NCBI GenBank assembly: GCA_041658985.1
Contig: JBAZZC010000001.1
Span: 65,813 to 129,812 of the forward strand
Source: Minisyncoccota bacterium
GTDB lineage: Bacteria > Patescibacteriota > Minisyncoccia > Phycocordibacterales > DATDWN01
DNA length: 64,000 nucleotides
Direction: 5' to 3'
Shown: piece after piece, positions 1-64,000 of the stretch
Layout of the letters: each line of letters begins with the position of its first letter
Numbering within the stretch: the stretch's first letter is position 1
Notes under the pieces: generated by a model
The model's input: only the letters and a program-made list of their open reading frames with translations
Told to the model about the DNA's origin: nothing
Database searches by the model: none
Position numbers and translations under genes: made by a program

Positions 1-264
1 TATTAAAGCAACACAAAGCCATACATTTTTTCTTAGTATCATTTCTTCTTTTTTTGTTTTTTTAATTATTGAAACAGTTGCACCTAAATTGCGCAAAGAC
101 GTAATCATGCAAAGATAGTCCGTTCCAGAACCATCAAATAAAATGACCTGCGAACCAACATTGTATCTAAAAACACTTCTCCATTGGTGCACTAAGTCTC
201 TATCCGTTACATCAAACGTATCATGAAAAATCGTATTGTTTACATAAAATCGGTGAAACCGCAT
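1..264 (-). CDS. rsmE: 16S rRNA (uracil1498-N3)-methyltransferase RsmE, N-terminal part (gene continues beyond window start)
   Basis: Reverse-complement translation from ATG (rc of 262-264) gives MRFHRFYVNNTIFHDTFDVTDRDLVHQWRSVFRYNVGSQVILFDGSGTDY..., matching the RsmE N-terminal PUA-like domain pattern; truncated by window edge. Confidence 0.55.
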   Translation of the reverse strand, partial: MRFHRFYVNNTIFHDTFDVTDRDLVHQWRSVFRYNVGSQVILFDGSGTDYLCMITSLRNLGATVSIIKKTKKEEMILRKNVWLCVALI

Positions 265-348
265 AATAAAACATTATACCAGACTTGACATTTTTGTCAT
301 TGTTGGCAATATGTTGAACAGATTAGTCCCCCAACAAGGAGAGCACAC

Positions 349-705
349 ATGCCGGTAGTAAAAGTGTGGTGTCTTCCAGCAGATCTTTCGGAAGACACCC
401 TGCGAGCAATCCACAAAAGCATCGTCACAGCCACCATGTCCGTGAAGGAGTTTGGGGTTACTGACGAGAAGTCAATGACCACACTGTTCCCGAAGGATAT
501 GATGGTCTACGGTCTTGGAACCGAAATCGTCATCGAGGTCCTGTCGAGAAGGTCCAGTAGGGTTCAATCGATAACGAGAGCCCGTCTGGCTATGGTTCTG
601 GTATCGGCCGTGTGCGAGTTCTTCCCCAAGGCCATGGTGGAATGTCTCGTTCTTCCATTCAGTGAGGAAGACGGCTTCTACCACCTGGACGCACCGAGGT
701 GTTGA
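349..705 (+). CDS. hypothetical protein encoded in a GC-rich island (island A)
   Basis: 118-aa ORF with balanced amino-acid composition; strong SD (aaggagag) 8 nt upstream of ATG; TTGACA at 283-288; composition visibly G+C-rich relative to flanks; followed by hairpin terminator. Confidence 0.45.
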   Translation: MPVVKVWCLPADLSEDTLRAIHKSIVTATMSVKEFGVTDEKSMTTLFPKDMMVYGLGTEIVIEVLSRRSSRVQSITRARLAMVLVSAVCEFFPKAMVECLVLPFSEEDGFYHLDAPRC

Positions 706-732
706 GAATTCGCAACCCGCCCGTCACTGGAG

Positions 733-760
733 ACCGCCCCGTCTCGACGAGGCGGTTTTC
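733..760 (+). terminator. rho-independent terminator-like GC hairpin (accgcc-N12-ggcggt) followed by TTTTCC
   Basis: stem ccgcc/ggcgg with gacga loop core, T-run; same motif family as the intragenic CCGCC-GAnGA-GGCGG elements. Confidence 0.5.
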
Positions 761-950
761 CATATCAAAATTAAAATTTTACTATTTTTGAATATTTGTT
801 ATACTCAAAACAGTTATAGAATCTCGTTGAAGTCGTATCTTTTTTGGAGCATCCGCAGGGAGCAAGCCGGTCTTGTCAACAACCCGAGCACACAGCGAGG
901 GCTCTTGACAAGTTGCGACTGAGGACTAGAACGAACTTTTCGCTGGAAAA

Positions 951-1580
951 GTGAGTGTCTCTAAAAAAGATACGACAAAAAAGAGACTTTATAATCTAAC
1001 AAAAAATTTTATGCTTATACCTACAGTTATTGAAAAATCCCAATTCGGTGAACGGGCATACGACATATACTCGCGACTTTTGCGTGAAAATATTATTTTC
1101 CTGGGCGGACCGATAGATGACGACACAGCAAACATTGTTATTGCTCAAATGCTTTTTTTGCAATCAGAAAATCCTAAAAAAGATATTTCCATTTATATAA
1201 ACTCTCCGGGTGGATACATTCATTCTGGTTTGGCTATTTTGGACACGATGAATATTTTGAAAAATGATATTTCAACAGTCTGTGTTGGTATCGCCGCTTC
1301 AATGGCCTCGGTAATTCTGTCAGCTGGAACAAAAGGCAAAAGATTTATTCTGCCAAACGCAGAAGTGATGATACATCAACCACATGGTGGAACAGAGGGC
1401 CAGGCATCTGATATTGAGATATCGGCAAAACATATTCTAAAACAACGTGACTTGCTTAATAAAATGCTTGCTAAAAATACGGGTAAGCCACTAGCTCAAA
1501 TAGAAAAAGATGTTGACCGTGACTTTTTTATGACGTCTGAAGAGGCAAAACGATATGGAATAGTAGACAAAATCCTATAA
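951..1580 (+). CDS. clpP: ATP-dependent Clp protease proteolytic subunit ClpP (likely true start ATG at 1011)
   Basis: LIPTVIE...[12 protein letters not shown]...IFLGGPIDD...INSPGG...catalytic Ser context [19 protein letters not shown]: classic ClpP motifs. Confidence 0.92.
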
Positions 1581-1747
1581 AAGAGCTATAATACCAGTAT
1601 TATTTATTTTAATTAGATAACTGGTTGTTTTTGTTTTTCTGTTAATATTTCCGTTCAAATCCAGATTCCTTAAAAAATTTTAGAGATACAAACTTACTTA
1701 TGATTGATACAGACTACATATTGAAAGAACTCTATATTTAGAACCCG

Positions 1748-1764
1748 CCTGCCGGCGAGGCAGG
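1748..1764 (+). repeat. intergenic copy of the short GC palindrome family (CCTGCC-GGCGA-GGCAGG)
   Basis: perfect 6-bp stem, 5-nt loop, immediately upstream of rny. Confidence 0.4.
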
Positions 1765-1792
1765 AAACGAAAGCGACGGTTGTTTGCGAAAC

Positions 1793-3322
1793 ATGTCATT
1801 AAAAATAGTCCTGCTGTTACTTTCCGTAGCCTCACTTATATCAATAGTGATTGGCTATTACTTGCGTCTCATCGTTTCTCTTGGTCAAAAAGGTTCAATG
1901 GAACTAGACCTCAAGAAAATGATGCTTGAGGCAGAGAAGAAAGAAAAAGCAATCGTTGATGAAGCAGAAAAAAAAGCAGAAGAGTTACTGAAGGTAGCTA
2001 GGTTAGAAATAAAACAAAGAGAAGAAGACAATAAAAAAACAGAAGAAAGACTCATTAAAAAAGATGAGCTTCTTCTAGGTAGACAAACCGAAATAGATAA
2101 AGAGGTAGAAGAGATTAAGAAAAGGATTGAGGAAATAAAGATATTAAGAGACAAGGCGTTAGCTACGACAGAGCAAAAAAAAGAAGAGCTAAGTAAAATC
2201 GCCAAACTCACCCCCGAAGAAGCCAAACAAGAAATTTTAAAAACAGTTGAGAAAGAAAATGAGGAAGATATTTTAGTCCGAATGAAGAAACTGGAAATGG
2301 ACGGCGAGGAAAGATTGGAAGAAAAAGCTAAAGGGATTTTAACTTCTTCAATTCAGCGTCTATCAAATTCAGTTTCATCGGACATGCTTACAACCCATGT
2401 CGTAATTCCAAATGACGAAATAAAAGGAAAAATTATTGGAAAAGAAGGTAGAAACATAAAAGCTTTTGAAAGATGTACTGGGGTTGAGGTTATCGTTGAC
2501 GATACGCCCGGCTCTATTACCATCTCTTCTTTTGACCCCGTCCGTCGCCAAATAGCAAAATCAGCCTTAGAAAAACTTATTGTTGACGGTAGAATTCAAC
2601 CAGCAAAAATTGAGGAAATGGTCCAAAAAGCAGAACAAGAAATCGCTAAAATTATAAAAGAAAAAGGTGAAGAAGCGGTGTATGAAACTGGAGTGTTGGG
2701 CCTCGACCCTCGTATTATTTCTATTCTCGGAAGACTCCACTTCAGAACAAGTTATGGGCAAAATGTTTTAGCCCACTCTATAGAAATGGCCCACATTGCC
2801 GGTATGCTTGCCGAGGAAATAGGTGCAAATGTCCAAGTGGCAAAAGCCGGGGCGTTGGTGCACGACATAGGAAAAGCCCTAGACCATGAGGTTGTTGGTA
2901 CACACATTGAAATTGGTCGAAGAATTCTCCAAAAGTTCGGCGCAGATGAAAATATAATAAAAGCTATGCAAGCTCATCATGAGGAATATCCTTATGAAAC
3001 ACTTGAATCAATGATTGTTCAGTCAGCAGACGCTATATCAGGTGGCCGACCTGGAGCTCGTCGAGACAGTATAGAAAACTATCTAAAACGACTAAAAGAC
3101 CTTGAGGCCGTGGCCAATTCATTTAAGGGTGTTGAGAAATCATATGCCCTACAGGCTGGTCGTGAAATAAGAATTTTTGTCACCCCTAGTGAAACCACGG
3201 ACCTTGAAGCTAAAAAAATGGCTAGAGATATCGCCCTTCGCATAGAAAGTGAACTAAAATATCCGGGTGAAATAAAGGTGACAGTCATTCGCGAGTCTAG
3301 AACCATTGAGTTTGCAAGGTAA
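1793..3322 (+). CDS. rny: ribonuclease Y (alt TTG start at 1784)
   Basis: N-terminal TM helix, long coiled coil, KH domain (IIGKEGRNIKAFE) and HD domain (HSIEMAHIAGMLAEE...LVHDIGKA). Confidence 0.93.
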   Translation: MSLKIVLLLLSVASLISIVIGYYLRLIVSLGQKGSMELDLKKMMLEAEKKEKAIVDEAEKKAEELLKVARLEIKQREEDNKKTEERLIKKDELLLGRQTEIDKEVEEIKKRIEEIKILRDKALATTEQKKEELSKIAKLTPEEAKQEILKTVEKENEEDILVRMKKLEMDGEERLEEKAKGILTSSIQRLSNSVSSDMLTTHVVIPNDEIKGKIIGKEGRNIKAFERCTGVEVIVDDTPGSITISSFDPVRRQIAKSALEKLIVDGRIQPAKIEEMVQKAEQEIAKIIKEKGEEAVYETGVLGLDPRIISILGRLHFRTSYGQNVLAHSIEMAHIAGMLAEEIGANVQVAKAGALVHDIGKALDHEVVGTHIEIGRRILQKFGADENIIKAMQAHHEEYPYETLESMIVQSADAISGGRPGARRDSIENYLKRLKDLEAVANSFKGVEKSYALQAGREIRIFVTPSETTDLEAKKMARDIALRIESELKYPGEIKVTVIRESRTIEFAR

Positions 3323-3339
3323 AAAGTACTCGAAACTTA

Positions 3340-3510
3340 TTTTTTGAGACACGCATAAAGCCCTGCTGGGCTTTTGCTATGCTCGTCAATCAAGAAAACA
3401 ATCTTTCTCAATACTGGCCCTTTCGCAAACTCGGGCTTCGCCCTCAAACAGTGCTTCGGGCTGGCGTACTTCGTCGTTGTTTTCTAATTGACTGTGCAAT
3501 GTCTCAAAAA
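3340..3510. repeat. ~170-bp intergenic repeat element, copy 1 (family also at 11051-11222 and 34254-34424)
   Basis: begins TTTTTGAGACACGCATAAA, core gctatgctcgtcaatcaagaaaacaatct...ttcgcaaactcg...cttcgtcgttgttttctaattgactgtgcaatgtct; ~85-90% identity to other copies by eye; inverted 16-17 bp arms (gtcaatcaagaaaacaa / ttgttttctaattgac). Confidence 0.8.
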
Positions 3511-3691
3511 ACAAGTTTCTCATTCTAACGAGAAAGAAATTTTGTATTTTATACACATCATCTTTAATCCACAGTCAATATGTTGCTTTAAAAAACCGTT
3601 GGTATATACTATTATTCATAGTAGATAGTTTGGACTTTCTGTTCGAAGGTTCCAAAAAATAAAATTATTATTAATTAATTACATTATTAAT

Positions 3692-3964
3692 ATGAATAAA
3701 GCATCTATCGTAGACGCAGTACACGACAAATTAGGTGGAACAAAAGTCCAAGCAGAAGAAGTCGTAGATTTAGTGATTGATTCAATCGTCGGAACACTCA
3801 AGAAAGGTGGTGAAGTTTCAATCGCTGGTCTTGGAATCTTCTCAACAAAGACACGAGCAGCACGACAGGCTCGAAACCCACGAACAGGAGAATCAATATC
3901 TGTTCCATCAATGAAAGTTCCAAAATTCCGTGCAGCTAAGGCCCTTAAAGAAGCTGTGAAATAG
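3692..3964 (+). CDS. hup: DNA-binding protein HU
   Basis: MNKASIVDAV...GGEVSIAGLGIFSTKTRAARQARNPRTGESISVPSMKVPKFRAAKALKEAV: HU/IHF family signature. Confidence 0.93.
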   Translation: MNKASIVDAVHDKLGGTKVQAEEVVDLVIDSIVGTLKKGGEVSIAGLGIFSTKTRAARQARNPRTGESISVPSMKVPKFRAAKALKEAVK

Positions 3965-4120
3965 TCGCCTGGTCTTTTTGTCCGATTTTTTCGTTGCTCG
4001 TTTTGTTCGCTCCCGCAGAGTACTAAATGTACACTTTGGTCACAAACAAAACTCCGCACTTCAAACTCGAACAAAAATCCTCAGGCTTGCATTTAAAAAA
4101 TTATTTGCGCGAATCAAAAA

Positions 4121-4142
4121 ACACCCGCTTGGGTGTTTTTTG
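4121..4142. terminator. bidirectional rho-independent terminator (acaccc-gctt-gggtgt flanked by A-run and T-run)
   Basis: perfect 6-bp GC-rich stem, A5 upstream and T6 downstream; lies between convergent hup and DUF3850 genes. Confidence 0.7.
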
Positions 4143-4143
4143 A

Positions 4144-4404
4144 TTATTTTATAGATATTATTTGGAAACCATATTTTTCAATATCTTCTTCTGACCACGA
4201 ATGCATATCTTTTGTTTTTAAAACAAATGTGATTTCTTTTTCAATTTCTCTACCAGTATATTTTCTGATATTCGGGTCCCACTCTTTTAAAACCAAAACA
4301 TCCCCCGCTTTACATTCCCAATCAGCCAAACGCAAATCAAAATTTTTTTCACCAGAAATAATCTTATCAAAATATTCTGGCCATGCTTTCTTTTCTATCT
4401 TCAT
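4144..4404 (-). CDS. DUF3850 (ASCH-like) domain protein
   Basis: MKIEKKAWPEYFDKIISGEKNFDLRLADW...VLVLKEWDP...YTGREIEKEITFVLK resembles DUF3850 family consensus. Confidence 0.65.
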   Translation of the reverse strand: MKIEKKAWPEYFDKIISGEKNFDLRLADWECKAGDVLVLKEWDPNIRKYTGREIEKEITFVLKTKDMHSWSEEDIEKYGFQIISIK

Positions 4405-4406
4405 AG

Positions 4407-4477
4407 TGCGGGTAGGGAGAATCGAACTCCCCTCTCAGTCTTGGAAGGACCGCATTCTACCACTAAACCATACCCGC
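4407..4477 (-). tRNA. tRNA-Gly (anticodon TCC)
   Basis: rc reads GCGGGTATGGTTTAGTGGTAGAATGCGGTCCTTCCAAGACTGAGAGGGGAGTTCGATTCTCCCTACCCGCA: 7-bp acceptor stem, D/T arms, anticodon loop CTTCCAA. Confidence 0.85.
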
Positions 4478-4535
4478 AATGGAATTTATACTACCAGAAA
4501 ATTAGTACCTAAGCAAAAAATGATATAATTCTGAA

Positions 4536-5639
4536 ATGTTACAAAAAATTTTATCAATGTTAGTCTTGGTAACTATTTTAGTTTTTGGCTTTTGGTCAGT
4601 ACAAACTTCGGTCGCCCCAATTCAAAATGAATACAAAGAAGCGGTGGCAACTACAACCCCGACGCTCCGACCTAATACATCGGAGGTCGGGGCTCCGACC
4701 ACAAGCGTCGGAGCAACCAAATCAAAACCCGTTGTAATAACAAAACAGATTGAGATACCTGAAATAATTACGATTCCGACAATAGAACCAGCACCAGATT
4801 TTGAAAAAATTAATGCATACACTCGTCTGGCCACAGTGAACATTCTCTGTCAGACAAAAGCCAGTGACTTCTCCCCTATTTCTGGTACGGGTATGATAAT
4901 AAGCCAGGATGGTTTGATTTTAACCAATGCCCATGTGGCCCAATATTTTTTGTTGCGTGATTTGTATGTGAAAAATTTTATTGAATGTGTTATTCGAACC
5001 GGCAGTCCTGCCTATCCAAAATATCATGCTGAATTAGTTTATATTTCTCCAGCTTGGGTAGAAGACAATAAAGCCGAGATAAAATTACAAAACCCATTAG
5101 GGACCGGTGAAAAAGACTTTGCCTTTTTACGAATTACTGATGCCATTGATGGCTCTAGATTACCTGCTTTTTCTTTTGTCTCAACCGATGTACGAGAAAA
5201 AATAAATGTAAACGAACCAGTTGTTCTTGTTTCCTATCCTGCTGGATTTCTTGGTGGGCTATCAATCATTCAAAACTTAAACATCACAAGTGCTGTTACA
5301 ACGATTCAAGATGTTTTCACTTTCAAAGAAAACACCATTGATGTAATCGCTGTTGGTGGGACGGTTGTATCACAAAAGGGTGCTTCCGGCGGTGCAGTAA
5401 TAGATAAAAACTCGAAACTCTTGGGAATAATCGCCACAAGTTCAGATGGTGCTGTGACAAGTAGTCGTGGACTAAACGCTATCACACTGGCCTATATAAA
5501 CAGAACACTACAAAGTGAGACTGGGTTTACACTCTCTGAATTCTTATCAAAAGATTTGGCTGGTTATGCAAAAACTTTTCAAGAAAACATTGCTCCGGGA
5601 CTTACAAAAATACTTACCGACGAGATAATAAAACAATAA
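4536..5639 (+). CDS. trypsin-like serine protease (S1C/HtrA-like catalytic domain) with N-terminal TM anchor
   Basis: GTGMIISQDGLILTNAHV (His motif), GASGGAV (GxSGG Ser motif), N-terminal hydrophobic helix. Confidence 0.8.
   Translation: MLQKILSMLVLVTILVFGFWSVQTSVAPIQNEYKEAVATTTPTLRPNTSEVGAPTTSVGATKSKPVVITKQIEIPEIITIPTIEPAPDFEKINAYTRLATVNILCQTKASDFSPISGTGMIISQDGLILTNAHVAQYFLLRDLYVKNFIECVIRTGSPAYPKYHAELVYISPAWVEDNKAEIKLQNPLGTGEKDFAFLRITDAIDGSRLPAFSFVSTDVREKINVNEPVVLVSYPAGFLGGLSIIQNLNITSAVTTIQDVFTFKENTIDVIAVGGTVVSQKGASGGAVIDKNSKLLGIIATSSDGAVTSSRGLNAITLAYINRTLQSETGFTLSEFLSKDLAGYAKTFQENIAPGLTKILTDEIIKQ
4665..4713. repeat. in-frame intragenic GC-rich palindromic element (family 2), copy in protease gene
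   Basis: ccccgacgctccgacct...ggaggtcggggctccgacc...gcgtcgg; second copy 46029-46083 ~85% identical; both translate to TPTLRP.T.EVG.PT..VG in host proteins. Confidence 0.75.
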
Positions 5640-5729
5640 ACGAACAATTTTTACTTTTTAAGTTAGAATTTAAAATGAATTTTTAATTTTGAAATTAATC
5701 ATTGAAAATTAAGTAAAAAATTAAAAATT

Positions 5730-6035
5730 TTAAATTAAAAATTTACTTTCAGACGATATCTGAACAATCATTTGAAAGTTATCCTCTTTTACAGTTTTGT
5801 TTGGTTTTTTTAAGCCACATTTTACACATTTGTGAATAATAATATATTCCTTTCCTTTTTTTTCTACCATAATTGGCTCCATCATTCCCCCACAGTTCTC
5901 TGTCCTATCCCCTGGAAAAACATCAACATGTTTTGACCATAAACATTGTGGGCAGTGGTTTGTGTAACCGTTACCTTCTACAGAAAAACCACACTTCTCG
6001 CAAGTAAAGTTCTCGATTTTGCGTATAAAAATCAT
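5730..6035 (-). CDS. zinc-ribbon protein, RNHCP-domain-like
   Basis: CEKCG...YTNHCPQCLWSKHVD...CVKCG: two CxxC pairs and NHCP motif. Confidence 0.5.
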   Translation of the reverse strand: MIFIRKIENFTCEKCGFSVEGNGYTNHCPQCLWSKHVDVFPGDRTENCGGMMEPIMVEKKGKEYIIIHKCVKCGLKKPNKTVKEDNFQMIVQISSESKFLI

Positions 6036-6202
6036 TATGTAAATATATCATGGTATTATGTAATTTCGGAAAAAGGCAAGAACTTGGGCGGGCCGTATAA
6101 GACCCTCTTTTTTTCTTTCCATCTCATCTAACATTTCAACATTCTCAAGAATGTGAGAATGTCATTTTAGCAACTTTTTTAGGTAAGTGGTATAATTATA
6201 GG

Positions 6203-6880
6203 ATGAAAAAAGTATACATTGTTTTAATATTAATAATCGTGGGGCTGGGAATATCGTTTGCATTTAATGGCCAACCAAAGAAAGATGATGTTGGGATTGC
6301 AAATCCTGCATCGGTATTTTGTGTGGAGCAGGGTGGGCGGTTGGATATTAGGACTGATACGAATGGTGGGCAAACAGGATTTTGTGTTTTTGAAGGTGGT
6401 CCTGAATGTGAAGAGTGGGCTTTTTTCCGAGGTGAGTGTAGAATAGATGAGCCAACAAATACTGGAATTGCTTGCACGGAAGAAGCGAAGATTTGTCCGG
6501 ATGGCTCTGCGGTCGGGCGTATCGGACGAAATTGCGAATTTGCTCCGTGCCCCAATACACCAATATCTGGACAAGGAACTGTTTCAGGTAAGGTGACTCT
6601 TAGCCCGACTTGTCCGGTAGAACGCATACCTCCTGACCCTAATTGCGCTCCAAAACCATATGCCATTTCTATAAATATTTTGAAAGCTGGCGGTATTGGA
6701 ATAATTAAAACAATTAAAAGTGACGTAAATGGGGCGTTTAGTATAAATCTTGATTCTGGAACATTTATTCTACGGGCAAGTGGTGGCGCGGTACTGCCGA
6801 GATGCGCTGATGTATCGGTGAAAGTAGTAAATGGACAAACGACCACGGCCAATATTTCTTGTGATACGGGGATACGATAA
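6203..6880 (+). CDS. secreted DUF333 (putative hemolysin-like) domain protein
   Basis: signal peptide/TM MKKVYIVLILIIVGLGISFAF; NPASVFCVEQGGRL...GFCVFEGG...C pattern typical of DUF333; region moderately GC-enriched. Confidence 0.55.
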   Translation: MKKVYIVLILIIVGLGISFAFNGQPKKDDVGIANPASVFCVEQGGRLDIRTDTNGGQTGFCVFEGGPECEEWAFFRGECRIDEPTNTGIACTEEAKICPDGSAVGRIGRNCEFAPCPNTPISGQGTVSGKVTLSPTCPVERIPPDPNCAPKPYAISINILKAGGIGIIKTIKSDVNGAFSINLDSGTFILRASGGAVLPRCADVSVKVVNGQTTTANISCDTGIR

Positions 6881-6949
6881 AACATTTCTCTTTCTCCTCT
6901 ATTATTTTTGGAACTATTGGTGCAATAATTGGAATTTATTTTGAGCTAC

Positions 6950-6978
6950 TTGACAAAGAGTGAGTAACTTGTTACAAT
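6950..6978 (+). promoter_or_regulatory. consensus sigma70-type promoter (TTGACA-17-TACAAT) upstream of GC-rich island B
   Basis: TTGACA 6950-6955, 17-nt spacer, TACAAT 6973-6978. Confidence 0.5.
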
Positions 6979-6996
6979 ACACACAGACCAGGTATA

Positions 6997-7401
6997 GTGC
7001 TACATGCGTGGCCAACTATAACTTGGGCAACTGGAGGACTCGTCGTGGAAAGAATATTCCGATTCGAAAGGTGCCCCTGCGGGAAGAGCGTCGCGCACGG
7101 ATACTTCGTGGCCTACAACCCCAATGGTGGCGGAGTTCTGATACTCCCCATCAAGGTCGATTCCATCATGGCCGGCTGTGCTCTGATGGCACGAATGGCT
7201 TACATTTTCCGCGACCAGGACATCTCTGCGCTGGAACAGCAGCTCCACGACGTCGGCCTTCCCGAAACCAGGAGGAGTGCCGACGAGGACATCGAGAACA
7301 TCGAGGCACAGATCCAGGGCATGTGGAGACTTCTGGATCTGGCAGTCGAGGCCACCGGGGGTCTCACGGTCACGATGCGACACGTCGTCGTGAGGCCCTA
7401 G
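6997..7401 (+). CDS. hypothetical protein in GC-rich island B (frame choice uncertain; overlapping ORFs in other frames)
   Basis: 134-aa ORF with natural-looking composition; G+C-rich region produces competing ORFs 6960-7490(+) and 7000-7422(-); + strand favoured by upstream promoter. Confidence 0.35.
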   Translation: MLHAWPTITWATGGLVVERIFRFERCPCGKSVAHGYFVAYNPNGGGVLILPIKVDSIMAGCALMARMAYIFRDQDISALEQQLHDVGLPETRRSADEDIENIEAQIQGMWRLLDLAVEATGGLTVTMRHVVVRP

Positions 7402-7709
7402 GCCAGCAACACGCGCTCCCACCAGTTCCGTCCAAAGACACCAAGACGCCGACCCTCCTTCCTGGGGGGCCGGCGTTCACTTTTATATAAAACATTCTAC
7501 CAATTTTAAATTGCTTAGTTTCAAAAAAATTAACTGTCGGGGTGCCGAGTGAAAAGTCGTGAACCGACTTCGCAAGACCTTGAATATTTTGTACTCAAAA
7601 TGTGAAAGGTGTACTCCACGTAAGGAGGCAAACTCGGGCCGCATAAATTTTTACTAAAAAATTTCCACAGAAACATAACATGTTTCTGGAAGTTGTTTTC
7701 AACACTTCG

Positions 7710-7780
7710 TCGGGGTGCCGAGAATCGAACTCGGGCCGCATGATCCCAAATCATGAATACTACCGCTATACTACACCCCG
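7710..7780 (-). tRNA. tRNA-Pro (anticodon TGG)
   Basis: rc reads CGGGGTGTAGTATAGCGGTAGTATTCATGATTTGGGATCATGCGGCCCGAGTTCGATTCTCGGCACCCCGA; anticodon loop TTTGGGA. Confidence 0.8.
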
Positions 7781-7802
7781 ACGAATTTTTTAAAACAACT
7801 TC

Positions 7803-7839
7803 CCCAAATCATGAATACTACCGCTATACTACACCCCGA
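7803..7839 (-). repeat. 37-bp direct duplicate of the 5' half of tRNA-Pro; further tRNA fragments at 7538-7551 (3' end) and 7633-7647 (T-arm)
   Basis: cccaaatcatgaatactaccgctatactacaccccga identical to 7745-7781; gtcggggtgccgag repeated at 7538-7551; aactcgggccgcat repeated at 7633-7646. Confidence 0.8.
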
Positions 7840-7897
7840 AATTTTATAAATAAGACATCCAGCAGTTTAACACAAAAAACAAAAATGACAAAAATTT

Positions 7898-8338
7898 TTA
7901 TAAGACAACATCATCTAGGATAGAAACTCGCCATGGTTTTTTGTTTTCATCCATGTAAACGATGGCAACATCAAACTGCCAATCAATATCATCCGAAACA
8001 TTTTTGTCTAAAAGATAAGATTGAATTGCCCTACCAAGTCTTTTTAACTTCCACGGATGCATATTATCCTCTGGCCGATAATCATCTGTTACACGTGTAA
8101 CATTCTGGTCCGCCTCATCGGCGGACCCGCCGAGGAGGCGGGAAACACTTTTCACCTCCACAAAATGTATCTTATTCCCCTTTTTAGCCACAATATCAAG
8201 TTCTCCCCACTTTCTTAAGTAATTTCTGTCAATAATTGAGTAACCATTTTCCTTCAGGTATGTACTTACTGCATCCTCTCCAATTTTTCCAATTATCTGT
8301 TTTTCAGTTGGTGGTTTCTGTTCTTTTTTACCAAACAT
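7898..8338 (-). CDS. yraN: YraN/UPF0102 family endonuclease-like protein carrying an in-frame palindromic insertion
   Basis: GEDAVSTYLKENGYSIIDRNYLRKWGELDIVAKKGNKIHFVEVKS matches YraN family; segment RLLGGSADEADQ is encoded by two GC hairpins. Confidence 0.7.
   Translation of the reverse strand: MFGKKEQKPPTEKQIIGKIGEDAVSTYLKENGYSIIDRNYLRKWGELDIVAKKGNKIHFVEVKSVSRLLGGSADEADQNVTRVTDDYRPEDNMHPWKLKRLGRAIQSYLLDKNVSDDIDWQFDVAIVYMDENKKPWRVSILDDVVL
8108..8142. repeat. two adjacent short GC palindromes (family 1: CCGCC-GAnGA-GGCGG) inserted in-frame in yraN
   Basis: gtccgcc-tcatc-ggcggac then cccgcc-gagga-ggcggg; related copies at 28425-28444, 46534-46550, 1748-1764, 733-756. Confidence 0.75.
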
Positions 8339-8709
8339 CCCATTAGAGTTAATGATAATGTGTTAATTAGTAAATTAGTGAGAATATTACTATAAAAAAC
8401 CGTCTTTCAATAAATAAACTAGAACTCTAACGGGACAGGTCTCTAAATTATAATATAAAAGACCAAATGTTTCATGATTAACATATTCCACCATTTCACG
8501 TGAAACATCAGTCAGTTTTTCTCAAAAACAGACACTTTGAGGACATGTCTTATTAAAAATGTGTATAGTTCAGGCCATAATTCTAAAGCGACAAATAAAG
8601 GCCATGTGTTTTTATATCAGTCATGGACCTGTCTTTAATACACATGTCCCCAGACTTATCCACAATTTGCTGATAAAACAAAAAGAGCAGAAGCTCTTTT
8701 TTGTCTTTG

Positions 8710-8780
8710 TGCGGGTACCGGGAATCGAACCCGAATCTCGTCCTTGGCAAGGACGTGTTCTACCACTAAACCATACCCGC
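8710..8780 (-). tRNA. tRNA-Gly (anticodon GCC)
   Basis: rc GCGGGTATGGTTTAGTGGTAGAACACGTCCTTGCCAAGGACGAGATTCGGGTTCGATTCCCGGTACCCGCA; anticodon loop TTGCCAA. Confidence 0.85.
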
Positions 8781-8839
8781 ATTGTTTATTTTCCTATTAT
8801 ACACAATAAATATTCTGACTCAAAATACTATTCAGATTT

Positions 8840-8914
8840 TGGTGCACCCGGAGGGACTTGAACCCCCAAAAACAGCTTCGAAGGCTGGCATGATATCCAT
8901 TTCATCACGGGTGC
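8840..8914 (-). tRNA. tRNA-Arg (anticodon TCG), CCA encoded
   Basis: rc GCACCCGTGATGAAATGGATATCATGCCAGCCTTCGAAGCTGTTTTTGGGGGTTCAAGTCCCTCCGGGTGCACCA; cloverleaf with anticodon loop CTTCGAA. Confidence 0.7.
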
Positions 8915-8989
8915 TTCGTGTGTTCATAAGTATATATTTTATTGCAATATGTTGCAATAAAATTCGAATTTAGTTAAAATATTCGAAGT

Positions 8990-9442
8990 ATGGAAAAATT
9001 AATATGTAGTAAATGTAAGCTCTTAAAATCGGTAGGAGATTTTAATTATAAATTTAAATCAAAGGGAATCTACCAGCGCCAATGCAAGATTTGTACAAGA
9101 AATAACGTTAAAAATCACTATATTAATAATAAAAAATACTATCTTGATAAATCACGAAAGAGAAATTTGAAGCTAAGAACAGAGATAAATGAGTATTTAT
9201 TAAACTATTTTAAGAATCACAATTGTATAGACTGTGGTGAATCGGACCCAGTAGTGTTAGAATTTGATCACAGAGATCGAGAACAAAAAGACATGTCTGT
9301 TTCCAGTTTTATGAAGGCAATGAGATTAGATAGGGTAAAAAACGAAATTGAGAAATGTGATGTACGTTGTGCCAATTGCCACAGAAAGAAAACGGCAAAA
9401 CAATTTAATTGGTTTAAATTAATTAATACAAAAAATGAATAA
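8990..9442 (+). CDS. HNH endonuclease-like zinc-finger protein
   Basis: N-terminal CxxC...CxxC, C-terminal CDVRCANCHRKK (HNH-like His-Asn-His context). Confidence 0.5.
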   Translation: MEKLICSKCKLLKSVGDFNYKFKSKGIYQRQCKICTRNNVKNHYINNKKYYLDKSRKRNLKLRTEINEYLLNYFKNHNCIDCGESDPVVLEFDHRDREQKDMSVSSFMKAMRLDRVKNEIEKCDVRCANCHRKKTAKQFNWFKLINTKNE

Positions 9443-11048
9443 TTTCTCAATCCCAAAAGAAGTTACACATGTAACACAAACGCTAGAAAAAGCTGGTTTT
9501 GAGGCTTTTCTTGTGGGTGGGTGTGTTAGAGATTTAATAAGACAGCAATTGGAAATTGGTCAGATGGATGCAATTCAAGGCGGAAATAGAAATAGACGAG
9601 GAGGCGTACATGGGTACGGTGACGAGAATATTTCTATTTCCAACGCAGAAGTGCGCCATATGCCCAATTTTCAACCAAAAGATTGGGATGTAGCGACTAA
9701 TGCCAAGCCAGATGAAATTATAGCCTTATTTAGCAAGACTTTTTATGAAAACGAATTTGGTACAGTTGGGGTTGTAAACGAGCAAACAGACAATGAGACA
9801 CTAAAAGTGATTGAGGTAACTCCATATCGCATAGAATCAAAATATTCTGACGGAAGACACCCGGATAGTGTTGTTTTTAGCCAAAAAATTGATGACGACC
9901 TAAAAAGACGTGACTTTACAATCAATTCTCTGGCCTATTCTGTTTCTGCCTCATCAGCAGACGGGTCACAGGGAACAATTGTTGATTTATACGATGGCCA
10001 GAAAGATATACAAAACAAGGTCTTACGCACAGTGGGTGAGCCAGTAGACCGTTTCACAGAGGATGGTCTACGTATTTTGAGAGCAATAAGACTAAGTACA
10101 GAACTTGGATTTGAAATAGACCCAGATACGGAAAAGGCTATATTTGAGAATTCAAACCTCTTGGAAAACATATCCATGGAACGCATTAGGGATGAATTTA
10201 CAAGGATAATTATGTCAGAGAAACCAATGGACGGCCTACTTGCTATGAAAAAGTTGGGAATTATGAAGTATGTAGTTCCAGAACTTGAAGAAACCTATGG
10301 GGTTGAACAAAACCAAGCCCACGCCTACGACGTCTGGGAACATCTACTTCGTTCTGTACAACATTCAGCCGATAAAAATTTTCCTCTGGAAATTCGTTTG
10401 GCGGCTCTATTACACGATATTTCTAAGCCAGAGAATCGTCGTAGAAGCAAGGACAAAGACAAGTGGACTTTCTATGGCCACGAAGTTGTCGGGGCAAAAA
10501 CAGCAAAAAAAATCCTAACAAATCTAAAATATTCAACAAAAATAATTGAAAAAACTGTAATTCTCGTCAGGTGGCACATGTTCTTCTCCGACACAGAGCA
10601 AATTTCGCTCTCTGCGGTCCGTAGAATGATTGTAAATGTTGGAAGCTCTTCCATATGGGATTTGATGAATGTGCGCATCTGCGACCGTATAGGCACTGGT
10701 AGGCCTAAGGAAGACCCATATCGTCTGCGTAAATACCACGCAATGATAGAAGAAGCCCTTCGAGACCCAATTTCTGTTGGAATGTTAAAAATTGATGGTA
10801 AAGGATTAATGGATGTTACACATGTAACACCAGGGCCAAAGATTGGTTTTACTTTACATGCACTTCTTGAAGAGGTTTTAGAAGACCCAAAGAAAAATAC
10901 AGCTGAATATCTAGAAAAAAGGGCCAGTGAGCTTATTTTACTTCCTGAAAATGAATTAAGGGCACTCGGAGAACAAGGAAAGATGTCAAAGGAAGAAGCA
11001 GATGAGGAGGAAATCAAAAAGATAAGAGGAAAACACTACGTAAAATAG
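9435..11048 (+). CDS. cca: CCA-adding tRNA nucleotidyltransferase with HD domain; contains ~40-aa in-frame insertion
   Basis: GFEAFLVGGCVRDL...DWDVATNAKPDEI (pol-beta NTase head), HD motif HLLRSVQH...LLHDISKP; insertion between VRDLIR and PKDWD. Confidence 0.88.
   Translation: MNNFSIPKEVTHVTQTLEKAGFEAFLVGGCVRDLIRQQLEIGQMDAIQGGNRNRRGGVHGYGDENISISNAEVRHMPNFQPKDWDVATNAKPDEIIALFSKTFYENEFGTVGVVNEQTDNETLKVIEVTPYRIESKYSDGRHPDSVVFSQKIDDDLKRRDFTINSLAYSVSASSADGSQGTIVDLYDGQKDIQNKVLRTVGEPVDRFTEDGLRILRAIRLSTELGFEIDPDTEKAIFENSNLLENISMERIRDEFTRIIMSEKPMDGLLAMKKLGIMKYVVPELEETYGVEQNQAHAYDVWEHLLRSVQHSADKNFPLEIRLAALLHDISKPENRRRSKDKDKWTFYGHEVVGAKTAKKILTNLKYSTKIIEKTVILVRWHMFFSDTEQISLSAVRRMIVNVGSSSIWDLMNVRICDRIGTGRPKEDPYRLRKYHAMIEEALRDPISVGMLKIDGKGLMDVTHVTPGPKIGFTLHALLEEVLEDPKKNTAEYLEKRASELILLPENELRALGEQGKMSKEEADEEEIKKIRGKHYVK
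9545..9676. repeat. ~130-bp palindromic element inserted in-frame in cca
   Basis: terminal inverted repeats gcaattggaaattgg / cccaattttcaacc and inner 13-14 bp inverted repeat ggaaatagaaatag / tatttctatttcc; encodes QQLEIGQMDAIQGGNRNRRGGVHGYGDENISISNAEVRHMPNFQ absent from canonical CCA enzymes. Confidence 0.65.
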
Positions 11049-11050
11049 CA

Positions 11051-11222
11051 TTTTTGAGACACGTATAAATCGTTGGTACAATTTTACTATGCTCGTCAAT
11101 CAAGAAAACAATCTTCCTCGACACTGGCACTTTCGCAAACTCGTCGCTTCGCTCCTCAAACAATGCTTCGTGCTGGCGTGCCTCGTCGTTGTTTTCTAAT
11201 TGACTGTGCAATGTCTTAAAAA
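11051..11222. repeat. ~170-bp intergenic repeat element, copy 2
   Basis: TTTTTGAGACACGTATAAATCGTTGGTAC...gctcgtcaatcaagaaaacaatcttcc...ttgttttctaattgactgtgcaatgtcttaaaaa; antisense small ORF (MHSQLENNDE...) shared with copy 3. Confidence 0.8.
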
Positions 11223-11755
11223 TGCTATTTTACGTAGTAATAAAGAAAGGTGGAAAATAAAAAACCGCCCAATAACCAGGGACCATTGCTACTCAATAGT
11301 CACTAATGATTGGGCGGTTGGGGAGAAGAGTCATCCAGCTATCCAAATAAGCCAGTTATAATAACGAAGCTCAAAATATAGTAGATAGTTGTAGGTTCGA
11401 TTAAGGCTGGACCTACCGAAAACCAGATGGTCTTCTAAAGAGAGGAGTCGCGAACTCCAAAAAAGAAATGCATTTCAAAACAAGGAACAAATTTTTGTAG
11501 AAATTCCGTCCGACGAGATATCGGACATCCAATCTACGTCTGATATAAGTTTATATTTTTTTAAAAGACATGTAAAGGACATTCCTAATCAAAAGGTGGA
11601 TAACTCCAAAACAAAATATTTTTAAAGTCCAATGTCAAGTTAATTGTGCCTTATTTTTCTAAAGAAAAAGCCGGGTCGTAAAACTCGGCTACCCTTGACC
11701 TCCAGGGTGAGGAGCTCTCTTTTGTGGAGAAGAGCAGGAATCCATGAGTACGATA

Positions 11756-12397
11756 TCACGTGGCAGAAGTCACTTTTGGGATAAAGTCTTGGAGGATTTG
11801 CCCCCAATTCTTTCCCCAAATCTTCTGCTCACCATCAACACCAACCTCGATATGACCAACTCGGTTAGTGCAAACAACTCGCACACCGTTGTTTTCTGTG
11901 CTTGACCGCTTGAAGCAATCAAACATAGCAGCGGCTGGATGGTCGTGATGATTCATGTCCGTCACCACCGCCACGTTCTTGACCCCGACAGACAGAGCCA
12001 GGAGAGCGATAGTTGTTCCGAGGGGCATCTCTTGCCCGACAAACCTTTCGCCTCTTGGTCCCTGCTGTCGCTTTGATGCTGGGACCATAAGATCGGTCAT
12101 CACAACATCAAAGTTGGCCTGCTTTTCCAGTTCCTTTGGAAGAACTGTGTACAACAGGTTATAGTACCTGTGAGAATCCTCTTCGGAAGTACCTCGTCCG
12201 GGGTAGAAATCACCCGGAAAACCAGCCTCCACAAGAAGCCGACGCAGAGTCCTTTTTCCAGCCTCGCAGTTCTCAGTCGGTGCCAGGGCGTCCTGCGCAT
12301 CGTCGTATGTCCCAACAATGGTCAACTCGTGACCAGCGAGGGAAATAGTGGCCGAGGTACGGTTGGCTTCGGTGTCATCAAATACTAGGATTTTCAT
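11756..12397 (-). CDS. hypothetical protein with receiver(REC)-like N-terminus, GC-rich island C
   Basis: MKILVFDDTEANR... and FDVVMTDLMVP (phosphoacceptor-like Asp context); strong SD gagaaggagagag before ATG; G+C-rich codon usage unlike neighbours. Confidence 0.45.
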   Translation of the reverse strand: MKILVFDDTEANRTSATISLAGHELTIVGTYDDAQDALAPTENCEAGKRTLRRLLVEAGFPGDFYPGRGTSEEDSHRYYNLLYTVLPKELEKQANFDVVMTDLMVPASKRQQGPRGERFVGQEMPLGTTIALLALSVGVKNVAVVTDMNHHDHPAAAMFDCFKRSSTENNGVRVVCTNRVGHIEVGVDGEQKIWGKNWGQILQDFIPKVTSAT

Positions 12398-12562
12398 GGC
12401 TCTCTCCTTCTCAAAAAACTGTCTACGAGATGTCTCACTCCATCATAGAGAAGAGTACATTCGTAATCTGACATAAGCTTAGCATAAGTTAATGTTTGTG
12501 TCAAGCATTTATTACAGAAATATGGCCAAAATAAAAGACCAAATAAATATTGTCGGGACAGC

Positions 12563-12591
12563 TTGACACAAATATACCTTTGGAATATAAT
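12563..12591 (+). promoter_or_regulatory. consensus promoter TTGACA-17-TATAAT for TrmB-like gene 12600
   Basis: TTGACA 12563-12568, 17-nt spacer, TATAAT 12586-12591, ATG at 12600. Confidence 0.6.
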
Positions 12592-12599
12592 GGGTTTGT

Positions 12600-13388
12600 A
12601 TGAAAAATAATATAAATGTGGACCAAGAAAACCTTCAAGAATCGTTAATTAAATCTGGCCTGTCTGAAAATGAAAGTAAGGTATTTTTGGTATTATTAGA
12701 ACTTGGCCGTGGAACGGTAACACAAATCATGAGAAAAGCTGGGCTAAACAGAACAACAGGATATGATGTTTTAGATAATTTGGTCAGAAAAGATCTCGCT
12801 AGTATTTCTGGTAAGGAACCAAAGGAGGAATATCTGGCCGAATCTCCAGATAAACTTGTTTTATTGATTGAAAAAGAAATAAATGAAAAAAATACACGAC
12901 TTCAAAATATTAAAAAGTTGCTACCAGAAATGAAATCTATTCATAATATAGCTGGAAGACCGAAAGTAAGATTCTACGAGGGGATAGATGGTTTGAAAGA
13001 TGTTTATGAAGACACCTTAACTTCCCACGAAGAGATAAGGGCATATGCAACTGTTGATGATATGCACATGACTATGCCTTCATACTTTTCTACATATTAC
13101 AAAAGAAGAGTAGAAAAAAATATTTCCATCAGAGCAATTATGCCGTCTACCCCCACAGTAAAAGCACGAGCAAGTAGAGACTTAGAGGAAAAAAGACAAT
13201 CTAAACTCATTCCAGTTGATAAATATTATTTTTCTCCAGAAATAAACATTTACGACAACAAAGTAATGATTGCCTCGTGGCGCGAAAAACTCGGGATTAT
13301 TATTGAAAGTGCAGAAATCGCAGATGCAATGAAAAAAACTTATGAGCTAGCGTGGATTGGTGCTGAAGAGGAAAGTAAAAAATTATAA
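12600..13388 (+). CDS. TrmB-family winged-helix transcriptional regulator (paralogue 1 of 3)
   Basis: SENESKVFLVLLELGRGTVTQIMRKAGLNRTTGYDVLDNLVRKDLAS matches TrmB N-terminal wHTH; similar length/architecture to 18383 and 29994 genes. Confidence 0.65.
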   Translation: MKNNINVDQENLQESLIKSGLSENESKVFLVLLELGRGTVTQIMRKAGLNRTTGYDVLDNLVRKDLASISGKEPKEEYLAESPDKLVLLIEKEINEKNTRLQNIKKLLPEMKSIHNIAGRPKVRFYEGIDGLKDVYEDTLTSHEEIRAYATVDDMHMTMPSYFSTYYKRRVEKNISIRAIMPSTPTVKARASRDLEEKRQSKLIPVDKYYFSPEINIYDNKVMIASWREKLGIIIESAEIADAMKKTYELAWIGAEEESKKL

Positions 13389-13423
13389 TATCTCCAATAG
13401 AATAGGGCAGTGGCTAGAACTTA

Positions 13424-16400
13424 TTACTTAATGTCCAGACCGTTATCTTTGATAATCTGTTGAATCTCTGGATCTTGAAGAATGTCTCTATGAATTTTAA
13501 ACGTATTAAGTATTTTCTCAACAGCAGGAATCTCTTTGCGAGAAAGCCGTATGATTATTCCCGCTCTGCCTGCACTCTTAACCTCTGGACTCTCTATAAC
13601 CTCTTCTGAAACAGAGAATTCGTCCACCATTCTCTTTGCCTCTCTAACATGACCCTGGGAAAGTGCACCTACTATTCCCTTTTTGGTGGCCTCTTTAATT
13701 TCTGGGGTTTGTAAAAATTCTTTTGGAACTTTAAACATCTCGAGTATTTTCACTGCATTTTTTATGTGTCCAGCGGATATATATGCAACAACTCGACGAG
13801 TTACATATTTTTTAATTTCCGGGTCTTGTATAGCTTCCTCAGAGACTCCAAGTCGGGTGACAACATCTTCGATTCTTTCATCATTCCCTTCTGACGGATA
13901 CTGACTAATCGCTTTTTGAACTGCTTTGTGAACTGATTCTTGTGGAATTTTAAACCTTTCAACCATTGTACCTACAAAAACCAAATCATACCATTTAAAT
14001 GAAAGTTTGGTATCCATCACGGTTACTGCTTCTCTTTGAATTTCTGTGTCTTGAAAGATTTCGTCTGAAATACCCAGCTTATCAACTGCTACAGATATCC
14101 AACCCATATCAACATGAAGATTGCTGATGATAAGCTCTTTAATTATTTTATCAGTATCTTCTTTCGAAACACCAAATGATTTTACTACGTCCTGACCAGT
14201 AGGAAATTCTTTTTGAGCAAAAAACAACTTAATGAGTTCTCCAGCAGCCCCTTGAACCTTGGGACCGCGCATAAATTCTTCTGAAACTTTGAACATATCG
14301 GCTAGTTTTCTAGCACTAACCGGGCTTTTTCTAGTGAGAGACAAACGCTGAATAATCTCTTCCTGAACCGCTTCCTGCACTTCTGGACTCTGTAACGTTT
14401 CTTCAGAAATCTTAATTACACTGACTAATAATTTAATGCTCTCATCAAAATCGTGTACAGAAGATAAGCGAGAATCAACATTTAGCTGCCTAATAATCCA
14501 ACTCTTGACTGATTCCTGTATCTCGGGACTCTGCAACACTTCTTGCGAGACCTTAAACTGTTTTACTGTTTTTATAGCTTGATCAATATTACCACTAGAT
14601 AAATCCTTAATTATCTTCCTCTTGGCAACTTCTTGAATTTCCGGACTACTTAAAATACTGTCTGGCAACTGAAAATTATCAATTAATATTTGGAGTTTGA
14701 TGTTATTTCCCGAGGAATCGCATGAAATAATGGCATTTTTGACTATTTCATAAACAACACTCTCTTGAACTTTAAATACTCTTATTACCTCCTTTGCCCT
14801 ATCGAAAGATACCTCTGATAAACTCTGGCTAATGACCTTTCTAGCATGTTCCTGAATTTGATTATTTTGAAGTATCACATCTGAAACTTCCATATCACGA
14901 AGCAATGCTACGGTTTTGACACGAAGCTCAGAAGAAGAACAGCCCAAGATATATTTTTTAATTATGGCGTCCTTGGCCTCCTGAGGAACCCTAAATGCCT
15001 TTATTAGTTCTTTGGCAACAAGGAATTTATCAAAAAGTAGATTTTTTGTGATTTTATCCCTAACAGCTTCTTGAATCTTTGGACTATGTAACACTTCATC
15101 TGAAACATCTAGATTACTAAAAATACTTTCGAAGGTACTAAAACTAGTCTCTGAAGAAAGTTTATCTAAAATAAGTGTATTAATGGCTTCTTGAATTTTC
15201 GGATTTTGAGCAACATTCATTCCAAATAGTTTTATCACCTGCCCAGCTTCTACCACACGACCATTTCGAATGAGGTTAAAAGCACAATAAGTAGTAGCTT
15301 CTTGGATTTCTGGGCTTTGTAAAATATCATTTGAAACTTTAAACTTTTCAAATATAAAACTCACATTGTCTACAAGCCACCGGTCAGACAACATCTTTAA
15401 AACAAATGGTTTGACAGCTTCTTGAACTACTGGGTCTTGCAAGATTTCATCTGAAATATTATACAAAACAATTATATTTTTAATTTCAAAACAATTACTG
15501 TATGATAACATATCTATCAATCCTAATTTAACGATTTTTTGAAATTCAGAAGTCTGAAAGAACTCTATTGGAACAGTAAAACGCTTTTGTATTTCAATAG
15601 CCCTAGAATCACGACTTTTTGTAAAACTGTGTATAATCGCTCGCTTAGCAACTTCTTGAACTATCTCTTCTGAAAGATTTAAATTTTTTATTTTTCTAAT
15701 AGCACTATCTGTTTCACCCTCAGCCAATAAATCGACAATTTCATCAATTCTTTTTTTGTTTTCTATAAAAAACTCCTCAAGTTCCCTCCTTTTCTTTATT
15801 TTTTCGGCAATGTTTGGAAATGATTCTTCTAGTTTAAATAGCTTTACAAGAAAAATCTCTCTCTCACCCTCTTTTTCATTTGATAATTGATCTTTAATGT
15901 GCCTTTCAATCATGCTTCTGCAGTAATTCTTAAAACCAGCTCCTGATTCCTTGGACAAGCTAAGTTTGTGCATGAGAGAAGACACTAAACCCTCTTTTTC
16001 ACCCTCACAAAGCTTAGAAACAATTGAAAAAAATTCCTCATATTGACCTGACATTTTTTTACCAGATTCTAAAAATGTTCTGAGTGAAAAAAAGACCGTC
16101 TGACGAGCATCATCATCTCCCAGATCTTTCAAATATCTCGTATCACCCTCACTTGCAAAATATGATGCAAGAGCTATTAATTCTGCTTCAGATAGGTTTT
16201 CTTTTTTTGTTTTATTTATACTAAGTGCTTTAGAAATTTTTGAAAAAGCAGGATTTTTTTGTCTACTTTTTAATTTTATAAATGGAAATAATTTATCCAA
16301 AAATACGTCCAACCCTCCTAAATAATCACAAGCAATTACAATTCTTTCACTATCCTGATTAGTAATTGATATATCTAATATATTATTACTTGTAAGTAGA

Positions 16401-17524
16401 GAAGAGATTGTTTCAAGTTCAGTCTTATTATTAGACAACACAGCGTTTTCTATATTTCTTGCCAAGATTTTACCAAAGTCTACATCATTTAAATATCCTT
16501 TTTTATGCAAATCTATCGCAGATTTAAAATGATGTACAGCTTCACCAGAAGATTTTTTTACATCTTCAAAGTATGAGAGAATTTTACTAATTGCACTTTT
16601 TAATCTTATTTGAAGTCTTACCCGAAAAGATTCTCCTTGAGAATTACCACCAAACTTATCGTATGTTTGAATAATTTTTCCAACCTCTTCTATTTCTTTA
16701 CAGACAGATTCAGGATCCCAGTCATTACCTCCTAATAAAACAGACTCCCTAGCAAATACTGTCATTATTTTTTTGAGATTAGATAAATCTTTTTCTGTTT
16801 CTTCTCTTTCTTTTTCTAATCCTGCCTCTTGACCACTTCTTATTTCTTCAGTTTTTTTCTCTTCTATCCACACATCTTCTAATAAAGGAGATAACCTCAC
16901 CAATACCAATTTTCGCCCAGATATTTGGTTTGTTATCTCATATAATTCAGACGCATGAACAACCGACTCAGACGCACCTTGGGGAATATCCAATCCACTC
17001 AATTGAAGTGAGGTGATTTCTTCTGGAGAAATTTGTCCATCCTGAAGAATTTTTATTAATTCCTCATTTGAATGAATAAGATGTTCTAACCTTTCTTCTA
17101 ATACCTTGCGAGAAATTTGGACTATTTTTTTTGCTTCTTTTGGATCACTAAGTTTTTTAGTAATGTTGTCTATTTCTTTTTTTATCTCTTGTTGAACACT
17201 TTGCCAAATAGAGACATCTTTAGAGATATTTTCCTCAATTTCTTTTTTCTTTCCTTCTAACTCCGCAACTTCTCTTGTAATTGTTTCATAAAGAGCCTTG
17301 GCCTTTTCTACTGCAGGAGCAGTGGCTTCAGTGATTTTATTCGCCTCGGCAAAAAGACCACGAAGCTCGTCTGCTTGTCTACCAATTTGAGTAGCAAGAT
17401 AATTAATATTCTCTATATCAGTTGCTGGTTTTGATTCCGTGTCTGGATCTGGCACAAGGCTTAAAGGTGTGTTTGTGGGTAATGTTGGTTGTTCACTATT
17501 TGGATCGGTTTTCATCTTTATCAT
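13424..17524 (-). CDS. giant (1366 aa) repeat protein: N-terminal coiled coil plus >=13 tandem ~38-aa repeats ending LQ(S/D)PEIQEA
   Basis: recurring ...FKVS.E.LQSPEIQEAV... units through C-terminal ~900 aa; start 16 nt after xth stop, so likely co-transcribed. Confidence 0.75.
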   Translation of the reverse strand: MIKMKTDPNSEQPTLPTNTPLSLVPDPDTESKPATDIENINYLATQIGRQADELRGLFAEANKITEATAPAVEKAKALYETITREVAELEGKKKEIEENISKDVSIWQSVQQEIKKEIDNITKKLSDPKEAKKIVQISRKVLEERLEHLIHSNEELIKILQDGQISPEEITSLQLSGLDIPQGASESVVHASELYEITNQISGRKLVLVRLSPLLEDVWIEEKKTEEIRSGQEAGLEKEREETEKDLSNLKKIMTVFARESVLLGGNDWDPESVCKEIEEVGKIIQTYDKFGGNSQGESFRVRLQIRLKSAISKILSYFEDVKKSSGEAVHHFKSAIDLHKKGYLNDVDFGKILARNIENAVLSNNKTELETISSLLTSNNILDISITNQDSERIVIACDYLGGLDVFLDKLFPFIKLKSRQKNPAFSKISKALSINKTKKENLSEAELIALASYFASEGDTRYLKDLGDDDARQTVFFSLRTFLESGKKMSGQYEEFFSIVSKLCEGEKEGLVSSLMHKLSLSKESGAGFKNYCRSMIERHIKDQLSNEKEGEREIFLVKLFKLEESFPNIAEKIKKRRELEEFFIENKKRIDEIVDLLAEGETDSAIRKIKNLNLSEEIVQEVAKRAIIHSFTKSRDSRAIEIQKRFTVPIEFFQTSEFQKIVKLGLIDMLSYSNCFEIKNIIVLYNISDEILQDPVVQEAVKPFVLKMLSDRWLVDNVSFIFEKFKVSNDILQSPEIQEATTYCAFNLIRNGRVVEAGQVIKLFGMNVAQNPKIQEAINTLILDKLSSETSFSTFESIFSNLDVSDEVLHSPKIQEAVRDKITKNLLFDKFLVAKELIKAFRVPQEAKDAIIKKYILGCSSSELRVKTVALLRDMEVSDVILQNNQIQEHARKVISQSLSEVSFDRAKEVIRVFKVQESVVYEIVKNAIISCDSSGNNIKLQILIDNFQLPDSILSSPEIQEVAKRKIIKDLSSGNIDQAIKTVKQFKVSQEVLQSPEIQESVKSWIIRQLNVDSRLSSVHDFDESIKLLVSVIKISEETLQSPEVQEAVQEEIIQRLSLTRKSPVSARKLADMFKVSEEFMRGPKVQGAAGELIKLFFAQKEFPTGQDVVKSFGVSKEDTDKIIKELIISNLHVDMGWISVAVDKLGISDEIFQDTEIQREAVTVMDTKLSFKWYDLVFVGTMVERFKIPQESVHKAVQKAISQYPSEGNDERIEDVVTRLGVSEEAIQDPEIKKYVTRRVVAYISAGHIKNAVKILEMFKVPKEFLQTPEIKEATKKGIVGALSQGHVREAKRMVDEFSVSEEVIESPEVKSAGRAGIIIRLSRKEIPAVEKILNTFKIHRDILQDPEIQQIIKDNGLDIK

Positions 17525-17539
17525 TCTACCACCACTTAA

Positions 17540-18337
17540 TTATAATCCAATTTCTATTTGTATTGGACAATGGTCGGAACCGAGAATATCTGCCAAAATG
17601 CGAGAGCTTTTTATTTTTGGTAACAAACCCTTACTTGCGAAGAAGTAGTCAATGCGCCAACCGACATTGTTTGCACGAGCATTGGCCCACGGAGCCCACC
17701 AGGTGTAATGGCCCTTGCCTTTTGTAAACTCTCGAAAGGTATCAACAAATCCGGCTGATATCATTTTGTCCATACCAATTCTTTCTTCTTTTGTGTATCC
17801 ATGCTTACCTTCGTTTGGTTTGGGGTTGGCCAAGTCATCTTCTGTGTGTGCTACATTCATGTCCCCACAAAAGACAACTGACTTGGTTTTTTGGAGACTT
17901 CCAACATACTCTAAAAAAGCTGGGTCCCACTGCTTGTAACGAAGGGGGAGACGACTTAAATCCTCTTTAGAATTTGGTGTATAAACATTTACAACGTATA
18001 GGTCCTTAAATTCGGCTGTTATAACACGTCCTTCCGTGTTTGGATTGCCATAACCGTCGTCTTTTATTTTATATTTCTTGCAGATTTCTTCTGAAAACCC
18101 TAGCACCACACTAATTGGTTTCTCTTTTGTAAAAATTGCAGTTCCAGCATAACCAGCCTTTTCTGCTGAGTTCCAGTATTCCTCATATTCCGGCAAGTCA
18201 ACTTCACTTTGATGTTGTTTTGCTTTGGTTTCTTGCAAACAAATAACATCTGGCTTGTATTTTTCTACAAAAGGCACAAAAAGCCCTTTGTTATGTACTG
18301 CTCTAATTCCATTTACGTTCCAAGAAATAATTTTCAT
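17540..18337 (-). CDS. xth: exodeoxyribonuclease III (Xth/APE1 family)
   Basis: MKIISWNVNGIRA...DVICLQETK...C-terminal SDHCPI motif. Confidence 0.9.
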   Translation of the reverse strand: MKIISWNVNGIRAVHNKGLFVPFVEKYKPDVICLQETKAKQHQSEVDLPEYEEYWNSAEKAGYAGTAIFTKEKPISVVLGFSEEICKKYKIKDDGYGNPNTEGRVITAEFKDLYVVNVYTPNSKEDLSRLPLRYKQWDPAFLEYVGSLQKTKSVVFCGDMNVAHTEDDLANPKPNEGKHGYTKEERIGMDKMISAGFVDTFREFTKGKGHYTWWAPWANARANNVGWRIDYFFASKGLLPKIKSSRILADILGSDHCPIQIEIGL

Positions 18338-18382
18338 ACAAGAATTTTAACATTTTGATAAGATAACTGCTATAATTTATAT

Positions 18383-19153
18383 ATGATAAATTTTACTAAC
18401 AATCAAATAGAGCCTTTACTTGAACTTGGCCTAACAAAAATTCAAAGCTTAATATATCTGACCCTACTCAATAATGGGATCATGTCCATACTAGAAATAT
18501 CTAAGGTGGTCAGAATAAATCGTCAGCAGATATATCAAAATTCAGAAATCCTACTAAGTCTTGGTTTTATCGAAATGGCCAGGAAAAACAAAAGGAAGTA
18601 TATTGCCTGTAATCCAAACAAATTATTAAGAATAGGAAGAGAAAAAATAACCAACGCAGAAAGTATTTTCGAAAACATAAAAAGTTCACTGCCATTATAT
18701 GAATCAATGGTACCAGAAGAAAAGTGGGGAGTTACAATTAAATATTATGATGGACTAAATAAGGTAAAAGAAGCTTATGAAGAAGAGCTAGATAACTGTA
18801 AAGAAGTTGAAGTATTGTCTCTGGTAGGTTCGGTTGAAGACATTTATAAATTTTTTCCTGAATCATACTGGAAAAAATGGAATAAAAAATTTAAAGATCA
18901 AAAATCATCAAGCCGGATGCTCGTACATAAATCAGAGAGTGCAAAAGAAAGTTCTTTTTTTGATAAAGAATACAACAGAGAAACACGATATCTAGAAGTT
19001 TTTCCTCTTAAAATAAACATTGATATATTTAACGATAAACTCTTGTTAGTCTCTTTCTATGACAAAACAGCGATTTGGATTGAAAGTAGGGTTATATCAG
19101 ATTCATACAGAATAATGTTTGAGACACTTTGGTCAAACAGCAAAAATTTCTAG
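18383..19153 (+). CDS. TrmB-family transcriptional regulator (paralogue 2)
   Basis: N-terminal wHTH LGLTKIQSLIYLTLLNNGIMSILEISKVVRINRQQIYQNSEILLSLGFIE. Confidence 0.55.
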   Translation: MINFTNNQIEPLLELGLTKIQSLIYLTLLNNGIMSILEISKVVRINRQQIYQNSEILLSLGFIEMARKNKRKYIACNPNKLLRIGREKITNAESIFENIKSSLPLYESMVPEEKWGVTIKYYDGLNKVKEAYEEELDNCKEVEVLSLVGSVEDIYKFFPESYWKKWNKKFKDQKSSSRMLVHKSESAKESSFFDKEYNRETRYLEVFPLKINIDIFNDKLLLVSFYDKTAIWIESRVISDSYRIMFETLWSNSKNF

Positions 19154-19310
19154 TTTTGTTGTATTTAGTCACACAACACAAATAAATGAAATCGCAGCCA
19201 GAAATAAGTGCCGTTTTGTATTTATAATTATTTAGTGTCTATTGTGTATTAAATAATCATACACTACCATATACTTATGAACGGAAATTATTCCAAGAAA
19301 GGGGGAGGCA

Positions 19311-19523
19311 ATGCCTCCGAGTGGGTACAGCAAGAAAGCAGTCGAAGGCGCTCTGCAATTCACCGAAGCTTGTTTCGAAGACCTTCTTGAGGAGGTCAGG
19401 TCGGGCAAGCACAAGGACATCGAGACGGCTCTCCGATTCGAGTTGAAGATCATCAGGAAAGCCCTGATGAAACTTCACATCACCCACGACGGTAACATTG
19501 TCGACAGGGAACCGATGGAGTAA
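19311..19523 (+). CDS. small hypothetical protein (70 aa), GC-rich island D
   Basis: strong SD aagggggagg; G+C-rich; followed by perfect hairpin terminator. Confidence 0.4.
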   Translation: MPPSGYSKKAVEGALQFTEACFEDLLEEVRSGKHKDIETALRFELKIIRKALMKLHITHDGNIVDREPME

Positions 19524-19528
19524 GACTG

Positions 19529-19557
19529 GTGGGCCATCTTACGATGGCCCACTTTTT
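19529..19557 (+). terminator. rho-independent terminator (gtgggccatc-ttac-gatggcccac + TTTTT)
   Basis: 10-bp perfect stem and T-run. Confidence 0.75.
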
Positions 19558-19653
19558 AAAATTTATTCTTTATCACGAAATTTTTTATAAAAAGAAATCC
19601 GCCCCAACGCAGAGCGAACTCTTTGTTAGAAGCGGGTTGTTTGGGCGACACAG

Positions 19654-20262
19654 TCAGATCGCCACGGCGTGACCGAGAAACATGGGGTCACACACATTCG
19701 TGTCCGGCAGTTCAAAGCCGTTGGAGGTGAAAATCCGAATCACCTCGTCAATTGCGAAAAGGGTAACTGTCAGACCCCCCACGCTTTCGATTTGCCTCGT
19801 TACCCCCACATTACTGTAGGGAAGGGAGAAGAGGCCCACCGCCCCCTTTTTCAGGCTCAACCGAAGTGAGCTGACAGCTACACCCAAGTCCTGTGGGGGA
19901 AGATGCATGAGTACCGCGGTCAGAAAGAAGGCATCGAAACGACTCGGGTAGTGAAAGCCAATCGTTCTGACTTCATCCACCTCAAACGCATGCCCTGGAA
20001 ACTTCCCTCGGCAGTGTTCGATCGACTTCTCCGAGGGGTCAATTCCGAGGTAACGGGTAAAACCGACTCGTTCCAGAAGCGGAACTGCCCGCCCGAACCC
20101 ACATCCGACGTCAACAACTTCTGGGTCTTCAGGCAAAGCCAGGAAAGCCGACATGATGAAGTCGTCTAGGAAGGCTCGCCGTTCCTCCAGATCACCTCGA
20201 CGAACCCTATCGTCAAAATGCTGGACGGCTTGTCTTTCTTGCTCTGATAAGGTACACAGCAT
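19654..20262 (-). CDS. class I SAM-dependent methyltransferase, GC-rich island D
   Basis: motif I VVDVGCGFGRAV, acidic motif II region; G+C-rich codon usage. Confidence 0.7.
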   Translation of the reverse strand: MLCTLSEQERQAVQHFDDRVRRGDLEERRAFLDDFIMSAFLALPEDPEVVDVGCGFGRAVPLLERVGFTRYLGIDPSEKSIEHCRGKFPGHAFEVDEVRTIGFHYPSRFDAFFLTAVLMHLPPQDLGVAVSSLRLSLKKGAVGLFSLPYSNVGVTRQIESVGGLTVTLFAIDEVIRIFTSNGFELPDTNVCDPMFLGHAVAI

Positions 20263-20351
20263 GAAATTACCTCTCTATATTTTTGAGGGAATACCTCTCT
20301 GGTCTCAAAATATCACAAAAAATAGTTTTGTCAACTTTTGTTATGAAATAA

Positions 20352-21268
20352 TTAAGGCTTATTGTGAAACCTCTTATGTATGTCTCTTAAATGCTTATCC
20401 GTCACATGAGTATATATTTGCGTAGTGATAATACTTGAATGCCCAAGTAGAGCCTGGACTGAACGAATATCTGCACCATTGCCGAGTAAATCTGTGGCAA
20501 AGCAGTGTCTTAGCATGTGTGGAGTAACTCTTTTTGAAATACCGGCCTTAATTGCGTACTGTTTTACAATTCTTTCAACAGTCCTTTTGTGAAGGGGATT
20601 GGCTTGTTTGTTAACCACCTCTTTACCCACATGAACAAAAAGGCCGTCACTCATATCTTTGCGTGCTTTTAGATATTCTTTCACACTTTTTTTTGCTTCA
20701 TCGGAAATGAAAACCACACGCACTTTTCCGCCTTTTCCCCGAACAGATAATTCGTCGGAGTTTAAGTTGATATCCGAGGTTAAGGAACAAAGCTCCGAAA
20801 CACGAAGTCCGGTCGAAAACAATAGCTCCAAAATAGCCTTGTCACGCAAACTTTTTATGTCTGTGCCGTTTGGGGCATTGAGAAGTCGCTGTAACTCTAT
20901 ATGAGTAATGAGGTCAAGTGTTCGCTCTCCTGTTTTAGCAAGTTCAATCCGCTCAGAGGGAAGAGTTTTGATTTCTTGTCGTGCAAGATACTTGAGAAAA
21001 GCACGAATGGCGATAAGATAATAATTCTGAGTTTTTTTGGATAAGGTATCCTGCTTGGTTTTGTCGTGTCCTGTCAGTTGTCTGTTTAACCAAAGACGAA
21101 ATTGGCGGACTGTTTCGTCTTAATCTCTGTTGGGTTGTCTGTTTTTATAAAACTCAAAAAACGAGTCAGATAATGGTCATAATTTTCTACGGTTTTCATA
21201 GAACGACCACGCTCTATCTCTATATATTCCAAAAACTGCTGTTTGAGTTGCTTTAGACCTTGTGCCAT
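20352..21268 (-). pseudogene. XerC/XerD-type tyrosine recombinase, frameshifted (N-terminal core-binding part 21086-21268, catalytic domain 20352-20849)
   Basis: N-term LEYIEIERGRSMKTVENYDHYLTRFLSF (core-binding); C-term ...LGHSSIITTQIYTHV with conserved R, H-R-H and Tyr; middle ~80 aa not in either frame. Confidence 0.7.
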
Positions 21269-21577
21269 TTATCCGCACACCAATTTTGGCATTGTGTTTT
21301 TGTTGCTTGTTAAGTATTTATCACAAGGTGCTATTCTAATAGCTTAAAATTAAACCGCAGACATTGTGAAAACACGATGCAACTATGCCAAATTTGGTGT
21401 TCGGATTAATTATAACACGAACCAGTGTCGCACAATATAGATTGTTCAACTTAAAAAGTCGAATAATCTACGAATATTTTGCAACATTATCATGTCGCAA
21501 AATATTCGATCCAAACTATATGAAGAAGGGGTCCCACGAGAGGACCCCTTGAAACCCAAACAACACGTTCCCAGAAC

Positions 21578-21907
21578 CTACATCCTGAAATCCTTCAGAA
21601 CTGGCCCATGGAAATTCGTGTCTTTGGCACAAAATGGACAACTGGAGACTTGGAAGTACTTCCCATCCCAACTGGCTGGCACCTCCGCACCTGCCATATT
21701 GGTCAGTTCTGTCCTTCCGTCGAGAGAAATGGGGAAGACGCTGTGGTGACCTACACAGAAAACATTGATCACCTCCATCTTAGCTTCACCACGAAGAGGG
21801 GCAGTCAGTGCTTCCAAGTCTTCCGAGTTCAGATTTGCGTCATGAACTCGTCTCCGCGCATCGACACTACCAAACAGTTTCTCCGTGATTTTTTTTTCTT
21901 TGTCCAT
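21578..21907 (-). CDS. hypothetical protein (109 aa) with CPFC motif
   Basis: ORF abutting upstream gene 21910-22401; moderately GC-enriched. Confidence 0.4.
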   Translation of the reverse strand: MDKEKKITEKLFGSVDARRRVHDANLNSEDLEALTAPLRGEAKMEVINVFCVGHHSVFPISLDGRTELTNMAGAEVPASWDGKYFQVSSCPFCAKDTNFHGPVLKDFRM

Positions 21908-21909
21908 GG

Positions 21910-22401
21910 CTAATTCCCTAAGAACTTGACCACTTCGGTCGCTAGTTTCTTACTATAGTGTACAAATTGTTCTTTGTCAACTTTTCTATCAAGTCCTCCC
22001 TCCGGGACTAAAAATATTATATCAGCTTTATGTTCATCTTTTTTTGGGTTTAATGTGCAGTCAATAGTTACCATTTTCATGCTTCCATTGTCTCCAGTTT
22101 CAAACCATGCATCTATTCCTTGAAATACATCAAGAGGAGACTTTACAGACGTGTAGAATCTTAAATCTTTAGCGTCAATTCCTAATTCTTCAAAAACATA
22201 ATAATGAACGGTATTAGCAAAATCGCGTCCAGGATCAGTTGGATCTGAAGGTTGCATTTTTCTGAGCTGATTTATGATAACAGGGACTGATACAAACTTA
22301 AAACTTCCCTCATTTATGTGGGTCATTTCTTCGTAACGACTTTTGCCGAATAATTCCTCCTCAACGATTCCACCAGTTACACCAGATCTTTCAAATCTCA
22401 T
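21910..22401 (-). CDS. hypothetical protein (163 aa)
   Basis: clean ORF, no recognised motif. Confidence 0.5.
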   Translation of the reverse strand: MRFERSGVTGGIVEEELFGKSRYEEMTHINEGSFKFVSVPVIINQLRKMQPSDPTDPGRDFANTVHYYVFEELGIDAKDLRFYTSVKSPLDVFQGIDAWFETGDNGSMKMVTIDCTLNPKKDEHKADIIFLVPEGGLDRKVDKEQFVHYSKKLATEVVKFLGN

Positions 22402-22541
22402 ATATTTAATTTAGTTATTTAAACAGTTATATTATACCTTGGTTACAGATTTTTACACAAATATGTCTTGTTTTTTGGCCTTTTATGCAAACAAATCAAC
22501 ATCTTGCAAAGCGTTGGGTTTTGTGATATGCTACTCAGGCA

Positions 22542-22808
22542 ATGTTAACAAAGACAAAAAAATCAAAAATCGTTAAAGATGTTCAGGTACACGACACAGA
22601 CACTGGTTCTCCAGAGGTTCAGATTGCTATTTTGAGTAAAAGAATAGATGAATTAGCCGTACACCTAAAGAAAAACAACAAAGATAACCACTCTAGACGC
22701 GGACTTTTGCAAATGGTTGCCGACAGAAAGGCTCACATGAAGTATCTTGAGAAAAAATCTCCAAAGCGTTACAACGCTCTAACCAAAAAGCTGGGTTTGA
22801 AAAAATAA
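22542..22808 (+). CDS. rpsO: 30S ribosomal protein S15
   Basis: 88 aa, ...HSRRGLLQMVADRKAHMKYLEK... S15 signature, located upstream of pnp. Confidence 0.9.
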   Translation: MLTKTKKSKIVKDVQVHDTDTGSPEVQIAILSKRIDELAVHLKKNNKDNHSRRGLLQMVADRKAHMKYLEKKSPKRYNALTKKLGLKK

Positions 22809-22809
22809 A

Positions 22810-23000
22810 GCCTCCTCGTTAATAATTTCTTTATCATCATATCTCTCGCTGGGCACGGATATTTTTCTGCTGAAAAATTCCTCGTGCTTTTACGAAGTGA
22901 TAACATCACTTCTCACCTCTCGTCTCGCAAGGCCCGTCTCGAGACATGATTCAACGAAATTATTAACTCGTTGTTAGTAGTGCAATGTCTTGAAAAAGTT
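22810..23000. repeat. degenerate copy of the ~170-bp intergenic repeat family
   Basis: 3' end cgttgttagtagtgcaatgtcttgaaaaag matches family terminus; rest diverged. Confidence 0.35.
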
Positions 23001-23096
23001 GTGATTCGGAGAGACGGCAATACTTGTGGTATAATTTTACTGTCGATTTTTTTATATTTTAGTTTTATTATTATTTTTTAATATTTATATACATTT

Positions 23097-23633
23097 ATGA
23101 GTGTAATTAAACACAAAAATCAGCGGGTTGGTATTTTTATTGATACACAAAACTTATACCACTGCGCTAAAAACATTTATGGTGCGAAAGTAAACTTTGA
23201 CCAGGTGGTCAAAGACGGTTTAGCAGGAAGGTCTCTTACTAGGGCTGTGGCCTATGTCATCACCACAGAGGCAGGAGATGAGAAAAATTTTTTTGAGGCC
23301 CTGGGGAAAATGGGTATTGAAACAAAAACAAAAAACCTCCAAATATTTTCAGGTGGGGCAAAGAAAGGGGATTGGGATGTTGGACTGGCAGTTGATGTAA
23401 TCAAACTTGCCCCAAAACTTGATGCTATTATTCTTGTAACCGGTGATGGAGACTTTATACCGTTGGTTGAATATCTTCAAAACGTAGGTTGTCAGGTTGA
23501 GGTTATGTCATTTGGCAAAGCCACATCTGCAAAACTCATAGAAGCCAGCGACGACTTCATTGATTTAGATGAAAATCCTCGCAAATATTTAATTGGTTTT
23601 GGTATAAATAGACGTAGTCGCAGAACCACATAA
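23097..23633 (+). CDS. NYN/LabA-like domain protein
   Basis: RVGIFIDTQNLYH...ILVTGDGDF pattern typical of NYN (LabA/YacP-like) nuclease fold. Confidence 0.6.
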   Translation: MSVIKHKNQRVGIFIDTQNLYHCAKNIYGAKVNFDQVVKDGLAGRSLTRAVAYVITTEAGDEKNFFEALGKMGIETKTKNLQIFSGGAKKGDWDVGLAVDVIKLAPKLDAIILVTGDGDFIPLVEYLQNVGCQVEVMSFGKATSAKLIEASDDFIDLDENPRKYLIGFGINRRSRRTT

Positions 23634-23638
23634 ACAAA

Positions 23639-24520
23639 ATGGATCCTGAAAAAGAAACAAAAGAAGAGGAAACTCAAGAAGTAAAACCTTCTATTAAATC
23701 ACTCCGCACATATCAAGGAGACGTTGAGGAAGCTGTTCAAAAAAACCACTATTCGGCTTCTTCAATTTTAGCCGCCGAACAAAACCGAAGAGACCAAACT
23801 TCGTCTGAACTTGAAATGCCAGATGACTCCAGTGCAAGAAATAAATTCTTTATTATTTTGGGTAGTATAATGTTGCTTCTTGGAATTATCACCTTTGTTT
23901 CAATTTTCTATTTGAAGTCCAAGGATGAGGTTGTGACCCAACAAAAAACAAAAGCCCTGATAAGTTTCTCGGAAGAAAAACTAGAGCCTGTACTTGCTTC
24001 CACTAGAGAAAGAATCAGTTCGGATATTCTTTCAGAAAAAAAGTCCTTTAATCTTCCTGTAAATTCGGTTCTATATATAAACACAGTAAACGCTTCCAGT
24101 ACACCGGCCAAGATAGAAGACGTTTTGTTGCTTATCGCTCCCCAAATACCTACGGCCCTAGCAAGGTCTTTTGATGGAGAATATATGTTGGGAATATATT
24201 CGTTTGATACAAACGAGCCTTTTATTATTTTGACCACAAATGATTTCGCAAATAGTTTTGGTGGAATGCTTAAGTGGGAAAAATATATGGTTTCTGACTT
24301 GGGAAAAATATTTTCAATTCCTCAAGGCACCACTCTGTCGAACAAAGGATTCATTGACAAAACTCTAAAAAACAAGGACCTTCGTATTTTACAAAATGAG
24401 AATGGTAAAACCATGCTACTCTATTCTTTTATAGACAAAGAAACTCTTGTCATCACTACCAACGAAAATATTTTAAATGCTCTTATTGGTAAATATAATA
24501 TAAGTAAGCAGGTTAGATAA
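23639..24520 (+). CDS. membrane-anchored hypothetical protein (single TM, 293 aa)
   Basis: hydrophobic helix FFIILGSIMLLLGIITFVSIFYL. Confidence 0.5.
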   Translation: MDPEKETKEEETQEVKPSIKSLRTYQGDVEEAVQKNHYSASSILAAEQNRRDQTSSELEMPDDSSARNKFFIILGSIMLLLGIITFVSIFYLKSKDEVVTQQKTKALISFSEEKLEPVLASTRERISSDILSEKKSFNLPVNSVLYINTVNASSTPAKIEDVLLLIAPQIPTALARSFDGEYMLGIYSFDTNEPFIILTTNDFANSFGGMLKWEKYMVSDLGKIFSIPQGTTLSNKGFIDKTLKNKDLRILQNENGKTMLLYSFIDKETLVITTNENILNALIGKYNISKQVR

Positions 24521-24553
24521 CCCGTTTACATAGGGGTTTTATTTTGTTACGAT

Positions 24554-24925
24554 GTGGTCTATATGGAACTAAACACACAACATTTTAAAGACTTATTATT
24601 AAAAGAAGCTGAGGTTTTAGAGGGTCAACTTGCCTCTATTGGCAGAAAAAACCCAGACCAAAAAGGAGACTGGGAAGCAGTAAGTACTAACCTTGACGAC
24701 GACAATGCTGATGAGTTTGATGTGGCTGACGACATAGCTCAGTTTGAAGAAAACAGCTCAGAGTTAAACCAGTTAGAAACACAGCTAAATGACGTAAAGA
24801 GCGCTCTCAAGAAAATAGAGGGGGGGAAATATGGTATTTGTGAAGTTGGTGGAGAGCAAATTGAAGAAGATAGGTTGGAAGCGAATCCTTCAGCCAAAAC
24901 CTGCAAGGCCCACATGAACGCCTAA
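24554..24925 (+). CDS. DksA/TraR-family zinc-finger protein (YteA-like)
   Basis: acidic coiled-coil N-terminus, C-terminal GKYGICEVGGEQIEEDRLEANPSAKTCKAH. Confidence 0.5.
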   Translation: MVYMELNTQHFKDLLLKEAEVLEGQLASIGRKNPDQKGDWEAVSTNLDDDNADEFDVADDIAQFEENSSELNQLETQLNDVKSALKKIEGGKYGICEVGGEQIEEDRLEANPSAKTCKAHMNA

Positions 24926-24935
24926 CAATACCGAC

Positions 24936-27047
24936 ATGACCAACAAAATATACACGACTGATTTCGGTGGCAGAGAATTAAAAGTTGAATTTAGTGACCT
25001 GGTAGACCAAGCGCATGGTTCGTGTCTTGTTCAATATGGAGATACTGTTGTTTTAGCAACTGCAGTCATGTCTAAAAAAGCCAAAGATGGAACTGATTTT
25101 TTTCCTTTGACTGTTGATTTTGAAGAAAAATTTTACGCTACCGGAAAAATTTTAGGCTCACGTTTTCAAAAAAGAGAGGGACGACCAACGGACGACGCTA
25201 TTTTATCTGGAAGAATAGTAGATAGAACAATAAGACCACTCTTTGATAATTGGATTCGTAATGAAATTCAAGTTGTCGTAACGGTACTTTCTATCGGTGA
25301 GGATGACCCTGATATTTTGGCTGTACTAGCCGCTTCTGTGGCCTTAGGCACTTCTCACATTCCGTGGAATGGGCCTGTTGGGGCTATAAGAATAGGCAAA
25401 AATGGTGAATTTATTGTAAACCCAACATACACGCAGAGAAATACAGAGAGCTATCAGATGGACCTTTTGGTTTGTATAAAAGATGACAAGGTCAATATGA
25501 TTGAAATTGGAAGTTCCGAAGTTCCAGAGGAAGAAATTTTGAAAGCCATGGACTTAGCAAAAACAGAATTAGCTAAATTGCAAAAATTCCAGGAAAAAAT
25601 ATTTGCTGAACTCGGAAAAGAAAAAGTAAAAATACCAAAACCAGAAGTTTCAAAAGAGACGTTTGCCCTGTTTAAAGAAAAAGTACAACCAGTTTTTATG
25701 GAAAGAGTTTTCTCTGGCAATCCAGGTAAGGAAGACCTCTCTTACCTAGCAACACTCTGGGCTGAGGAAGCTAAAGTAATAGAAAATGAGAACGAATACG
25801 GTTTAGCCATGGATTATTTGCAAGAAAAAATTGACTTAGCTATTCATGAAGAAATAATAAAAAACAAAAAGAGACCAGATAACAGAAAGATGGATGAGCT
25901 CCGACCACTTCTGGCAAAAGTTGGAGGTATTTCAAAAATATTACATGGCACAGGAATTTTTTATAGAGGAGGAACACACGTCTTGTCTGTTTTGACACTT
26001 GGCGCTCCGGGAGACGCACAGCTTATAGACAACATGGAGCCACAGGAAAGCCACAAAAGATTTATGCTTCACTACAACTTCCCTCCATATTCCGTAGGTG
26101 AGGTGGGAAGAATGGGTGGAACCAACCGCCGAATGATTGGCCATGGTGCTTTAGCAGAAAAAGCCCTTTTGCCTGTTCTACCAAACAAAGAAACTTTTCC
26201 TTACACAATTCGCCTGGTGGCAGAATCAATGGCCTCAAACGGCTCTACATCAATGGCTTCTGTCTGTGCTGGATGTTTGGCTTTGATGGATGGTGGCGTG
26301 CCTATCGCTCGTCCTGTTGCTGGAATCGCTTCTGGACTTATGATGTTAGACGAAAAAAACTATGTTGTCTTAACCGACATCCAAGGACCAGAAGACCACC
26401 ATGGAGACATGGATTTCAAGGTGGCTGGGACAGAAATTGGTGTTACAGCTGTCCAAATGGATGTTAAGGTTGCTGGAATTCCAATTCATATTCTCAAAGA
26501 CGCTTTTGAGAAAGCAAAATCAGCTAGATTACAAATCTTGAAAGTCATGACAGACACAATCGCAACTCCTCGAGAGAAAATTTCAGAATACGCGCCACAC
26601 ATTGTTTCAATAAAAGTAAAACAAGACCAGATAGGACTTGTTATCGGAACGGGGGGTAAAACAATTAAAGAAATAAAAGAAAAAACCGGAGTTGACGCAA
26701 TTGATATAGATGATGATGGAACTGTATTTATTACAGGCAAGGGAGATACCTGCGAACAAGCCAAAAAAATTATTGAAGAAATGACGCACGAGTTTCTAGT
26801 GGGAGACAGAGCTCGCGCCGAAGTTGTAAAAATCGCCGAGTTCGGCGCATTTGTTCGTTTGGCTGGAAGTAACACGGAGGGTTTAGTTCACATTTCAGAA
26901 ATCGTTCCACGAAGACTTCAGTCGGCTAGTGAAGTTATGAAAGTTGGTGATATTGTTCCAGTTGTCATAAAAGAAATTGACGAACGTGGACGGCTGAAAC
27001 TTTCAATTAAAGATATTGCCCCTCAGTGGTTTGATGAAAAGAAATAA
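24936..27047 (+). CDS. pnp: polyribonucleotide nucleotidyltransferase (PNPase)
   Basis: two RNase PH domains (FFPLTVDFEEKFYATGKI..., GGTNRRMIGHGALAEKAL), KH (IGLVIGTGGKTIKEIKE) and S1 domains. Confidence 0.95.
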   Translation: MTNKIYTTDFGGRELKVEFSDLVDQAHGSCLVQYGDTVVLATAVMSKKAKDGTDFFPLTVDFEEKFYATGKILGSRFQKREGRPTDDAILSGRIVDRTIRPLFDNWIRNEIQVVVTVLSIGEDDPDILAVLAASVALGTSHIPWNGPVGAIRIGKNGEFIVNPTYTQRNTESYQMDLLVCIKDDKVNMIEIGSSEVPEEEILKAMDLAKTELAKLQKFQEKIFAELGKEKVKIPKPEVSKETFALFKEKVQPVFMERVFSGNPGKEDLSYLATLWAEEAKVIENENEYGLAMDYLQEKIDLAIHEEIIKNKKRPDNRKMDELRPLLAKVGGISKILHGTGIFYRGGTHVLSVLTLGAPGDAQLIDNMEPQESHKRFMLHYNFPPYSVGEVGRMGGTNRRMIGHGALAEKALLPVLPNKETFPYTIRLVAESMASNGSTSMASVCAGCLALMDGGVPIARPVAGIASGLMMLDEKNYVVLTDIQGPEDHHGDMDFKVAGTEIGVTAVQMDVKVAGIPIHILKDAFEKAKSARLQILKVMTDTIATPREKISEYAPHIVSIKVKQDQIGLVIGTGGKTIKEIKEKTGVDAIDIDDDGTVFITGKGDTCEQAKKIIEEMTHEFLVGDRARAEVVKIAEFGAFVRLAGSNTEGLVHISEIVPRRLQSASEVMKVGDIVPVVIKEIDERGRLKLSIKDIAPQWFDEKK

Positions 27048-27048
27048 T

Positions 27049-27288
27049 ATGAATTATGTTACATCAATTTTTAGCATCCTAGCAATTATTATCTCTATTT
27101 TAGCTTGGCGAAAAAACCGTGCAGTTTATGAAATAGTCTCTAAAGATGATAAATTTGGTTATGAAAAAATCAATGAATTATTAAAGACAGGTAAATACAC
27201 AATCTTACATATCAAAGAGGACCCCTTAAACCATATGAGATTAATATATATTTTGGGTAAAATTCAAAAAGGGTCTTGGTTAGAATAA
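27049..27288 (+). CDS. small membrane protein (80 aa), hypothetical
   Basis: one TM helix SIFSILAIIISILAW; start chosen at ATG after pnp stop. Confidence 0.3.
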   Translation: MNYVTSIFSILAIIISILAWRKNRAVYEIVSKDDKFGYEKINELLKTGKYTILHIKEDPLNHMRLIYILGKIQKGSWLE

Positions 27289-27297
27289 GATTATTTC

Positions 27298-27330
27298 ATG
27301 GCTGTTTCAAAAATTTACAGTGCACAGATG
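27298..27330 (+). repeat. 33-bp duplicate of comM 5' end (30/33 identical to 27906-27938)
   Basis: atggctgtttcaaaaatttacagtgcacagatg vs atggctgtttcaaaaatctacagcgcacagaca. Confidence 0.8.
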
Positions 27331-27458
27331 ATACCTCTTAACGCATAAATTAGTTAACGTTTCGTTTGCTTGACTTTTTAAGACTACTTACTGTACAATA
27401 TTAGAGATTATGGGCTTCGGCCTCTGAGAAACCGTGTCGCAAGGCGCGGTTTCGTCGT

Positions 27459-27857
27459 TTACAAAACCCCTTTGACCATATTTGAAACTTTATCTGAAAG
27501 TAGGTTGTAATCCTTTTCATTAACAGTACCAATTTTTCTAAATAATCTTTTTGAACTTATGGAGCGAATTTGAGACAGGCAGGTATTATATGATTTTTCG
27601 TCCTCACCTGATACAAGAAAATAATACTTATTATTTTTATCTTGATTGGTTGTTGGCACAACCAGTGCCATATTTTTGTTAAATTTTCTTATAACAACAG
27701 CTGGTCTGAGAAAAAGTTCGTGTTTACCATCTATTTCAACTCCAACATTTACACCTGTAATACACCACCAGACCTCTCTCTCATAAAAAATAATTGGTTC
27801 TTCTTTTTTATCTGTCTGTTTTTTCTCCTCATTCCAGCTATTAAAATCTTTTTCCAT
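27459..27857 (-). CDS. MazF/PemK-like endoribonuclease toxin (orphan, N-terminally extended)
   Basis: REVWWCITGVNVGVEIDGKHELFLRPAVVIRKF...ALVVPTT resembles PemK/MazF fold signature; no antitoxin ORF upstream. Confidence 0.55.
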   Translation of the reverse strand: MEKDFNSWNEEKKQTDKKEEPIIFYEREVWWCITGVNVGVEIDGKHELFLRPAVVIRKFNKNMALVVPTTNQDKNNKYYFLVSGEDEKSYNTCLSQIRSISSKRLFRKIGTVNEKDYNLLSDKVSNMVKGVL

Positions 27858-27905
27858 ATTTATATTGTACTATAAAAGTTTTTGGTGTGGTAGAATTATT
27901 TTATT

Positions 27906-29489
27906 ATGGCTGTTTCAAAAATCTACAGCGCACAGACAACGCATCTTACTGCACAAATTATTGATATTGAGGTTGATTTGTCCAAGGGACTTCACTCGTT
28001 TTCTATCGTTGGTCTAGGAGACAAGTCAATTGAGGAATCAAAAGACAGGGTTGGGGCAGCGATAAAAAATTCTGGTTTCAAATCACCAAAAAATAAAAAT
28101 CAAAAAATTGTAGTATCACTCGCTCCGGCGGACATAAAGAAAGAGGGTCCGCTTTTTGATTTACCGATTGCTATTGCATATCTTCTGGCCTCGGAAGACA
28201 TAAAAGCAGATACAAAAAATAGAATCTTTGTTGGAGAGCTGTCTTTAGATGGCGAACTTAGGCCAATAAAAGGCGCTCTACCTATTACCCAAAAAGCCAA
28301 GAAAGAAGGCTTCAAAGAGATATTTTTGCCAAAAGAGAACGCCGAGGAAGCTGTAAATATAGAAGGTATTACTGTTTATGGCGCAGGGAGTTTGTTAGAG
28401 GTTTTGCAACACATAAATACAAAACGGTCCGCCTCATCGGCGGATGAACTTGGGGATACTGGAATAATTCACAAAGAGATCCCCAAGTTCAAAAAAATAA
28501 AGAAAAAGAAAATCGCACGAGAAATTGATATTGATTTTGCTGATATAAAAGGTCAAGAGTCGGCAAAAAGGGGATTAGAAATCGCTGCGGCCGGTGGACA
28601 TAATATAATAATGTATGGACCTCCGGGGACAGGCAAAACAATGCTCGCAAAAGCATTTACACATTTACTTCCACAACTTTCGTTTGATGACATGTTAGAA
28701 GTTACTTCTATTTATTCTATTGGTGGAATGTTGTCAGAGGGTTTGATAGAACATCCACCTTTTCGCTCACCACACCACACCGCCTCTTATGTCTCTCTCG
28801 TCGGTGGTGGAAGTAATTTAAAACCCGGAGAAGTCACGCTCGCACATAAGGGAGTGTTATTCATGGATGAGTTTCCTGAGTTTGATAAAAAGGTTTTGGA
28901 AAGTTTACGTCAACCTTTGGAAGATAGGGTGGTAACTATTTCTCGTGCAAAGGGAAGCGCAAGATACCCAGCACATTTTATTTTAATTGCCACAATGAAC
29001 CCGTGTCCATGTGGAAATTATGGAGTGAAAGGTAAGGAGTGTATTTGTTCTGCACAGAATATAGAAAAATATAAAAGAAAAATGTCTGGACCGATTGTAG
29101 ACAGAATAGATATGTGGGTAGAAGTTTCAAAAGTTGAACACGAAAAATTAACTGATAGCAGGGAAATGCACGAGGGAACAAATGTTATGAAGCCTCGTGT
29201 AGAAAGGGCCAGAAAAATAGCGGAGCAAAGATATAAAAAGCTAGGACTCAAAACAAAAACAAATGCCGAGCTCTCTCCAAAAGATTTAGTCAAACACATT
29301 GTCTTGTCGGATAAAGTGAAAGAAGTTTTGAATAAATCAGCAAAACAATTAGACCTCTCCGCCCGTTCATATCACAGAATAATAAAACTAGCCCGCACAA
29401 TTGCGGACTTGGGTGGTTCAGAGAATATTTCCGAAAATCATATTATGGAAGCGATTAACTACCGTCCCAAAAAATATCAAAATATATAA
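27906..29489 (+). CDS. comM: YifB/ComM-family Mg-chelatase-like AAA+ ATPase
   Basis: Lon-like N-domain, Walker A GPPGTGKT, Walker B LFMDEF, C-terminal Mg-chelatase domain; contains in-frame palindrome at 28425-28444. Confidence 0.9.
   Translation: MAVSKIYSAQTTHLTAQIIDIEVDLSKGLHSFSIVGLGDKSIEESKDRVGAAIKNSGFKSPKNKNQKIVVSLAPADIKKEGPLFDLPIAIAYLLASEDIKADTKNRIFVGELSLDGELRPIKGALPITQKAKKEGFKEIFLPKENAEEAVNIEGITVYGAGSLLEVLQHINTKRSASSADELGDTGIIHKEIPKFKKIKKKKIAREIDIDFADIKGQESAKRGLEIAAAGGHNIIMYGPPGTGKTMLAKAFTHLLPQLSFDDMLEVTSIYSIGGMLSEGLIEHPPFRSPHHTASYVSLVGGGSNLKPGEVTLAHKGVLFMDEFPEFDKKVLESLRQPLEDRVVTISRAKGSARYPAHFILIATMNPCPCGNYGVKGKECICSAQNIEKYKRKMSGPIVDRIDMWVEVSKVEHEKLTDSREMHEGTNVMKPRVERARKIAEQRYKKLGLKTKTNAELSPKDLVKHIVLSDKVKEVLNKSAKQLDLSARSYHRIIKLARTIADLGGSENISENHIMEAINYRPKKYQNI
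28425..28444. repeat. in-frame short GC palindrome (family 1) within comM
   Basis: ggtccgcc-tcatc-ggcggat encoding RSASSADE. Confidence 0.7.
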
Positions 29490-29493
29490 TTTG

Positions 29494-29522
29494 TTGACAA
29501 GACAACAATATAAGTATATAAT
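29494..29522 (+). promoter_or_regulatory. perfect consensus promoter TTGACA-17-TATAAT driving GC-rich ORF 29547
   Basis: TTGACA 29494-29499, 17-nt spacer, TATAAT 29517-29522; SD aggaaagagagg before ATG 29547. Confidence 0.6.
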
Positions 29523-29546
29523 ATTGGCAGGAAAGAGAGGTTAGAT

Positions 29547-29903
29547 ATGGTGACTCAGATTTCACTCCATGGTTTCTGGCCACTGAGTTTTGCTATCGCA
29601 ACACTCAGTGCAATCGGCACCCTCTATGGAATTTGGGGGTTGTCGATGTGGTGGAGGGGGAAGGTATCATTCATCGTCGCGGCCGCCAGCACTGGTTTGG
29701 TTTGCTACAACATCAACCCAATCACCCTGAAGCTGTACTCGCAAGCGCAGGCAGAGCTGGGGACATTCTGGCTGTGGGTCCTGTATGCCACCAGCATTGC
29801 CCTCTGGGCAACCAGTGTCCTGACAGTTCTCATCTTGAGAATGTTCGTCATCGACATGTGGGGCGACTGGCGCCGATACCGAGCGCGCCGGCAATCCGCC
29901 TAA
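29547..29903 (+). CDS. small integral membrane protein (3-4 TM), GC-rich island F
   Basis: hydrophobic helices FWPLSFAIATLSAIGTLYGIWGL, VSFIVAAASTGLVCY, FWLWVLYATSIALWATSVLTVLIL; strongly G+C-rich third positions. Confidence 0.55.
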   Translation: MVTQISLHGFWPLSFAIATLSAIGTLYGIWGLSMWWRGKVSFIVAAASTGLVCYNINPITLKLYSQAQAELGTFWLWVLYATSIALWATSVLTVLILRMFVIDMWGDWRRYRARRQSA

Positions 29904-29993
29904 ACTCACGCCCCCGCGTGGCCAAAGAGCCATCGGGGCTTTTTGGTTAAAAATTTTTATTTGGTTTGACACGTATGGTATAATACGCACAAT

Positions 29994-30749
29994 ATGATAG
30001 AAAAATATCTTGAAGATGCCGGGTTGAGTGACAAAGAGGTGAAGATTTATCTTCAATTAATCCAGATGGAGAACGCTTCTGTTGTTGATTTGGCAAATAA
30101 AACAAAAATCAAAAGACCGACTGTCTACACCATTCTAGATTCGTTAGCTAAAAAAGGTCTAGTGAGTGAAATAGATGAAAATAAAAAAGCCAAGTATGTG
30201 GCCGAACCACCAGAGAGACTAAAATTATTTATAGAAAGAAAAGAAACTTTCTTGGGTGAATTAAAAAATCGTTTTGTAAATGATATTATTCCTCAAATAA
30301 AAAGTTTTCAAAAGGAAACGGGAGAGAAACCAACGGTAAAATTCTTTTCTGGTAAAGAAGGAATCCTTAGTACCAATGAAGATGTTTACGACGGAAACCC
30401 TGATGGTTCTCCAATTTATATAATATATTCCAAAGACCTTCTTGATGAGGTTTTTAAATCTACAGAAACAGACAAATACAAAAATACAAGAACCAGTGCG
30501 GGAATTAAAGCAAAAACCCTCTATAATTGGTCAAAAGGTGAAAAAAAATCGGATGAATTAGCAGAAAGAATACGGGTTGATGAAAAAAAATATCCTTTCT
30601 TTGCTGATATAAGTATATATAAAGATAAGGTCAGAATTAGCGTATTAGGTAAAGAGCTATCAGGAATATATATAAAGAGTAAAGACTTTGCCGAAACATT
30701 TAAAAGCTTATTCAATCTAGCTTTTGATAATCTGAAAAACAAACAATAA
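29994..30749 (+). CDS. TrmB-family transcriptional regulator (paralogue 3)
   Basis: AGLSDKEVKIYLQLIQMENASVVDLANKTKIKRPTVYTILDSLAKKGLVSE wHTH. Confidence 0.6.
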   Translation: MIEKYLEDAGLSDKEVKIYLQLIQMENASVVDLANKTKIKRPTVYTILDSLAKKGLVSEIDENKKAKYVAEPPERLKLFIERKETFLGELKNRFVNDIIPQIKSFQKETGEKPTVKFFSGKEGILSTNEDVYDGNPDGSPIYIIYSKDLLDEVFKSTETDKYKNTRTSAGIKAKTLYNWSKGEKKSDELAERIRVDEKKYPFFADISIYKDKVRISVLGKELSGIYIKSKDFAETFKSLFNLAFDNLKNKQ

Positions 30750-30758
30750 ACACAAATG

Positions 30759-30797
30759 ATGAAGGCCCGGCCGGATGTTACTCCGGCCAGGCCCTGT
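30759..30797 (+). terminator. rho-independent terminator (ggcccggccgga-tgttac-tccggccaggcc + TGTTTGT)
   Basis: 12-bp GC stem after TrmB-like gene stop. Confidence 0.6.
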
Positions 30798-31383
30798 TTG
30801 TCGGGTCTCCCACAAAGGATGACCCTCGCTGCGTGCCCAACAACCCAGTGGGTTGTGGGGCACCTTGTAGCTAGTCGCCCATTTTCCTAAAACTCCTTCC
30901 AAAAACAGTGCCGAACGACTGACTGACCAATTAACTACGCTGGACTAAAACCCACTGGCCCTACTTGGGATGCCCTATTGCACCCCAAGTTCGCCCGCCC
31001 GGCTCTAGTCCCACATATCGCCTCCCTTATTAGTTGAGGTTGACGTCTCTAGGGGTAGTATACACCCTACAATTTTTTTGTCAAATATTGATTTCAAAAC
31101 AGATAAACTCCATGTCAATTTATTTTTAATCTAGTCAGTCTCAATTATAAAGCAAAGAGTGATAAATGGCCTTATTTAAGACTATATTCGTTGTTAGTAA
31201 AAATGACTTGTCAGTTTAGCTTGACAAAAAAAGGGTATTGGTATATACTATCTCTAGAATCAAGTTAACAATAAGTCAGACTGCTTTGACAATAAATAGT
31301 TTTCACTTCCACTTTGGCTGGCCCGGATCGCACACATTACTTGCGAGGGGCCCCAAAGTGGGAGTGAAAACTCAACAAATGGG

Positions 31384-31704
31384 GTGGATATGAACAAGGT
31401 CATCGTCGGCGTCGTGCTGGTGCTGGTTCTGACGGTGTTCGTTGGTGGGTGTGAGCTCAACTCAGTGGTGGTTCGTCACTACTGCGATAAAGAGGTTTCG
31501 TACAACCTCTGGAAGAAAGATTCGCAGTACTGGCTGAACCTCCACGTCGGCTCGGTTGGCGAAAGGGCTTGTGCCGTAAATCCAGACATGCCTCGAGCCA
31601 TCAACTTGCGACAGTACGTTTCCTCGGGCGAGGAAGCGGACAAGTTGATTGAGAGGCACCGGCGTGCCTACGCCGAGAGACTTACCAGACCGAAAGTGAA
31701 CTGA
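31384..31704 (+). CDS. putative lipoprotein (106 aa) in GC-rich island G
   Basis: signal peptide with lipobox VFVGGC; G+C-rich. Confidence 0.45.
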   Translation: MDMNKVIVGVVLVLVLTVFVGGCELNSVVVRHYCDKEVSYNLWKKDSQYWLNLHVGSVGERACAVNPDMPRAINLRQYVSSGEEADKLIERHRRAYAERLTRPKVN

Positions 31705-31838
31705 CCTCCCCGGTCGTCGTCGCCCCGTGTAGACCAATCCCAAGTCTACCGAGTTAGAAACTGGGACAATAATACTTCGGGGAAGTACCGAAGCGCCTAA
31801 CAAGCGGTCACTGTTCGTCTTCTGGAGCGTCATCCCAG

Positions 31839-31900
31839 AACTGTATCGAGATGTGTATCTCGACTGATGAGTCCTTCAATAAGTTCAGGACGAAACAGTT
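31839..31900 (+). ncRNA. type III hammerhead self-cleaving ribozyme
   Basis: AACUGUA^UCGAGAU-gugu-AUCUCGA-CUGAUGA-GUCC-uucaauaaguuca-GGAC-GAAA-CAGUU: helix III 6 bp (31839-44/31895-900), helix I 7 bp hairpin, helix II 4 bp, full catalytic core, GUA cleavage triplet. Confidence 0.8.
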
Positions 31901-32630
31901 GGTTCCTTAAAAACAATTTTCCGAAACACCTGCCTCCTTCTTGGTTCACTAATATTAAGTGATTCAAGAAGGGGGTAGGTATGCTACGGGCAGATACCAG
32001 AACCTCCATAATGGTGTGATTTGATAGGTACACCTGTAAGAGGTGTAAGTAACAGATGATCCACATGGCATAGTGGGTAACGGGGTAAGGCTCTCCGTGT
32101 CATCGTGTTACCACATCAAATGGGTATAGTGCCACGCCAAAACTGGCGGGGGACACTATATCAACTGGAGTACTCCAGACTGCCCAATTAGAGCTTCGGA
32201 AGGTTGTAGCTACCAAACCTTGCCCTGAGGAACCAATGTTCCTCGGGGTTCCTTAAAAGCAAATCACGTTGTGGTTTCCTTTTAAGGGAAGAGAGGAACA
32301 CGAGGATAAACAAACACCTAAGTTGACCTCCTCTTGTATGTGAATCTCTTCCCGTCATGCCGTTGTCTAGGTCAGTGCAGAGACCAGAGGACAAGAAGGG
32401 TGAAATACTCCGCCTTTAAGTGATAAACCCTCCACTGGCCCAAAAGGTCAGAAGGCGGATGGTGAGTTAAGTGACTCATCATTGGGGATTAAAATACGGG
32501 TGGCCACCATGTTCTACAAAACAAGGAGGTCGGCCAAGCCCGCAAAAAACACCCCGAACTGCACACGTTCTTTGGAGCACAGGCTCCACGATTAAGGCTT
32601 CCAAGCTACCATCGTGGAGCCTTTTTCGTA
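31846..32630 (+). ncRNA. candidate ~785-nt structured non-coding RNA with hammerhead-processed 5' end and hairpin terminator
   Basis: no convincing ORF on either strand; G+C-rich with many local hairpins (e.g. gaggaacc-aatg-ttcctc); bounded by ribozyme cleavage site and terminator 32578-32630. Confidence 0.3.
32578..32630 (+). terminator. rho-independent terminator, copy 1 of an identical 52-bp repeat
   Basis: ggctccacgat-N18-atcgtggagcc + TTTTTCGTA; identical copy 32951-33003. Confidence 0.75.
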
Positions 32631-32736
32631 TCTAAAATGTGTCCCCAGGAGAACTTGACTTTTACCACCTGTCTGTGTTATAATACAAGTAGGAGGTGGG
32701 GCACTACTAACAAAACCCACCGAAGGGAGTTAACAA

Positions 32737-32937
32737 ATGGCAAAGAAGAAGTACCGAAAGCCCCCGAAGGGCTCGGGGGCGGAGTTCCTCGCAAGACTCG
32801 ACTGCCATGCGTCGACGAGGCGGGTGGCAGACGTCGGTCTCGGCCGGGGAGTGACCAGGCGGATTCCTCGTCGTGAAAATCTCGACGAACGAGCGGGTGA
32901 TTTCGGGGATGATGAGAAGAAAGAGAGGTACAATTGA
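32737..32937 (+). CDS. small basic protein (66 aa), hypothetical; bracketed by identical terminators
   Basis: MAKKKYRKPPKGSG...; SD gaagggag; G+C-rich. Confidence 0.4.
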   Translation: MAKKKYRKPPKGSGAEFLARLDCHASTRRVADVGLGRGVTRRIPRRENLDERAGDFGDDEKKERYN

Positions 32938-32950
32938 TGTTCCTTGGGGC

Positions 32951-33003
32951 AACAGGCTCCACGATTAAGGCTTCCAAGCTACCATCGTGGAGCCTTTTTC
33001 GTA
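32951..33003 (+). terminator. rho-independent terminator, copy 2 of 52-bp repeat
   Basis: identical to 32579-32630. Confidence 0.75.
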
Positions 33004-33010
33004 TAAAAAT

Positions 33011-34036
33011 TTAAAATGGATTTTTTGCTCCTCTAATTTCAAAGTGAAGATGTATACCCGTCGGACCCTTCACTCTACCCGTCTTACCCATTTTACCTAT
33101 AACCTGACCTTGTTCTACATAATCCCCGGCACTAACTAATATTGAATTTAGATGACCATAAACTGTCTGGGTACCATTTCCGTGTTTGATAATAATATAG
33201 TTACCATACCCACCATTCCAACCGGTTCTTGCAATCTGTACTTGGCCAGAAGCTGAAGCTAAGATATTTGTGTTAAGAGCTGCCGAAATGTCCACCGCAT
33301 ATCTGTCATGTAGTCCCTGTGTTTTAATTCCACCAATAAGTGGTCGCATGTAATAACCCTCGTAAACCGGATATAACGGAGCTGGTTTAGATATAACACT
33401 ACCACCAAAAGAAACAGGAATAACCTCACCATCGGGCACAACTATTATGTCTCCAACGGCCAATTTGGCATTTTTTGTTAAGTTGTTATATTGCAAAACC
33501 TCTTCCAAATCACCCTTATAAAGCCTGGTTATGCTTTGAAGCGTGTCCCCAGATTTTACTCTGTGTTGTATACCCGAAATAGGTAAAATAACCAGAGTTT
33601 GGCCCTCTGATATTGTATTTCCCTTTATATCGTTACCCCATCTAATAGTGTTAGATGAAACCCCAAACATTTTAGCTATGGCTGGTAGAGTATCTCCCTT
33701 GTGAACAACGTACAAACTAATCTGGTCTTCGCTTACCGTTTTTGTGTCAGCCGGCTTTTGTATCTCTGGTAAAAGAGAGGTCCCGTCAACAATAGTCGCC
33801 TCTTCTTTTGTGGTTGAAGACATTTGGCTCGGAGAGAGAGTGGCTTGAAGTAAAGCCATGTTTTGTGAATTTAGTTGTTGTACTTCCTCAGCCTGAACGT
33901 TGGTTGAAAATAAGTCAGAAAAAAAAGAAAAAACACCGGCTTCTGTGTGCAACGGCATTAAAAGTAATCCCAAAAGAGCAATGCTCAAGAGACTAGGTGT
34001 TATTATGTTCACCACATGTTTCTCCGATCCCACCAA
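33011..34036 (-). CDS. LysM-domain M23 family metallopeptidase
   Basis: two LysM repeats (YVVHKGDTLPAIAKMFGVS..., HRVKSGDTLQSITRLY), M23 motifs GYGNYIIIKHGNGTQTVYGHL and IHLHFEIR; N-terminal signal/TM. Confidence 0.88.
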   Translation of the reverse strand: MVGSEKHVVNIITPSLLSIALLGLLLMPLHTEAGVFSFFSDLFSTNVQAEEVQQLNSQNMALLQATLSPSQMSSTTKEEATIVDGTSLLPEIQKPADTKTVSEDQISLYVVHKGDTLPAIAKMFGVSSNTIRWGNDIKGNTISEGQTLVILPISGIQHRVKSGDTLQSITRLYKGDLEEVLQYNNLTKNAKLAVGDIIVVPDGEVIPVSFGGSVISKPAPLYPVYEGYYMRPLIGGIKTQGLHDRYAVDISAALNTNILASASGQVQIARTGWNGGYGNYIIIKHGNGTQTVYGHLNSILVSAGDYVEQGQVIGKMGKTGRVKGPTGIHLHFEIRGAKNPF

Positions 34037-34253
34037 ACGCCAACTCTGGGGCTTGGTGCTTTTAAGACCGGACCCAAACTGTGGATCCTGTTGTGAGCTT
34101 TTAATAAGCTAAAAATTAAAATAAATTCTGCTTTTCTGTAATAAAATACGGCTCTACTAGACCATATCTTAAAACTTTAGTTCGGTACATAATCTAGTAT
34201 ATACCCTTTAATCCTTGGGTCAATCTAAGTTATAAACAGCCATCTCATCACTG

Positions 34254-34424
34254 TTTTTTCAAGACACGTATAAATCGTTGGTACGATTTTACTATGCTCG
34301 TCAATCAAGAAAACAATCTTCCTCAGTACTGGCCCTTTCGCAAACTCGCTTCGCTCAAACAGTGCTTCGGGCTGGCGTACTTCGTCGTTGTTTTCTAATT
34401 GACTGTGCAATGTCTTGAAAAAAC
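34254..34424. repeat. ~170-bp intergenic repeat element, copy 3
   Basis: TTTTTTCAAGACACGTATAAATCGTTGGTACG...ttgttttctaattgactgtgcaatgtcttgaaaaa. Confidence 0.8.
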
Positions 34425-34471
34425 AGTGATTTCGCCTCAAACAACAGATCTTGCCATGATATAATCACTAG

Positions 34472-36394
34472 ATGCAAAATTATCTGGAAGACCTGAATAA
34501 GGAACAAAAAATGGCGGTTTTGGCTACGGAGGGACCAGTTTTAATTGTGGCCGGAGCAGGAGCAGGCAAGACCAAAACCTTGACCCACAGAATTCTTCAC
34601 CTCATCTCAAGCGGAGTCAGCCCGGAAAGAATTTTAGCCATTACCTTTACGAACAAAGCGGCCAAGGAGATGAGGGAAAGGGTGTTGAAGCTTTTAAGAC
34701 ACAGCTCCAGAACACCTTTTGTTAGTACTTTCCACGCTCTTGGGGTACAAATCATAAAAGAAAATGCAGAATTACTGAAACTTCCAAGACACTTTAATAT
34801 CTTTGATAAAGCTGATTCAAAAAAAGCACTAAAAGACGCAATTGTTTATCTTGGTATGGACCCAAAAGACCACCTAGAAAAAATTCAACATATTATATCT
34901 GGTGAAAAAAGTCGGGGGGTTGATATAAAAGAATATTTGGAAAGAGAAAGTTACGACCAAACATCTGAACTAACAAAAAAGGTCTGGGTAAAATATGATG
35001 ACACGTTAAAAAAAGAACATGCTCTGGACTTTGACGACTTACTACTTAAAACCCTAAAACTTTTAAAAAAACACCAGGATATTTTAGAAAAATATCAAGA
35101 AAGATTTTTATACATCCACGTTGATGAATACCAAGACACAAATAAGGTACAAAACAGTATTGTTGAGTTATTGGCAGATAAATATAAAAACATCTGCGTT
35201 GTTGGTGACACAGACCAAAACATTTACAGCTGGCGAGGAGCTGAGATCAAAAACATGCTTCATTTTGAAAAACAATATCCAGATGTAAAAACTTTTTTTC
35301 TTGAACAAAATTATCGTTCCACAAAAAACATCTTAGCGGTAGCCAATGAAATTATTAAAAAAAACAATTTCCGTATACCAAAAAAACTTTTCACCGAAAA
35401 CCCAGAAGGGGAAAAGGTTGGCTTATTTAAAGCACGAAATGAGAATGATGAAGCCCATTTTATTGCCATGAAAGCAAAGGATTTAATTTCTGGTGGAACA
35501 AAGGATGATAATATTGCTGTTCTATACCGAGCCAACTTTCAGTCCAGGGTACTTGAAGACGCCTTTCTTTCTCATGGTGTACCATATCAAATGCTCGGAA
35601 CAAAATTTTTTGAGAGAAAAGAAATAAAAGATGTTGTTAGTTTTATAAAGGCATCTCTTAACCCAGAAAACTGGAGTGATTTTGTGCGTATAGTAAATAT
35701 TCCACCAAGAGGAATAGGAAAAACGACCGTCCAAAAAATAATTTCTGGTCAGGAAACAGAATTACCAGAAAACACCAGAGCCAAAATAAACAATTTTAGA
35801 AAAATGTTGGAAGAGTTTAAAAATATTTTAGTCACAGAGAAGCCAAGTGATTCAATAAAATATATTATCAAAAAATCCGGCATAAAAGAGATGTATGATA
35901 CAGGAAAAGAAGATGATGTAGAGAGGTTAGAAAATATTATGGAACTTGTCTCTCTAGCTAAAGAATATGATGTGCATCCGCCAGAAGAAGCTATAGAAAA
36001 ATTTTTGACAGACACAGCTCTAGTCTCCGACCAAGACTCCCTAGATGGAGAAAAAAGGGGGGTTAAGCTTATGACCGTTCATTCATCAAAGGGGTTAGAG
36101 TTTGATTATGTTTTTATTTCTGGATTAGAAAGCGACCTTTTTCCACACAAAAGAAGTTACGAGGGAAAAAGACCAAACGAGGACAAAGAGGAAGAAAGAA
36201 GGCTGTTTTACGTGGCTTTGACTCGCGCAGCAAAGAAACTTTTTTTGACATGGGCCAATACCCGTACTATATTTGGAACGATAGAAGTTAATTCGCCATC
36301 TGAATTCATAGATGATATTCCCGAGAAATATACCGAGGATGAATCATTTCTGGGAGAGTTGGAGAAAGAACCTCTGTTTAGTATAGATTTTTAA
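34472..36394 (+). CDS. pcrA: ATP-dependent DNA helicase UvrD/PcrA family
   Basis: LNKEQKMAVLATEGPVLIVAGAGAGKTKTLTHRI (motif I), VDEYQDTN (motif II), later helicase motifs through VHSSKGLEFD. Confidence 0.92.
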   Translation: MQNYLEDLNKEQKMAVLATEGPVLIVAGAGAGKTKTLTHRILHLISSGVSPERILAITFTNKAAKEMRERVLKLLRHSSRTPFVSTFHALGVQIIKENAELLKLPRHFNIFDKADSKKALKDAIVYLGMDPKDHLEKIQHIISGEKSRGVDIKEYLERESYDQTSELTKKVWVKYDDTLKKEHALDFDDLLLKTLKLLKKHQDILEKYQERFLYIHVDEYQDTNKVQNSIVELLADKYKNICVVGDTDQNIYSWRGAEIKNMLHFEKQYPDVKTFFLEQNYRSTKNILAVANEIIKKNNFRIPKKLFTENPEGEKVGLFKARNENDEAHFIAMKAKDLISGGTKDDNIAVLYRANFQSRVLEDAFLSHGVPYQMLGTKFFERKEIKDVVSFIKASLNPENWSDFVRIVNIPPRGIGKTTVQKIISGQETELPENTRAKINNFRKMLEEFKNILVTEKPSDSIKYIIKKSGIKEMYDTGKEDDVERLENIMELVSLAKEYDVHPPEEAIEKFLTDTALVSDQDSLDGEKRGVKLMTVHSSKGLEFDYVFISGLESDLFPHKRSYEGKRPNEDKEEERRLFYVALTRAAKKLFLTWANTRTIFGTIEVNSPSEFIDDIPEKYTEDESFLGELEKEPLFSIDF

Positions 36395-36404
36395 ACACAA
36401 AATA

Positions 36405-37202
36405 GTGAAAAAAAAGAAATCTCTAGGTCAACATTTTCTTAAATCAAAAGCCGTTTTAACGTCCATCCGTGATGTAAGTGATATAACAGCAGAAGATATC
36501 GTTTTGGAAATCGGACCGGGGGAGGGGGTTTTAACCGAAATCTTGCTACTCTTCGCAGCAAAAATTGTGGCAATAGAAAAGGATTCGCGACTCATCCCAT
36601 ATTTACAAAATAAGTTCTCAGAACAAATAAAGTCTGGAAAATTTGAGCTGTTGGAAAAAGATATTTTAGACTTTGACCCAGAAATTTTTGAGTTTTACGA
36701 CCTCCCATACAAAGTTGTAGCCAACATTCCATACTATATTACTGGTCAAATACTCCGAATGTTTTTGCAGTCCAAAAAACAACCAGAGTCAATGACCCTC
36801 CTGGTTCAGAAAGAAGTAGCCGAAAGAATTGTGGCTAAGGATAAAAAAGAAAGTTTACTGTCTCTTTCCGTAAAAATATATGGGGAGCCGAAAATTGTAA
36901 GGGTTGTTGGTCGGGGAGCATTTTCACCACAACCTACTGTTGACTCGGCTGTTTTATCTATTAAAAACATTTCCAGAAAAAAACTTTTGGCGGTTAAACC
37001 GCCAAATGAAGAAAAATTCTTTAAAATGTTACGTGCTGGTTTTGCCCACAAAAGAAAACAGCTACTCCCAAATCTGTGTAGTCTGTACAAAAAAGATAAT
37101 TTAATAAAATTTTTTAAGAGTTGCAAAATAGACTTAAAAACCCGAGCAGAAGACTTGCCTCTAGAGACTTGGTTGAAACTTTATAATACAATAAACAGAT
37201 GA
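36405..37202 (+). CDS. rsmA: 16S rRNA (adenine1518/1519-N6)-dimethyltransferase RsmA/KsgA
   Basis: LGQHFLKSKAVLTSI...VLEIGPGEGVLTEIL; NIPYYIT motif. Confidence 0.9.
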   Translation: MKKKKSLGQHFLKSKAVLTSIRDVSDITAEDIVLEIGPGEGVLTEILLLFAAKIVAIEKDSRLIPYLQNKFSEQIKSGKFELLEKDILDFDPEIFEFYDLPYKVVANIPYYITGQILRMFLQSKKQPESMTLLVQKEVAERIVAKDKKESLLSLSVKIYGEPKIVRVVGRGAFSPQPTVDSAVLSIKNISRKKLLAVKPPNEEKFFKMLRAGFAHKRKQLLPNLCSLYKKDNLIKFFKSCKIDLKTRAEDLPLETWLKLYNTINR

Positions 37203-37311
37203 TCCCGTTAGAAGTCACGGGAATCTAAACATGAAGGTAAATTATCAACAAAGTAATTCAGGTAGAGTAGTCATCTCGCGAAAGTGGGTGATTCCCTACT
37301 TCTAACGGGAT
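37202..37311 (+). repeat. ~110-bp element with 15-bp terminal inverted repeats ATCCCGTTAGAAGTC overlapping the start codon of the downstream gene (copy A; copy B 56308-56411)
   Basis: atcccgttagaagtc ... acttctaacgggat; ATG of 37310 CDS lies in 3' arm. Confidence 0.7.
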
Positions 37312-38953
37312 GATAGAAAGATTTTTGGATGACATAAAAAGTCAAAAAATAACCGTGGGACAATGGCTACTTGGTTTCGCCGGAATAATGTTTATCCGTT
37401 TCTTTTTAGAAGCCTTATCCAATCCGACAACCTCTGGAGTTATTGCTTCGGACCCATACACTCTTGTTCATTACTTGCTATTTTTTATTACAGTAATGAT
37501 GGGCACAGCCTGCATTGTTGGATTTTTTAGTAAGGATTTTTTAAGTGCGGGAAAATTAATTTTGTTTGCCCTGCCTCTTTCTTGGCTAGCTCCAATTTTG
37601 GATATTGTGATTAGTCTAGGAAAGGGATATAGGATGTCCTATGTTTTTGATAGTCATCAAACCCTCCTTGTTGATTTCTTTAAATTTTTTAGTTTTCAGC
37701 CGATGCAATGGGCCACATATGGTATGCGTGTTGAAATAATAATTATTTTACTTGGTATTGGTTGGTATGTATGGTTAAAGAGAAAAACAGTCTTACCTAT
37801 AATTTTGGCGGTATTTAGCACATATTTTTTAATCTTTTTGATTGGTTCGGTTCCTGGGTTACTCTACACATTCACCCATATAAACAATGGAGTAGATTCA
37901 AACTCTTTGAGTGTATTTGGTTACATAAATAATTTGCTAATAGATTCAAACATTTTACATAACACCCTGCACGAAACCACTTTTTCTGTAACACCTCTTA
38001 GATTTTTTGAGTTAGGGTTTAATAAATTAATGTCTCAAATACTTTTTATCCTATCTTTTGTTTTTGTATCTATCTTGTTTTGGAAAATTGAAACAAAAAA
38101 ATTTAAAGCTGTTGTAAAAAACGCCCGTTTGGGTCGTATCTTTTTTTATTTGTCTTTACTCTTTTTAGGAATGGGTGGGGCATATACTTTGGGTTTCAAA
38201 TTAACCTCGTGGGTAGACATTTTGGGTGTTGTCTGTTTAGTGATTTCCTGGGTTGGTTTGTGGCTATACGCTGTACAAATTAACGACATAGCTGACATAG
38301 ACATAGACAAAATATCAAACAAAGAAAGACCACTGGTACAAGGGGTGATGACGACGAGCGACATGAAGGAGGTTGGTTTGATTTGGTTGGTTATCGCACT
38401 CTCTGGTTCGTGGTCGGCTGGATTTTATCCATTTTATATGTGTATTGTTGGTCTTTTTGTTTCACACATATATTCCGCAGAGCCATTTTGTTTAAAACGT
38501 ATTCCGGTATTATCAACTTTTCTTATAAGCATAGCCTCTCTTGTAACAATCCTTGCTGGTTTCTTTTTTGTCTCATGGGACAAAACATTTCAAACATTTC
38601 CATTGCTTCTGGCCCTAGGAACGCTTGTTGTATTTACATTGGAAATAAACATCAAAGATATGAAGGATATTGAGGGAGATAAAGCCAACGGAATAAAGAC
38701 TTTGCCGGTAATATTTGGAAAAAATGGCCCTCGGGTTGTGGGGTTATGTTTTGCCTTGAGCATACTTTCGGTTCCGCTGTTTTTGTCTTTTTATATTTTA
38801 TATATTATTTCTATCCCAGTTGCCATAATTAGCTATAGACTGATTACAAGAACTCCCTACCGTGAAAAACCCATATTTATCCTTCACTTTATTTATCTTC
38901 TTCTAATAGTATTACTTTTTATGGTTTCACCGTGGTTGGTTAATTTTTTGTAA
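37310..38953 (+). CDS. polytopic membrane protein with C-terminal UbiA-family prenyltransferase domain
   Basis: >=12 predicted TM helices; NDIADIDID (NDxxDxxxD) and KERPL motifs at 322-345. Confidence 0.6.
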   Translation: MIERFLDDIKSQKITVGQWLLGFAGIMFIRFFLEALSNPTTSGVIASDPYTLVHYLLFFITVMMGTACIVGFFSKDFLSAGKLILFALPLSWLAPILDIVISLGKGYRMSYVFDSHQTLLVDFFKFFSFQPMQWATYGMRVEIIIILLGIGWYVWLKRKTVLPIILAVFSTYFLIFLIGSVPGLLYTFTHINNGVDSNSLSVFGYINNLLIDSNILHNTLHETTFSVTPLRFFELGFNKLMSQILFILSFVFVSILFWKIETKKFKAVVKNARLGRIFFYLSLLFLGMGGAYTLGFKLTSWVDILGVVCLVISWVGLWLYAVQINDIADIDIDKISNKERPLVQGVMTTSDMKEVGLIWLVIALSGSWSAGFYPFYMCIVGLFVSHIYSAEPFCLKRIPVLSTFLISIASLVTILAGFFFVSWDKTFQTFPLLLALGTLVVFTLEINIKDMKDIEGDKANGIKTLPVIFGKNGPRVVGLCFALSILSVPLFLSFYILYIISIPVAIISYRLITRTPYREKPIFILHFIYLLLIVLLFMVSPWLVNFL

Positions 38954-39049
38954 TTTAAAACACCTGTCCTGTTAGAGTTAAAGCTTGTTTAAATAACGCA
39001 AAAAATATTTTTAAAATTAATTGTGAAGAACTCTAATAGGATGATATAA

Positions 39050-39192
39050 TTAATCCGCACACTAAATTTAGCATCGTTGCCTTGTGTTGTTACAACACAT
39101 AAGTTCAATCACTAAGTAATTGATACACTAGTTTGTATTAAACACGTAACAGGCAACAAAAAACACAATGCTAAAATTAGTGTGCGGATAAA
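39050..39192. promoter_or_regulatory. large inverted repeat (24-bp arms TAATCCGCACACTAAATTTAGCAT) with nested palindromes upstream of the T4SS-like cluster
   Basis: taatccgcacactaaatttagcat (39050-39073) vs atgctaaaattagtgtgcggataa (39168-39191); internal tgtgttg-tta-caacaca. Confidence 0.4.
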
Positions 39193-40007
39193 TGCCAAAC
39201 AACAGGATTTTATTTGTTTTAATTATTTGTTTCGGAGTTGTTGCTTCCGTTTATCTACTTGCAAGAAATTCCGCTAGCCCACAGACAATCGGGGACACAA
39301 CCGATGTTTCTGTAAACCCCTACATCAATCTAGATAAAAACACAAACAATGATTGGAAAAAAATTCTAGTAAACCTTGATTCAAGTAATAGCACCACTAC
39401 CATCCTGACAAATGAAGACCCAGGTGTATTTAATGAAACAACACTAACAGCACAAATGTCTCGCGATTTTCTTTCCCAGTATTTGTCGGCGATAAAAAAT
39501 GGACCAGTCACCCCAGAAGAGGCAGCAAAAATCGCAGAAACCACTCTCTTAATACCAGAATACACAAAAGGTGTTCGAGTAAAATATAACATCAAGAATC
39601 TGCATGTAATCAATAATACCAATACAAACACAATAGAAGTGTATGGAAATACGCTAAATCAAAGCCTGAAAGACAAATCTTCTCAGGTAAAAGAAAACCC
39701 AATAGAAATATTTAATAATGCCATAACCAGTGCAAGTGAAACAAAATTGGCTAAACTAGACCAAATTATTTTTCTAAACAAAAGTCTCCTAACTGACCTG
39801 CTCACAATGAATGTGCCTAAAAGTGCTATTGAGGTACATCTTGCCCTTCTTAATGTTACTAGTAGTCTTTTATCAGACCTAGAAGCAATGAGGTTGGTTT
39901 TTATAGACCCTGTTGCGGGCTTGATTGGAATTAGTCAATATCAAACAGATACTTTTTTGTTAAAAACAGCACTAACAAACATGAACACATACCTAATGCA
40001 AAACTAA
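39192..40007 (+). CDS. membrane-anchored hypothetical protein (first gene of T4SS-like cluster)
   Basis: N-terminal TM ILFVLIICFGVVASVYLL; Asn/Thr-rich. Confidence 0.5.
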   Translation: MPNNRILFVLIICFGVVASVYLLARNSASPQTIGDTTDVSVNPYINLDKNTNNDWKKILVNLDSSNSTTTILTNEDPGVFNETTLTAQMSRDFLSQYLSAIKNGPVTPEEAAKIAETTLLIPEYTKGVRVKYNIKNLHVINNTNTNTIEVYGNTLNQSLKDKSSQVKENPIEIFNNAITSASETKLAKLDQIIFLNKSLLTDLLTMNVPKSAIEVHLALLNVTSSLLSDLEAMRLVFIDPVAGLIGISQYQTDTFLLKTALTNMNTYLMQN

Positions 40008-40065
40008 AGACTTTTCAACAAAAATCCTAGTATTTAATAGATTAATTAATGTATAATAGACGTAA

Positions 40066-43000
40066 ATGAAAAAACTCTTTATAGCAATCATGATCGTTTC
40101 CCTTCTCTCAATTTCTGTCCCCCAAAAAGTAGAGGCCCAGTACATTGATATCATGAATCTTGCTAAGGAGTTTCCCCTTGATACGATCGCTACAGTTATT
40201 GGAAAAATAATGTTAAAAAAGTTAACTGCTCAAACAGTTAACTGGATAAATTCTGGGTTTAAAGGAAAACCGGCCTTTATTACAGACTCTAACCAGTTTT
40301 TTCTTGATATAGGAGATAACACTGCTTCACAATTTCTTTCGGAAACACAATTAAATAAACTGTGTAGTCCATTTAAAGCTGAAGTGAGATTGGCTTTGGT
40401 AAAGAATTACATACAGGAAGATAATTATACCTGTACATTAGACACTTTGAAAAACAACTATGATGCTTTCATAAGCGATTTTTCCAAAGGTGGTTGGACT
40501 GGCTGGTTTGAAATGACCCAAACCAGTGCTGGTAATCCATACAGCGCTTACCTTGCAGCAGAGAGTAAGTTGCTTACAACGGTTCAAAATAACAAGGCAA
40601 GGAAAGAAACCCAACTTGATCAGAGTGGCGGACTTTTGTCATTAGAAAAATGCAAGGAGGGAATGGAAATGACTATGGAAAAAGCAAAGCGGTTAACGGG
40701 AGCAAATTTTTCTGATATTTTAACTCCTGGATTTCTAGAATCTCAAGGTTTACCAGAACTCGGAGAATGTGCCGAAAGTGAAAAAGAAACGGTCACTCCG
40801 GGAATTGCTATAGACAAAGCCTTGGGTGATTCTCTTGGTTCTGGATGGAGACAACTTCAGGCCGCCGATGAAATAAATGAAATTCTTACTGCTCTGGTTA
40901 GCCAATTTATGAGCAAAGTCTTTGGAGATAAAGGTGGACTGGCTGGTGTAAGTAAATCATCAAACAGTAGTCCATCCTTCACATCCCAGTTGGAAAATGA
41001 ACCGGAACCACCACCGATAGACCCAGGTCAATTACAAATTACTCCTACAACAATGGTTTGTCTAACCAACGAAGATACTGGGGAACAAACTTGTGAAATA
41101 AAACCAGGAATAATAAAAGGGCCAGAGTGGCTTGAAAATATAGTTCCTATTGACGGTGAAACCGGAAAAGGGCCTGGCACTCCAGGCGAAATACCTCCCG
41201 GCTTAAGTGGTATATGTGATAGTATCGCATCAGAAAGAGGAAAATTTCCAGCGGGGACTATCTCCAGAGAAAACATACGAACAATTATAGAAAATGCCGC
41301 CGGAAGCAATAATGCTTCAGGCTGGGGAATGTTAGAAAAAAAGAGTGGAGCAAATTGTACTGGTGTTTCATGCGATATTGTCTTCCATGGCCCCACTTGT
41401 TACATATATGATGTATTAGGTTCAGCAACCGGCTCTGGTGATTTGGGTGGACCGGCAACTCCGCAATGTAATTTTGCTGGAGGAAATATGGACCGAAGCC
41501 GATGGGTTGGGGTGGGTAGTGATACAAGAGGCAGTGGTCCTTGTGCTGTCGTGATTCCTGAGGGCGGAACCCCCCCAGGAGGAAAAAGTCCTTGTCTCAC
41601 TACTGGTAATATTTACGCTTCGTTCCTTAGAGAGGCCCTAACCTTTACTTTGGAAAAAAATCAAGCTCTGGCAAATTCTCTAAATAATAAAGAAAATTCG
41701 CTTAAGTTTTTAGCCTTGGTGGTTGAAGAATTAAAAATTTTTGGTGTCAATGCCACTGAAAAAGTTTTAAATGGAAACAACAATCCATCATCAGGAGATT
41801 TAATCGCTATATGGAAAACAGGCGATACAACAATGGAACGCTATGATGCAATTATAGGCGTTAATGCTGGTGACAGGACAATCGCTTCAGCCGTAACTTC
41901 AGAACAATTTGTTGGATTTATTCCACTCAACTGTACGATTTCTGGCGGTGGAACCAACTGCGGATGTCCAACCACTCCACCACCTCCTGCCCCAATTGTT
42001 CCAACTGTTAATCTGTCTGTTTCTCCTTCATCTATCGTTCCAGGGTCTTCGTCTATCATAACCTGGTCTTCTAACAACGCCACATCATGTACCTCATCTG
42101 GAGCTTGGACAGGAACGAGAGCAATTTCTGGCTCACAAACAGTTTCACCAACTGTTACCTCCACATACACCATATCATGTTCAGGAACTGGTGGAACAAA
42201 AAGTCAATCCGTGCAATTAACTGTTTCAACAGGCACTCCGCCAATATCTCCAATAACTCTTCCGAGTGACTATTTCACCTTCGTTGTTATTCCCGATACA
42301 CAGGGATATACCGCTTATGATTCGGTTAATTATAAAGGTTTTACAAATATCACAAATTGGATTGTAAAAAACTTCAGTGGTCTAAAAATTAAAGCGGCTG
42401 CACAAGTTGGTGACCTAATTAGTGAGTCATATCAAGCATACCAATGGGTAAACGCAAGTAATGCTATGAAGATTTTGGATGATGCAAAAGTTCCGTATGG
42501 AATTCTTGCGGGTAACCACGATTTCAGCACAACCACCCCACAAACAACAGATGTTTTTGCAAGATATTTCCCAGTATCAAGATATAATAAAAACTTTTGG
42601 TGGGGAGGAAGCTCGGACTCAAACAACAGTAATAGTTATATATTATTTAGTGGTGGTGGAGAAAATTATGTTCTTATTAGTATGCGCTATACCACACCAA
42701 GCAATAGGGTAGCAGATGCTACTTGGGCAAACTCAATAATAAAAAAATACCCTTCAAGCAAAATTATTCTTTCAACTCACGCATACTTAAACTATCAGGG
42801 TTTACGACAATACCAAGATCAAACCAACGGAGGACCTATTACTTCTTACGAAAACCTCTGGACGGATATTGTTTATCCGAATTCCAATGTTTTCATGGTA
42901 ATTTCTGGACATGATATGCCAAAAGGTGAAGCCTCTCGTATTGATAAAAATATAACTGGAAAAAATGTTTATCAACTTCTTTCTAATTACCAATCAAATG

Positions 43001-43236
43001 GCGCTGGTGGACAAGGTCGTTTGCGAAAAATGACCTTTGCTCCATCTCAAAATAAAATATATATCCAAACACTTGCAACCTCTCTCGCCACAACTACTTG
43101 TATTGACGGTACTATTGGAAAAAATATGAAATATCGTGTGGATGGTTGTTACGAAACCGATTCAAACAGCGAGTTTATTTTGGACCTAAATACTGGCACA
43201 GTCAATCCAGGACCATTTGAATTAAAATTACCATGA
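40066..43236 (+). CDS. large secreted protein: signal peptide, Ig-like/PKD-like domain, C-terminal calcineurin-like metallophosphoesterase domain
   Basis: SP MKKLFIAIMIVSLLSISVPQKVEA; beta-rich segment TVNLSVSPSSIVPGSSSIITWSS...TYTISCSG; phosphoesterase motifs VVIPDTQGY, GDLISE, GNHDF, STHAYL, ISGHDMP. Confidence 0.7.
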   Translation: MKKLFIAIMIVSLLSISVPQKVEAQYIDIMNLAKEFPLDTIATVIGKIMLKKLTAQTVNWINSGFKGKPAFITDSNQFFLDIGDNTASQFLSETQLNKLCSPFKAEVRLALVKNYIQEDNYTCTLDTLKNNYDAFISDFSKGGWTGWFEMTQTSAGNPYSAYLAAESKLLTTVQNNKARKETQLDQSGGLLSLEKCKEGMEMTMEKAKRLTGANFSDILTPGFLESQGLPELGECAESEKETVTPGIAIDKALGDSLGSGWRQLQAADEINEILTALVSQFMSKVFGDKGGLAGVSKSSNSSPSFTSQLENEPEPPPIDPGQLQITPTTMVCLTNEDTGEQTCEIKPGIIKGPEWLENIVPIDGETGKGPGTPGEIPPGLSGICDSIASERGKFPAGTISRENIRTIIENAAGSNNASGWGMLEKKSGANCTGVSCDIVFHGPTCYIYDVLGSATGSGDLGGPATPQCNFAGGNMDRSRWVGVGSDTRGSGPCAVVIPEGGTPPGGKSPCLTTGNIYASFLREALTFTLEKNQALANSLNNKENSLKFLALVVEELKIFGVNATEKVLNGNNNPSSGDLIAIWKTGDTTMERYDAIIGVNAGDRTIASAVTSEQFVGFIPLNCTISGGGTNCGCPTTPPPPAPIVPTVNLSVSPSSIVPGSSSIITWSSNNATSCTSSGAWTGTRAISGSQTVSPTVTSTYTISCSGTGGTKSQSVQLTVSTGTPPISPITLPSDYFTFVVIPDTQGYTAYDSVNYKGFTNITNWIVKNFSGLKIKAAAQVGDLISESYQAYQWVNASNAMKILDDAKVPYGILAGNHDFSTTTPQTTDVFARYFPVSRYNKNFWWGGSSDSNNSNSYILFSGGGENYVLISMRYTTPSNRVADATWANSIIKKYPSSKIILSTHAYLNYQGLRQYQDQTNGGPITSYENLWTDIVYPNSNVFMVISGHDMPKGEASRIDKNITGKNVYQLLSNYQSNGAGGQGRLRKMTFAPSQNKIYIQTLATSLATTTCIDGTIGKNMKYRVDGCYETDSNSEFILDLNTGTVNPGPFELKLP

Positions 43237-45350
43237 TTAGAATGCGAAAATTTTTACCACACATCCTAATACTTTTTGTCTTAGTGATTTTATTTATTCC
43301 AACTCATTTTGCACATGCTTGGGGATGGCCCGACTTAAACCCAATAACATATATTGTTGAATTTCTTTCAATGGCCTTAATTCAACTCGTAAGTTGGCTT
43401 ACTGGAATTGCTGGAATGTTTTTGAATTTTGTATTGAAGTATACCATCATAGATATGTCTGAACACCTAAAAACTCTAACGGGAATAAACATCGCCTGGA
43501 AAGTTGTCCGTGATTTGATAAATATTGTTTTTATATTTCTCCTTGTCTATGAGGGAATAAAGATGATTATAGGGTTAAGTGATATAGACAAAATCAGAAA
43601 ATTCGTTAGTATGATTGTTTTAGCATCGCTTCTTGTAAATTTCAGTTTATTTTTTACAAAAGTACTGATAGATGCATCAAATATAGTAACTATAAATATT
43701 TACCAGTCTATTCTTGGTCCTGACGCCAACACAAAAGACTATGGCCTGTCAGACCCCGTTATGAAAGCCATAGGGTTACAGGGTATATGGGACAGGAACG
43801 GAGAAGCAAACCCCGCTTCAGATCAAGGAGTGGCGGGGGTGCTTATTTTTGGGATTGGTTCAATCTCAATATTGTTAGTTGCAGCTTTTGTTTTTTTTGC
43901 TGTAGCTATCATATTTGTTGTTAGATACATAACTTTGATTGTCCTTTTAATGCTCTCACCCGTAGCCTATATGGGAATGGCTCTACCTTTCTTAAAAAAA
44001 TATGCTGATGACTGGTGGAATTCCCTGAATAGTCAGCTACTTTTTCCTCCCATTTACATGATAATGACTTGGGTTGTGTTAACTCTCATGTCAAGTGATG
44101 GTTTTATTCCCCAAAAAAGTTTTAAGGACTTGCTTCTTGGTGGTGGAGCAAAACCACAACCCGAAACTATGGGAATTGCCTTGAATTTTGCCATCATCAT
44201 AGGTCTCCTCGTTTTTTCTCTTATAATCGCAAAAAGCACCTCCACCAAAGGCTCAAAGTACATCGGGGATGCTACGGGCAAACTAACCGCCTTTGCCGGT
44301 GGAGCAGTAATGGGTGGAACGGCTAGACTTAGTAGGGCAACTTTGGGAAGAGCTGGAAATAACTGGGCAAATGATGAGGCCTTAAAAGAAAGAGCAGCTC
44401 AGGGTGGCTTCAAAGGTAGTGTTGCCCGTATGCAACTAGCCGCAGGAAACCAAATGGCCAAGAGGAGTTTTGATGTCAGAGCTGTAAAAGTAGCCGGGGT
44501 ATCGGCTGGAAGTCTGGCTGATTTTGGTAAAGTAGACAGCAAAAAAGAGAACTTTAAGGCAATACGGGAGGAGCAGACGAAGAAAGCGGAAGAAAAAATG
44601 AAACAGTACAAACCAAACGACGCTGCTTATGCAGAAGCAAAGAGAAAAGATGATGCAGCCAAAAAGCCTCTTGAAGAAGAACTAAAATCCTGGGAGGGTG
44701 TTGAGGGCGACCGGGCCGTACAAGCAAGGAAGAGAATCAATAAAGATATTCAGAGGGTTGCCCATTACGAAAAAGACCTCAACGATACATATAGGAGAAG
44801 AGTAGAACAAGCTGCTACTAGAGAAGAACACGGAATAAGTGAGGAAGAAAAAGCAAAAATAAAAGAGATACAAGATAAACAGGCGGCCGGTGAGAGAACC
44901 ACACAAAAGGAAGACGAAACCGTTAGAAAACTTATTGAAAAACACGAAAAGATTAAGAAGGAGGAAGACAGATTACAAGAAATAAAAGAGAGACAGGCGG
45001 CCGGTGGAAAGATTACATGGGGAGAACAAGCGGATCTTCTTGGCCTGCGTGATTGGAACTCAAAAGAGGCTGTCTGGCGAAAGGTGGCTGGTACGTTTGG
45101 AACAGCAACTCATGTGGTAGGGATGACTTCTTTACCAAAAACAAGAGAAGATAGAAAGGCGCTCGCACGTAAAATGAGGGCTGTTCCTAAGGAAAAGACT
45201 AAAGCAGAAAAAGCCCTAGAAGCAATGACTGCTGCCGCAAAAGAAGAAGCTGAGAAAGGGGGAGGGGCAGCTGGAGCAGCTTCAACTACCACACCAGGCC
45301 CAACACCACCACCAGGAGCTTCAGGTGGAACACCAGGAGCCACGACATAA
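43233..45350 (+). CDS. VirB6/TrbL-like polytopic membrane protein with charged coiled-coil and Gly/Pro/Thr-rich C-terminal tail
   Basis: 6-8 TM helices in first 330 aa, then KE-rich region and GGGAAGAASTTTPGPTPPPGASGGTPGATT tail; position upstream of VirB4-like genes. Confidence 0.4.
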   Translation: MIRMRKFLPHILILFVLVILFIPTHFAHAWGWPDLNPITYIVEFLSMALIQLVSWLTGIAGMFLNFVLKYTIIDMSEHLKTLTGINIAWKVVRDLINIVFIFLLVYEGIKMIIGLSDIDKIRKFVSMIVLASLLVNFSLFFTKVLIDASNIVTINIYQSILGPDANTKDYGLSDPVMKAIGLQGIWDRNGEANPASDQGVAGVLIFGIGSISILLVAAFVFFAVAIIFVVRYITLIVLLMLSPVAYMGMALPFLKKYADDWWNSLNSQLLFPPIYMIMTWVVLTLMSSDGFIPQKSFKDLLLGGGAKPQPETMGIALNFAIIIGLLVFSLIIAKSTSTKGSKYIGDATGKLTAFAGGAVMGGTARLSRATLGRAGNNWANDEALKERAAQGGFKGSVARMQLAAGNQMAKRSFDVRAVKVAGVSAGSLADFGKVDSKKENFKAIREEQTKKAEEKMKQYKPNDAAYAEAKRKDDAAKKPLEEELKSWEGVEGDRAVQARKRINKDIQRVAHYEKDLNDTYRRRVEQAATREEHGISEEEKAKIKEIQDKQAAGERTTQKEDETVRKLIEKHEKIKKEEDRLQEIKERQAAGGKITWGEQADLLGLRDWNSKEAVWRKVAGTFGTATHVVGMTSLPKTREDRKALARKMRAVPKEKTKAEKALEAMTAAAKEEAEKGGGAAGAASTTTPGPTPPPGASGGTPGATT

Positions 45351-45355
45351 ATACC

Positions 45356-46159
45356 ATGAATGACCAGGAAATAGACAATTTTATAAATACTTTATCCAAA
45401 CCCGTGAAAGAGTTTATCTTTGCTGGTGTCTGGGAAGAAAGAACAGCAGAGATTGCAAAAAAATATTCACTAAATGATACACAGGTAAATGATTTAGTAG
45501 ATACTGTGCTTTTTGTCCTTACTGGCCTGGAAAGTCCCGAAGCCCTTTTAGAAACAATTATTGCAGAGCTGGGTATCTCGAGACTCCTAGCTGAACAAAT
45601 AATGGATGACCTGGAAATAAGAGTTTTTGAATACGCCGTCAAAAGCATAGAGAAGAAAACGGACAGTAGCCAGCAGTTAGCATCTAGTAGCCAGGAAGAA
45701 ATTCAAAGTCAAAACAACCAAAACAAAACACCAGAAAAAGATATTCCAGAAATACGACCGAAAAATTTACCAGAAATAGAAGCAAACATTTTACCAATGA
45801 CTGAGCCCGGAGAAAAGGTGCGTATCGTGGAACAACCAATTAACACTGTCAAACCAGAAACAAAACCCCAGGAAACCCCAGGGGAAGCCCCTGGGCAAAC
45901 TTCGCGACCTTCTGAAATTATTTACAAAGCTGTGCCTGAACCCATTCCTGTACCACAATACACAGAAGCACCGGTTGAAAATAAAGTAATGCCTGCCCTA
46001 GAGACTGAAGCTAAACCATCTGAGCCAACCCCGACGCTCCGACCTAGTACGTTGGAGGTCGGGGAGCCGACTGAAAACGTCGGCTCAAAACCACCAGAAC
46101 CAGTACCACCTCCTGTAAAAAAATATGCTGTAGACCCATACCGAGAACCACTGGAATAA
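45356..46159 (+). CDS. hypothetical acidic/Pro-rich protein, carries family-2 palindromic insert
   Basis: ORF; PTPTLRPSTLEVGEPTENVGS segment encoded by palindromic element. Confidence 0.5.
   Translation: MNDQEIDNFINTLSKPVKEFIFAGVWEERTAEIAKKYSLNDTQVNDLVDTVLFVLTGLESPEALLETIIAELGISRLLAEQIMDDLEIRVFEYAVKSIEKKTDSSQQLASSSQEEIQSQNNQNKTPEKDIPEIRPKNLPEIEANILPMTEPGEKVRIVEQPINTVKPETKPQETPGEAPGQTSRPSEIIYKAVPEPIPVPQYTEAPVENKVMPALETEAKPSEPTPTLRPSTLEVGEPTENVGSKPPEPVPPPVKKYAVDPYREPLE
46029..46083. repeat. in-frame intragenic palindromic element (family 2), copy 2
   Basis: ccccgacgctccgacctagtacgttggaggtcggggagccgactgaaaacgtcgg. Confidence 0.75.
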
Positions 46160-46236
46160 ATGCCTGTATAATGTATAAGGTATAATGTATTTGAGTCCAT
46201 ACATAATACTTTATACATAATACTTTATACATAATC

Positions 46237-46683
46237 ATGCGTTATCAAGTACCACAATTTATTGAAATAGAAGACAAAATCATTGGCCCACTGACCATAA
46301 AACAATTCACATATATTGTTGGTGGTGCCGGAATGGTTTTTATTTTTTACACATTTTTACCTATATACATAGCCATATTACTCATAGCAGTTGTTGTTCC
46401 TCTTTCTTTGGCTTTGGCTTTTTATAAAATAAATAACAAACCATTTATTGATTTTCTAGAATCTGCTTTTATCTACTATACAAAACAAAATCTTTACATT
46501 TGGAAAAAAGAACCAAAATCGCCTCCACGGCGATCCGCCGACGAGGCGGAAAAATTATCCGAATTAAGTGAGATATATGTTCCTCGTTTGTCTGATAGTA
46601 AATTGAAAGAGTTGTCCTGGACACTCGATATAAACGAAAACTTAAATCCACTTACGGGAGAAGACGGAAAAACGACAAGGTAG
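46237..46683 (+). CDS. small two-TM protein, VirB3/PrgI-like by position and topology
   Basis: two adjacent hydrophobic helices (AGMVFIFYTFLPIYIAILLIAVVVPLSLALAF); precedes VirB4-like genes; contains family-1 palindrome 46534-46550. Confidence 0.4.
   Translation: MRYQVPQFIEIEDKIIGPLTIKQFTYIVGGAGMVFIFYTFLPIYIAILLIAVVVPLSLALAFYKINNKPFIDFLESAFIYYTKQNLYIWKKEPKSPPRRSADEAEKLSELSEIYVPRLSDSKLKELSWTLDINENLNPLTGEDGKTTR
46534..46550. repeat. in-frame short GC palindrome (family 1)
   Basis: tccgcc-gacga-ggcgga encoding RRSADEAE. Confidence 0.7.
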
Positions 46684-46780
46684 AAAACCGGTATAAAGTA
46701 TTACGTATAATGTATGAGAAGCAGAAATAATCTTACTATCTATCCTTTATACCTTATACATTATACGTTATACTAGTACT

Positions 46781-47419
46781 ATGGTAGTTTCTTCAAAAGC
46801 AACACAAGAGTTTGTTCCAATAAAAGAGGTGCGTGATGGCATCCTTGTTTTGAAAGATGGCTCAATGCGAGGAGTTGTTTTAGCATCTTCTTTAAACTTT
46901 TCTCTTAAATCAGACGACGAACGAAATGCTATTTTGATGCAATTTCAGAATTTTCTTAATTCCTTAGATTTTCCTGTACAAATCTCTATAGAGTCAAGAA
47001 GGTTAGATATAAGGCCATATATTGCACTTCTGGAGGAAAGGTACAAAGAACAAGTCAACGACCTGATGAAAATCCAAACTCAAGAATATATTGGGTTTGT
47101 TAAAAAGTTTACTGAAGACAACAACATCATGACAAAAAGTTTTTTTGTTATCGTATCATACGACCCAGCACTAATTAGTATCAAGGGAAGTGGACTGGGC
47201 AGACTACTAAAAAAGAAGACAACCGCAGAAGAACTGGAAAATAAACGGGTTAGTTTTGATGAAAACAGAACACAATTAGAACAACGTGTGTCTGTGGTAG
47301 AACAAGGTCTTTCCCAGTGTGGAATACGAGTAATACGATTAAAAACAGAAGAGGTGATAGAATTATTTTATAAAATATTTAATCCAGGAGACACAGAAAA
47401 ACCAATTAAAGTAAATTAA
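46781..47419 (+). CDS. VirB4 N-terminal-domain-like protein (split VirB4, part 1)
   Basis: EFVPIKEVRDGILVLKDGSMRGVVLASSLNFSLKSDDERNAIL resembles the N-terminal region of VirB4/TrbE ATPases; directly precedes ATPase gene. Confidence 0.45.
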   Translation: MVVSSKATQEFVPIKEVRDGILVLKDGSMRGVVLASSLNFSLKSDDERNAILMQFQNFLNSLDFPVQISIESRRLDIRPYIALLEERYKEQVNDLMKIQTQEYIGFVKKFTEDNNIMTKSFFVIVSYDPALISIKGSGLGRLLKKKTTAEELENKRVSFDENRTQLEQRVSVVEQGLSQCGIRVIRLKTEEVIELFYKIFNPGDTEKPIKVN

Positions 47420-47423
47420 TTTT

Positions 47424-49235
47424 ATGGGAATACTTGATTTTTTAAAACCCAAGAAAACCGAACCAGAAATATCTACCATTCTCCCTCAAGAGATATATGA
47501 TTCTAATTCGCTAGAATTGAAAGACATTATCGCTCCCAGTGCTCTTAAAATAACTCCGAAGGAAATCAATTTGGGAGAAAAAGTCTTACGAAGTTTTTTT
47601 GTTATATCTTACCCGCGATACTTGGGAGAGAACTGGTTTGCTCCGATTATCAACCTAGACAAAGTTTTTGACGTTGCGATTTTTATATCACCGATTGAAA
47701 CTTCCCAGGTTCTTCGAACCTTTCAAAAAAAAGTGGCGGAGGTACAAAGCCAAATCAACACCCGAGAATCAAAGGGGTTGGTTAGAAACCCAATGCTTGA
47801 CACGGCCTATCAAGACCTAGAAAACCTGCGAGACCAACTCCAACAAGCACAGGAAAAACTCTTTGATGTTGGTCTCTACATCACCATATACGCCGAATCA
47901 AGCGCCGAACTTGATAAAATTGAGTCGGAAATCAAGTCAATACTAGAATCCAAAATGGTTTACGTTAAACCAGCTCTATTTCAACAAGAACAAGGGTTTA
48001 AAACAACTATTCCTCTTGGAACAGATGAATTAAAGGTTTATAGTAAGCTAAATTCATCTCCACTCTCATCTCTTTTTCCTTTTGTTTCGTTTGACCTGAC
48101 ATCAGACCGCGGAATATTGTACGGAATAAACAGGCATAACTCCTCCTTAATCTTATTTGATAGATTTAGTCTAGAAAACTATAATTCAATCACTTTTGCA
48201 AAGTCAGGTTCTGGAAAATCGTTTATGACTAAACTGGAAATCTTACGTACTTTAATGTTTGATTCCGACGTTATTGTGATTGACCCAGAAAAAGAATACG
48301 AGTACTTGGCAGAAGCGACAGGGGGCAGATATTTCAACATTTCTTTAAACTCGGAACACCATATAAATCCATTTGAATTAGCCCCTCCAGGTGAAGGTGA
48401 GTCTTTTGCAAACGTTCTTCGTCAAAATACTATTAATCTTGTCGGTCTGTTTCGTATCATGATGGGTGGGCTAAGCCAAGAAGAAGATGCTATTATTGAC
48501 CGAGCTATTTCAGAAACCTATGCCCTGAAAGACATCACCGCTGATTCTAATTTTGAAAATGTTGAACCTCCACTTATGTCTGATTTTGAGCTTGTTCTCT
48601 CTGGTATGGAGGGGGGAGATTCGTTGGCCCAGCGACTGACAAAATATACTCGTGGAACATGGTCCGGCTTTATAAACAGACCAAGTAATGTTGACATAAA
48701 CCAAAAGTTCATTGTTTTTTCTTTACGAGACATGGAGGATGAACTAAAACCAGTTGCAATGTATATCGTCACACACTATATATGGAACATGATTAGAAAA
48801 AAACTAAAAAAACGCCTCTTAGTAATTGACGAGGCTTGGTGGATGATGAAGTCCCCCGACACCGCTTCGTTTTTACTCTCTATGGCAAAAAGAGGGCGAA
48901 AATATTTTTTGGGTTTGGCTACAATTACCCAAGATGTTGATGATTTTATGAAATCAGAATATGGTGCTTCCATTATACGCAACTCTTCCATCCAAATACT
49001 TCTCAAACAATCACCTTCGTCAGTAGACCAGCTCCAAGAGGTTTTTAAACTCACAGATGAAGAAAAATACCTACTACTTGAATCTGATGTTGGCGAGGGG
49101 ATTTTCTTTGCTGGACTAAAACATGTGGCGATAAAAATCAAGGCATCCTACACAGAGGAGCAAATAATTACATCCGACCCATCACAAGTCTTGGCCATCA
49201 AAGCTGCAAGAAGAGAGTTGGAACAAAGTAGTTAA
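47424..49235 (+). CDS. virB4: VirB4/TraC-family type IV secretion ATPase (part 2, ATPase domain)
   Basis: Walker A FAKSGSGKSF, Walker B LLVIDEAWWMM, VirB4-like C-terminal motifs. Confidence 0.8.
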   Translation: MGILDFLKPKKTEPEISTILPQEIYDSNSLELKDIIAPSALKITPKEINLGEKVLRSFFVISYPRYLGENWFAPIINLDKVFDVAIFISPIETSQVLRTFQKKVAEVQSQINTRESKGLVRNPMLDTAYQDLENLRDQLQQAQEKLFDVGLYITIYAESSAELDKIESEIKSILESKMVYVKPALFQQEQGFKTTIPLGTDELKVYSKLNSSPLSSLFPFVSFDLTSDRGILYGINRHNSSLILFDRFSLENYNSITFAKSGSGKSFMTKLEILRTLMFDSDVIVIDPEKEYEYLAEATGGRYFNISLNSEHHINPFELAPPGEGESFANVLRQNTINLVGLFRIMMGGLSQEEDAIIDRAISETYALKDITADSNFENVEPPLMSDFELVLSGMEGGDSLAQRLTKYTRGTWSGFINRPSNVDINQKFIVFSLRDMEDELKPVAMYIVTHYIWNMIRKKLKKRLLVIDEAWWMMKSPDTASFLLSMAKRGRKYFLGLATITQDVDDFMKSEYGASIIRNSSIQILLKQSPSSVDQLQEVFKLTDEEKYLLLESDVGEGIFFAGLKHVAIKIKASYTEEQIITSDPSQVLAIKAARRELEQSS

Positions 49236-49262
49236 TGGTAGCAAACAAACAAAAATAAGACC

Positions 49263-49961
49263 GTGAAAGAAACTACCAAAATAAATAGTTTACAAAATAT
49301 TCAAGACGGCTTTGAAAATGTTCCTGTTGTTAAAAATTTTAATGACATCCATCATGAAGTAAAAGAATCAAAAACAACAATAAAAGAGAGTGCTAAAATG
49401 ATAAAAAGTGAAACATCTCAGCAAATATTAGGTGGTATTCGTAGTGAAGGAACAAAGATTAAGAATAAACTCGAAACCTCTAGTGGAATACCCCTAACAG
49501 AAATTCAAGATAAATTTACTAAAGTTGGTCGTTTGATGAAAGACTCGGCGGCAAGATTTGAAAAAAGAAACAGGGTTACAGAAATAACTATTGTACTGAT
49601 GATTATGGTGGCTTTGTTTTATGATCTACTTCAGTTTCTTCTTGATTTGATACCTTTTGTTGGATGGATACTTTCTGGCCTTATTGGTATCTTTTCTTGG
49701 CTTACTTTTTATACTTGGACATCAATAAAAGGATGGGGTATGTCTGATTCTATTAAAAAGATTATAGTATCAAAAATTCTCCCGGCCATTGGTTGTGTGG
49801 GGGTCTTAAATATCGGACCAGAAATAACTGCCGGTGTTATTTTTACCATATTAATAGTTAAGGGGGAGGATGTTCTTTATAATAAATCTAAAGGTAGATT
49901 GGACAAAGAAGTATTGATTGAGGGCTCTAAGACATTGAATTATTTAAAGAAGTTGGTCTAA
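49263..49961 (+). CDS. membrane protein, hypothetical (T4SS-like cluster)
   Basis: soluble N-half, C-half with 3 TM helices. Confidence 0.45.
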   Translation: MKETTKINSLQNIQDGFENVPVVKNFNDIHHEVKESKTTIKESAKMIKSETSQQILGGIRSEGTKIKNKLETSSGIPLTEIQDKFTKVGRLMKDSAARFEKRNRVTEITIVLMIMVALFYDLLQFLLDLIPFVGWILSGLIGIFSWLTFYTWTSIKGWGMSDSIKKIIVSKILPAIGCVGVLNIGPEITAGVIFTILIVKGEDVLYNKSKGRLDKEVLIEGSKTLNYLKKLV

Positions 49962-49976
49962 TAAACAATTTTTATT

Positions 49977-51029
49977 GTGTATAAATACGTAGTGAAAGAC
50001 TGTTTGTGTGTTACAATAAAGTCAATGAGGCTATCTGTTTTTATTTTATCGTTTCTTTGTATCTTTGGGTTTTTTGGTGTTGCAAATGCACAGCTTGGTT
50101 TACCACAAACAGGAGTAAATGTTGAATTAGTTCCAGAAAATCCAGGACCAAACGAGACGGTTTATGTTTCCCTTGTAAGTTATGCAACAAATATAAACTC
50201 CGCAAATATCACATGGAAAGTGAACAGCAAAACGCAAAAATCAGGAATGGGAGAAAAAACATTTAGTTTTACCACCGGGGAAATAAACACAACCACCACA
50301 TTAGAAATTGTAATAGAAACACAGGAGGGGGAAACTATAGAAAAAACGTTTAGAATAAAACCGGTTGGTGTTGATTTGATTTGGGAAAGTGAGGGTTTTA
50401 TGCCGCCTTTTTACAAAGGTAAATCTCTCTTTAGTCACCAAAACAAGATAACCGTAATAGCTCTACCACACATAACATCTGCTGATGGAACACAAATTGG
50501 AGCTAAAAACTTAATTTATACATGGAAAAAAAATGGTTCAACAATAGAAAGTGTTTCAGGTTTTGGTAAAAACATTTATTCTTTTGTTTCTTCTTTAATT
50601 TCAAGACCTTTTGAAATAAGCGTAGAGGTTACAACCACTGATAACTCCGGGGTTGGCTATGCAACTTTAAACCTTGCTCCATCAGAGCCTCTTATTGTTT
50701 TTTATAAAAAGAATCCAATATACGGTATAGAATTTCAAAAGGCTCTTTCTGGGGCAGAAGAACTCAAAAATTCAAAAGAGATAACCGTAGTCGGTGTTCC
50801 TTTGTTTTTTGGAATAACAAATTTAAACTCGAATGACTTGTCATTTAAATGGTTTGTTAACGGTTCCCCAATAAATAATGACCCAACACAGTCAATACAG
50901 GTTTTCAGACAACAAGAGGGAACGAGTGGTATATCAAACATTTCACTTTCAATAGAAAATAGTAAAAAAATACTGCAGTATGCTTCAAGTAATTTTAATT
51001 TAATATTCGGTGAAAATAGTAGCCAGTAG
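49977..51029 (+). CDS. secreted hypothetical protein (T4SS-like cluster)
   Basis: signal peptide MRLSVFILSFLCIFGFFGVANA; beta-rich. Confidence 0.5.
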   Translation: MYKYVVKDCLCVTIKSMRLSVFILSFLCIFGFFGVANAQLGLPQTGVNVELVPENPGPNETVYVSLVSYATNINSANITWKVNSKTQKSGMGEKTFSFTTGEINTTTTLEIVIETQEGETIEKTFRIKPVGVDLIWESEGFMPPFYKGKSLFSHQNKITVIALPHITSADGTQIGAKNLIYTWKKNGSTIESVSGFGKNIYSFVSSLISRPFEISVEVTTTDNSGVGYATLNLAPSEPLIVFYKKNPIYGIEFQKALSGAEELKNSKEITVVGVPLFFGITNLNSNDLSFKWFVNGSPINNDPTQSIQVFRQQEGTSGISNISLSIENSKKILQYASSNFNLIFGENSSQ

Positions 51030-51063
51030 CCAGTAGCTAGGAGCTAGGAAAATGTAAAGAATT

Positions 51064-51906
51064 ATGAAAACAAAACTTCAAAAAATAATCCTCTCAACAA
51101 TCATAGTAGTTATGTTGTTTTCTGGTTTTACAGTAGCACATGCTATAAATGACTACACTATTATTGCTCCGCTCCCAAAAATAAGTGGCCCTATGAAACT
51201 AGGGGATTATCTTCCCGCCGCTTTTAACTTATCTATAGGCATAGCCGCCGCTTTGGCTTTTCTTGTAATTACTTGGGGAGGTATTACTTATGCTACGTCA
51301 GATGCTATTTCAGGAAAACAACAAGGCAAAGAGTGGATAACAAACGCTATTTGGGGATTGGTCTTGGTTATTGGAGCATGGATAATCTTATCCACAATAA
51401 ATCCACAAATTCTCAGGCTTGATTTGATTCTCAAAAACCCATCAGTAAAAACCGGAGAGACCTTAATAAATGACGGAGTACCTCTAAATAAAGAGCAGTT
51501 GGCTAACGATACTGCTATTAGAAACAGTTTAAATGGGGTTATTAACGTAAACTCCCCTGCCTGTGTAACTGGGGCCACGCGAGGGTGTACAAACGTAAAC
51601 GGTCTTCCTGGTAATGCTATTACGGGACTGGTTAGTTTAAATAGTGATTGTGGTTGTAATATCACAATAACAGGAGGAACGGAGGGTGGACATAAAACTC
51701 ATGGGGTCGGTAAGCCTATAGTTGACCTAAGACCAGACGTCTACCTAAATAAATATCTCACTGGAAGCACAGACTTACCACAAGACGGAACATCTAAAAT
51801 TGTAAATCTTCCAAACGGACAACGAGCCTCATTTACCTATGAAGCCTTAGGGGGTAACACTGGTGGAACATCAACAGGAAAACACTGGCATGTAGTAATT
51901 GAATAA
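51064..51906 (+). CDS. pilin-like (TrbC/VirB2-like) protein with C-terminal extension
   Basis: signal peptide ending AHA, two hydrophobic helices (LSIGIAAALAFLVITWGGITYA; AIWGLVLVIGAWIILSTI) typical of VirB2 pilins, then ~150-aa extra domain. Confidence 0.4.
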   Translation: MKTKLQKIILSTIIVVMLFSGFTVAHAINDYTIIAPLPKISGPMKLGDYLPAAFNLSIGIAAALAFLVITWGGITYATSDAISGKQQGKEWITNAIWGLVLVIGAWIILSTINPQILRLDLILKNPSVKTGETLINDGVPLNKEQLANDTAIRNSLNGVINVNSPACVTGATRGCTNVNGLPGNAITGLVSLNSDCGCNITITGGTEGGHKTHGVGKPIVDLRPDVYLNKYLTGSTDLPQDGTSKIVNLPNGQRASFTYEALGGNTGGTSTGKHWHVVIE

Positions 51907-51957
51907 TATGTCAAAAAAACTTTTTATTATTATAATATCTGTAGTCCTTGCTTTCTT

Positions 51958-53127
51958 TTGATTAGCCTCATTGGTTACTATTTTATTCTTCAGAGTAATC
52001 AAGGTGAGCCAGGTAGTGGTAGTAGTATTTTTCAAAACTTCTTTCCCTTCGGAGGAAACGCCTCCGTGGAAACACCGATTGTAGAGGAGCCTCCTGTAAC
52101 ACCACCGACAATAAACATCACAAACTACACACAAAAGCTACGTAAATTATCCACGGAGCCAGTAGCTGGAGCCGGAGTTTTAGATGTTAAAGCTGGAACA
52201 ATTGTTAGGTATATAGAAAGAGCAACGGGACACATTTTTGAAACAGAACTTTTTTCACCAAACCAAAACCGCATCTCAAACACCACCATACCTTTTGTCT
52301 ATGATGCCGTTTGGGGAAACAAAAACAATTCTCTTGTTGCTAGATATTTAAAAGATGACAATCAAACAATTGATACTTATGGGCTTTTAATCAAAGAAGT
52401 CGCCACTTCTACAGGAGGTGTTGTTTCGGCCATAAAATTTCCAGAAAACTTGAGTGATGTTTCTGTTTTTGGAAGCAGTGTTTTTTCTCTGGAGCAAAAA
52501 GCTGGTTCTTCGGTGGGATATGTTTCAAATTTTGATGGTAGTAAAAGAGTTCAGATATGGAATTCTCCCATCAAAGAACTTCTGTCTCAATATGTTAATA
52601 CAAAGACGGTTGCCCTAACAACAAAACCCCATCAAGAGGTGAAAGGATTTTTGTTTTTTGTGGACACAGGAAACGCCCAGATTAAAACAATCCTTGGAAA
52701 TATTTTAGGACTTTCCACTTTAGTGAATGACTTAGCCACACAAGTTCTCTATCTTGACCAAGAGGACACACCTAAAATGTTTGTGTTTGATACAAAAAAC
52801 AAATCATCCGTTACTGTCACCCCAACAACATTTCCAGAAAAATGTGTTTGGAGTAAAAAAGATAGAAATGTTTTTTATTGCGCCGTACCAGAAAGACTTG
52901 TTGATAGAGAGAGTTTGACCTCTTGGTATAGAGGGTCTCTCTCTTTAGCGGACAACCTTTGGAAATATGACGTAAAAAACAATACCTCTAGTATGATTAA
53001 GGGTTTGTTTACTGAAAGTGGTGAGCAAATTGATGTTATAAAACCAATTTTATCGGAAAACGAGCAATACCTGATTTTTATAAACAAGAGAGACAACTCT
53101 TTATGGAGTTTAGACCTAACAAAATAA
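51958..53127 (+). CDS. membrane-anchored hypothetical protein (last gene of T4SS-like cluster)
   Basis: N-terminal TM; beta-rich ectodomain. Confidence 0.5.
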   Translation: MISLIGYYFILQSNQGEPGSGSSIFQNFFPFGGNASVETPIVEEPPVTPPTINITNYTQKLRKLSTEPVAGAGVLDVKAGTIVRYIERATGHIFETELFSPNQNRISNTTIPFVYDAVWGNKNNSLVARYLKDDNQTIDTYGLLIKEVATSTGGVVSAIKFPENLSDVSVFGSSVFSLEQKAGSSVGYVSNFDGSKRVQIWNSPIKELLSQYVNTKTVALTTKPHQEVKGFLFFVDTGNAQIKTILGNILGLSTLVNDLATQVLYLDQEDTPKMFVFDTKNKSSVTVTPTTFPEKCVWSKKDRNVFYCAVPERLVDRESLTSWYRGSLSLADNLWKYDVKNNTSSMIKGLFTESGEQIDVIKPILSENEQYLIFINKRDNSLWSLDLTK

Positions 53128-53140
53128 TTTTCAATTTTTT

Positions 53141-53863
53141 CTATACTACCGTAATATCTTTGTGATATTTCTTTTTAATATATATCTCCTGAACAATAGC
53201 AAAAACATTACTTGTAATAAAATATATAGCAATGGCTCCTGATATTGTATAAGCAATAAAAGTCATCAGTATCGGAAAAAAATATTTCATTTGTACGGCC
53301 ATGGCCTTGGCAATATCTCCTTGTGTTCCTGTTGTTTGTGTATTAGTGCCAGTTGTGTGACTTATCTGAAAGTAGGTTGTAATTCCCGCCAAAAGAGCCA
53401 AAATCATACTTTTCTCAGAGATGTTTATAAGACCGAGAAACATCATGTTTATAGCAATCGGCCCGCCAATAAACGAGTAGAGTAAAGCCGTGTTTATTTT
53501 AGGAAGACCAGATTTAATAAAGACTTGATATAAACCAATTAGAATGGGCAATTGAATTAATAGAACAAAAATCCCTGCAAACGGGTTAATACCTCGTTCC
53601 TTGTAATACTCCATTATTTTTTTTGACTGTTCGCTTTTGTCGTTTTTGTATTTTTCTTTTATTTGTTGTAAATCTTTTTCTGTACTTTTCATCTCTATTT
53701 GAGCCTTTGATGCTTTGATTGAGAGGGGAAGAATGATTATTTTTATGATAATTGTAAAGATAACAATTATGACTCCAGCATCAAAAAAAGGGAAAAGGTT
53801 CATCAAAAAAATAAATCCGTTATAAAACGGTTGAAATATAATTGTGTTGTATAGATAGGACAT
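53141..53863 (-). CDS. yidC: membrane protein insertase YidC (short form)
   Basis: FYNGFIFLMNLFP, 5 TM helices, INPFAGIFVLLIQLPILIGLYQVF; synteny with rnpA/rpmH. Confidence 0.88.
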   Translation of the reverse strand: MSYLYNTIIFQPFYNGFIFLMNLFPFFDAGVIIVIFTIIIKIIILPLSIKASKAQIEMKSTEKDLQQIKEKYKNDKSEQSKKIMEYYKERGINPFAGIFVLLIQLPILIGLYQVFIKSGLPKINTALLYSFIGGPIAINMMFLGLINISEKSMILALLAGITTYFQISHTTGTNTQTTGTQGDIAKAMAVQMKYFFPILMTFIAYTISGAIAIYFITSNVFAIVQEIYIKKKYHKDITVV

Positions 53864-53870
53864 GAAGATG

Positions 53871-53960
53871 GTTATAAAGTTTATAAGGTAAAAAGTTTAT
53901 AAAGTTTAGGGTTGTTTGTGTTTATTTTATGAACTTTATAGACTTTATGAACTTTCAACT
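53871..53960. repeat. AT-rich inverted-repeat module R1 (arms of tandem 9-bp units AGTYTATAAAG / CTTTATRRACT)
   Basis: gttataaagtttataaggtaaaaagtttataaagttt ... ttttatgaactttatagactttatgaactttc; related modules at 54325-54413, 54561-54647, 57515-57597. Confidence 0.7.
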
Positions 53961-54307
53961 TATGATAACACACCAGACATAGAAAGTAACTCTGTAACAT
54001 CTTTCTCTAGTGTAGAAAAGGTGAGAAGTTCTGGTGTTTTTTTAAAAGAAAAAAGACAAAAGTAACCTGGTTTTATTTTTTTTAGATTTTTTAAAATTAT
54101 AGAATATCCTCTTCTTCTGTATTTGTTTCTGTCTACTGCTTTTTGACACACCTTCTTTGACACAGAAAAGGAAAACTTGCTGTCTGAAGCCCCGCCAGAG
54201 GAAATTGGCGCCACACACAAAACTAAGTTGGGGGAGTGAAATCGCCTCCCATTTTTAAGAATATTAGCAAATTCTTTTCTTAATATTCTCCTTCTTTTTG
54301 GGAGCAT
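53960..54307 (-). CDS. rnpA: ribonuclease P protein component
   Basis: basic 115-aa protein RRRILRKEFANILKNGRRFHSPNLVLCV...; between rpmH and yidC. Confidence 0.8.
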   Translation of the reverse strand: MLPKRRRILRKEFANILKNGRRFHSPNLVLCVAPISSGGASDSKFSFSVSKKVCQKAVDRNKYRRRGYSIILKNLKKIKPGYFCLFSFKKTPELLTFSTLEKDVTELLSMSGVLS

Positions 54308-54324
54308 AATTGAGTCAAAAGTTA

Positions 54325-54413
54325 AAAGTTTATAAAGTCTATAAAGAAAATCATTAAATTAGGTCATTTTTGACTACATTTTCAACCTTATGGACTTTAT
54401 GGACTTTCGACTT
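54325..54413. repeat. AT-rich inverted-repeat module R2
   Basis: aaaagtttataaagtctataaag ... ccttatggactttatggactttcgactt. Confidence 0.7.
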
Positions 54414-54415
54414 GT

Positions 54416-54553
54416 CTAGACTGTACTCAGTTTAGCTCTTCCTTTTCGTCTTCGTCTCAAAATGGTATTTCTGCCAGTTTTTGACTTATTACGCACCAAA
54501 AATCCATGTGATTTGGCTCGTTTTCTCTTTTTTGGTTGATATGTTTTTGACAT
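54416..54553 (-). CDS. rpmH: 50S ribosomal protein L34
   Basis: rc translation [45 protein letters not shown] (45 aa) matches L34; not in the >=60-aa ORF track. Confidence 0.9.
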
Positions 54554-54560
54554 AATGAAT

Positions 54561-54647
54561 AGTTATAAAGTTTATAAAGTTAAAAGTCTATAAAGTCAAG
54601 GCTGTTTTGTACTTACTTTACGAACTTTATGGACTTTATGGACTTTC
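54561..54647. repeat. AT-rich inverted-repeat module R3 (in rpmH-dnaA divergent region)
   Basis: agttataaagtttataaagttaaaagtctataaagtc ... ctttacgaactttatggactttatggactttc. Confidence 0.7.
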
Positions 54648-54739
54648 TACTGTTGTACACAACTTATACACATATTATTAACACATTGGCCGTTTTTTAA
54701 CAAGTACTATATTTCCTTATTACCTATATAATAAGAAAC

Positions 54740-56083
54740 ATGTCGACAAACAACAAAAAACTTTGGGACGGTGTGTTGGTAGAAATGGAACTAAGTCTCT
54801 CTAAGCCGAATTTTAATACGTGGTTTAAGGATACTTTTATAATAAGACAGGAAGAAGGGGCTATATATCTCGGAGTTCCAAACACTTTTGTACAAGACTG
54901 GCTTGGAAGTAAGTTCCACAACACCATACTAAAGGCTCTGCGAACCATTTCTCCAAGTATTCAGGCTCTTCATTATGTGGTCTCAAAAGAAAACATTGAA
55001 GAAAAAATTATTGTTGAAAAAACCCCACAAATGAACAAGGAGTTGCCAATGGCGGATATATATATAAACAAAGACGACAACCTTAATCCACGTTATACAT
55101 TTGAATCTTTTGTTGTTGGTCCGTTTAATGAATTGGCCCATGCTGCTAGCCAAGCCATAATTAAAAAACCAGGAATTGTTTATAATCCGCTTTTTATTTA
55201 TGGAGGAACTGGTCATGGAAAAACACATCTTATTCAGGCCATAGGAAATTATATTAAAAACACTGGCAACAAAAAGGTTTTTTACACTACCTCGGAAAAA
55301 TTTGGCCAAGAATATATAAACGCCCTTCAACTCAATAAACCAAATTTTTTCAAAGAAAAATATAGAAAATATGACGTTTTAATTATGGACGACATTCAGT
55401 TTTTCTCGGGAAAAATGAAGATTCAGGAGGAGATTTTCCACCTTTTTAATCATTTATACGACAACAATAAACAAATTATCTTTTCCTCAGATAAACATCC
55501 AGGATTAATCCAAGATTTGGAGGACCGCCTTAAGTCACGCTTTAGTGCTGGAATGATTGTTGATATTCCTGCCCCAGACAATGAGTCGCGTGCAGCCATC
55601 ATAAGAACAAAGTCCTCTCTGTGCCCCTATGTCCTGTCCAAAGAAATTATTGATTATTTGGCCTATTCCGTCGTTGGAAACATCAGAGAGCTTGAGGGAA
55701 TTGTTAATTCTATCGCTTGCCAAACCCAACTCAAAAACCGCGAGCTGTCTCTCGTTGAAGTAAAAAATCTTGTAAAAAACAACACTAAACCAAAAAAACT
55801 TGTTTCATCAAAAGAAATAATAAAAACTGTTGCTGAATTTTATAACATTGAAGAACACTTGATTTACGACAAAACCCGAAAAAAGGAAATAATAAAACCA
55901 CGACAAATAATAATGTACCTTCTCCGTGAAGATTTTAATATTTCTTACCCCGCCATAGGAGAGAAGCTTGGGGGCAGAGACCATACAACAGTTATGCATT
56001 CTTGTGAAAAAATAAAAAATGATATGAAATTGGATGAAATGTTGCTACAGGAAATTAATCAGCTTCGCTCTATCTTTGTTTAA
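54740..56083 (+). CDS. dnaA: chromosomal replication initiator DnaA
   Basis: Walker A GGTGHGKTHL, DnaA box-binding C-terminal domain; followed by dnaN. Confidence 0.95.
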   Translation: MSTNNKKLWDGVLVEMELSLSKPNFNTWFKDTFIIRQEEGAIYLGVPNTFVQDWLGSKFHNTILKALRTISPSIQALHYVVSKENIEEKIIVEKTPQMNKELPMADIYINKDDNLNPRYTFESFVVGPFNELAHAASQAIIKKPGIVYNPLFIYGGTGHGKTHLIQAIGNYIKNTGNKKVFYTTSEKFGQEYINALQLNKPNFFKEKYRKYDVLIMDDIQFFSGKMKIQEEIFHLFNHLYDNNKQIIFSSDKHPGLIQDLEDRLKSRFSAGMIVDIPAPDNESRAAIIRTKSSLCPYVLSKEIIDYLAYSVVGNIRELEGIVNSIACQTQLKNRELSLVEVKNLVKNNTKPKKLVSSKEIIKTVAEFYNIEEHLIYDKTRKKEIIKPRQIIMYLLREDFNISYPAIGEKLGGRDHTTVMHSCEKIKNDMKLDEMLLQEINQLRSIFV

Positions 56084-56388
56084 ACTCGGGTGTATATTGT
56101 GTAGATAACAAGGGTAAAAGGTGTTGAGATGATGGTTATTTGAAAGGAGAAGTTAAAAATTAAATTTATTTATCCACAGTTTTAAAAAGTTTATTAACAT
56201 AACAAACACACAAAAGGTGGCTAAAAATAATAGTTTTGTAAGAATTTGTTGGTAAAAATGAGGGTATAATAGTAAAGTATTTAAAAAAATAAAAAATAAG
56301 GAAATGAATCCCGTTAGAAGTCTGCGAGGATTCAAACAACAGGAAAAGTTTATTAGAAAATTAATTTAAGTCGGGTCAAAAGGAAAAT
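56084..56388. other. putative oriC (dnaA-dnaN intergenic region) with DnaA boxes and AT-rich unwinding region
   Basis: perfect TTATCCACA at 56171-56179, variant tgtagataa at 56099-56107, long AT tracts. Confidence 0.45.
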
Positions 56389-56411
56389 ATGACCCCACTT
56401 CTAAACGGGAT
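56308..56411 (+). repeat. ~105-bp element with terminal inverted repeats ATCCCGTTAGAAGTC (copy B) overlapping dnaN start
   Basis: atcccgttagaagtc ... cacttctaaacgggat; dnaN ATG candidates at 56389 and 56410 both inside 3' arm. Confidence 0.7.
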
Positions 56412-57507
56412 GAATATAGAATGTATAAAGGAAAAACTATCTTACGCTATTTCAAAAGCTGAAAGAATAACAGGAAAGAACATCACCCTTCCTGTTTTAA
56501 GTTGTGTTTTATTGGAAGCACACGACTCTACTCTAACCATAAAAGCAACAAATTTAGACCTTGGGATAGAAATATCCCTTCCTGTGAAGGTAATAAAACC
56601 AGGAAAGGTGGCCGTGTCTGGTTCGGTTTTGTATAATTTTATCTCAAACCTAACAGATAAAAACATTGTTCTAGAAGTTGTTAATGAAAATCTTAAAATA
56701 TCAACAAAACACAATCACTCAACAATAAAAGCTTTTCCAACAGAAGACTTTCCAAATATTCCTAAAATCTCAAAAGAAAAGACATTTACTTTTAATGTCC
56801 CAGGTCTTTTAAAGGGCTTCAAATCGGTAATGTATAGTTCTTCTGTTTCAACAATAAGACCGGTTTTATCAAGCGTGTTTCTTTTTTCCGAAGAAGATGG
56901 GGTTGTTTTTGTTGCTACAGACTCTTTTCGTTTGGCTGAAAAAAGAATTGGTGTAAAAAAACACAAAGAGTTTAATCAAATTTTAATTCCCTTTAAAAAC
57001 GCCGGGGAAATAATAAGAACCCTGGAAGACATTAAAGATGATGTTGAGGTTTGTCTCAATGAAAACCAAATATCTTTTTCTTATGAAGGTCTTTATATTA
57101 CCTCACGAGTTATAGACGGAGTCTTTCCCGATTACAAACAAATAATTCCAAAAGAGATAAAAACAGAGGTAATTGTTTTAAAACAAGACTTAATTACCGC
57201 ACTTCGCATCTCTAATGTTTTTTCTGATAAATTTAGCCAAGTAACTTTTCGTATAAACCCAAAGGAAAAAGTTTTCGAAATAACAACTAAAAACGCAGAA
57301 GTTGGAGAAAACATAAACAACATTGATGCTGTTGTAAAAGGAGATGAGTTGATTATTAGTTTTAATTACAAGTATATAATTGACTGTTTTCAATCAATTG
57401 ATTCTGACAGCGTCTCGCTTTCTTTTTCTGACACAAACAAACCAGTGATTATCCAAGGGGTGGGGGACAAAAGTTTTCTCTATTTAGTTATGCCTATGAA
57501 TAAATAG
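56389..57507 (+). CDS. dnaN: DNA polymerase III beta sliding clamp (alt start 56410)
   Basis: three-domain beta-clamp length and conserved segments (LKATNLDLGIE..., VATDSFRLAEK...). Confidence 0.92.
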   Translation: MTPLLNGMNIECIKEKLSYAISKAERITGKNITLPVLSCVLLEAHDSTLTIKATNLDLGIEISLPVKVIKPGKVAVSGSVLYNFISNLTDKNIVLEVVNENLKISTKHNHSTIKAFPTEDFPNIPKISKEKTFTFNVPGLLKGFKSVMYSSSVSTIRPVLSSVFLFSEEDGVVFVATDSFRLAEKRIGVKKHKEFNQILIPFKNAGEIIRTLEDIKDDVEVCLNENQISFSYEGLYITSRVIDGVFPDYKQIIPKEIKTEVIVLKQDLITALRISNVFSDKFSQVTFRINPKEKVFEITTKNAEVGENINNIDAVVKGDELIISFNYKYIIDCFQSIDSDSVSLSFSDTNKPVIIQGVGDKSFLYLVMPMNK

Positions 57508-57514
57508 GGTAGTA

Positions 57515-57597
57515 AAAAGTTCATAAAGTTATAAAGTCCATAAAGTAGATACAGAAGCATTTACTTTATAAACTTTACAAACTTTCAACTTTATAAC
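57515..57597. repeat. AT-rich inverted-repeat module R4 (after dnaN)
   Basis: aaaagttcataaagttataaagtccataaagt ... ctttataaactttacaaactttcaactttataac. Confidence 0.7.
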
Positions 57598-57605
57598 TCA
57601 ATTTT

Positions 57606-57863
57606 ATGTTTAATATAAAAAATTATTTAGAGAAATTTTCTAGGAGGCTATATTCTTCCGAAGAACAAAAGAAAAAAATCCTAGAAATTATAGAAAAGCA
57701 TACCCAAATAATACTTTCTTTAGAAGAGATGGAAATAAAAAATTATATAATCCATTTAAAAACCTCTCCAGCTGTTTTAAATAAAATTTTTATATATAAA
57801 AGTAAAATACTGGAAGACGTCACCCTACAAGTTAAAGATTTAAAAATTATTGATATTAAATAG
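57606..57863 (+). CDS. small hypothetical protein (85 aa); position after dnaN suggests a possible DUF721/DciA-like protein but not supported by motif
   Basis: clean ORF; synteny only. Confidence 0.35.
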   Translation: MFNIKNYLEKFSRRLYSSEEQKKKILEIIEKHTQIILSLEEMEIKNYIIHLKTSPAVLNKIFIYKSKILEDVTLQVKDLKIIDIK

Positions 57864-57866
57864 TTT

Positions 57867-60029
57867 CTACTGTAGTCCTTGAGATACTGCCCACAACCTG
57901 ACAGAATACTCCCACCTATCAAACTGTGGGTCAAACGTGGGGTTTACCGGGGTTGTTCCTCTTGGGTCATCTTTATTTAGCCAATATAAAATTGAATGGA
58001 CACCACCAGAAAGGACCTCTTGTATAGAGTTGTATGGGATATTTGGGTCAATAACCGGATTTTGTATAATATTTGAAATTCCTCCTTGCCACTTAGCCCT
58101 TAAAACAGGTTTTAGGTCGTAAGAATCTTCTCTTGCTGGTTTTGTAAATGTCTCATTCGGAACGGTTTTTAAGGCTTCATCCATGAAAGCTCGCCACATT
58201 GGTGCCACAATTAATCCAGAGACCTTTTTTGCCATTGGGGTGTTGTCGTTGTTTCCGGCCCAAGTTCCTACAACCAAACTTGGTGTGTATCCTATGGTCC
58301 AAGCGTCTTTGTAGTTATTTGTTGTTCCCGTTTTTACTGCCACCTCACGCTCTCCAAAATAAACAACCGAATTTGCTCCGTATAAAGGGGTTCTTGCTAC
58401 ATTATCAGACAAAATATCACTTATTTTTCTTGCAATTTCAACATCCAAAACACGGTTTGGTTTTGGGCTCAGTTCTTCTAAAATATTTCCCTTAGCATCC
58501 TCAACTCTTAATATGCTAGTATACGAAACTCTTGTTCCTTCGGTTGCAAAAACCCCATAGGCCGAGGTCATATCAAGCAAGGAAACCTCACCACCACCAA
58601 GAACCAAGGTTAGTCCGTACATGTTTGCGTCGCCAAGACTTTCTATGCCCATATTTGTGGCAAGGTCAATAGATTCTTTTATACCAGCCAGATAGAGCAC
58701 TTTTACTGACGGGACGTTTATGGACTGTGCCAGAGCCTCTCGCATAGTCATTGGTCCTCGGAATTTGTCGTCATAATTTTGTGGAGCGTAGCAGGTGCCG
58801 TCTGTGGTGGTGGTGAAATTGTCCAGGGGACATTTTACTGAAAACTGTGTGGGTAAATCAAATAGGGCTGTTTCTGGGGTGTATCCTTTTATAAAAGCTT
58901 CTGCATAAACAAAAGGTTTAAAAGTTGACCCCGGCTGTCTGTGTGCCGTGGTTACATTAAAGTTCCCATCAATTTTTGTGTCAAAATAATCTCGTGAACC
59001 AACCATAGTCAGGATTCCACCTGTTTTTGGGTCTAAGGCCACAAAAGCATCGTTTGAACCGTTGAAGTTTTGCTCATTTATTTCAGCGTACTTTTTTGCA
59101 ATCTCCTCAGCCTTTGTCTGCAGGTCATAATTTAATGTGGTTGTTACCCTCAGACCCCCCTGTTCCAAGACATCAAGCCCATATTTGTTTTCTAAATAAT
59201 CTTTTACAAACATTACAAAATGAGGAGCCTTAATACCCTTATCTTGTTTTGGAAGAAATTCTACTTTTTCATCCATCGCCTTTTTATACTCATCTTCGTT
59301 TATTCTTTCATCACGAAGCATTTCCTTAAGGACCACATTTTTTCTTTCTTCTAATTTATCTTTGTGTGTTCCGTAGGGAGAATAATATGACGGAGCTTGG
59401 GGGAGGGAAGCTAAATAAGCTGACTCAGCAACACTTATTTCTTTAGCTGTTTTTCCAAAGAAAGCCTCGCTGGCTTCTTCTACCCCATATAAACTACCCC
59501 CGTATGAAATTTCATTAAGGTATATGCTGAAAATTTGGTCTTTGCTCAAAACCTTTTCAAGCTTCAAAGAAAGGACAAGTTCTTTTAATTTTCTAGTTGC
59601 TGTTTTATCTCCAGTTAGAATAGAATTTTTTACAACCTGTTGGGTGATGGTTGAACCACCTTGACCAAAACTCAAAGAAACCAGGTTTGCCATAAAAGCC
59701 CTCAAGATTGATAGCGGTTTTACTCCGTGGTGTGAGTAGAAGTCCTTATCCTCAATGGCTAGAGTTGCGGATTTTACATTTTGAGAAATGTCCTCAAATG
59801 GTACAACAGTACGTTTGGTGTTTTGATAAACATCATACAAAAGAATTTTACCTGTGTTATCGTATATCTTAGTGGACTGGCTCACTTTTCTGGCCTCTAT
59901 TGTATCAAGTGATGGGATTTGAAAGGTTGAAACCCAAATAAGAGCGATTCCAGCTAGCAATATCCCACAGGAAAACAAAAAAATAAAAATGTTTCGTAAG
60001 CCGTGGCGTTTCAGTAGGCCTTTCTTCAT
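57867..60029 (-). CDS. class A penicillin-binding protein (transglycosylase + transpeptidase), PBP1A-like
   Basis: N-terminal TM, GT51 motifs (ATLAIEDKDFYSHHG, GGSTITQQVVKN), transpeptidase SxxK/SxN/KTG (QPGSTFKP..., KTGTT). Confidence 0.92.
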   Translation of the reverse strand: MKKGLLKRHGLRNIFIFLFSCGILLAGIALIWVSTFQIPSLDTIEARKVSQSTKIYDNTGKILLYDVYQNTKRTVVPFEDISQNVKSATLAIEDKDFYSHHGVKPLSILRAFMANLVSLSFGQGGSTITQQVVKNSILTGDKTATRKLKELVLSLKLEKVLSKDQIFSIYLNEISYGGSLYGVEEASEAFFGKTAKEISVAESAYLASLPQAPSYYSPYGTHKDKLEERKNVVLKEMLRDERINEDEYKKAMDEKVEFLPKQDKGIKAPHFVMFVKDYLENKYGLDVLEQGGLRVTTTLNYDLQTKAEEIAKKYAEINEQNFNGSNDAFVALDPKTGGILTMVGSRDYFDTKIDGNFNVTTAHRQPGSTFKPFVYAEAFIKGYTPETALFDLPTQFSVKCPLDNFTTTTDGTCYAPQNYDDKFRGPMTMREALAQSINVPSVKVLYLAGIKESIDLATNMGIESLGDANMYGLTLVLGGGEVSLLDMTSAYGVFATEGTRVSYTSILRVEDAKGNILEELSPKPNRVLDVEIARKISDILSDNVARTPLYGANSVVYFGEREVAVKTGTTNNYKDAWTIGYTPSLVVGTWAGNNDNTPMAKKVSGLIVAPMWRAFMDEALKTVPNETFTKPAREDSYDLKPVLRAKWQGGISNIIQNPVIDPNIPYNSIQEVLSGGVHSILYWLNKDDPRGTTPVNPTFDPQFDRWEYSVRLWAVSQGLQ

Positions 60030-60072
60030 AATAATTCATATTCTAACACAAATATGGTCTAAGTGTTTGTCT

Positions 60073-60321
60073 CTACCACTCATCCTTATCATCAAACGAA
60101 TCTTCTAGTAGTAGTTCATCTTCCTCATCAGCAAGAGCGTCAAGAGAGTCGGTTGAATCATCATCATGAACCCCGTGCTTTTTTGGTTTTTTATTTCCTA
60201 AAATTAAATCATCACCAAAATCATCTATTTCTCCTTCATCAACTTCTTCCAACTCTTTTTCTTTTGGGTCTAAATCATCATCCATAATGTTTGAATTAAT
60301 TTCTAAACTTTCTACACACAA
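60073..60321 (-). CDS. highly acidic small protein (82 aa), hypothetical
   Basis: D/E-rich ORF. Confidence 0.35.
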   Translation of the reverse strand: MCVESLEINSNIMDDDLDPKEKELEEVDEGEIDDFGDDLILGNKKPKKHGVHDDDSTDSLDALADEEDELLLEDSFDDKDEW

Positions 60322-60415
60322 AACTTATTTTTTGTGTGTTCCACATATTTGTATCAAATTGTGTATTTTTTGCAACAAGGGTGATTTGTGGATAACTATG
60401 TGATAACATGGGTTT

Positions 60416-61381
60416 ATGTTTATTGATGAATTAACTGTTAATATCTGGGCTGGAAAGGGGGGCGATGGGGTGGTTTTGTGGAGACATGAGAAGGGTATAG
60501 ACCACGCTGGGCCCGGGGGTGGAGACGGTGGAAAGGGCGGGGGTGTCTACCTGAAAGGAGTCCAAGACATTGGGCGTCTTTCCGAGTATCGGTTTGTAAA
60601 AGACTTCAAGGCAGAGAATGGTGGTGCCGGACAAGGAAACTGTATGCACGGTAAGGCAGGGGAAGACATAACCATTGAACTTCCAATCGGTAGTGTCGTT
60701 ACCAACACTCAAACTGGAGAATTTATTGAGGTTTTAAATGCCGAGCCGATATTTTTTCTAAAGGGTGGTTGGGGTGGTTTTGGTAACCATCATTTTAAAA
60801 GTTCGGTCAATATGCGACCAAGAGAATCAACCCCAGGAAAACCGGGCCAGGGAGGTGAATTTTTTATTGAGCTAAGATTGGTTGTTGATTTGGGTTTAGT
60901 TGGACTTCCAAATGCCGGAAAATCAAGCTTACTTAACAGTTTAACCAGGGCTAAAGCAAAAGTTGGTAATTATATATTTACAACACTCTCACCAAATCTA
61001 GGTGACCTATATGGTTTTGTCATTGCTGACATTCCTGGGCTGATAGAAGGAGCAAATGAAGGAAAAGGCCTTGGACATAAGTTTTTAAAACATATAGTTC
61101 GAACAAAAATGTTACTACATTACATTTCTTGTGAAAATGAAAACCCCCTTGAGACATATAACGTCATTCATGAGGAGTTAAAAAAACACGACCCCACGCT
61201 TCTAGATAAAACGGAAGTCATTTTGTTTACAAAAGAAGATTTGGTTGATGGAGATAAATTGAAATCAAATTTTAAATTATTTAAAAAAACCCATAAACAC
61301 GTTTTTTCTGTGTCTATTATTGACGACAACTCCGTGAAGAAACTAAGTGACGAATTAGTAAAAATTCTCCGAAACTTGTAA
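60416..61381 (+). CDS. obg: GTPase Obg/CgtA
   Basis: Gly-rich Obg fold N-terminus (AGKGGDGVV...GPGGGDGGKGGGVYL), G1 GLPNAGKSSLLN, G3 DIPG. Confidence 0.92.
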   Translation: MFIDELTVNIWAGKGGDGVVLWRHEKGIDHAGPGGGDGGKGGGVYLKGVQDIGRLSEYRFVKDFKAENGGAGQGNCMHGKAGEDITIELPIGSVVTNTQTGEFIEVLNAEPIFFLKGGWGGFGNHHFKSSVNMRPRESTPGKPGQGGEFFIELRLVVDLGLVGLPNAGKSSLLNSLTRAKAKVGNYIFTTLSPNLGDLYGFVIADIPGLIEGANEGKGLGHKFLKHIVRTKMLLHYISCENENPLETYNVIHEELKKHDPTLLDKTEVILFTKEDLVDGDKLKSNFKLFKKTHKHVFSVSIIDDNSVKKLSDELVKILRNL

Positions 61382-61391
61382 TATTAGGAAC

Positions 61392-63338
61392 ATGAGTGAT
61401 TATAAGATGACAATTGGGTTGGAAATACACGCTGAATTAAAAACTAAAAGCAAAATGTTTTGTGGTTGCATAAATTCTCCCGAAGGAAAATCTCCAAATA
61501 TATATATTTGTCCAGTCTGTATGGGTCACCCGGGCACCTTGCCGGTAATTAACAAAGAAGCGGTTAAAAAAGTTCTTCTTGTTGGGACAGCTCTTGGCGG
61601 AGATGTAGCTGATTTTACGGAATTTGACCGAAAAAATTACTTTTATCCTGATATTCCAAAGGGATATCAAATTAGTCAGTATAAAAATCCTCTAGTACAA
61701 GGCGGAACTTTGAACAGAGTGAAAATAACACGGATTCATCTAGAAGAAGACACTGCTCGCTCAACACATGACACACCAGGAGTTAGTTTGGTTGATTATA
61801 ATCGGGCTGGGGTGCCCCTAATGGAGATGGTAACAGAACCAGTTATCCACAACAGCGAAGGAGCGATGAGGTTTGCCAAGGAATTTCAGCTTCTTTTACA
61901 ATATCTTGGTGTGTCCGATGCTAATATGGAAAAAGGGGAGATGCGTGTTGAGGTTAATATTTCTGTTGCGAAGCATCCAGAAACATTAACCTCCGCAGAA
62001 GGTCGCCGAAATGACGCAGAGGGTCGCAGACAGGATACATCCGAGCTTTTATATGAAGACCTCACATACAAAATTCGTGGAATACTGTTTGAGGTAAGAA
62101 AAAGACTGGGTTTGGGGCATAAGGAGCAAATTTATCACAATGCTTTAGAAATAGAGTTTAAGAAAGCTAACTTAAGTTTTGAGAGTAAAAAAAATATTTC
62201 TATATTGTATGAAGGTAAGAGTGTGGGCATATATCAACCGGACTTTATCATTGAGAATCAAATTATTATCGAACTGAAGGCATTACCGGAAATTGCTAGA
62301 CCGCAAACAGAACAACTTTGGTCGTATCTCAAGGGGTGTGAATATAAATTAGCACTACTGGTTAACTACGGTTCAAAGGACCTTGAAATAAAAAGGGTGG
62401 TTTACGATACGGCCAGAGAATCGAAATCCATTCAGCGTTTTTCTGCGTCAGGTCTGCGAGAGTCTGCGGTGCCATTTGGTACAAAAGTAGAAATAAAAAA
62501 TATCAACTCTTTTCGTGCTGTAGGTAAGGCCATTGATTTTGAATTTAATAGGCAGACTGCTCTTTTAGAGAGAGGTGAAAAAGTTGTACAGGAAACCAGG
62601 GGTTGGGATGAAAATAAAGAGTTAACTTTTTCTCAACGACTAAAGGAATCGGCTCACGATTATAGATACTTTGAGGACCCAGATTTGCCGAAAATAATTA
62701 TTTCAGAAATCCCAGAATTTTTACCAGCTGAATTGAAAAAACTTTTAGTTGAACTGCCGGAAGAAAAAAGAAAAAGACTAACAAATGATTTTGGTTTGAA
62801 ATCAGAAGATGTGGAGATGTATGTGGGGGACAGAGAAGTGGGAAAATTTTTTGAAACAGTCGCACAAAGTTTGTTGGAATCTATTCCGCGTTTTTCTGCG
62901 TCTAGTCTGCGAGAGTCTGCGGTGACAACAGCATCTAATTACATCACATCTGACATCGTTGGTCTGTCAAAATCAGTAGGTAAAAATTTTACATTTGGAA
63001 AAATAAACAAGGAGGGTTTTATTGGTTTGATGGTTATGATTGGTAAAGGCGAATTGTCTTCTAGGGGAGCCAAGGATATCTTAAAAATAATGTTTGAAGA
63101 AGGAGGTGACCCAAGTGCATTAGCTAATCAGAAAGGACTAATCCAAAAAAATAATTTATCAGAAATAAAATCTCTGGCGGAAAAAATAATTAGGGAAAAC
63201 CCAAAGGTTGTCGAGGAATATAAAAATGGAAAAGAGTCACTACTTCAGTTTTTTGTAGGGCAAGGAATGAAGGAATCAAAAGGTAGTATTAATCCTGAAC
63301 TGTTTAAAAAAGCTGTTTTAGAGCTATTGACAAAATAA
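61392..63338 (+). CDS. gatB: Asp-tRNA(Asn)/Glu-tRNA(Gln) amidotransferase subunit B, with ~160-aa in-frame insertion
   Basis: TIGLEIHAEL...FCGC...CPVCMGHPGTLP, DYRYFEDPDLP, C-terminal YqeY-like domain; 648 aa vs ~480 typical. Confidence 0.88.
   Translation: MSDYKMTIGLEIHAELKTKSKMFCGCINSPEGKSPNIYICPVCMGHPGTLPVINKEAVKKVLLVGTALGGDVADFTEFDRKNYFYPDIPKGYQISQYKNPLVQGGTLNRVKITRIHLEEDTARSTHDTPGVSLVDYNRAGVPLMEMVTEPVIHNSEGAMRFAKEFQLLLQYLGVSDANMEKGEMRVEVNISVAKHPETLTSAEGRRNDAEGRRQDTSELLYEDLTYKIRGILFEVRKRLGLGHKEQIYHNALEIEFKKANLSFESKKNISILYEGKSVGIYQPDFIIENQIIIELKALPEIARPQTEQLWSYLKGCEYKLALLVNYGSKDLEIKRVVYDTARESKSIQRFSASGLRESAVPFGTKVEIKNINSFRAVGKAIDFEFNRQTALLERGEKVVQETRGWDENKELTFSQRLKESAHDYRYFEDPDLPKIIISEIPEFLPAELKKLLVELPEEKRKRLTNDFGLKSEDVEMYVGDREVGKFFETVAQSLLESIPRFSASSLRESAVTTASNYITSDIVGLSKSVGKNFTFGKINKEGFIGLMVMIGKGELSSRGAKDILKIMFEEGGDPSALANQKGLIQKNNLSEIKSLAEKIIRENPKVVEEYKNGKESLLQFFVGQGMKESKGSINPELFKKAVLELLTK
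61984..62473 (+). other. in-frame insertion in gatB encoding a GxxExxY-family PD-(D/E)XK nuclease-like domain, ending in a 36-bp repeat
   Basis: KIRGILFEVRKRLGLGHKEQIYHNALEIEFKKANLSFESKKNISILYEGKSVGIYQPDFIIENQIIIELKAL fits GxxExxY consensus (PD..E.K); insert lies between conserved GatB segments VEVNISV and GTKVEIKNINSF. Confidence 0.6.
62436..62471 (+). repeat. 36-bp direct repeat (copy 1; copy 2 at 62889-62924, 34/36 identical), both in-frame in gatB
   Basis: cgtttttctgcgtcaggtctgcgagagtctgcggtg vs cgtttttctgcgtctagtctgcgagagtctgcggtg; encode RFSASGLRESAV / RFSASSLRESAV. Confidence 0.8.
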
Positions 63339-63349
63339 GTTTTTAATTT

Positions 63350-63598
63350 CTATTGGGTGTTCTCTAGGTGCCTTACAATCAGTTTTCTGACCTCCTTTTT
63401 TGGTGTCCTTGGCACACCCGTTCCAGTTTCAATGTCCATAATCACTTTCTCCAAATCTTCTATTTTATAGACCCTATAATTATTCATTGGGTGGCGGTGA
63501 GCCTTTAGCTTTCCATTCTTATCCCAATTACGCAAAGTTAAAGGAGAGACGTTTAAAATCTTTGAAGCTTGTCTAATTGTTATATATTGATTAGCCAT
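63350..63598 (-). CDS. excisionase/MerR-like helix-turn-helix DNA-binding protein
   Basis: ITIRQASKILNVSPLTLRNWDKNGKLKAHRHPMNNYRVY resembles Xis/MerR-type HTH. Confidence 0.5.
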   Translation of the reverse strand: MANQYITIRQASKILNVSPLTLRNWDKNGKLKAHRHPMNNYRVYKIEDLEKVIMDIETGTGVPRTPKKEVRKLIVRHLENTQ

Positions 63599-64000
63599 AC
63601 TGTTTCTACCATTATAAACCTTACTAATGGTTACTAATCATTATATAAAGTTTATAATTCATTATCAACCTCTGGTGTTCATAACTATTAGAAGTAAAAA
63701 AGTACAAAACACACATTTTACTTCTAAAATTTCTAATTTTTAATTTCTAATTTCTAAATATGGGCATAAATAAAAAATGTTTGATATTAACCATGTTTAC
63801 TCGTTGTAAAAACTTCTTTACGTTGTGTTTTTAGGTTTGTTTAGAAATTGAAAATTGGGAATTAAAAATTGCCTGTATATTCGGGTTTCTCGGCTATCCG
63901 AGATTGCCGAGATGTTTTTATTTATCCACACATTTTTGCTGTTTTGGTGTGTGTCCTAATTGTATAATTTCATCAATGGGTTCTGAACTATTTTTTGAAA

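Follow-up and report, generated by a model that had tools for sequence, protein, structure and literature searches.

GC-rich islands and the genes they carry

The window, i.e. the whole analysed stretch of 64,000 nucleotides, has a GC content of 0.38 (sd 0.067) and contains eight segments of 0.47–0.53 GC, called in 200-nt windows with a threshold of GC ≥0.49 (293-808, 6931-7589, 11664-12479, 19255-20305, 21491-21911, 29518-30047, 30681-31086, and 31252-33035). This calling confirms the positions of the GC islands reported in a preliminary description made from the sequence alone. Nine island genes have GC3 values of 0.52–0.75, compared with a backbone median of 0.31 (ORFs of at least 100 aa), and no GC3-rich ORF occurs at 34–64 kb of the window. 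The genes flanking the islands are clpP, rny, cca, xth, rpsO, pnp, and comM. The features are as follows (SD, Shine-Dalgarno site).

239..808, plus strand: island 1 cassette; ORF 349-705 (isl1, 118 aa, GC 0.53, GC3 0.63); promoter-like sites 239-267 (TTTACA-17-CATAAT) and 285-313 (TTGACA-17-AATATG); SD AGGAG 338-342; terminator hairpin 739-755 with T-run
6950..7490, plus strand: island 2 cassette; promoter 6950-6978 (TTGACA-17-TACAAT, TG-extended); SD GGAGGA 7033-7038; ORF 7045-7401 (isl2, GTG start, 118 aa, GC 0.59, GC3 0.75), in agreement with the NCBI call; GC hairpin with T-run at ~7447-7487
11664..12520, minus strand: island 3 cassette; ORF 11756-12397 (isl3, 213 aa, GC 0.52, GC3 0.53); SD AGGAG; hairpin with T-run at ~11665-11690
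12600..13388, plus strand: TrmB1, divergent from isl3; resident composition (GC 0.34, GC3 0.27); promoter 12563-12591 (12/12)
18383..19153, plus strand: TrmB2, beside island 4; resident composition (GC 0.31, GC3 0.27)
19255..19560, plus strand: island 4a cassette; ORF 19311-19523 (isl4a, 70 aa, GC 0.52, GC3 0.69); SD GGGGGAGG; hairpin with T-run 19527-19557
19595..20334, minus strand: island 4b cassette; promoter 20334-20307 (TTGACA-16-TATTTT); ORF 19654-20262 (202 aa, class I SAM methyltransferase, MTase, GC 0.54, GC3 0.59); terminator 19621-19595
21491..21980, minus strand: island 5; promoter-like site 21980-21952 (TTGACA-17-TATAGT) inside p163; ORF 21578-21907 (isl5, 109 aa, GC 0.49, GC3 0.52); hairpin 21529-21549
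21910..22401, minus strand: p163, AT-rich accessory gene (GC 0.36, GC3 0.28)
29494..29949, plus strand: island 6 cassette; perfect promoter 29494-29522 (TTGACA-17-TATAAT); SD GAGAGG; ORF 29547-29903 (isl6, 118 aa multi-TM protein, GC 0.55, GC3 0.70); terminator 29919-29949
29994..30749, plus strand: TrmB3 (GC 0.32, GC3 0.25), upstream of and co-directional with island 7
30755..31084, minus strand: island 7a, ORF-less unit of ~298 nt, candidate structured ncRNA; promoter 31084-31057 (TTGACA-16-TATACT); terminator 30795-30762
31221..31704, plus strand: island 7b cassette; promoter 31221-31249 (TTGACA-17-TATACT); long 5'-UTR hairpin at ~31294-31372; lipoprotein-like ORF from 31384 or 31390 to 31704 (~105 aa, GC 0.55, GC3 0.70)
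31838..31901, plus strand: type III hammerhead ribozyme; cleavage predicted 3' of A31845 (GUA triplet)
31902..32636, plus strand: structured RNA segment of 735 nt, ORF-free, 3' of the hammerhead, with terminator hairpin 32581-32632 at its end
32655..33005, plus strand: island 7c cassette; promoter 32655-32684 (TTGACT-18-TATAAT, TG); SD AGGGAG; ORF 32737-32937 (66 aa basic protein, GC 0.59, GC3 0.66)

According to consensus scans and direct reading, the islands appear to be units with their own promoter and own terminator, and island edges coincide with these signals. About ten sites matching at least 11/12 of the promoter consensus are predicted in 34 kb; six would drive island units (island 2, isl5, island 6, and three units of island 7) and two would drive TrmB genes. 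For these islands the near-consensus promoters of the preliminary description are therefore retained, whereas those of island 1 (10/12), island 3, and isl4a are weaker. Its one or two small genes per island need correction for island 7, which is mainly non-coding and has two small ORFs. The more general view of the islands as accessory DNA with its own expression signals, inserted in a conserved backbone, holds.

The isl3 product consists of a receiver (REC) domain standing alone. Its (beta-alpha)5 flavodoxin-like fold can be superposed on CheY, and a 45-residue helical insertion splits the domain. Residues D7, D8, D102, T146, and K196 do not vary across 33 sequences and would correspond to the acidic pair, phospho-acceptor Asp, Thr/Ser, and Lys, with the equivalence to CheY positions taken from order and spacing. 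Against Pfam PF00072 isl3 stays below the gathering score (12.2 vs 30.2 bits, E = 0.2, N-terminal 40 residues only). As for island 5, isl5 lies immediately downstream of p163, and the two form an operon-like pair.

Island 7 is made up of the minus-strand unit (298 nt), the hammerhead ribozyme, the 735-nt structured RNA segment, and the two small ORFs. The minus-strand unit has a minimum free energy of −141.7 kcal/mol (z = −8.4 vs 200 dinucleotide shuffles), with no Rfam family and no match in any of the relatives' loci compared. Folding z-scores of island 7b are −5.8 and −4.6, depending on the window taken. In the 735-nt segment z equals −9.0 (−3.5 to −7.5 for consecutive 240-nt windows); no ORF is present under genetic codes 11, 4/25, and 15, and neither Rfam nor nhmmer gives a match. 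The terminator of island 7c (32954-33005) repeats 32581-32632 (family D6: 67 nt, 91% identity). The hammerhead has its core CUGAUGAG, CGAAAC, and the NUH triplet GUA all present. It matches Rfam RF00008 in full length with the core intact at 40.6 bits (E = 1.4e-7, local search), below the gathering score of 48.5 bits, which is probably due to its longer loops I and II. The lineage model R1, whose training set included this copy, scores it at 61.7 bits (E = 6e-14).

All three TrmB genes adjoin islands, as the preliminary description had noted, an arrangement expected from random placement ~1% of the time. It recurs in part outside the window: a divergent TrmB-isl3 pair is found in 10/34 isl3-family loci, the TrmB2 orthologue in L009 (67% identity) adjoins an isl4a orthologue, and in L095 and L105 hammerhead arrays running in the same direction follow TrmB3 orthologues of 50–53% identity. 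The resident TrmB-family regulators probably control the adjoining cassettes. Co-divergence of TrmB and isl3 gives rho = 0.01 in a test without power.

The Xer-like recombinase and the tRNA-Pro fragments, which the preliminary description placed beside islands, do not serve island insertion. A single T is missing near 21122, which causes the Xer frameshift, and three other assemblies of this strain have an intact gene of 305 aa. Xer belongs to the conserved backbone, lies between islands 4 and 5, and is kept in relatives without islands. The repeat at 7745-7781 and 7803-7839 duplicates the tRNA's 5' half, is situated upstream of the tRNA and away from island 2, and recurs in L088. Island 2 is neither bracketed by this repeat nor has an integrase inside, and a tRNA-targeted integrative island, which would be bracketed by a repeat of the tRNA 3' end, was rejected on these grounds.

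Turnover and hammerhead arrays in related genomes

Junctions of islands 3–5 are 100% identical in contigs from ERZ27249449, SRR6484324, and SRR18595301, obtained from independent samples with independent assemblers, and in L147 contiguity runs through islands 6 and 7 to 32808. Because three independent assemblies share the junctions, the islands are not chimeric, a possibility that the preliminary description had raised as a check.

Each island occupies a junction at which relatives have the backbone genes side by side. Thus, M23/ComM, Xer/ExoIII, and ExoIII/CCA are neighbours in L008, L016, L022, L025, and L028, with a ComM-M23 gap of 37 bp in L025; the adjacency of ComM and M23 implies that islands 6 and 7 were inserted together with TrmB3. 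Presence is variable among close relatives as well, which answers the comparison proposed earlier: genomes of ~90% identity lack islands 1, 4, and 5. In L088 the rsmE-clpP gap is 155 bp vs 720 bp here, without island 1; L148 has no TrmB2, isl4a, or MTase; and p163 with isl5 (window positions 21269-22521) is missing from L148, L150, and L153. Against a backbone identity of 86–95% overall and 87–95% in L088, the island 2 orthologue in L088 (GC 0.54) has 80% nucleotide identity, and the isl3 and TrmB1 block in L148 has 95.3%. No target-site duplications are found. Fast turnover and backbone-discordant identity fit a mobile reservoir as well as selection.

In relatives, the same gene families occur in same-strand arrays punctuated by type III hammerheads. 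There are 39 of these in CPR loci, every one on the same strand as isl3. L091 and L094 both keep the order X-hammerhead-Y-hammerhead-isl3, and the related genomes L091 and L134 carry different arrays at the same site. The three-stem pairing (stems I and II closed, III open) is supported by covariation, with 99.6% of cells paired, a statistic partly imposed by the search regex, and compensatory changes in 13/16 pairs among 17 CPR examples. Model R1 then found 22 more hammerheads. Within the window there is one hammerhead in total, and none stands alongside islands 1–6. The link between ribozymes and GC-richness is loose, since some AT-rich genes are enclosed by the arrays too and only 4/12 ribozyme-bounded units (those with usable background) exceed the background by 0.07 GC. 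The arrays have no integrase, reverse transcriptase, or capsid gene. Hammerheads flanking single genes have a precedent typical of prophages (PMC3088659), and no paper linking hammerheads to CPR was found in the literature searched.

Composition and homologues of the islands

Among 35 isl3-family loci, GC of the isl3 gene is 0.52 ± 0.055 with flanks of 0.33–0.56 (r = 0.22, slope 0.24) and exceeds that of the flanks in 32 (p = 6e-7), whereas backbone GC tracks the host in ten gene families (r = 0.88–0.99, slopes 0.8–1.1). In hosts of 0.50–0.56 GC the isl3 gene equals its surroundings. Distant family members (26–39% identity) are not GC-elevated, so the signature may belong to a subfamily. A similar difference separates neighbours: GC3 of TrmB2 is 0.27 here vs 0.44 in L009, following each host, and that of the adjoining isl4a is 0.69 vs 0.72 (orthologue of 53% identity).

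The islands are also depleted in TpA, with an observed/expected ratio of 0.41 vs 0.72 ± 0.04 for size-matched backbone samples. For the isl3 family the mean is 0.45 vs 0.70 for flanking ORFs, and it is lower in 17/17 loci, GC-rich hosts included (p = 1.5e-5). GC-rich Paceibacteria backbones have TpA of 0.54–0.81 and CpG of 1.2–1.4, which differs from the island signature. Coding islands show a modest excess of RNA structure (mean folding z −1.94 vs −0.63 for the background, p = 4e-4). Since the non-coding units of island 7 (z of −8.4 and −9.0) are GC-rich too, GC-richness is not a codon effect.

Source GC was inferred from GC3 via a calibration on Paceibacteria backbone genes, which divides the accessory genes into two classes with none intermediate. 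GC3 of 0.52–0.75 in island genes implies a source of 0.47–0.57 GC, vs 0.35–0.37 for TrmB1-3, p163, DUF333, the 1366-aa gene, PemK, and HNH.

As for homologues, the four families with placeable relatives all fall in Patescibacteria or CPR-like contigs. All named isl3 homologues are Patescibacteria, relatives of isl2 and isl4a are confined to related CPR genomes, and close relatives of the MTase (42–55% identity) occur only in CPR-like ribosomal-operon contexts (L086 and L087), with generic plasmid matches at 25–34%. Outside the species, none of the four families searched has a relative closer than 55–67% identity, so no recent donor has been sampled. The isl1 family has 392 cluster representatives with a best identity of 58%; no homologues with taxonomy or genomic context were obtained for isl1, isl5, isl6, isl7a, and isl7b. 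A candidate distant GC-rich isl2 homologue at 13738-14112 of L009 shares common motifs, as judged by eye only.

Origin of the cassettes

The preliminary description proposed a high-GC donor, with the symbiont's actinobacterial host as an obvious candidate. Recent acquisition from such a host would account for compositionally foreign and variably present islands, and some CPR lineages, the Saccharibacteria, live on Actinomycetota. The lineage studied here, however, belongs to Paceibacteria, not Saccharibacteria; no actinobacterial homologue was found for any island protein tested; island and resident genes share one type of promoter; and actinomycete GC3 is far above 0.52–0.75, the implied source having 0.47–0.57 GC. 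The homologues placed are all from CPR, an outcome that the preliminary description had itself named as refuting its view, yet they are themselves GC-rich islands in their genomes. In a published survey, other Patescibacteria are the source of 83% of the transfers that Patescibacteria received, and Actinomycetota account for 1/131 donor events (PMC12455944). An actinobacterial host donor is thus very improbable and close to refuted. Mis-joining of foreign GC-rich fragments into an AT-rich CPR contig has even less to recommend it: metagenome assemblies may be chimeric and composition shifts sharply at the edges, but the junctions recur with 100% identity when sample and assembler change (three independent cases), orthologous islands occupy these sites in relatives, the edges coincide with promoters and terminators, and eight separate mis-joins in 33 kb are not credible, which makes this explanation negligible. 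GC-biased gene conversion at recombination hot spots would fit the position of the islands at junctions with evident recombination or turnover. It should also have raised TrmB1-3 and p163, which lie in the same insertions and are AT-rich, at or below the genome mean, and a GC3 increase of 0.25 to 0.45 with TpA depletion is far beyond the effects reported for this process in bacteria; it is disfavoured and highly unlikely.

The islands are rather likely to represent a CPR-internal pool of moron-like accessory cassettes with an intrinsic, transcript-level signature. Each cassette would consist of a promoter, a Shine-Dalgarno site, a small ORF or structured RNA, and a terminator, sits at an intergenic junction of the Paceibacteria backbone, and would be gained, lost, and swapped faster than the backbone itself. 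Its signature (~0.5–0.6 GC, GC3 of 0.5–0.75, TpA ratio of ~0.4, and more RNA structure than the backbone) is independent of host GC. In relatives' arrays the hammerheads flanking each gene, which we infer to cleave, would divide a long transcript into RNAs of one gene each. The window keeps one such ribozyme, in island 7, and a promoter and terminator of its own would serve each remaining cassette instead. Structured RNAs that are GC-rich and UpA-poor, their ends protected by a ribozyme or a hairpin, may resist AU-directed RNases and be long-lived where transcription is scarce.

What maintains this signature is a closer question. Selection on the transcript, a reading that falls slightly short of an even chance, is favoured over constant resupply from an unsampled reservoir of ~0.5–0.6 GC (a CPR phage, plasmid, other mobile element, or GC-richer CPR clade) whose genes are lost or replaced before amelioration, which seems a lesser, though serious, possibility. 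Resupply agrees with the gain and loss among ~90% relatives, the discordant island identities of 95% and 80%, the different arrays at one site in L091 and L134, the prophage precedent for hammerhead-flanked genes (PMC3088659), and the match of isl3 to its surroundings in GC-rich hosts. On the other hand, 2.9 million viral contigs contain no isl3 relative, phage records have no match to island 7, 118 hammerhead-bearing viral loci lack any island or array protein, and PHROG gives nothing beyond a generic MTase hit. Absence of integrase, reverse transcriptase, and capsid genes from the arrays and of target-site duplications, together with the identity limit of 55–67%, also speaks against a reservoir. 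The dinucleotide signature is unlike that of GC-rich Paceibacteria backbones, TpA being depleted even relative to GC-rich hosts, and TrmB2 has come into line with its host's composition, unlike isl4a.

A bolder proposal, which we regard as rather unlikely, is that selection at the RNA level, and not a donor, has shaped an undescribed class of Paceibacteria cassettes, often in hammerhead arrays beside TrmB genes, into a "stable transcript" design. If it is true, ultra-small cells with minimal transcription could keep chosen messages alive, with 5'-OH ends made by ribozymes, hairpins at the 3' ends, and a scarcity of sites for AU-directed RNases as the elements of stability, and island 7 would in addition be a source of new large structured RNAs freed by the ribozyme.

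The cassettes share features with several known systems. Integron cassettes are likewise small, mainly single-gene units variable among close relatives, and the tyrosine recombinase Xer between islands 4 and 5 and a repeated imperfect palindrome bracketing the isl7b cassette resemble them too. In contrast, the islands are dispersed, have their own promoters, and are not arrayed beside an integrase; repeat comparison among them gave no common attC family, and Xer is retained where islands are absent, on which basis an integron cassette array was rejected. Retrozymes and viroid-like circular RNAs offer a possible analogy in type III hammerheads bounding units of a few hundred nt, the highly paired non-coding RNA of island 7, and host-independent composition. 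The cassettes differ in having no reverse transcriptase and no repeated unit and in being mostly protein-coding, which leaves resemblance only.

Prophage hammerhead clusters (Perreault et al. 2011, PMC3088659) also have several same-strand consensus-core hammerheads separating variable genes and imply processing of a long transcript into gene-length RNAs. The CPR arrays differ in being chromosomal in Paceibacteria without phage hallmarks, and in having recurrent CPR families (isl3/REC, X, Y) with mostly GC-rich, UpA-poor cargo. Patescibacteria genomic islands, found by composition and phylogeny and reaching up to 13% of genome length, are alike in being accessory DNA exchanged mainly within Patescibacteria, although the part of that source used here gives no account of sub-kilobase single-gene cassettes, host-independent composition, or ribozyme punctuation (PMC12455944). 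Unlike phage morons, the islands lie in a bacterial chromosome among housekeeping genes, not in a prophage and with no phage genes nearby, and have a uniform, host-independent composition across unrelated cassettes. With morons (PMC3594210) they share insertion between genes adjacent in related genomes, GC deviating from the surroundings, an own sigma-70-type promoter with an intrinsic terminator, and usually one small accessory gene.

GC-rich cassettes at variable junctions

The GC content of the window is 38.0% (200-nt windows: mean 0.38, standard deviation 0.067, 99th percentile 0.565). Segments called at GC of at least 0.49 in 200-nt windows coincide with the GC-rich islands of the preliminary description:

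293-808, island 1
6931-7589, island 2
11664-12479, island 3
19255-20305, island 4
21491-21911, island 5
29518-30047, island 6
30681-31086 and 31252-33035, island 7

Nine island ORFs have GC3 values of 0.52-0.75, in comparison with a median of 0.31 for window ORFs of at least 100 aa. All eight segments and every GC3-rich ORF are confined to the first 33 kb, with none in the next 31 kb (34-64 kb contains no GC3-rich ORF). The cassettes are concentrated in one plasticity zone rather than evenly spread. As read from the sequence, the units share a layout of AT-rich promoter, Shine-Dalgarno site, GC-rich transcribed body, and GC hairpin with T-run. About 10 promoter-like sites scoring at least 11/12 occur in the first 34 kb, 6 of them ahead of island units and 2 ahead of TrmB-family regulator genes. 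The near-consensus promoters reported before the islands hold for 6 units at this score and are weaker for islands 1 and 3 and for isl4a, a gene of island 4. NCBI annotation of 2 MAGs labelled Candidatus Paceibacterota calls the same island genes, all as hypothetical proteins. Besides isl3, the 213-aa stand-alone receiver (REC) protein of island 3, they encode a class I SAM methyltransferase, a multi-TM protein, a lipoprotein-like protein, a 66-aa basic protein, and three unknowns, with no paralogy among them.

As proposed earlier, the TrmB paralogues (TrmB1-3) abut islands: all 3 do so, an arrangement expected in about 1% of random placements. A TrmB-like gene also lies within 700 bp in 10 of the 34 isl3-family loci with enough upstream sequence, and is divergent in all 10. 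The TrmB genes have host-like composition. TrmB-isl3 co-divergence gives no signal, all pairs being too diverged for the test to have power. From the adjacency we infer that the cassettes may be regulated by TrmB.

Assembly chimera, the alternative that would make the islands artefactual, is disfavored. Exact-protein look-up recovers these genes from three independent samples (ENA ERZ27249449, Logan SRR6484324, and Logan SRR18595301), on contigs whose island-flank junctions are 100% identical to those of the window, and the artefact reading is therefore rejected. These contigs differ from the window only by a T in a T-run near 21122. The Xer recombinase previously described as frameshifted is intact (305 aa) in three other same-strain assemblies; the single-T deletion that splits it in the window is probably a homopolymer error or a rare variant.

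An ExoIII-anchored scan returned 80 loci, the nearest being Paceibacteria and other Patescibacteria MAGs. Backbone gene order is kept in L016, L025, L026, L027, and L028 (GC 0.39-0.53):

clpP, rny, S1C protease, RNHCP, tRNA-Pro, yraN, tRNAs, cca, xth, xer, rpsO, NYN, p293, dksA, comM, M23

In these 5 loci M23/ComM, Xer/ExoIII, and ExoIII/CCA are adjacent, tens to ~400 bp apart. In the window each of these junctions is filled by an island and non-backbone genes (TrmB1-3, DUF333, a 1366-aa repeat protein, and p163, the AT-rich gene paired with isl5 of island 5). Direct presence or absence was read from three relatives ~90% identical in backbone, and the comparison with close genomes suggested earlier bears out variable presence for islands 1, 4, and 5. 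L088 lacks island 1 (rsmE-clpP spacing of 155 bp vs 720 bp in the window). Missing from L148 are island 4 together with TrmB2 (ExoIII and Xer lie 22 bp apart), island 5 together with p163 (Xer and rpsO lie 151 bp apart), and the 1366-aa gene. Island 2 is kept in L088 at the orthologous site with 80% nucleotide identity vs 87-95% for the backbone, and the block of island 3 and TrmB1 in L148 reaches 95.3%, above the adjacent backbone (86-93%). AT-rich accessory genes vary too, with DUF333 in the window only and p145 and a dCMP deaminase in L088 only. In other relatives the same junctions hold different GC-rich islands (L016, 9485-10021; L009, 2377-3432 and 6811-7537; L006, 1-420). No repeats or att sites common to the islands, no shared end repeats, and no target-site duplications at empty-site junctions were found.

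Hammerhead arrays and structured RNAs

A permissive Rfam scan reports one ribozyme in the window, with 40.6 bits against a gathering score of 48.5:

31838-31901, + strand, type III hammerhead

The hit spans the full length of the model, with the CUGAUGAG...CGAAAC core intact and a GUA triplet present, and the predicted cleavage site follows A31845. When the compared loci were scanned strictly for motif and pairing, 17 canonical hammerheads emerged. Their alignment is 99.6% paired, with compensatory changes in 13 of 16 base pairs, the pairing being partly imposed by the search. Across 921 kb of CPR loci, the lineage covariance model built from them (R1) detects 39 hammerheads, including 22 new ones, each in the same orientation as isl3; in the window it detects just the one. 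On Paceibacteria contigs they form same-strand arrays of 3-6 ribozymes:

L091, 584-5324, six hammerheads
L089, 1-2864, six hammerheads within 2.8 kb
L105, 2344-5361, five hammerheads
L134, 3948-5514, four hammerheads
L094, 5030-5881, array
L095, 5199-6810, array

Array units are about 215-1340 nt long, with single small genes between successive ribozymes. The order X-hammerhead-Y-hammerhead-isl3, where X and Y are two unnamed gene families, is common to L091 and L094 despite host GC of 0.42 and 0.50. Orthologues of TrmB3 (50-53% identity) lie upstream of co-directional arrays in L105 and L095, as in the window. Pfam finds a REC domain in one of ten array ORFs and nothing else. Most array genes are GC-rich (GC3 0.6-0.78) and some are not, and an equation of hammerhead units with the GC-rich units is only partly true. 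The cassettes are tied, in relatives, to hammerhead-punctuated arrays.

Hammerheads flanking genes in prophages were read as processing long transcripts into gene-length RNAs (Perreault et al., PMC3088659), and the CPR arrays share their arrangement. The literature searched contained no link between hammerheads and CPR; arrays hitherto tied to prophages are now placed in CPR chromosomes, and gain a cargo that recurs, namely the stand-alone receiver domain and families X and Y, together with TrmB-like regulators that recur as well. Because of this cargo and these regulators, the long-open role of bacterial hammerheads becomes testable in a defined system.

Island 7 also contains two ORF-free, very strongly folded stretches:

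31052 to 30755, - strand, ORF-less unit of ~298 nt, under a near-consensus promoter of its own and closed by a 14-bp terminator (z = -8.4; whole region 30755-31084)
31902-32636, + strand, ORF-free 735 nt directly after the hammerhead, with ~10 near-perfect hairpins (z about -9)

The former is a candidate novel structured ncRNA, and the latter a candidate large ribozyme-released ncRNA. For the 646 nt from 31990 to 32635 z is -9.0, successive 240-nt windows from 31200 to 33120 have z of -3.5 to -7.5, and the terminator closing 31902-32636 recurs 373 nt downstream. Neither stretch contains an ORF under genetic codes 11, 4/25, or 15 or matches an Rfam family. In the compared loci nhmmer reports no homologue except one marginal 70-nt match in L095. 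Known ncRNA genes do not account for the ORF-poor islands: Rfam gathering thresholds return four tRNAs only, and permissive scans add only the hammerhead. Other strongly structured 240-nt windows (z of -6 to -7.7) are found at 21281-21400, 3961-4200, 9481-9720, and 54241-54480. The long, strongly structured hairpin downstream of isl5 belongs to the island-5 insertion.

Origin and composition of the island genes

According to homology searches, isl3 has 229 homologues (best non-self 55% identity), and all named ones are Paceibacterota, Vogelbacteria, "Pacebacteria," or Patescibacteria. In a library that carries no taxon names, the isl1 family has 392 cluster representatives (best 58% identity). 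For isl2 there is one real relative, in L088, and a candidate GC-rich homologue in L009 (motifs compared by eye), while the isl4a orthologue in L009 (53% identity) adjoins the TrmB2 orthologue. The methyltransferase has ~10 relatives at 42-55% identity, then a gap to E about 1e-6; against 72,556 plasmids it shows generic 25-34% similarity only. Its relatives occur in small-genome ribosomal-operon settings (the fusA-tuf interval in L086; after rpsI in L087). In the CPR-like L086, the homologue and two small GC3-rich ORFs (7605-7832, 8001-8642, and 11501-11743; GC3 of the small ORFs 0.67-0.70 vs about 0.53) lie within the str/S10 ribosomal-protein region, in the fusA-tuf interval, an unusual site for accessory genes.

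Phage origin is rejected, since isl3 has no relatives in viral contigs, island 7 has no phage DNA match, and 118 viral loci with a hammerhead core contain no island or array protein, the sole matches being translations of the ribozyme itself. Island genes have no PHROG or PADLOC match except for a generic methyltransferase. Calibration on 238 Paceibacteria backbone genes (host GC = 0.433 x GC3 + 0.245, r = 0.89) implies a source GC of 0.47-0.57 for island genes and 0.35-0.37 for every other accessory gene of the window. The high-GC actinobacterial donor suggested at first is therefore disfavored, the named isl3 homologues also being all of Patescibacteria type. This poor fit agrees with the transfer statistics of PMC12455944, where 83% of transfers into Patescibacteria are phylum-internal and Actinomycetota were the donor in 1 of 131 events. 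As accessory cassettes, the islands are moron-like, come from CPR-internal families, turn over faster than the backbone, and have a GC-rich, UpA-poor signature independent of the host.

An isl3-family alignment recovered 58 metagenomic loci, 35 of which have at least 2.5 kb of flank and were used. Gene GC is 0.52 +/- 0.055 (GC3 0.59) vs flank GC of 0.33 to 0.56, the two being poorly related (r = 0.22, slope 0.24), and is above that of the flanks at 32 of these 35 loci (p = 6e-7, Wilcoxon). In contrast, ten backbone families measured in the same way have r = 0.88-0.99 and slopes of 0.8-1.1. GC is not raised in distant members (26-39% identity), and the signature may therefore be that of an isl3 subfamily. 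TrmB2 matches each host (GC3 0.27 in the window, 0.44 in L009), while the adjoining isl4a has 0.69 and 0.72, a contrast that persists despite protein divergence of 33% and 47%.

As for dinucleotides, TpA observed/expected is 0.41 in the islands vs 0.72 +/- 0.04 (minimum 0.64) in 200 size-matched backbone samples. In the isl3 family it averages 0.45 vs 0.70 in flanking ORFs, being below the flanks in all 17 loci compared, hosts of 0.51-0.59 GC among them (p = 1.5e-5). GC-rich Paceibacteria backbones have TpA of 0.54-0.81 and CpG of 1.2-1.4, in comparison with island CpG of 0.92; the island signature is unlike both these and the window backbone. Accessory-gene GC3 is bimodal (0.25-0.30 or 0.52-0.75) with no intermediates, and both classes occur within apparent single insertions (TrmB2, isl4a, and methyltransferase; the p163-isl5 pair). 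Island composition does not behave as a fading import signal.

Toxin-motif avoidance was rejected as a cause: ACA is not depleted (observed/expected 0.98) and UAC is enriched, leaving only general TpA depletion. RNA structure also fails as a general cause of GC-richness, GC and folding z being related only at r = -0.18 across the window; the effect is strong solely where island 7 is non-coding. In the coding islands, structure modestly exceeds the background (mean z -1.94 vs -0.63, p = 4e-4). GC-richness belongs to the transcribed unit rather than to codon choice, since non-coding units are GC-rich too and are bounded by promoter and terminator.

The signature would be kept by selection on the transcript for stability, which we tentatively favor, at slightly under even confidence, over steady replenishment from an unsampled reservoir with a GC of 0.5-0.6. 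In accord with such a reservoir are the rapid turnover of cassettes, the disagreement between island and backbone identities, and the known hammerhead arrays of prophages. It seems less likely, and selection preferable, given the equilibrated neighbor of isl4a (TrmB2), the depletion of TpA in GC-rich hosts too, a signature unlike that of GC-rich CPR backbones, the lack of intermediates, and no sampled donor or vehicle. Biased gene conversion is disfavored, too. An anomalous composition is usually read as the fading trace of a foreign donor, but the isl3 family keeps it constant in hosts of 33% to 56% GC, its neighbors following the host. Passing from deviant GC to recent transfer and then to a guessed donor would mislead for this lineage, and possibly also where other CPR genomes are screened with island finders that rely on composition.

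Other repeated elements of the window

A MITE-like element of ~190 nt is present in three copies 77-95% identical (3317-3516, 11027-11228, and 34232-34427), with 20-27-nt terminal inverted repeats (GAAACTTATTTTTTGAGACA ... TGTCTCAAAAAACAAGTTTC). One copy (11188) is a breakpoint of short-read contigs, and the copy at 3317 is missing from L088. A site at which the window carries a MITE-like copy is occupied in L088 (3748-3879, downstream of rny) by a 75%-identical copy of the ~135-nt GC-richer leader upstream of clpP (814-950), possibly a small RNA element, either mobile or regulatory (z = -3.7).

The 5' half of tRNA-Pro has an exact 37-nt duplication just upstream of the gene (7745-7781 and 7803-7839; one mismatch in L088), and a 35-nt inverted repeat (7683-7717 and 7774-7808) flanks this tRNA. 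The 1366-aa ORF (13424-17524, - strand) contains 11 repeat copies with a periodicity of roughly 117 nt. In L148, which lacks it, the TrmB1 and ExoIII genes converge and overlap at their 3' ends; at the far end of the insertion, ~30 nt (13384-13413) repeat the end of ExoIII, which looks like a duplication made on insertion. A 63-nt copy of the comM 5' end (27290-27352 vs 27898-27960, 79% identical) lies upstream of a PemK-family toxin gene (27459-27857, - strand), which is thus bracketed by comM-start repeats.

Follow-up and report, generated by a model that had tools for sequence, protein, structure and literature searches.

A previously undescribed family of ~190-base hairpin rods, commonly found just behind stop codons, in Paceibacteria/Patescibacteria

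A sequence of about 170 bp lying directly downstream of the rny gene recurs between genes elsewhere in the 64-kb stretch of DNA analysed here (the window; G+C content 38%), which raises the question of whether it is a mobile palindrome, an RNA, a DNA site or a protein gene. The preliminary description had placed copies at 3340–3510, 11051–11222 and 34254–34424, with a degenerate fourth after rpsO, and proposed a structured RNA family or a MITE. We found that the repeat belongs to a previously undescribed family of ~190-base hairpin rods in Paceibacteria/Patescibacteria, which is real, is neither chance, a protein gene nor a known RNA family, and is of the bacterial interspersed structured-repeat kind. 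The neighbouring genes named earlier (rny, cca, pcrA and rpsO) were confirmed by Pfam, which shows RNase Y, the CCA-adding enzyme, a UvrD/PcrA helicase and S15. Paceibacteria are tiny groundwater bacteria of the candidate phyla radiation (CPR), and the NCBI entry of the window PcrA is assigned to ‘Candidatus Paceibacterota bacterium’. The closest relatives of the window PcrA (80% identity) include Candidatus Zambryskibacteria, and the window rpsO protein was also found on groundwater metagenome contigs.

The three well-conserved copies were far above chance and formed one family: profile searches with nhmmer gave E-values of 1e-63 to 1e-65, and a covariance model built from 25 diverse members scored them at 187–207 bits. 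Their sites were as first reported, but their lengths were not, because each copy has an extra outer closing stem that extends it beyond the earlier bounds. The 16–17-bp inner inverted arms described earlier were found on reading the sequence, and the claimed end motifs were seen both there and in the alignment. The parts of the three copies are as follows.

3329–3522, plus strand: canonical copy 1, directly 3′ of the rny stop codon (TAA, 3320–3322); covariance-model score 201.8 bits
3332–3351, plus strand: 5′ arm of the copy 1 closing stem, GAAACTTATTTTTTGAGACA, pairing with 3500–3519 (19/20 complementary)
3357–3374, plus strand: side hairpin P2 of copy 1, AAAGCCC-TGCT-GGGCTTT, followed by T-rich sequence; terminator-like
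3385–3401, plus strand: 5′ arm of the copy 1 inner stem, GTCAATCAAGAAAACAA, pairing with 3477–3492
3423–3458, plus strand: invariant core of copy 1, consisting of TCGCAAACTCG, a variable hairpin and CTCAAACAGTGCTTCG
3477–3492, plus strand: 3′ arm of the copy 1 inner stem, TTGTTTTCTAATTGAC, partner of 3385–3401
3500–3519, plus strand: 3′ arm of the copy 1 closing stem, TGTCTCAAAAAACAAGTTTC
11035–11238, plus strand: canonical copy 2; 187.5 bits, z = −9.2
11133–11170, plus strand: invariant core of copy 2
34244–34434, plus strand: canonical copy 3, in the spacer that separates pcrA from the divergently oriented M23 peptidase gene; 206.6 bits, z = −8.4
34338–34369, plus strand: invariant core of copy 3

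Copy 1 runs from CTC (3329–3331) to TCA (3520–3522) and folds with a predicted energy of −70.6 kcal/mol (RNAfold; z = −8.4 against shuffled sequences), while its P2 hairpin has an energy of −10.4 kcal/mol and all 7 P2 pairs covary across the family. The closing stem of copy 2 reaches 27 bp (11035–11061 with 11212–11238, 26/27 complementary; ACTACGTAAAATAGCATTTTTGAGACA and its complement) and begins within the last codons of cca, whose TAG stop codon occupies 11046–11048. Copy 3 is bounded by CTC (34244–34246) and TTCG (34431–34434), and its closing stem, formed by 34247–34266 and 34411–34430, is complementary at 20/20 positions (ATCACTGTTTTTTCAAGACA and its complement). By the covariance model, the window contains 5 members of the family in 64 kb, which together make up ~1% of its length.

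All members form a rod composed of a copy-specific closing stem of 16–27 bp, a side hairpin, an inner stem and a core of internal loops. A three-way junction bears the small, terminator-like side hairpin (AAA-stem-UUUU), and the inner stem is AU-rich and conserved. The core follows the consensus YUCGCAAACUCG-(variable hairpin)-CUCAAACAGUGCUUCG, with loop nucleotides invariant in 25/25 members and an enclosed hairpin of 5, 7, 8, 9, 11, 13, 15, 16, 17 or 25 nt. Covariation, the check suggested earlier for the structure, revealed a conserved fold with compensatory change: RNAalifold derived 49 pairs from the 25-sequence alignment, 33 of which showed compensatory double changes, and standard pairs filled 92.6% of the cells compared to 76.1% in column shuffles. 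The covariation score of 0.444, against a shuffle mean of 0.153, was reached by 0/500 shuffles and fell to 0.06–0.10 when the pairing partners were slid by 1–3 columns. The single-sequence z-scores of copies 1–3 ranged from −8.4 to −9.2 relative to shuffles.

The P2 hairpin takes the form AAA-(4–7 bp)-UUUU(R)CUAU, with alternative 4-bp stems that include GCCC/GGGC, TCGT/ACGA, TCGC/GCGA, GTTC/GAAC and CCCC/GGGG; a consensus scan did not call it. Wobble pairing was rare throughout the rod (1376 Watson-Crick, 22 G·U and 23 A·C stem cells) and, being equal overall for the two kinds of mismatch, gives no choice of strand, the closing stem having 15 A·C against 5 G·U and the inner helices leaning to G·U. 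A wobble content this low (~1.5%) resembles that of DNA palindromes more than that of classical structured RNAs and counts against an RNA reading of the element. The plus strand is favoured as the putative transcribed strand on three indirect grounds: the orientation and spacing of the element relative to stop codons, the T-run of a distant subfamily and the P2 hairpin reading AAA-stem-UUUU(R)CUAU.

A wider search for copies revealed that the family is not restricted to the window: scans of public collections recovered ~40 further members, mostly from Patescibacteria (MAGs, and groundwater and other metagenomes). A 20-mer from the 3′ end led to 3 more copies in 2 Patescibacteria MAGs, and a core-only pattern (TCGCAAACTCG N4–34 CTCAAACANTGCTTCG) to 35 metagenome loci, all of which fold alike. 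The covariance model recovers all 25 of its members at 135–207 bits and a distant subfamily (L028, L042/L045 and L053) at 50–60 bits. The distant subfamily keeps the core with a different sequence in every helix, has the same spacing of about 5 nt from the stop codon and carries a T-run after the closing stem (L028/L042/L053). It probably lies outside the CPR, since its upstream genes, read from translations rather than by search, appear to be flgE, a GGDEF-domain gene and an aminotransferase. Size variants include members with ~90 nt inserted (L046/L055) and ‘mini’ forms (~100 nt) reduced to the closing stem and the side hairpin. No description of the family was found in full-text literature searches. 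The shortened forms are listed below.

L017:6133–6229, mini form (covariance model)
L023:1660–1759, mini form (covariance model)
L047:5867–5967, mini form (covariance model)
L059:11941–12042, mini form (covariance model)
L059:1134–1272, mid-size form lacking the core, inverted relative to rpsO

The degenerate fourth copy reported after rpsO was found to be real, but it is a composite of a rod and an orphan 3′ end instead of a single diverged copy. By sequence, only the last ~28 nt of this region match the family (nhmmer model positions 165–192, E = 0.04); by structure, 22832–23009 scores 28.8 bits with the covariance model (E about 1e-5). The two parts, together with a fifth member of the window, are the following.

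22815–22970, plus strand: related rod that lacks the canonical core, immediately 3′ of rpsO; RNAfold z = −6.4
22978–23007, plus strand: orphan canonical 3′ end, ..GTGCAATGTCTTGAAAAAGTTGTGAT followed by TCG, with no matching 5′ arm
827–981, minus strand: fifth, diverged member; 18.4 bits, E = 0.004 with the covariance-model filters off; seen as an inverted pair in a repeat search

The rpsO rod is laid out as CTC, GTTAATAATTTC (22818–22829), its interior, GAAATTATTAAC (22956–22967) and TCG, and has the ACGGATA of the family as well as the P2 module; locus L030 has a canonical element at the equivalent site after rpsO. The fifth member combines a closing stem (GTCGTATCTTTTTTAGAGACA / TGCTCCAAAAAAGATACGAC) and a P2-like hairpin (CTTTTCCAGCGAAAAG) with a different apex. 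A regular-expression search of the window for further base modules returned only these known members and a coincidental match in tRNA-related sequence at 7637.

The rod is bracketed by CTC at the 5′ side (13/25 exact) and TCG at the 3′ side (9/25 exact) in about half of the main family, and the mini forms and the rpsO rod carry the same brackets. Terminal inverted repeats of 16–27 bp, near-perfect, are present in every copy, and their sequences differ by copy and by sub-lineage. Stem sub-lineages are common to different loci and genomes: AAYCATAAC (AACCATAAC / AATCATTAC / AATTATAAGC), CACATC, GTTAWT (GTTAAT / GTTATT) and ATCACT, the last shared by copy 3 and L018. Because the sub-lineages are shared between loci and bounded by the conserved CTC and TCG, the closing stem belongs to the element and evolves fast; at the rny site, orthologous elements (copy 1 and L046) differ by compensated changes on both arms at 2 stem positions and by changes on one arm at 3. 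Insertion of the element into a pre-existing terminator hairpin of the host was considered and rejected on the grounds of the shared stem sub-lineages, the CTC/TCG bounds and the lack of a palindrome at an element-less cca ortholog. A look for target-site duplications, proposed in the preliminary description, found no copy-variable duplication, only a constant shared ‘TC’, and the copies that lack the CTC/TCG motif have no direct repeat.

Copies without the CTC/TCG brackets tend toward the longest stems (22–27 bp), and copy 2 explains how such a stem may arise. Its 5′ arm includes the last four codons and the stop codon of cca (..CAC TAC GTA AAA TAG). The cca ortholog of L046, 74% identical and without the element, ends in KHWVK and a stop, so the 5′ arm of copy 2 is native to cca, and its 3′ arm must therefore be the inverted copy of host sequence. 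Copy 2 is thus a clear example of a hairpin stem rebuilt from host coding sequence. The simplest explanation is that the palindromes may occasionally extend outward via intrastrand template switching during replication, for which quasi-palindrome mutagenesis provides an established basis.

In the usual layout the stop codon of the upstream gene is followed by 6 nt, CTC and the first paired base, placing the stem ~9 nt after the stop; the covariance-model start lies 4–5 nt past the stop codon in the majority of copies. The upstream gene is co-oriented with the element in 24/30 cases, a proportion that is partly geometric, and the cases were therefore split by gene arrangement. Between co-directional genes the element has the orientation of the genes in 12 cases and the opposite one in 2. 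In convergent regions its 5′ end lies within 5 nt of a stop codon or overlaps one in 8/8 cases, with the other gene 57–520 nt from the element; in several of these regions, such as those of copy 2 and L025, an A-tract and a GC-rich hairpin between the element and that gene look like the other gene's own terminator. Only 3 or 4 members, including copy 3, lie between divergent genes. The upstream genes comprise rny, cca, dnaE (3 genomes), rpsA (2) and rpsO by Pfam, and, as read from translations rather than by search, rpsI, trigger factor (2), a release factor, RNase J, NusA, PBP2 and CtpA. Some downstream genes begin only 14–40 nt beyond the element and would need a promoter in that gap if termination at P2 were efficient. 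Terminator activity is doubtful for the Paceibacteria copies, since their closing stem is followed by no U-tract and their P2 is short.

Comparison with related genomes shows that copies are gained or lost over time, as seen from element-less sites in relatives and from the orphan 3′ end that follows rpsO. The element is missing elsewhere from two of the three window sites: L046 has none after cca, and L056/L058 have none next to pcrA. After cca, L046 (6975–7105) has a different palindrome of ~5 ACGAAT units followed by inverted copies. The M23–pcrA spacers of L056/L057 and L058 match the window up to ..GTTATAAACAGC and diverge exactly at the 5′ edge of copy 3. The covariance model found no copy in L056/L057 (Zambryskibacteria) or L058, and no canonical copy is present in the 16–22 kb available there; L059 carries two variants of the element. 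At the cca and pcrA sites there was no clean empty site that would show an insertion junction, the spacer being diverged or occupied by a different palindrome. In contrast to this turnover, the dnaE, rny and rpsO positions are filled in several genomes (3, 2 and 2, respectively).

Taken together, these elements constitute a dispersed, structure-constrained, non-coding family whose unpaired core is deeply conserved and whose placement is strictly related to the preceding stop codon. The conserved structure, the dispersal and the element-less sites agree with the initial proposal of a structured RNA family or MITE, but a classic MITE does not fit, and a free-standing RNA gene is the less likely kind of RNA. 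We give a probability of roughly 0.5 to a dispersed, non-autonomous element acting as a structured 3′-UTR RNA of the upstream gene. The element would form part of the transcript of the preceding gene, as its 3′ untranslated tail. A terminating ribosome covers some distance of mRNA past the stop codon, and the rod, beginning ~9 nt past the stop, would start about where this cover ends, so that translation should not open it. The rod could then cap and delimit the 3′ end of the mRNA, by blocking 3′ exonucleases and/or by weak termination, and its invariant internal loops might be presented to a conserved trans-acting factor. Copies arise and vanish over time, with the closing stem mostly travelling with the element and sometimes being rebuilt from host sequence, as in copy 2, whose 3′ arm is an inverted cca end putatively made by template switching. 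Two members count against a 3′-UTR role: copy 3 has no co-oriented upstream gene, and L059:1134–1272 is opposite to the rpsO orientation. A bolder and more tentative proposal, possible though not one we would favour, is that the ~40-nt core (YUCGCAAACUCG ... CUCAAACAGUGCUUCG) marks a new widespread class of functional RNA, protein-recruiting or catalytic, located at mRNA 3′ ends behind the terminating ribosome and also spreading as a mobile rod, in which case it would be more than one further selfish palindrome; the core stays constant although all the helices around it covary, and flagellated, GGDEF-encoding, probably non-CPR bacteria have it too.

Among the alternatives, which we rank by confidence as a selfish palindrome, then an independent small-RNA gene, then a DNA-level site, the leading one regards the element as selfish DNA and nothing more, a MITE-like palindrome with a hairpin that is of use solely in DNA form, for transposition or replication, post-stop sites being the only harmless landing places in a compact genome. 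We consider this somewhat doubtful. Its multi-copy dispersal with mini, insertion and orphan derivatives, the element-less sites in relatives, the 16–27-bp terminal inverted repeats, the near-perfect Watson-Crick pairing with G·U equal to A·C, the conserved CTC...TCG termini (where ‘TC’ on both sides could be a fixed 2-bp duplication) and the other rod-like repeat families in the window all speak for this reading, but no target-site duplication is variable, and conservation is highest in the unpaired interior and lowest in the terminal repeats, the reverse of MITEs. The core is also kept in distant, probably non-CPR bacteria with wholly different stems, orientation and spacing follow the stop codon of the upstream gene, and the same sites are filled in several species. 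No IS-family transposase was noticed among the annotated genes near the elements, the only recombinase seen being a tyrosine integrase that adjoins no copy. Less probable, and in our estimate unlikely, is a set of independent small-RNA genes with their own promoters, in which the stop codon of the upstream gene would often share bases with a −10 box, and the product would be a free, trans-acting rod RNA of ~190 nt. Hexamers resembling a −10 box (TAAAAT, TAAAGT and TATAAA) do occur in many copies ~7–12 nt ahead of the first paired base, this base is usually a purine, copy 3, which has no co-oriented upstream gene, has TATAAA 11–16 nt upstream of its stem, and the invariant loops would suit a trans-acting ribonucleoprotein. 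However, no −35 box is conserved, only ~4/9 copies that follow a TAA stop have the diagnostic last T of the hexamer, which is the background level, the Paceibacteria copies have no terminator after the closing stem, and a housekeeping small RNA does not usually occur in multiple near-identical copies. A 3′-UTR element is more likely than a free-standing RNA gene because most copies begin ~9 nt after a co-oriented stop codon.

Still less probable is a DNA-level site for protein binding or recombination, folded as a single strand or a cruciform in the manner of attC, Xer or origin sites. The pairing is kept equally for both strands, the window contains a tyrosine-recombinase gene, and, by analogy, conserved unpaired bases in a covarying hairpin could be read as attC-like, attC sites having conserved unpaired bases within a hairpin. 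Nevertheless, the elements follow scattered housekeeping genes and not cassette arrays, the recombinase adjoins no copy, attC sites are conserved at the ends and variable in the middle, opposite to the element, and a fixed stop-codon spacing has no DNA-level rationale. A small antisense protein gene (..HSQLENNDE..KIVFLIDEHSK..) is refuted by the indel pattern. As described earlier, the antisense frame is open in two copies, which we identified as 2 and 3, and nine database ORFs resemble it; copy 1 is frameshifted, and the hairpin inside the frame varies in length by steps that are not multiples of three. Only these 9 weak, short ‘hypothetical’ ORFs with no Pfam domain turned up among the 5.8 billion proteins searched, the start codon is not conserved, as had been noted, and the substitutions preserve base pairs and not codons, contrary to the pattern that a small protein would leave.

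Elements of the ERIC, Correia and BOX kinds are thought to act on flanking transcripts, REPs are mobilised by RAYT transposases, and the genomes of CPR/Patescibacteria are tiny, with hardly any non-coding DNA and few known non-coding RNAs. The closest known systems are repeats of the ERIC, Correia (NEMIS), BOX and SPRITE types (PMC3184786); ERIC, Correia and BOX are MITE-like, bacterial interspersed palindromic repeats (PMC3184786, PMC2229807). Like them, the present elements are imperfect palindromes of 100–200 nt, multi-copy and intergenic, which form long hairpins, have deleted and expanded variants and contain no transposase. Unlike them, their unpaired apical core is the most conserved part and their terminal repeats are copy-specific, they have no variable target-site duplication, a strict orientation and a ~9-nt spacing from the stop codon, and they show no sequence similarity to such families (no Rfam match and no match in a phage collection). 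The AAA-stem-UUUU of P2 and the U-tract after the closing stem of the distant subfamily recall the terminator-resembling, SPRITE-like dispersed repeats, but the element is ~2 times as long, contains a three-way junction and forms a large conserved rod, and the main stem of the Paceibacteria copies has no U-tract. With REP/BIME sequences the element shares the location at gene 3′ ends, in convergent and co-directional regions, and a putative role as a 3′ exonuclease barrier; REPs are GC-rich hairpins of 20–40 nt, whereas the rod is ~190 nt, AU-rich and has conserved internal loops. The attC sites of integrons (e.g., Vibrio VCRs) are also structured repeats found a few nt after the preceding stop codon, co-oriented with it and conserved in structure above sequence. 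In contrast to attC, the element has no cassette array, adjacent integrase or obvious R″/R′ core sites, it flanks essential housekeeping genes, and its pattern of conservation is inverted, with a conserved centre and variable ends. The element has been retained behind core genes (RNase Y, DnaE, S1, S15, the CCA-adding enzyme, trigger factor, RNase J and NusA), and this retention, together with the deeply conserved unpaired core, makes it a good candidate for an unrecognised layer of mRNA 3′-end control in CPR/Patescibacteria. The covariance model and the core pattern enable annotation of the family and prevent spurious ‘hypothetical protein’ calls.

Several specific identities were examined and rejected. 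Rfam, whose families include 6S, ribozymes, OLE, raiA and retron msr, returned no match at gathering thresholds for the window and 10 related loci, and only three chance-level matches for copy 1 at E ≤ 10. The 6S RNA, rod-like and of similar size, was rejected on the absence of an Rfam match, the multiple copies and the position after stop codons; a retron msr/msd, on the absence of a reverse transcriptase noticed among the annotated neighbour genes; and an integron attC, on the absence of a cassette array and an adjacent integrase. A phage origin was rejected as well, the core pattern having no match in viral contigs and blastn no match in the phage collection. An own promoter was likewise set aside: the −10-like boxes are inseparable from the stop-codon and A-rich context, and the good σ70-like site of copy 2 is not conserved in copy 1. 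That site (11054–11082; TTGAGA, 17 nt, TGGTACAAT, i.e. TTGAGA-17-TACAAT) is made from the closing stem and P2. The conserved 3′ arm contains TTGACT, which could be a candidate outward-facing −35 box.

Other features were observed in the window. A second, unrelated rod-like family of ~155 nt (TGCCATTTATCCGCACACCAATTTTGGCAT...) is present at 21263–21417 and 39042–39197 in opposite orientations; each copy folds back on itself, and the two, 17.6 kb apart, are 83–92% alike. A non-coding segment of ~200 nt that lies upstream of the M23/LysM peptidase gene (34037–34240) is highly conserved in L056 and L058 (PcrA 80–81% identical), unlike the rest of the M23–pcrA spacer, and has no Rfam match at E ≤ 1; the peptidase gene may have here a leader or an RNA not described before. 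An exact repeat of 37 nt from the tRNA at 7710–7780 (minus strand) lies at 7803–7839, and 7536–7640 contains two ends of the same tRNA sequence ~80 nt apart; these arrangements (7536–7839) could represent an integration-site remnant or an interrupted tRNA gene. Direct and inverted repeats of ATAAAGTTTATAAAG / GACTTTATGGACTTT units at 53868–54660 and 57556–57609 are iteron-like and might mark an origin or the control region of a mobile element. Two hairpins with T-runs (AGGCTCCACGAT...ATCGTGGAGCCTTTTT; 32570–32636 and 32943–33009), 91% identical and 373 nt apart, look like duplicated terminators. A 79-nt repeat (4654–4732 and 46026–46104, 77% alike) contains nested GC-rich palindromes (CCCCGACGCTCCGACC...GGTCGGGG). 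Finally, an ORF of 1366 aa with no Pfam match (13424–17524, minus strand) contains at least 9 diverged copies of a 46-nt internal repeat, with a period of about 39 aa.

Follow-up and report, generated by a model that had tools for sequence, protein, structure and literature searches.

Two copies of a 57-nt double-hairpin element were found in the window, as we call the whole 64,000-nt stretch of DNA that was analysed, and both lie on the plus strand inside open reading frames (ORFs). The contig from which the window comes measures 148.7 kb and belongs to a MAG of Candidatus Paceibacterota (Patescibacteria). Copy A occupies positions 4657..4713 and falls within the gene for a membrane-anchored trypsin-like serine protease (4536..5639, plus strand), which was identified from a Trypsin_2 domain match and from its homologues. 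A tRNA-Gly(tcc) gene on the minus strand (4406..4477) has its 5' end 180 nt from copy A and is mentioned as context only, family copies elsewhere being strongly associated with tRNA genes. Copy B, at positions 46029..46085, lies in the gene for a hypothetical protein (45356..46159, plus strand) belonging to a T4SS-like cluster. This cluster was recognised from homologue synteny and from the domain matches of the neighbouring genes, namely a TrbL_3-like gene (43233-45350), a PrgI gene (46237-46683) and a VirB4/TraG-like ATPase gene (47424-49235). Both host assignments agree with those of an initial annotation of this DNA, which had also recognised the two palindromic sites; the sites stand, but copy A starts at 4657 rather than at 4665 and ends at 4713, and copy B spans 46029-46085.

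Each copy consists of two directly adjacent GC-rich hairpins with a CCGAC/GTCGG core, and the inner stem of hairpin 1 in the copies is formed by CTCCGA(C), the loop and (G)TCGGAG. In copy A, hairpin 1 (4657-4692, plus strand) reads CCCCGAC, a bulged G, CTCCGA, the loop and TCGGAG-GTCGGGG, while hairpin 2 (4693-4713, plus strand) reads CTCCGAC, the loop and GTCGGAG. Hairpin 1 of copy B lies at 46029-46064 (plus strand), and its hairpin 2 (46065-46085, plus strand) reads AGCCGAC, the loop and GTCGGCT. The two copies are identical at 46 of 57 positions (81%, counted by hand from the sequences) and not at about 85% as initially stated. Hairpin 2 carries a compensatory double swap, with GCTCCGAC/GTCGGAGC in copy A and GAGCCGAC/GTCGGCTC in copy B.

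A 36-nt degenerate pattern derived from both copies (CCCCGACGCTCCGACCTANTACNTNGGAGGTCGGGG) matched the window only at 4657-4692 and 46029-46064, both on the plus strand, and none of 100 shuffled sequences contained a match, which confirms that the two GC-rich palindromic copies are real. The fold proposed as a check on them gave two hairpins in each copy, with energies of -35.9 and -37.4 kcal/mol for the two copies (z about -6.6), and an equally good fold was obtained in none of 200 shuffles. The covariance model scored copy A at 70 bits (E 1e-12) and copy B at 67.5 bits. The palindromic units are 36 and 21 nt long and form an inverted (head-to-head) pair; because both follow one design in opposite orientation, matches to the model are obtained on the reverse strand as well, at 37.5 and 33.5 bits. 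Run with filters off, the covariance model detected no additional intact or decayed copy in the 64-kb window or in the 7.5 kb past its 3' end, and the element count is two copies in the 76 kb of contig read.

The initial annotation had described both copies as in-frame, and this holds for ORF 4536-5639 as well as for ORF 45356-46159, where the sense frame gives the peptides TPTLRPNTSEVGAPTTSVG and TPTLRPSTLEVGEPTENVG respectively. The antisense frames are also open through both copies, as had been noted, and read ..GAPTSDVLGRSVGV.. and ..GSPTSNVLGRSVGV... The copies are flanked by ..CAAC and AAC../AAAAC... An intrinsic transcription terminator was ruled out, as no T run is present 3' of copy A or copy B and both copies lie within ORFs. 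A DGR repeat, a CRISPR repeat and an integron attC site were ruled out as well; the element is single-copy and located in ORFs, and the differences between copies are not adenine-specific.

Insertion into the host genes

Copy B encodes 19 residues of the Pro-rich C-terminal tail of its host protein. A close relative of this protein (P0122; 80% amino acid identity, 252 versus 267 residues) is encoded in a syntenic TrbL/PrgI/VirB4-like cluster in which copy B is missing altogether, and the empty site is present in three independent assemblies of the relative. The relative reads ..GAGCCAA/T/AAAACC.. where the window reads ..GAGCCAA[57 nt: CCCCGAC...GTCGGCT]CAAAACC.., and the boundaries of copy B were set by this comparison. 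Filled and empty sites differ by exactly 57 nt, or 19 codons, between flanks that are approximately 93% identical. No target-site duplication was found in the filled/empty alignment with the close relative. Short flank repeats (CAAC, AGAAG and CTT) had at first suggested a duplication, which was rejected as the true empty site shows none. The comparison supports insertion of copy B about as directly as sequence allows, and a single filled/empty pair would fit insertion or precise excision alike. A decayed intergenic double-hairpin copy (30.8 bits) was observed at positions 3011-3060 of locus L111, which comes from the relative having the empty site, and the empty-site lineage has therefore also been exposed to the element family.

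Copy A encodes residues ~41-59 of the protease, located in a hypervariable linker that connects the N-terminal hydrophobic segment to the protease domain. A variable linker rich in Thr, Pro and Lys is found here in each of the 119 closest homologues of the protease (50-67% identity). The peptide PTLRP..EVG..VG occurs in none of them, and a peptide conserved in homologues that lack the palindrome, the pattern which the initial annotation had set against an insertion, was therefore not seen. Together with the exact 57-nt empty site of copy B, these homologues bear out the proposal of in-frame insertion into two unrelated genes.

The protease gene including the element recurs unchanged in an assembly made independently from another run (L002, Logan SRR6484324). 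Assembly errors are possible from GC-rich palindromes, and the element could be imagined as an assembly or sequencing artefact, for instance a chimeric join or an adaptor-like sequence. Given the independent assembly, the ORFs that stay open through the element and the presence of the family in dozens of MAGs and metagenomes of unrelated studies, we attach virtually no weight to this explanation.

The element family across lineages

A scan of one genome per prokaryotic species with the exact pattern CCCGACGCTCCGA-N5-15-GGAGGTCGGG found 39 loci in many Patescibacteria lineages and some Omnitrophota. The lineages include Kaiser-, Nomura-, Lipton-, Zambryskii-, Vogel-, Doudna- and Wildermuthbacteria as well as Saccharibacteria, and a few loci belong to Omnitrophota or to bins that carry a Planctomycetales or Gammaproteobacteria label. 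Some of the matches outside Patescibacteria stem from co-assembled bins and may be mis-binned. The covariance model, which was built from aligned copies and used on the window and on the fetched loci, added approximately twelve more diverged copies in the same loci, and some of the other genomes have two to three copies within 8 kb. The element pattern had no match in the IMG/VR viral contigs, and no sign of a phage vector was seen. Rfam yielded no family, whether gathering thresholds or permissive ones were applied; in the window, gathering scores are reached by tRNAs only, and the matches around the element are noise with E>3. Literature searches by topic and by literal sequence found no published description of the element, which thus appears to represent a widespread and undescribed family.

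Over 36 aligned copies, 99.1% of the cells are paired. Hairpin 2 keeps an almost invariant CCGAC/GTCGG core, even though this core lies outside the search pattern. Pairs outside the search pattern covary, namely the closing pair of hairpin 1 (6/45; U-A in 20 copies, C-G in 14) and the outer two pairs of hairpin 2, which take four pair types (46/79; CG 19, AU 7, UA 5, GC 3) and three pair types (47/78; CG 23, GC 10, UA 2). The covariation score of the alignment was reached by none of 500 shuffles, although covariation is no proof of selection since templated mutation in quasi-palindromes can yield palindrome-preserving changes.

Family copies were found in intergenic regions, in tRNA fragments, beside tRNA genes and inside GyrB, LigA and many other unrelated genes, in either orientation. 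The GyrB copies, from three Kaiserbacteria, are located in the C-terminal region of the protein, where the element-encoded APTLDEVDAGVPTSDEGRSVGK is extra relative to the solved GyrB used in the alignment and falls in a poorly aligned stretch before QRYKGLGEM. The LigA copies are from two Kaiserbacteria, and the corresponding stretch is absent from the L015 homologue, the LigA of another lineage. Among the copies in long ORFs, about half are sense and half are antisense to the host gene, in differing frames. Element length is a multiple of three in 9 of 12 ORF-borne copies versus 14 of 27 other copies, a bias too weak to use.

The two window genes read the element in one common reading frame and both sites are exposed linkers, as might be expected if both proteins had recruited a functional peptide module, the linear motif TPTLRP..EVG.PT..VG. 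Elsewhere, however, the element is read in other frames or from the other strand, for example as PRRQRVGVPTSD.. in LigA and as APTLDEVDAGVPTSDEGRSVGK in GyrB, homologues exist without the peptide, and the nucleotide stems are invariant across lineages with diverged flanking genes. Such a module is extremely improbable, and the diversity of frame and orientation already effectively refutes it. Since other genes carry the element in either orientation and in further frames, the conserved entity is the DNA and not the peptide.

The hairpins might instead form a functional mRNA structure that is selected in each gene, for example because it stabilises the message, marks a processing site or signals a pause in translation. 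The very stable fold (z -6.6) and the covarying stems are compatible with this, as is the position of the element in the likely 5' leader of the ORF in the nuclease cassettes described below. On the other hand, antisense copies are about as frequent as sense copies, copy B is missing altogether from the close relative, there is no Rfam match and the contexts extend from intergenic regions and tRNA fragments to many unrelated genes. In addition, a strand test revealed no asymmetry, as G·T (G·U in RNA) accounts for 8 and A·C for 5 of the 790 cells. G·T being no commoner than A·C, both strands are equally constrained, as expected of a DNA palindrome. These observations argue for a DNA-level palindrome rather than an RNA element, and we consider an mRNA structure very unlikely.

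The nuclease and tRNA cassette

Many family copies are flanked by tRNA D-arm sequence. These were considered as insertions in live tRNA genes, but in-silico deletion with approximately 700 boundary combinations per locus restored no tRNA, and the few junction-spanning tRNA calls merely fused the upstream flank onto a complete downstream tRNA. The D-arm-flanked copies are instead tRNA 5' fragments that are followed by an intact tRNA copy. The resulting cassette has the order tRNA 5' fragment interrupted by the element, stand-alone 86-aa GIY-YIG ORF and intact tRNA gene, and the stop codon of the ORF is often within or abutting the 5' end of the intact tRNA. That the family crosses lineages and is tied to such cassettes is beyond what the initial annotation could see.

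A GIY-YIG ORF is 9-84 nt away from the element in 10 of the 39 exact-pattern loci. Searching from the nuclease side, we found the element at most 150 nt upstream of the GIY-YIG ORF in 53 of 68 metagenomic loci (78%), mostly at 2-40 nt, and just downstream of the ORF in 12 of the 68. Only two distinct copies were present at a distance in the rest of these 68 loci (~330-345 kb), one in L062 and one in L074-L076, which represent a single locus. An intact tRNA gene follows the ORF within ~110 nt in approximately 50 of 60 cases, with a dozen different specificities. The upstream element always lies within a duplicate of the first 10-25 nt of the following tRNA and occurs in either orientation. It separates G10 from C11 (..TAG[element]CTCAG..) or else interrupts the D-loop between G15 and T16 (..CTCAG[element]TTGGTAGAG..). 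Comparison of the fragments with the intact tRNAs revealed no target-site duplication. Examples of the cassette among L042-L109 are found in L044 (4880-5360), L048 (4890-5460) and L077 (1100-1640). In L048 and L077, the ORF is enclosed by two element-interrupted tRNA 5' copies and the intact tRNA comes afterwards, an arrangement that looks as though insertion and duplication had taken place twice. In L063 (3212-3300), the element lies downstream of a tRNA-Asn and precedes a second tRNA-Asn copy of which the 3' part, from about position 22 onwards, is present; elements therefore occur at tRNA-fragment junctions on both sides of the cassette.

The encoded protein matches the GIY-YIG domain PF01541 (E 1e-13), and residues Y5, Y16, G18, R26, H30 and E62 are invariant in 109 nuclease sequences. 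The family comprises at least 2388 clusters at 90% identity that are annotated only as 'GIY-YIG nuclease family protein', and no NCBIfam family reaches its cut-off for the 86-aa nuclease. A structure model (pLDDT 88.8) best matches the UPF0213 proteins, followed by the I-TevI catalytic domain, Slx1 and UvrC. The protein consists of the catalytic domain only, and the lack of an extra DNA-binding domain would fit a structure-recognising enzyme.

The nuclease clades track both the tRNA type and the element class, and the three parts of the cassette therefore evolve together. Compared with the nuclease-adjacent copies of L033 and L044, copy B of the window is changed only in the loop of hairpin 1, in one stem base and in one base of the hairpin-2 loop. 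No GIY-YIG gene of the cassette family was found in the window, in the 5.5 kb upstream or in the 6.9 kb downstream, and a profile of the GIY-YIG ORF against six-frame translations of the window and of L001 gave nothing below E 0.8. The reconstructed empty sites were compared with the tRNA D-arm target by eye, and the similarity was not convincing.

Candidate mobilisation, known analogues and further repeats

The element is best filed as one of the coding-palindrome/REP-dimer kind with a novel candidate mobiliser. Like REP dimers and REPINs, it is made of short GC-rich palindromic units paired head-to-head, and the single-copy nuclease gene flanked by repeats recalls the RAYT gene flanked by REPs. 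Intragenic REP dimers encode 20-30 aa, often in replication or repair genes, and are known from Proteobacteria, Verrucomicrobia and Rickettsia (PMC3733652); the present element likewise has copies in GyrB and LigA. Two superfamilies of tagged REPs, GTAG and CGTC, have been defined, the latter without a known transposase, and RPE-4/-6 are mentioned in the same work (Di Nocera et al. 2013, PMC3733652). In contrast to these, the solo copies described here have no unpaired GTAG or CGTC tag, and a GTAG before the element, where present, represents positions 7-10 of the tRNA fragment. The stem core CCGAC/GTCGG with a bulged base fits the features of no described family, and the copy number is low in the sequence read (2 in 76 kb) against tens to hundreds per genome for REPs. 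The host phylum, Patescibacteria, also differs, and the linked gene encodes a GIY-YIG nuclease (PF01541) and not an HUH tyrosine transposase as in REPIN-RAYT systems.

The element also resembles the Rickettsia palindromic elements in being an in-frame palindrome in unrelated genes (here the protease, the T4SS-cluster gene, GyrB, LigA and others). These Rickettsia elements (RPEs) are selfish palindromic DNA found in-frame in many unrelated genes and also in RNA-gene contexts, and they are translated and tolerated in surface regions. RPE-1 has a length of ~100-150 bp and a Rickettsia-specific sequence, and we know of no partner enzyme for it. Compared with its description, the present element is shorter (50-60 bp), extends over many classes of a different phylum and is tightly linked to a nuclease gene. 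The RPEs are reportedly the subject of work by Ogata and colleagues in 2000 and 2002. Adjacent GC-rich hairpins in an AT-richer genome, both intergenic and intragenic, are a feature shared with the double-hairpin elements of Allomyces mitochondria and the GC clusters of yeast mtDNA. The latter two are organellar and unrelated in sequence; they show presence/absence polymorphism and are sometimes located beside mobile endonuclease ORFs, although to our knowledge a link to the enzyme was never established. By analogy, the RPEs, the yeast GC clusters and the Allomyces elements may be regarded as functional analogues of the element.

With respect to the enzyme, the T4 SegB protein is a free-standing GIY-YIG homing endonuclease in a phage tRNA gene cluster, and the cassettes likewise have a small GIY-YIG gene beside tRNA genes, with clades that track the neighbouring tRNA type. 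In the phage Seg and I-TevI proteins, DNA binding is assigned to a separate domain, whereas the 86-aa nuclease is a catalytic domain only with UPF0213 proteins as its best matches among solved folds, and unlike the Seg-type endonucleases it always comes with a palindrome-interrupted duplicate tRNA 5' fragment. The ends of the element are inverted (CCCCGACGC...GCGTCGG..) as in a DDE-type MITE, but no target-site duplication was found in either the filled/empty or the tRNA-fragment comparisons.

Taken together, the two window copies are probably solo copies of a mobile or recently mobile palindrome of the REP-dimer/RPE kind, with the GIY-YIG nuclease as its candidate mobiliser, a role that we infer from the cassettes. 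The element, ~50-60 bp in length, is built from two inverted hairpin units of the form NNCCGAC, one bulged base, a variable inner stem-loop and GTCGGNN. Its hairpin or cruciform form may be the substrate of the nuclease, which would nick or break the DNA, and repair copying from a resident element could then spread it, comparable to the action of RAYT transposases on REP sequences. Insertion would be precise and without target-site duplication. An intragenic copy would be translated in whatever frame and orientation it landed, and would survive only at sites where the reading frame remains intact after the net addition of sequence (57 nt or 19 codons here) and where the protein tolerates the extra residues, as in linkers, tails and surface loops. 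The two window copies would be non-autonomous, with no nuclease gene of the family in the 76 kb read.

In a more far-reaching form, which we advance tentatively and hold to be somewhat less than an even chance, the 86-aa GIY-YIG protein and the double-hairpin DNA would constitute a mobile system of Patescibacteria with two components that has so far gone unrecognised, equivalent to RAYT/REPIN but based on a GIY-YIG enzyme. In this system, the gene of the nuclease would reside in the 5' region of tRNA genes, with the tRNA regenerated by duplication, and the nuclease would spread the element in trans, including into the essential gyrB and ligA genes, where it becomes coding. Two observations count against the nuclease link, namely that no nuclease of the family is present in the window or its flanks and that two copies per 76 kb are far below the level of classical REPs. 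The association could also be indirect, in that an element preferring D-arm-like DNA would survive only in the dead tRNA fragments produced by the cassette.

The main competing explanation accepts a mobile palindrome but has it moved by an unseen transposase of the HUH/RAYT or another type, or by host replication and recombination at hairpins. The nuclease would then co-occur only because both end in the 5' regions of tRNA genes, the element persisting only in the non-functional fragments that the cassette creates. Solo copies far from any nuclease gene fit this explanation, as do elements located beside tRNA genes with no nuclease gene in between (L015-L017, L026 and L034) and the published CGTC-type REPs that lack a known transposase (PMC3733652). 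Insertion without target duplication is typical of IS200/IS605 and REP/RAYT chemistry too. Hairpins and the absence of a duplication are found in the element as in PATE-like elements derived from IS200/IS605; its left flank often ends in AG, though not in the window, and no TnpA was seen. Against it, the element occupies 78% of the nuclease loci, its class is co-inherited with the nuclease clade and the solo copy B is nearly identical to nuclease-adjacent copies. Furthermore, among the ORF families shared between element-bearing loci, no enzyme family other than GIY-YIG was recurrent, and nothing transposase-like emerged. Movement by another agent is thus unlikely, yet deserves to be kept in view beside the preferred reading of a nuclease-mobilised palindrome.

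Coding palindromes have been known since 2000 in the form of Rickettsia RPEs, intragenic REPs and mitochondrial GC clusters, and for most of them we know of no enzyme that moves them. The element described here has a specific and statistically tight gene partner, which makes the question of mobility approachable at the bench with an 86-aa protein and a 57-nt oligonucleotide. The streamlined genomes of CPR bacteria are usually viewed as repeat-poor, and they here carry selfish DNA that reshapes essential proteins (GyrB and LigA). The element also marks presence or absence at the strain level, which is useful to population genomics. For annotation, the 19-aa segments encoded by the element should not be taken as conserved protein motifs, and the tRNA 5' fragments that precede the nuclease genes are pieces of pseudo-tRNA.

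Several other repeats were observed in the window. A ~175-nt repeat occurs in three copies (~3345-3516, ~11055-11228 and ~34260-34427; 82% mean column identity over aligned stretches of ~250 nt), with a 65-aa ORF on the minus strand. Its middle copy is bracketed by a 27-nt inverted repeat of 96% identity (11035-11061 and 11212-11238), and the repeat might represent either a MITE-like element or a small gene present in several copies. A 67-nt hairpin repeat (GGCTCCACGAT...ATCGTGGAGCC followed by TTTTT) is present at 32570-32636 and 32943-33009, 373 nt apart and with 91% identity; it looks terminator-like and like a palindrome family distinct from the double-hairpin element. Inverted repeats (54 nt at 83%, 39 nt at 92% and 30 nt at 83%) at 21263-21417 and 39042-39197 surround a segment of ~17.7 kb just upstream of the T4SS-like cluster; this segment may have been inserted or may be invertible, with the repeats as its ends. 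In the GatB gene (61392-63338), a PDDEXK_3 (PF13366) nuclease-domain match lies between two GatB_N matches, which suggests another in-frame selfish insertion, here of a nuclease domain in a housekeeping gene. AT-rich ACTTTATRRACTTTAT-type repeat clusters, both direct and inverted, are located at 53868-54652 and 57563-57591 beside rpmH-rnpA-yidC and dnaA-dnaN, and this region is probably the replication origin. Finally, a very large ORF on the minus strand (13450-15600) contains repeats that are 60-79% identical and mostly 111-141 nt apart, commonly at 117 nt or 39 codons.

Follow-up and report, generated by a model that had tools for sequence, protein, structure and literature searches.

Short GC-rich palindromes carried in frame by conserved genes of a Candidatus Paceibacterota genome

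How does one short, GC-rich palindrome come to lie in frame inside several unrelated conserved genes of a single bacterial genome, and does it lie there as a copied repeat, as a selected structure or as a by-product of mutation? The question is raised by a 64-kb stretch of DNA (referred to throughout as the window; GC content 38%) from an uncultured, metagenome-assembled member of Candidatus Paceibacterota (Parcubacteria, CPR). The window belongs to a 148.7-kb contig (ena:ERZ27249449:k141_1030899) and carries housekeeping genes together with a type IV secretion-like cluster (40-53 kb) and a dnaA-dnaN origin region (near 54.5 kb). According to the original prediction, the same palindromic module recurs in yraN, comM and a VirB3-like gene, and the sequences at these sites are as it described them. 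Here, the copies, their distribution among orthologues and other genomes, and the explanations that may account for them are considered in turn.

The unit consists of a stem of 5-8 bp ending in GCC/GGC and a 5-nt loop whose sequence is GA-N-GA or, on the complementary strand, TC-N-TC. As a single stem-loop it measures 17-21 nt, and it is frequently arranged in head-to-head doublets of 32-36 nt. In yraN (7898-8338, minus strand; UPF0102 nuclease family, PF02021), two hairpins abut at residues about 66-77: hairpin 1 (8126-8142, minus strand; CCCGCC-GAGGA-GGCGGG, coding-strand loop TCCTC) encodes (S)R-L-L-G-G, hairpin 2 (8107-8127, minus strand; GGTCCGCC-TCATC-GGCGGACC, with an 8-bp stem and the coding-strand loop GATGA) encodes S-A-D-E-A-D, and their joint peptide is SRLLGGSADEAD. 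The single hairpin of comM/yifB (gene at 27906-29489, plus strand; Mg-chelatase-like AAA+ ATPase) lies at 28426-28444 on the plus strand, reads GGTCCGCC-TCATC-GGCGGA in the orientation opposite to that of yraN, and encodes S-A-S-S-A-D within RSASSADE; 19 nt are identical between the yraN and comM copies. The VirB3-like gene encodes a small membrane protein of the PrgI family (46237-46683, plus strand; PF12666) and is a member of the type IV secretion-like cluster. It shares the doublet architecture of yraN: hairpin 1 (46519-46533, plus strand; TCGCC-TCCAC-GGCGA) encodes S-P-P-R-R and hairpin 2 (46534-46550, plus strand; TCCGCC-GACGA-GGCGGA) encodes S-A-D-E-A-E within RRSADEAE, which together give the peptide SPPRRSADEAE. 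The yraN doublet is a 34-nt palindrome that, in RNA fold predictions, can form one long hairpin (-27 kcal/mol, z about -3.8), as can the prgI doublet (-19 kcal/mol, z about -3.8).

A decayed copy is present in cca (9945-9961, plus strand; TCTGCC-TCATC-AGCAGA), where it is in frame as S-A-S-S-A-D, retains 5 of 6 stem pairs and scores 16.3 bits with the doublet covariance model described below. The coding copies that had been listed originally are thus real, and the list had missed two, the cca copy and the prgI doublet partner at 46519-46533. All five copies with a CCGCC-type stem in the window lie inside coding sequence, which corresponds to a modest density of 5 per 64 kb (~1 per 13 kb). Two intergenic hairpins had also been named as related copies; both hairpins are present, and their kinship to the family is only loose. 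The one upstream of rny (1748-1764; CCTGCC-GGCGA-GGCAGG, 15.6 bits with the doublet model) has a different stem, and the other (733-760, plus strand) is a longer, terminator-like composite followed by TTTT, whose link to the hairpin family is uncertain.

The recurrence of the pattern far exceeds what base composition would give. As had been anticipated, exact matches to CCGCC-N(3-9)-GGCGG in the 64-kb window outnumber expectation (4 observed, 0.07 expected, with none of 100 shuffles reaching 4), and the four exact CCGCC-N5-GGCGG matches are all in coding sequence (the yraN doublet, comM and the PrgI/VirB3-like gene). When up to 3 mismatches to the consensus were allowed, 7 matches were found against 0.11 expected. 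Perfect GC-rich hairpins with a stem of at least 6 bp number 13 in coding sequence, 9-fold more than the 1.45 +/- 1.3 expected under synonymous-codon shuffling within each gene; since this shuffling removes most of the hairpins, amino-acid sequence and codon usage do not explain them. The feature is real and statistically solid, and it consists of in-frame palindromic repeats that are unusual for the tiny size of the unit and for the preservation of the stem within coding sequence.

Alignments of 120 homologues each of YraN, ComM and PrgI revealed that the hairpin segment is absent in most of them, so that the segments proved lineage-specific relative to most homologues, the point on which the prediction had proposed to compare yraN and comM with their orthologues. 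In YraN, a stretch of variable length separates the catalytic E-V-K strand from the conserved Y-R-P-E-D-N. The eight extra residues are missing there in most homologues, and GGSADEAD or decayed forms of it occur in a small group at 65-74% identity. In the AlphaFold model the hairpin segment is a low-confidence loop after the E-V-K strand (pLDDT <50 at residues 69-73 and 77-86), and further palindromic inserts, e.g., PVAEQSSLRGRQ, occupy this loop in other lineages. In ComM, the site falls in the variable linker that joins the N-terminal domain to the ATPase domain. KKMDPNDPD stands there in the closest relative (92% identity), whose DNA shows no hairpin; one relative at 89% carries the hairpin with one mismatch in its stem, and a second at 89% (L206) carries CCTGC...GCAGG, a different palindrome, in precisely this position. 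In PrgI, the doublet region SP(P/Q)RR... is found in three close relatives (82-90% identity), with the hairpin DNA confirmed in the two that were read (L211 and L209), and related decayed forms occur in a few more distant homologues; K-K-I-E-V-K-K takes the place of the doublet region, with no hairpin, in an 88%-identity orthologue and in the majority of the remaining homologues. Hairpins are therefore missing from the DNA of comM and prgI orthologues at 88-92% identity, while the yraN and prgI copies persist over orthologues at 65-88% identity. Visibly decaying copies are found in comM of L205, in yraN of L207 and in cca of the window.

On these alignments the hairpin segments are lineage-specific and lie at sites that tolerate length variation, and we infer that they were inserted. 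The claim that they are in-frame insertions adding a few residues needs qualification in one respect. The frame is kept, and the net gain over hairpin-less orthologues is +8 aa in yraN, about +2 aa in comM and +4 aa in prgI, which means that part of each hairpin replaces older sequence and is not a pure addition. No target-site duplication or clean insertion border is readable in the filled-versus-empty alignments of comM and prgI, because the empty sites are too diverged.

The coding copies are also restricted in their reading frame. Together with the four in the window, nine exact 17-mers in other low-GC metagenome contigs make 13 independent coding copies, and all 13 are in the phase TCC-GCC; with one third expected by chance, the probability of this is about 6e-7. 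The nine metagenome copies lie in genes for Pfam-identified proteins (NusA, S16, ApbA, PCMT, S1, IF-2, DnaK, S9 and PBP1A), again in tails, linkers and loops, and the coding copies as a whole are confined to variable loops, linkers and tails. The one frame yields Ser-Ala-Asp-Glu-Ala or, in reverse, Ser-Ala-Ser-Ser-Ala, i.e., small or acidic residues; the alternative frames would read Pro-Pro-Met/His-Arg-Arg, Arg-Leu-Ile-Gly-Gly or a TGA stop. Of the two senses, UCAUC is more frequent (9 of the 13). One locus, L111, at first appeared to hold an out-of-frame coding copy and was rejected as such, as the copy lies upstream of the prgI start codon and is hence non-coding.

These metagenome copies come from a scan of public metagenome contigs for the exact 17-mer TCCGCCGATGAGGCGGA, which gave at least 120 matches; 80 loci were fetched, and among the matches listed about 45 of the 80 have a GC content below 50%. 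The same 17-mer has 8 matches in a viral collection, 1 below 50% GC and 7 in high-GC contigs, figures that serve as a baseline only. Apart from the coding copies, several groups can be distinguished. In a low-GC terminator-like group (five loci, for example), the 17-mer stands between an A-run and a T-run in the manner of a bidirectional terminator. In a low-GC doublet group (nine loci and others), the upstream stem varies freely and is always self-complementary, and the core GCC-TCNNC-GGC is constant. A third group belongs to structural RNAs, namely RNase P RNA (three loci), the 5' part of 23S rRNA (two loci) and a group I intron (one locus). The RNase P copy in P12 was considered as an insertion and rejected: the consensus helix to which it aligns already has a CCGCC...GGCGG-like sequence, so that the copy represents the native helix and cannot be counted. 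A CRISPR-like array whose repeat contains the 17-mer (L131, 68% GC) was judged a coincidence in an unrelated high-GC organism. Several of the metagenome contigs with coding copies hold additional copies of the family within a few kilobases.

A covariance model of the doublet was run on 1.26 Mb of DNA, comprising the window and 80 Paceibacteria yraN neighbourhoods. Its only matches beyond the window were in yraN at the three closest loci, and in the 77 more distant yraN neighbourhoods this model did not find the hairpin family. The doublet family is therefore not universal in Paceibacteria. Other GC palindromes are repeatedly found in frame in these sequences as well. The clearest case, a second stem family with CCTGCC-N4-5-GGCAGG, is read as LPAG(Q/R) in other Paceibacteria (three loci, in one of them twice), and the hairpin upstream of rny, CCTGCC...GGCAGG, belongs to it.

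What is kept in these genes is the hairpin as nucleic acid. One DNA unit gives SADEA(D/E) or SASSA(D/E) depending on its orientation, and compensatory stem changes can alter the residues encoded, which argues for a nucleic-acid unit and against a conserved peptide. In yraN hairpin 2, the TCCGCC/GGCGGA of the window is replaced by TCCGCT/AGCGGA in L004 and by TCAGCC/GGCTGA in L005; in yraN hairpin 1, CCCGCC/GGCGGG is replaced by CTCGCC/GGCGAG in L006 (Gly to Glu); and in prgI hairpin 2, TCCGCC/GGCGGA is replaced by CCCGCC/GGCGGG in L209 (Ser to Pro and Glu to Gly). All four changes are two-sided and preserve pairing, and two of them (L006 and L209) are non-synonymous. In a 13-sequence doublet alignment, whose rows were hand-picked and in whose metagenome rows hairpin 2 was fixed by the search itself, 98% of the cells are paired; two-sided change is seen at 6 of 12 pairs and one-sided change at none. 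Nucleotide conservation points the same way: across four orthologues, nucleotide identity is 86-94% over the 12 yraN hairpin codons and 68-70% over the remainder of the gene, and synonymous third positions are 64-91% identical in the hairpin against 50-58% elsewhere. This raised conservation is seen despite the position of the peptide in the most variable loop of the protein. Judged by their persistence in yraN and prgI, the pair-preserving changes and the raised nucleotide conservation, the copies are not decaying junk. The paired substitutions together with the raised conservation indicate that the stem is maintained, either by selection for the hairpin or by templated correction from arm to arm.

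The hairpins have been likened to the Rickettsia palindromic elements (RPEs), which are palindromic repeats inside unrelated conserved coding genes of Rickettsia (Ogata et al., 2000, 2002, as summarised in PMC10969869). The likeness extends to in-frame palindromes in unrelated conserved genes (four genes in the window and nine elsewhere), to tolerated surface positions, to decay, and to a reduced, AT-rich, host-dependent bacterium. It is the likeness of an analogue only. RPEs are Rickettsia-specific, measure about 100-150 bp and add 30-50 residues (PMC10969869), whereas the present units, with RPEs compared by description only, are 17-21 nt long (32-36 nt as doublets), about 5-10 times shorter over the range of 17-36 nt, add 2-8 residues, keep their stem and belong to a Paceibacterota host within Patescibacteria.

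A second parallel in behaviour is provided by the GC hairpins of mitochondria, i.e., the GC clusters of yeast, the double-hairpin elements of Allomyces, the repetitive hairpin-forming elements of sponges and the small inverted repeats of placozoans (PMC7813641). Both are short, GC-rich and often double in an AT-rich genome, both are found in spacers, variable rRNA helices and coding genes, both differ between close relatives, and both are presumed to be mobile. The hairpins described here agree with this class, which is a functional class and not a sequence family. The mitochondrial elements are organellar and reach high copy numbers, whereas the present ones occur at ~1 per 13 kb; since these lie in a bacterial chromosome and not in an organelle, the match is an analogy of behaviour. 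To our knowledge, a strict single reading frame is unreported for the mitochondrial elements.

Repeats of the REP/BIME/REPIN type are extragenic by definition, have a GTAG or CGTC head and are mobilised by RAYT (PMC3733652). Their 20-40 nt imperfect palindromes, often in inverted pairs, and their roles as terminators or stabilisers of mRNA ends recall the present hairpins, but REPs number in the hundreds and are accompanied by a RAYT gene, whereas the notable copies here are intragenic and those of the CCGCC type all lie in coding sequence. A GTAG/CGTC head is absent from the flanks (TTTC/CCAG in yraN, AACG/TGAA in comM and AAAA/AAAA in prgI), and the Pfam gene tables, which span about 59 of the 64 kb, list neither RAYT/HUH nor any other small-repeat transposase. 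MITEs are 50-500 bp long with IS-derived terminal inverted repeats and target-site duplications, whereas the unit here is one short hairpin that has no terminal repeats and shows no duplication in filled-versus-empty alignments of diverged sites. Terminator-like mobile repeats such as SPRITE (named in PMC10969869) resemble the identical 17-mer that stands between an A-run and a T-run in other low-GC contigs, and the features of an intrinsic terminator are indeed present at 739-755 in the window and in several metagenome copies. The coding copies of the window, however, have no sense-strand T-run (the next bases are CAGAAT, TGAACT and AAAAAT), were not listed by the terminator scan, and are read through by their genes. 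In Rfam 15 the hairpins match no family, only four tRNAs reaching the gathering threshold in the window, and no description of such intragenic palindromes in CPR or Patescibacteria was found in the searchable literature. The hairpins belong neither to the RPEs nor to the mitochondrial family, nor to REPs or MITEs.

The reading that we favour, with a probability of roughly 0.55, is that the hairpins are miniature palindromic repeats of one dispersed family, occurring as single units or doublets, which are copied into tolerant sites and maintained as hairpins. Without copying, the identical 17-19-mers shared by unrelated genes and genomes would go unexplained; presence and absence among close orthologues also agrees with it. 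Under this reading, units would spread by copying into new sites; the agent might be a single-strand transposase with specificity for hairpins, its gene lying in another part of the genome, or else hairpins might exchange sequence through template switching or short-patch conversion. All insertions except in-frame ones in tolerant loops would then be purged by selection acting on the host protein, which would explain both the single frame and the positions in loops and linkers. The palindrome would subsequently be kept perfect by selection on the DNA or RNA hairpin or by templated correction between its arms, and intergenic copies would double as transcription terminators or hairpins at RNA ends. 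Several observations weigh against the copying of a repeat family. Long persistence and raised conservation suit a functional element no less well than a selfish one; the density is modest, the 77 more distant yraN neighbourhoods yielded no family members, the Pfam tables (~59 of 64 kb) contain no mobilising enzyme and borders are not readable; and some copies in RNA genes are native helices, e.g., RNase P P12. An extended form of the proposal, which we regard as unlikely, is that the hairpins constitute an ultra-small class of modules (about 17 nt) in Patescibacteria with a dedicated mobilising enzyme or binding protein, written into spacers, structural RNAs and protein loops in one frame, and actively kept paired.

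Among the alternatives, the one that survives best, though it too is doubtful, is that the hairpins are functional nucleic-acid structures selected in place, for example for ribosome pausing at domain borders, as a block to exonucleases or as targets of a hairpin-binding protein, so that their likeness would reflect one optimal or recognised hairpin and not copying. It would account for stems kept through compensatory changes, some of them at the cost of amino-acid changes, and for yraN hairpin DNA that is more conserved than the rest of the gene. The GA-N-GA loop, in which the central base is free, would be compatible with a GNRA-like pentaloop of the lambda boxB type, and the same hairpin, mostly in the GAUGA sense, caps helices of RNase P RNA, 23S rRNA and a group I intron and also forms a terminator-like stem. 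The mRNAs, however, carry both orientations, with the UCAUC sense predominating, so that an RNA loop motif cannot be the selected feature of the coding copies. Close orthologues that do without the hairpin and the decaying copies in comM, yraN and cca also speak against selection in place, and convergence on 19 identical bases is very unlikely.

Less probable still is the explanation that the hairpins are mutational by-products, generated locally by replication template switching at quasi-palindromes in tolerant AT-rich linkers with no mobile element involved. Template switching is documented as a creator of hairpins (PMC8794818, PMC5453318) and gives 'compensatory' changes in a single step (PMC8794818). 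The prgI hairpin offers a possible example, in that its 3' arm aligns with GAGGTGAAAAAATTA pre-existing in a hairpin-less orthologue; the arm may derive from a pre-existing GAGGTGAA, and if so, this would fit local creation via template switching. The different palindromes at the same comM and yraN sites across lineages are likewise in keeping with a local origin. Left unexplained by such an origin are the identical 17-19-mers in unrelated genes and genomes, the recurrent doublet with its conserved GCC-loop-GGC core, and the appearance of GC-rich sequence in a 38% GC background.

It appears very improbable that a dimeric DNA-binding protein recognises the palindromes as double-stranded sites placed within genes in the manner of parS. 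The repeats are perfect and inverted with a fixed 5-bp spacer, and protein-binding palindromes matching the parS consensus are likewise found in frame, one at a distance of 6 nt in yraN and two in cca, which demonstrates that such embedding happens in this lineage. The arms, however, differ widely between copies and are nevertheless always self-complementary, and the constant part amounts to only 3 bp next to the loop; the half-sites of the parS-like palindromes, by comparison, vary semi-independently (92 symmetric versus 53 asymmetric). Chance or base composition, finally, has a negligible probability, as short GC stems do arise by chance in GC-richer patches but every shuffle control run rejects it as the source of the matches.

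If the copied, stem-preserving repeat family is confirmed genome-wide, selfish DNA in coding genes would extend from Rickettsia and organelles to the Candidate Phyla Radiation, with a much smaller unit. Part of the puzzling short lineage-specific insertions in housekeeping proteins of CPR bacteria would then be explained, and the copies would provide a natural test of tolerated peptide insertions, because only one frame, in two orientations, survives, as well as strain-level markers for uncultured Paceibacteria. The evolution of stems within coding sequence bears in addition on the debate about whether compensatory changes arise by selection or by templated mutation. Should the hairpins indeed have a dedicated enzyme or binding protein, they would form the smallest known protein-coding repeat family and would repeatedly supply loop insertions to the proteins of Patescibacteria, which are otherwise streamlined.

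Besides the GC hairpins, yraN and its surroundings carry a 14-nt palindrome, GTTWCAYRTGWAAC, which by sequence matches the ParB-binding centromere parS (TGTTTCACGTGAAACA). In the window, parS-like matches are located at 8088-8101 within yraN and at 9462-9475 and 10815-10828 within cca, and the palindrome is read in frame as V-T-R/H-V-T, once in the YraN loop (the variable segment after the E-V-K strand) and twice in cca. These three copies span less than 3 kb, and dnaA is about 46 kb away. Matching palindromes were also found in the yraN region, at positions ~9900-10250, of the Paceibacteria loci centred on this gene (L004-L083), and in most relatives the palindrome lies immediately upstream of yraN. 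In the 1.26 Mb made up of the window and the yraN-centred loci, 145 copies were counted vs 0.15 expected. The GC hairpin doublet in yraN is separated from the parS-like site by 6 nt.

Other inserts were detected in the YraN loop. A second palindromic in-frame insert of ~35 nt (CCCCAGTAGCAGAGCAAAGCTCGCTACGGGG), encoding the peptide PVAEQSSLRGRQ, is present in loci L006, L008, L015, and L017 and in the homologues P0009, P0013, P0014, and P0039, among others; it directly follows the parS-like site, occurs in many lineages, and also shows compensatory changes. Some homologues (P0002, P0032, and P0057; L007 10175-10381 and L025 10175-10375) contain an insert of ~40 residues, ..LDAVRGG..NKRGGVQ.YGDENI..SNKEMRQ. 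The loop in L060 carries a copy of another GC palindrome family, CCTGCC-N4-5-GGCAGG, which recurs, with the in-frame reading LPAG(Q/R)(A/Q)(G/E), in different genes across different Paceibacteria (L032 at 1055 and 2139, L067 at 9116); the copy in the window (1748-1764) is intergenic.

The 17-mer GC hairpin was also observed in structural RNAs on metagenome contigs. In the RNase P RNAs of low-GC contigs, the identical hairpin caps helices and is present up to three times per RNA: L159 (2974-3334) has three copies, of which two are exact and the third has a CCCGCC stem, L155 (1037-1477) has two, and L113 (125-443) has one. The hairpin is found close to the 5' end of 23S rRNA in L149 and L154, and in a group I intron in L160 (6016-6247). 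In L131 (metagenome contig Ga0209958_1002282, 68% GC), it is included in the repeat (GTTCCCTCCGCCGATGAGGCGGAGGGTGGGTTGAAAC) of a CRISPR-like array of 111 copies with a 71-nt period; in this unrelated high-GC organism the match is probably coincidental.

Within the window, GC content is raised to 42-45% at 30700-33000, where several GC hairpins occur, only one short ORF is Pfam-annotated, and an Rfam scan gave no match. Two related GC palindromes (GGAGGTCGGGG..CCGAC-N7-GTCGG) lie in two unrelated genes, one palindrome at 4681-4714 in a trypsin-like protease gene and the other at 46058-46086 in the ORF at 45356-46159, and both encode EVG.PT..VG. The latter ORF also contains a third GC hairpin, CCCAGGGG-AAG-CCCCTGGG (45877-45895), and these elements may constitute a further small family.
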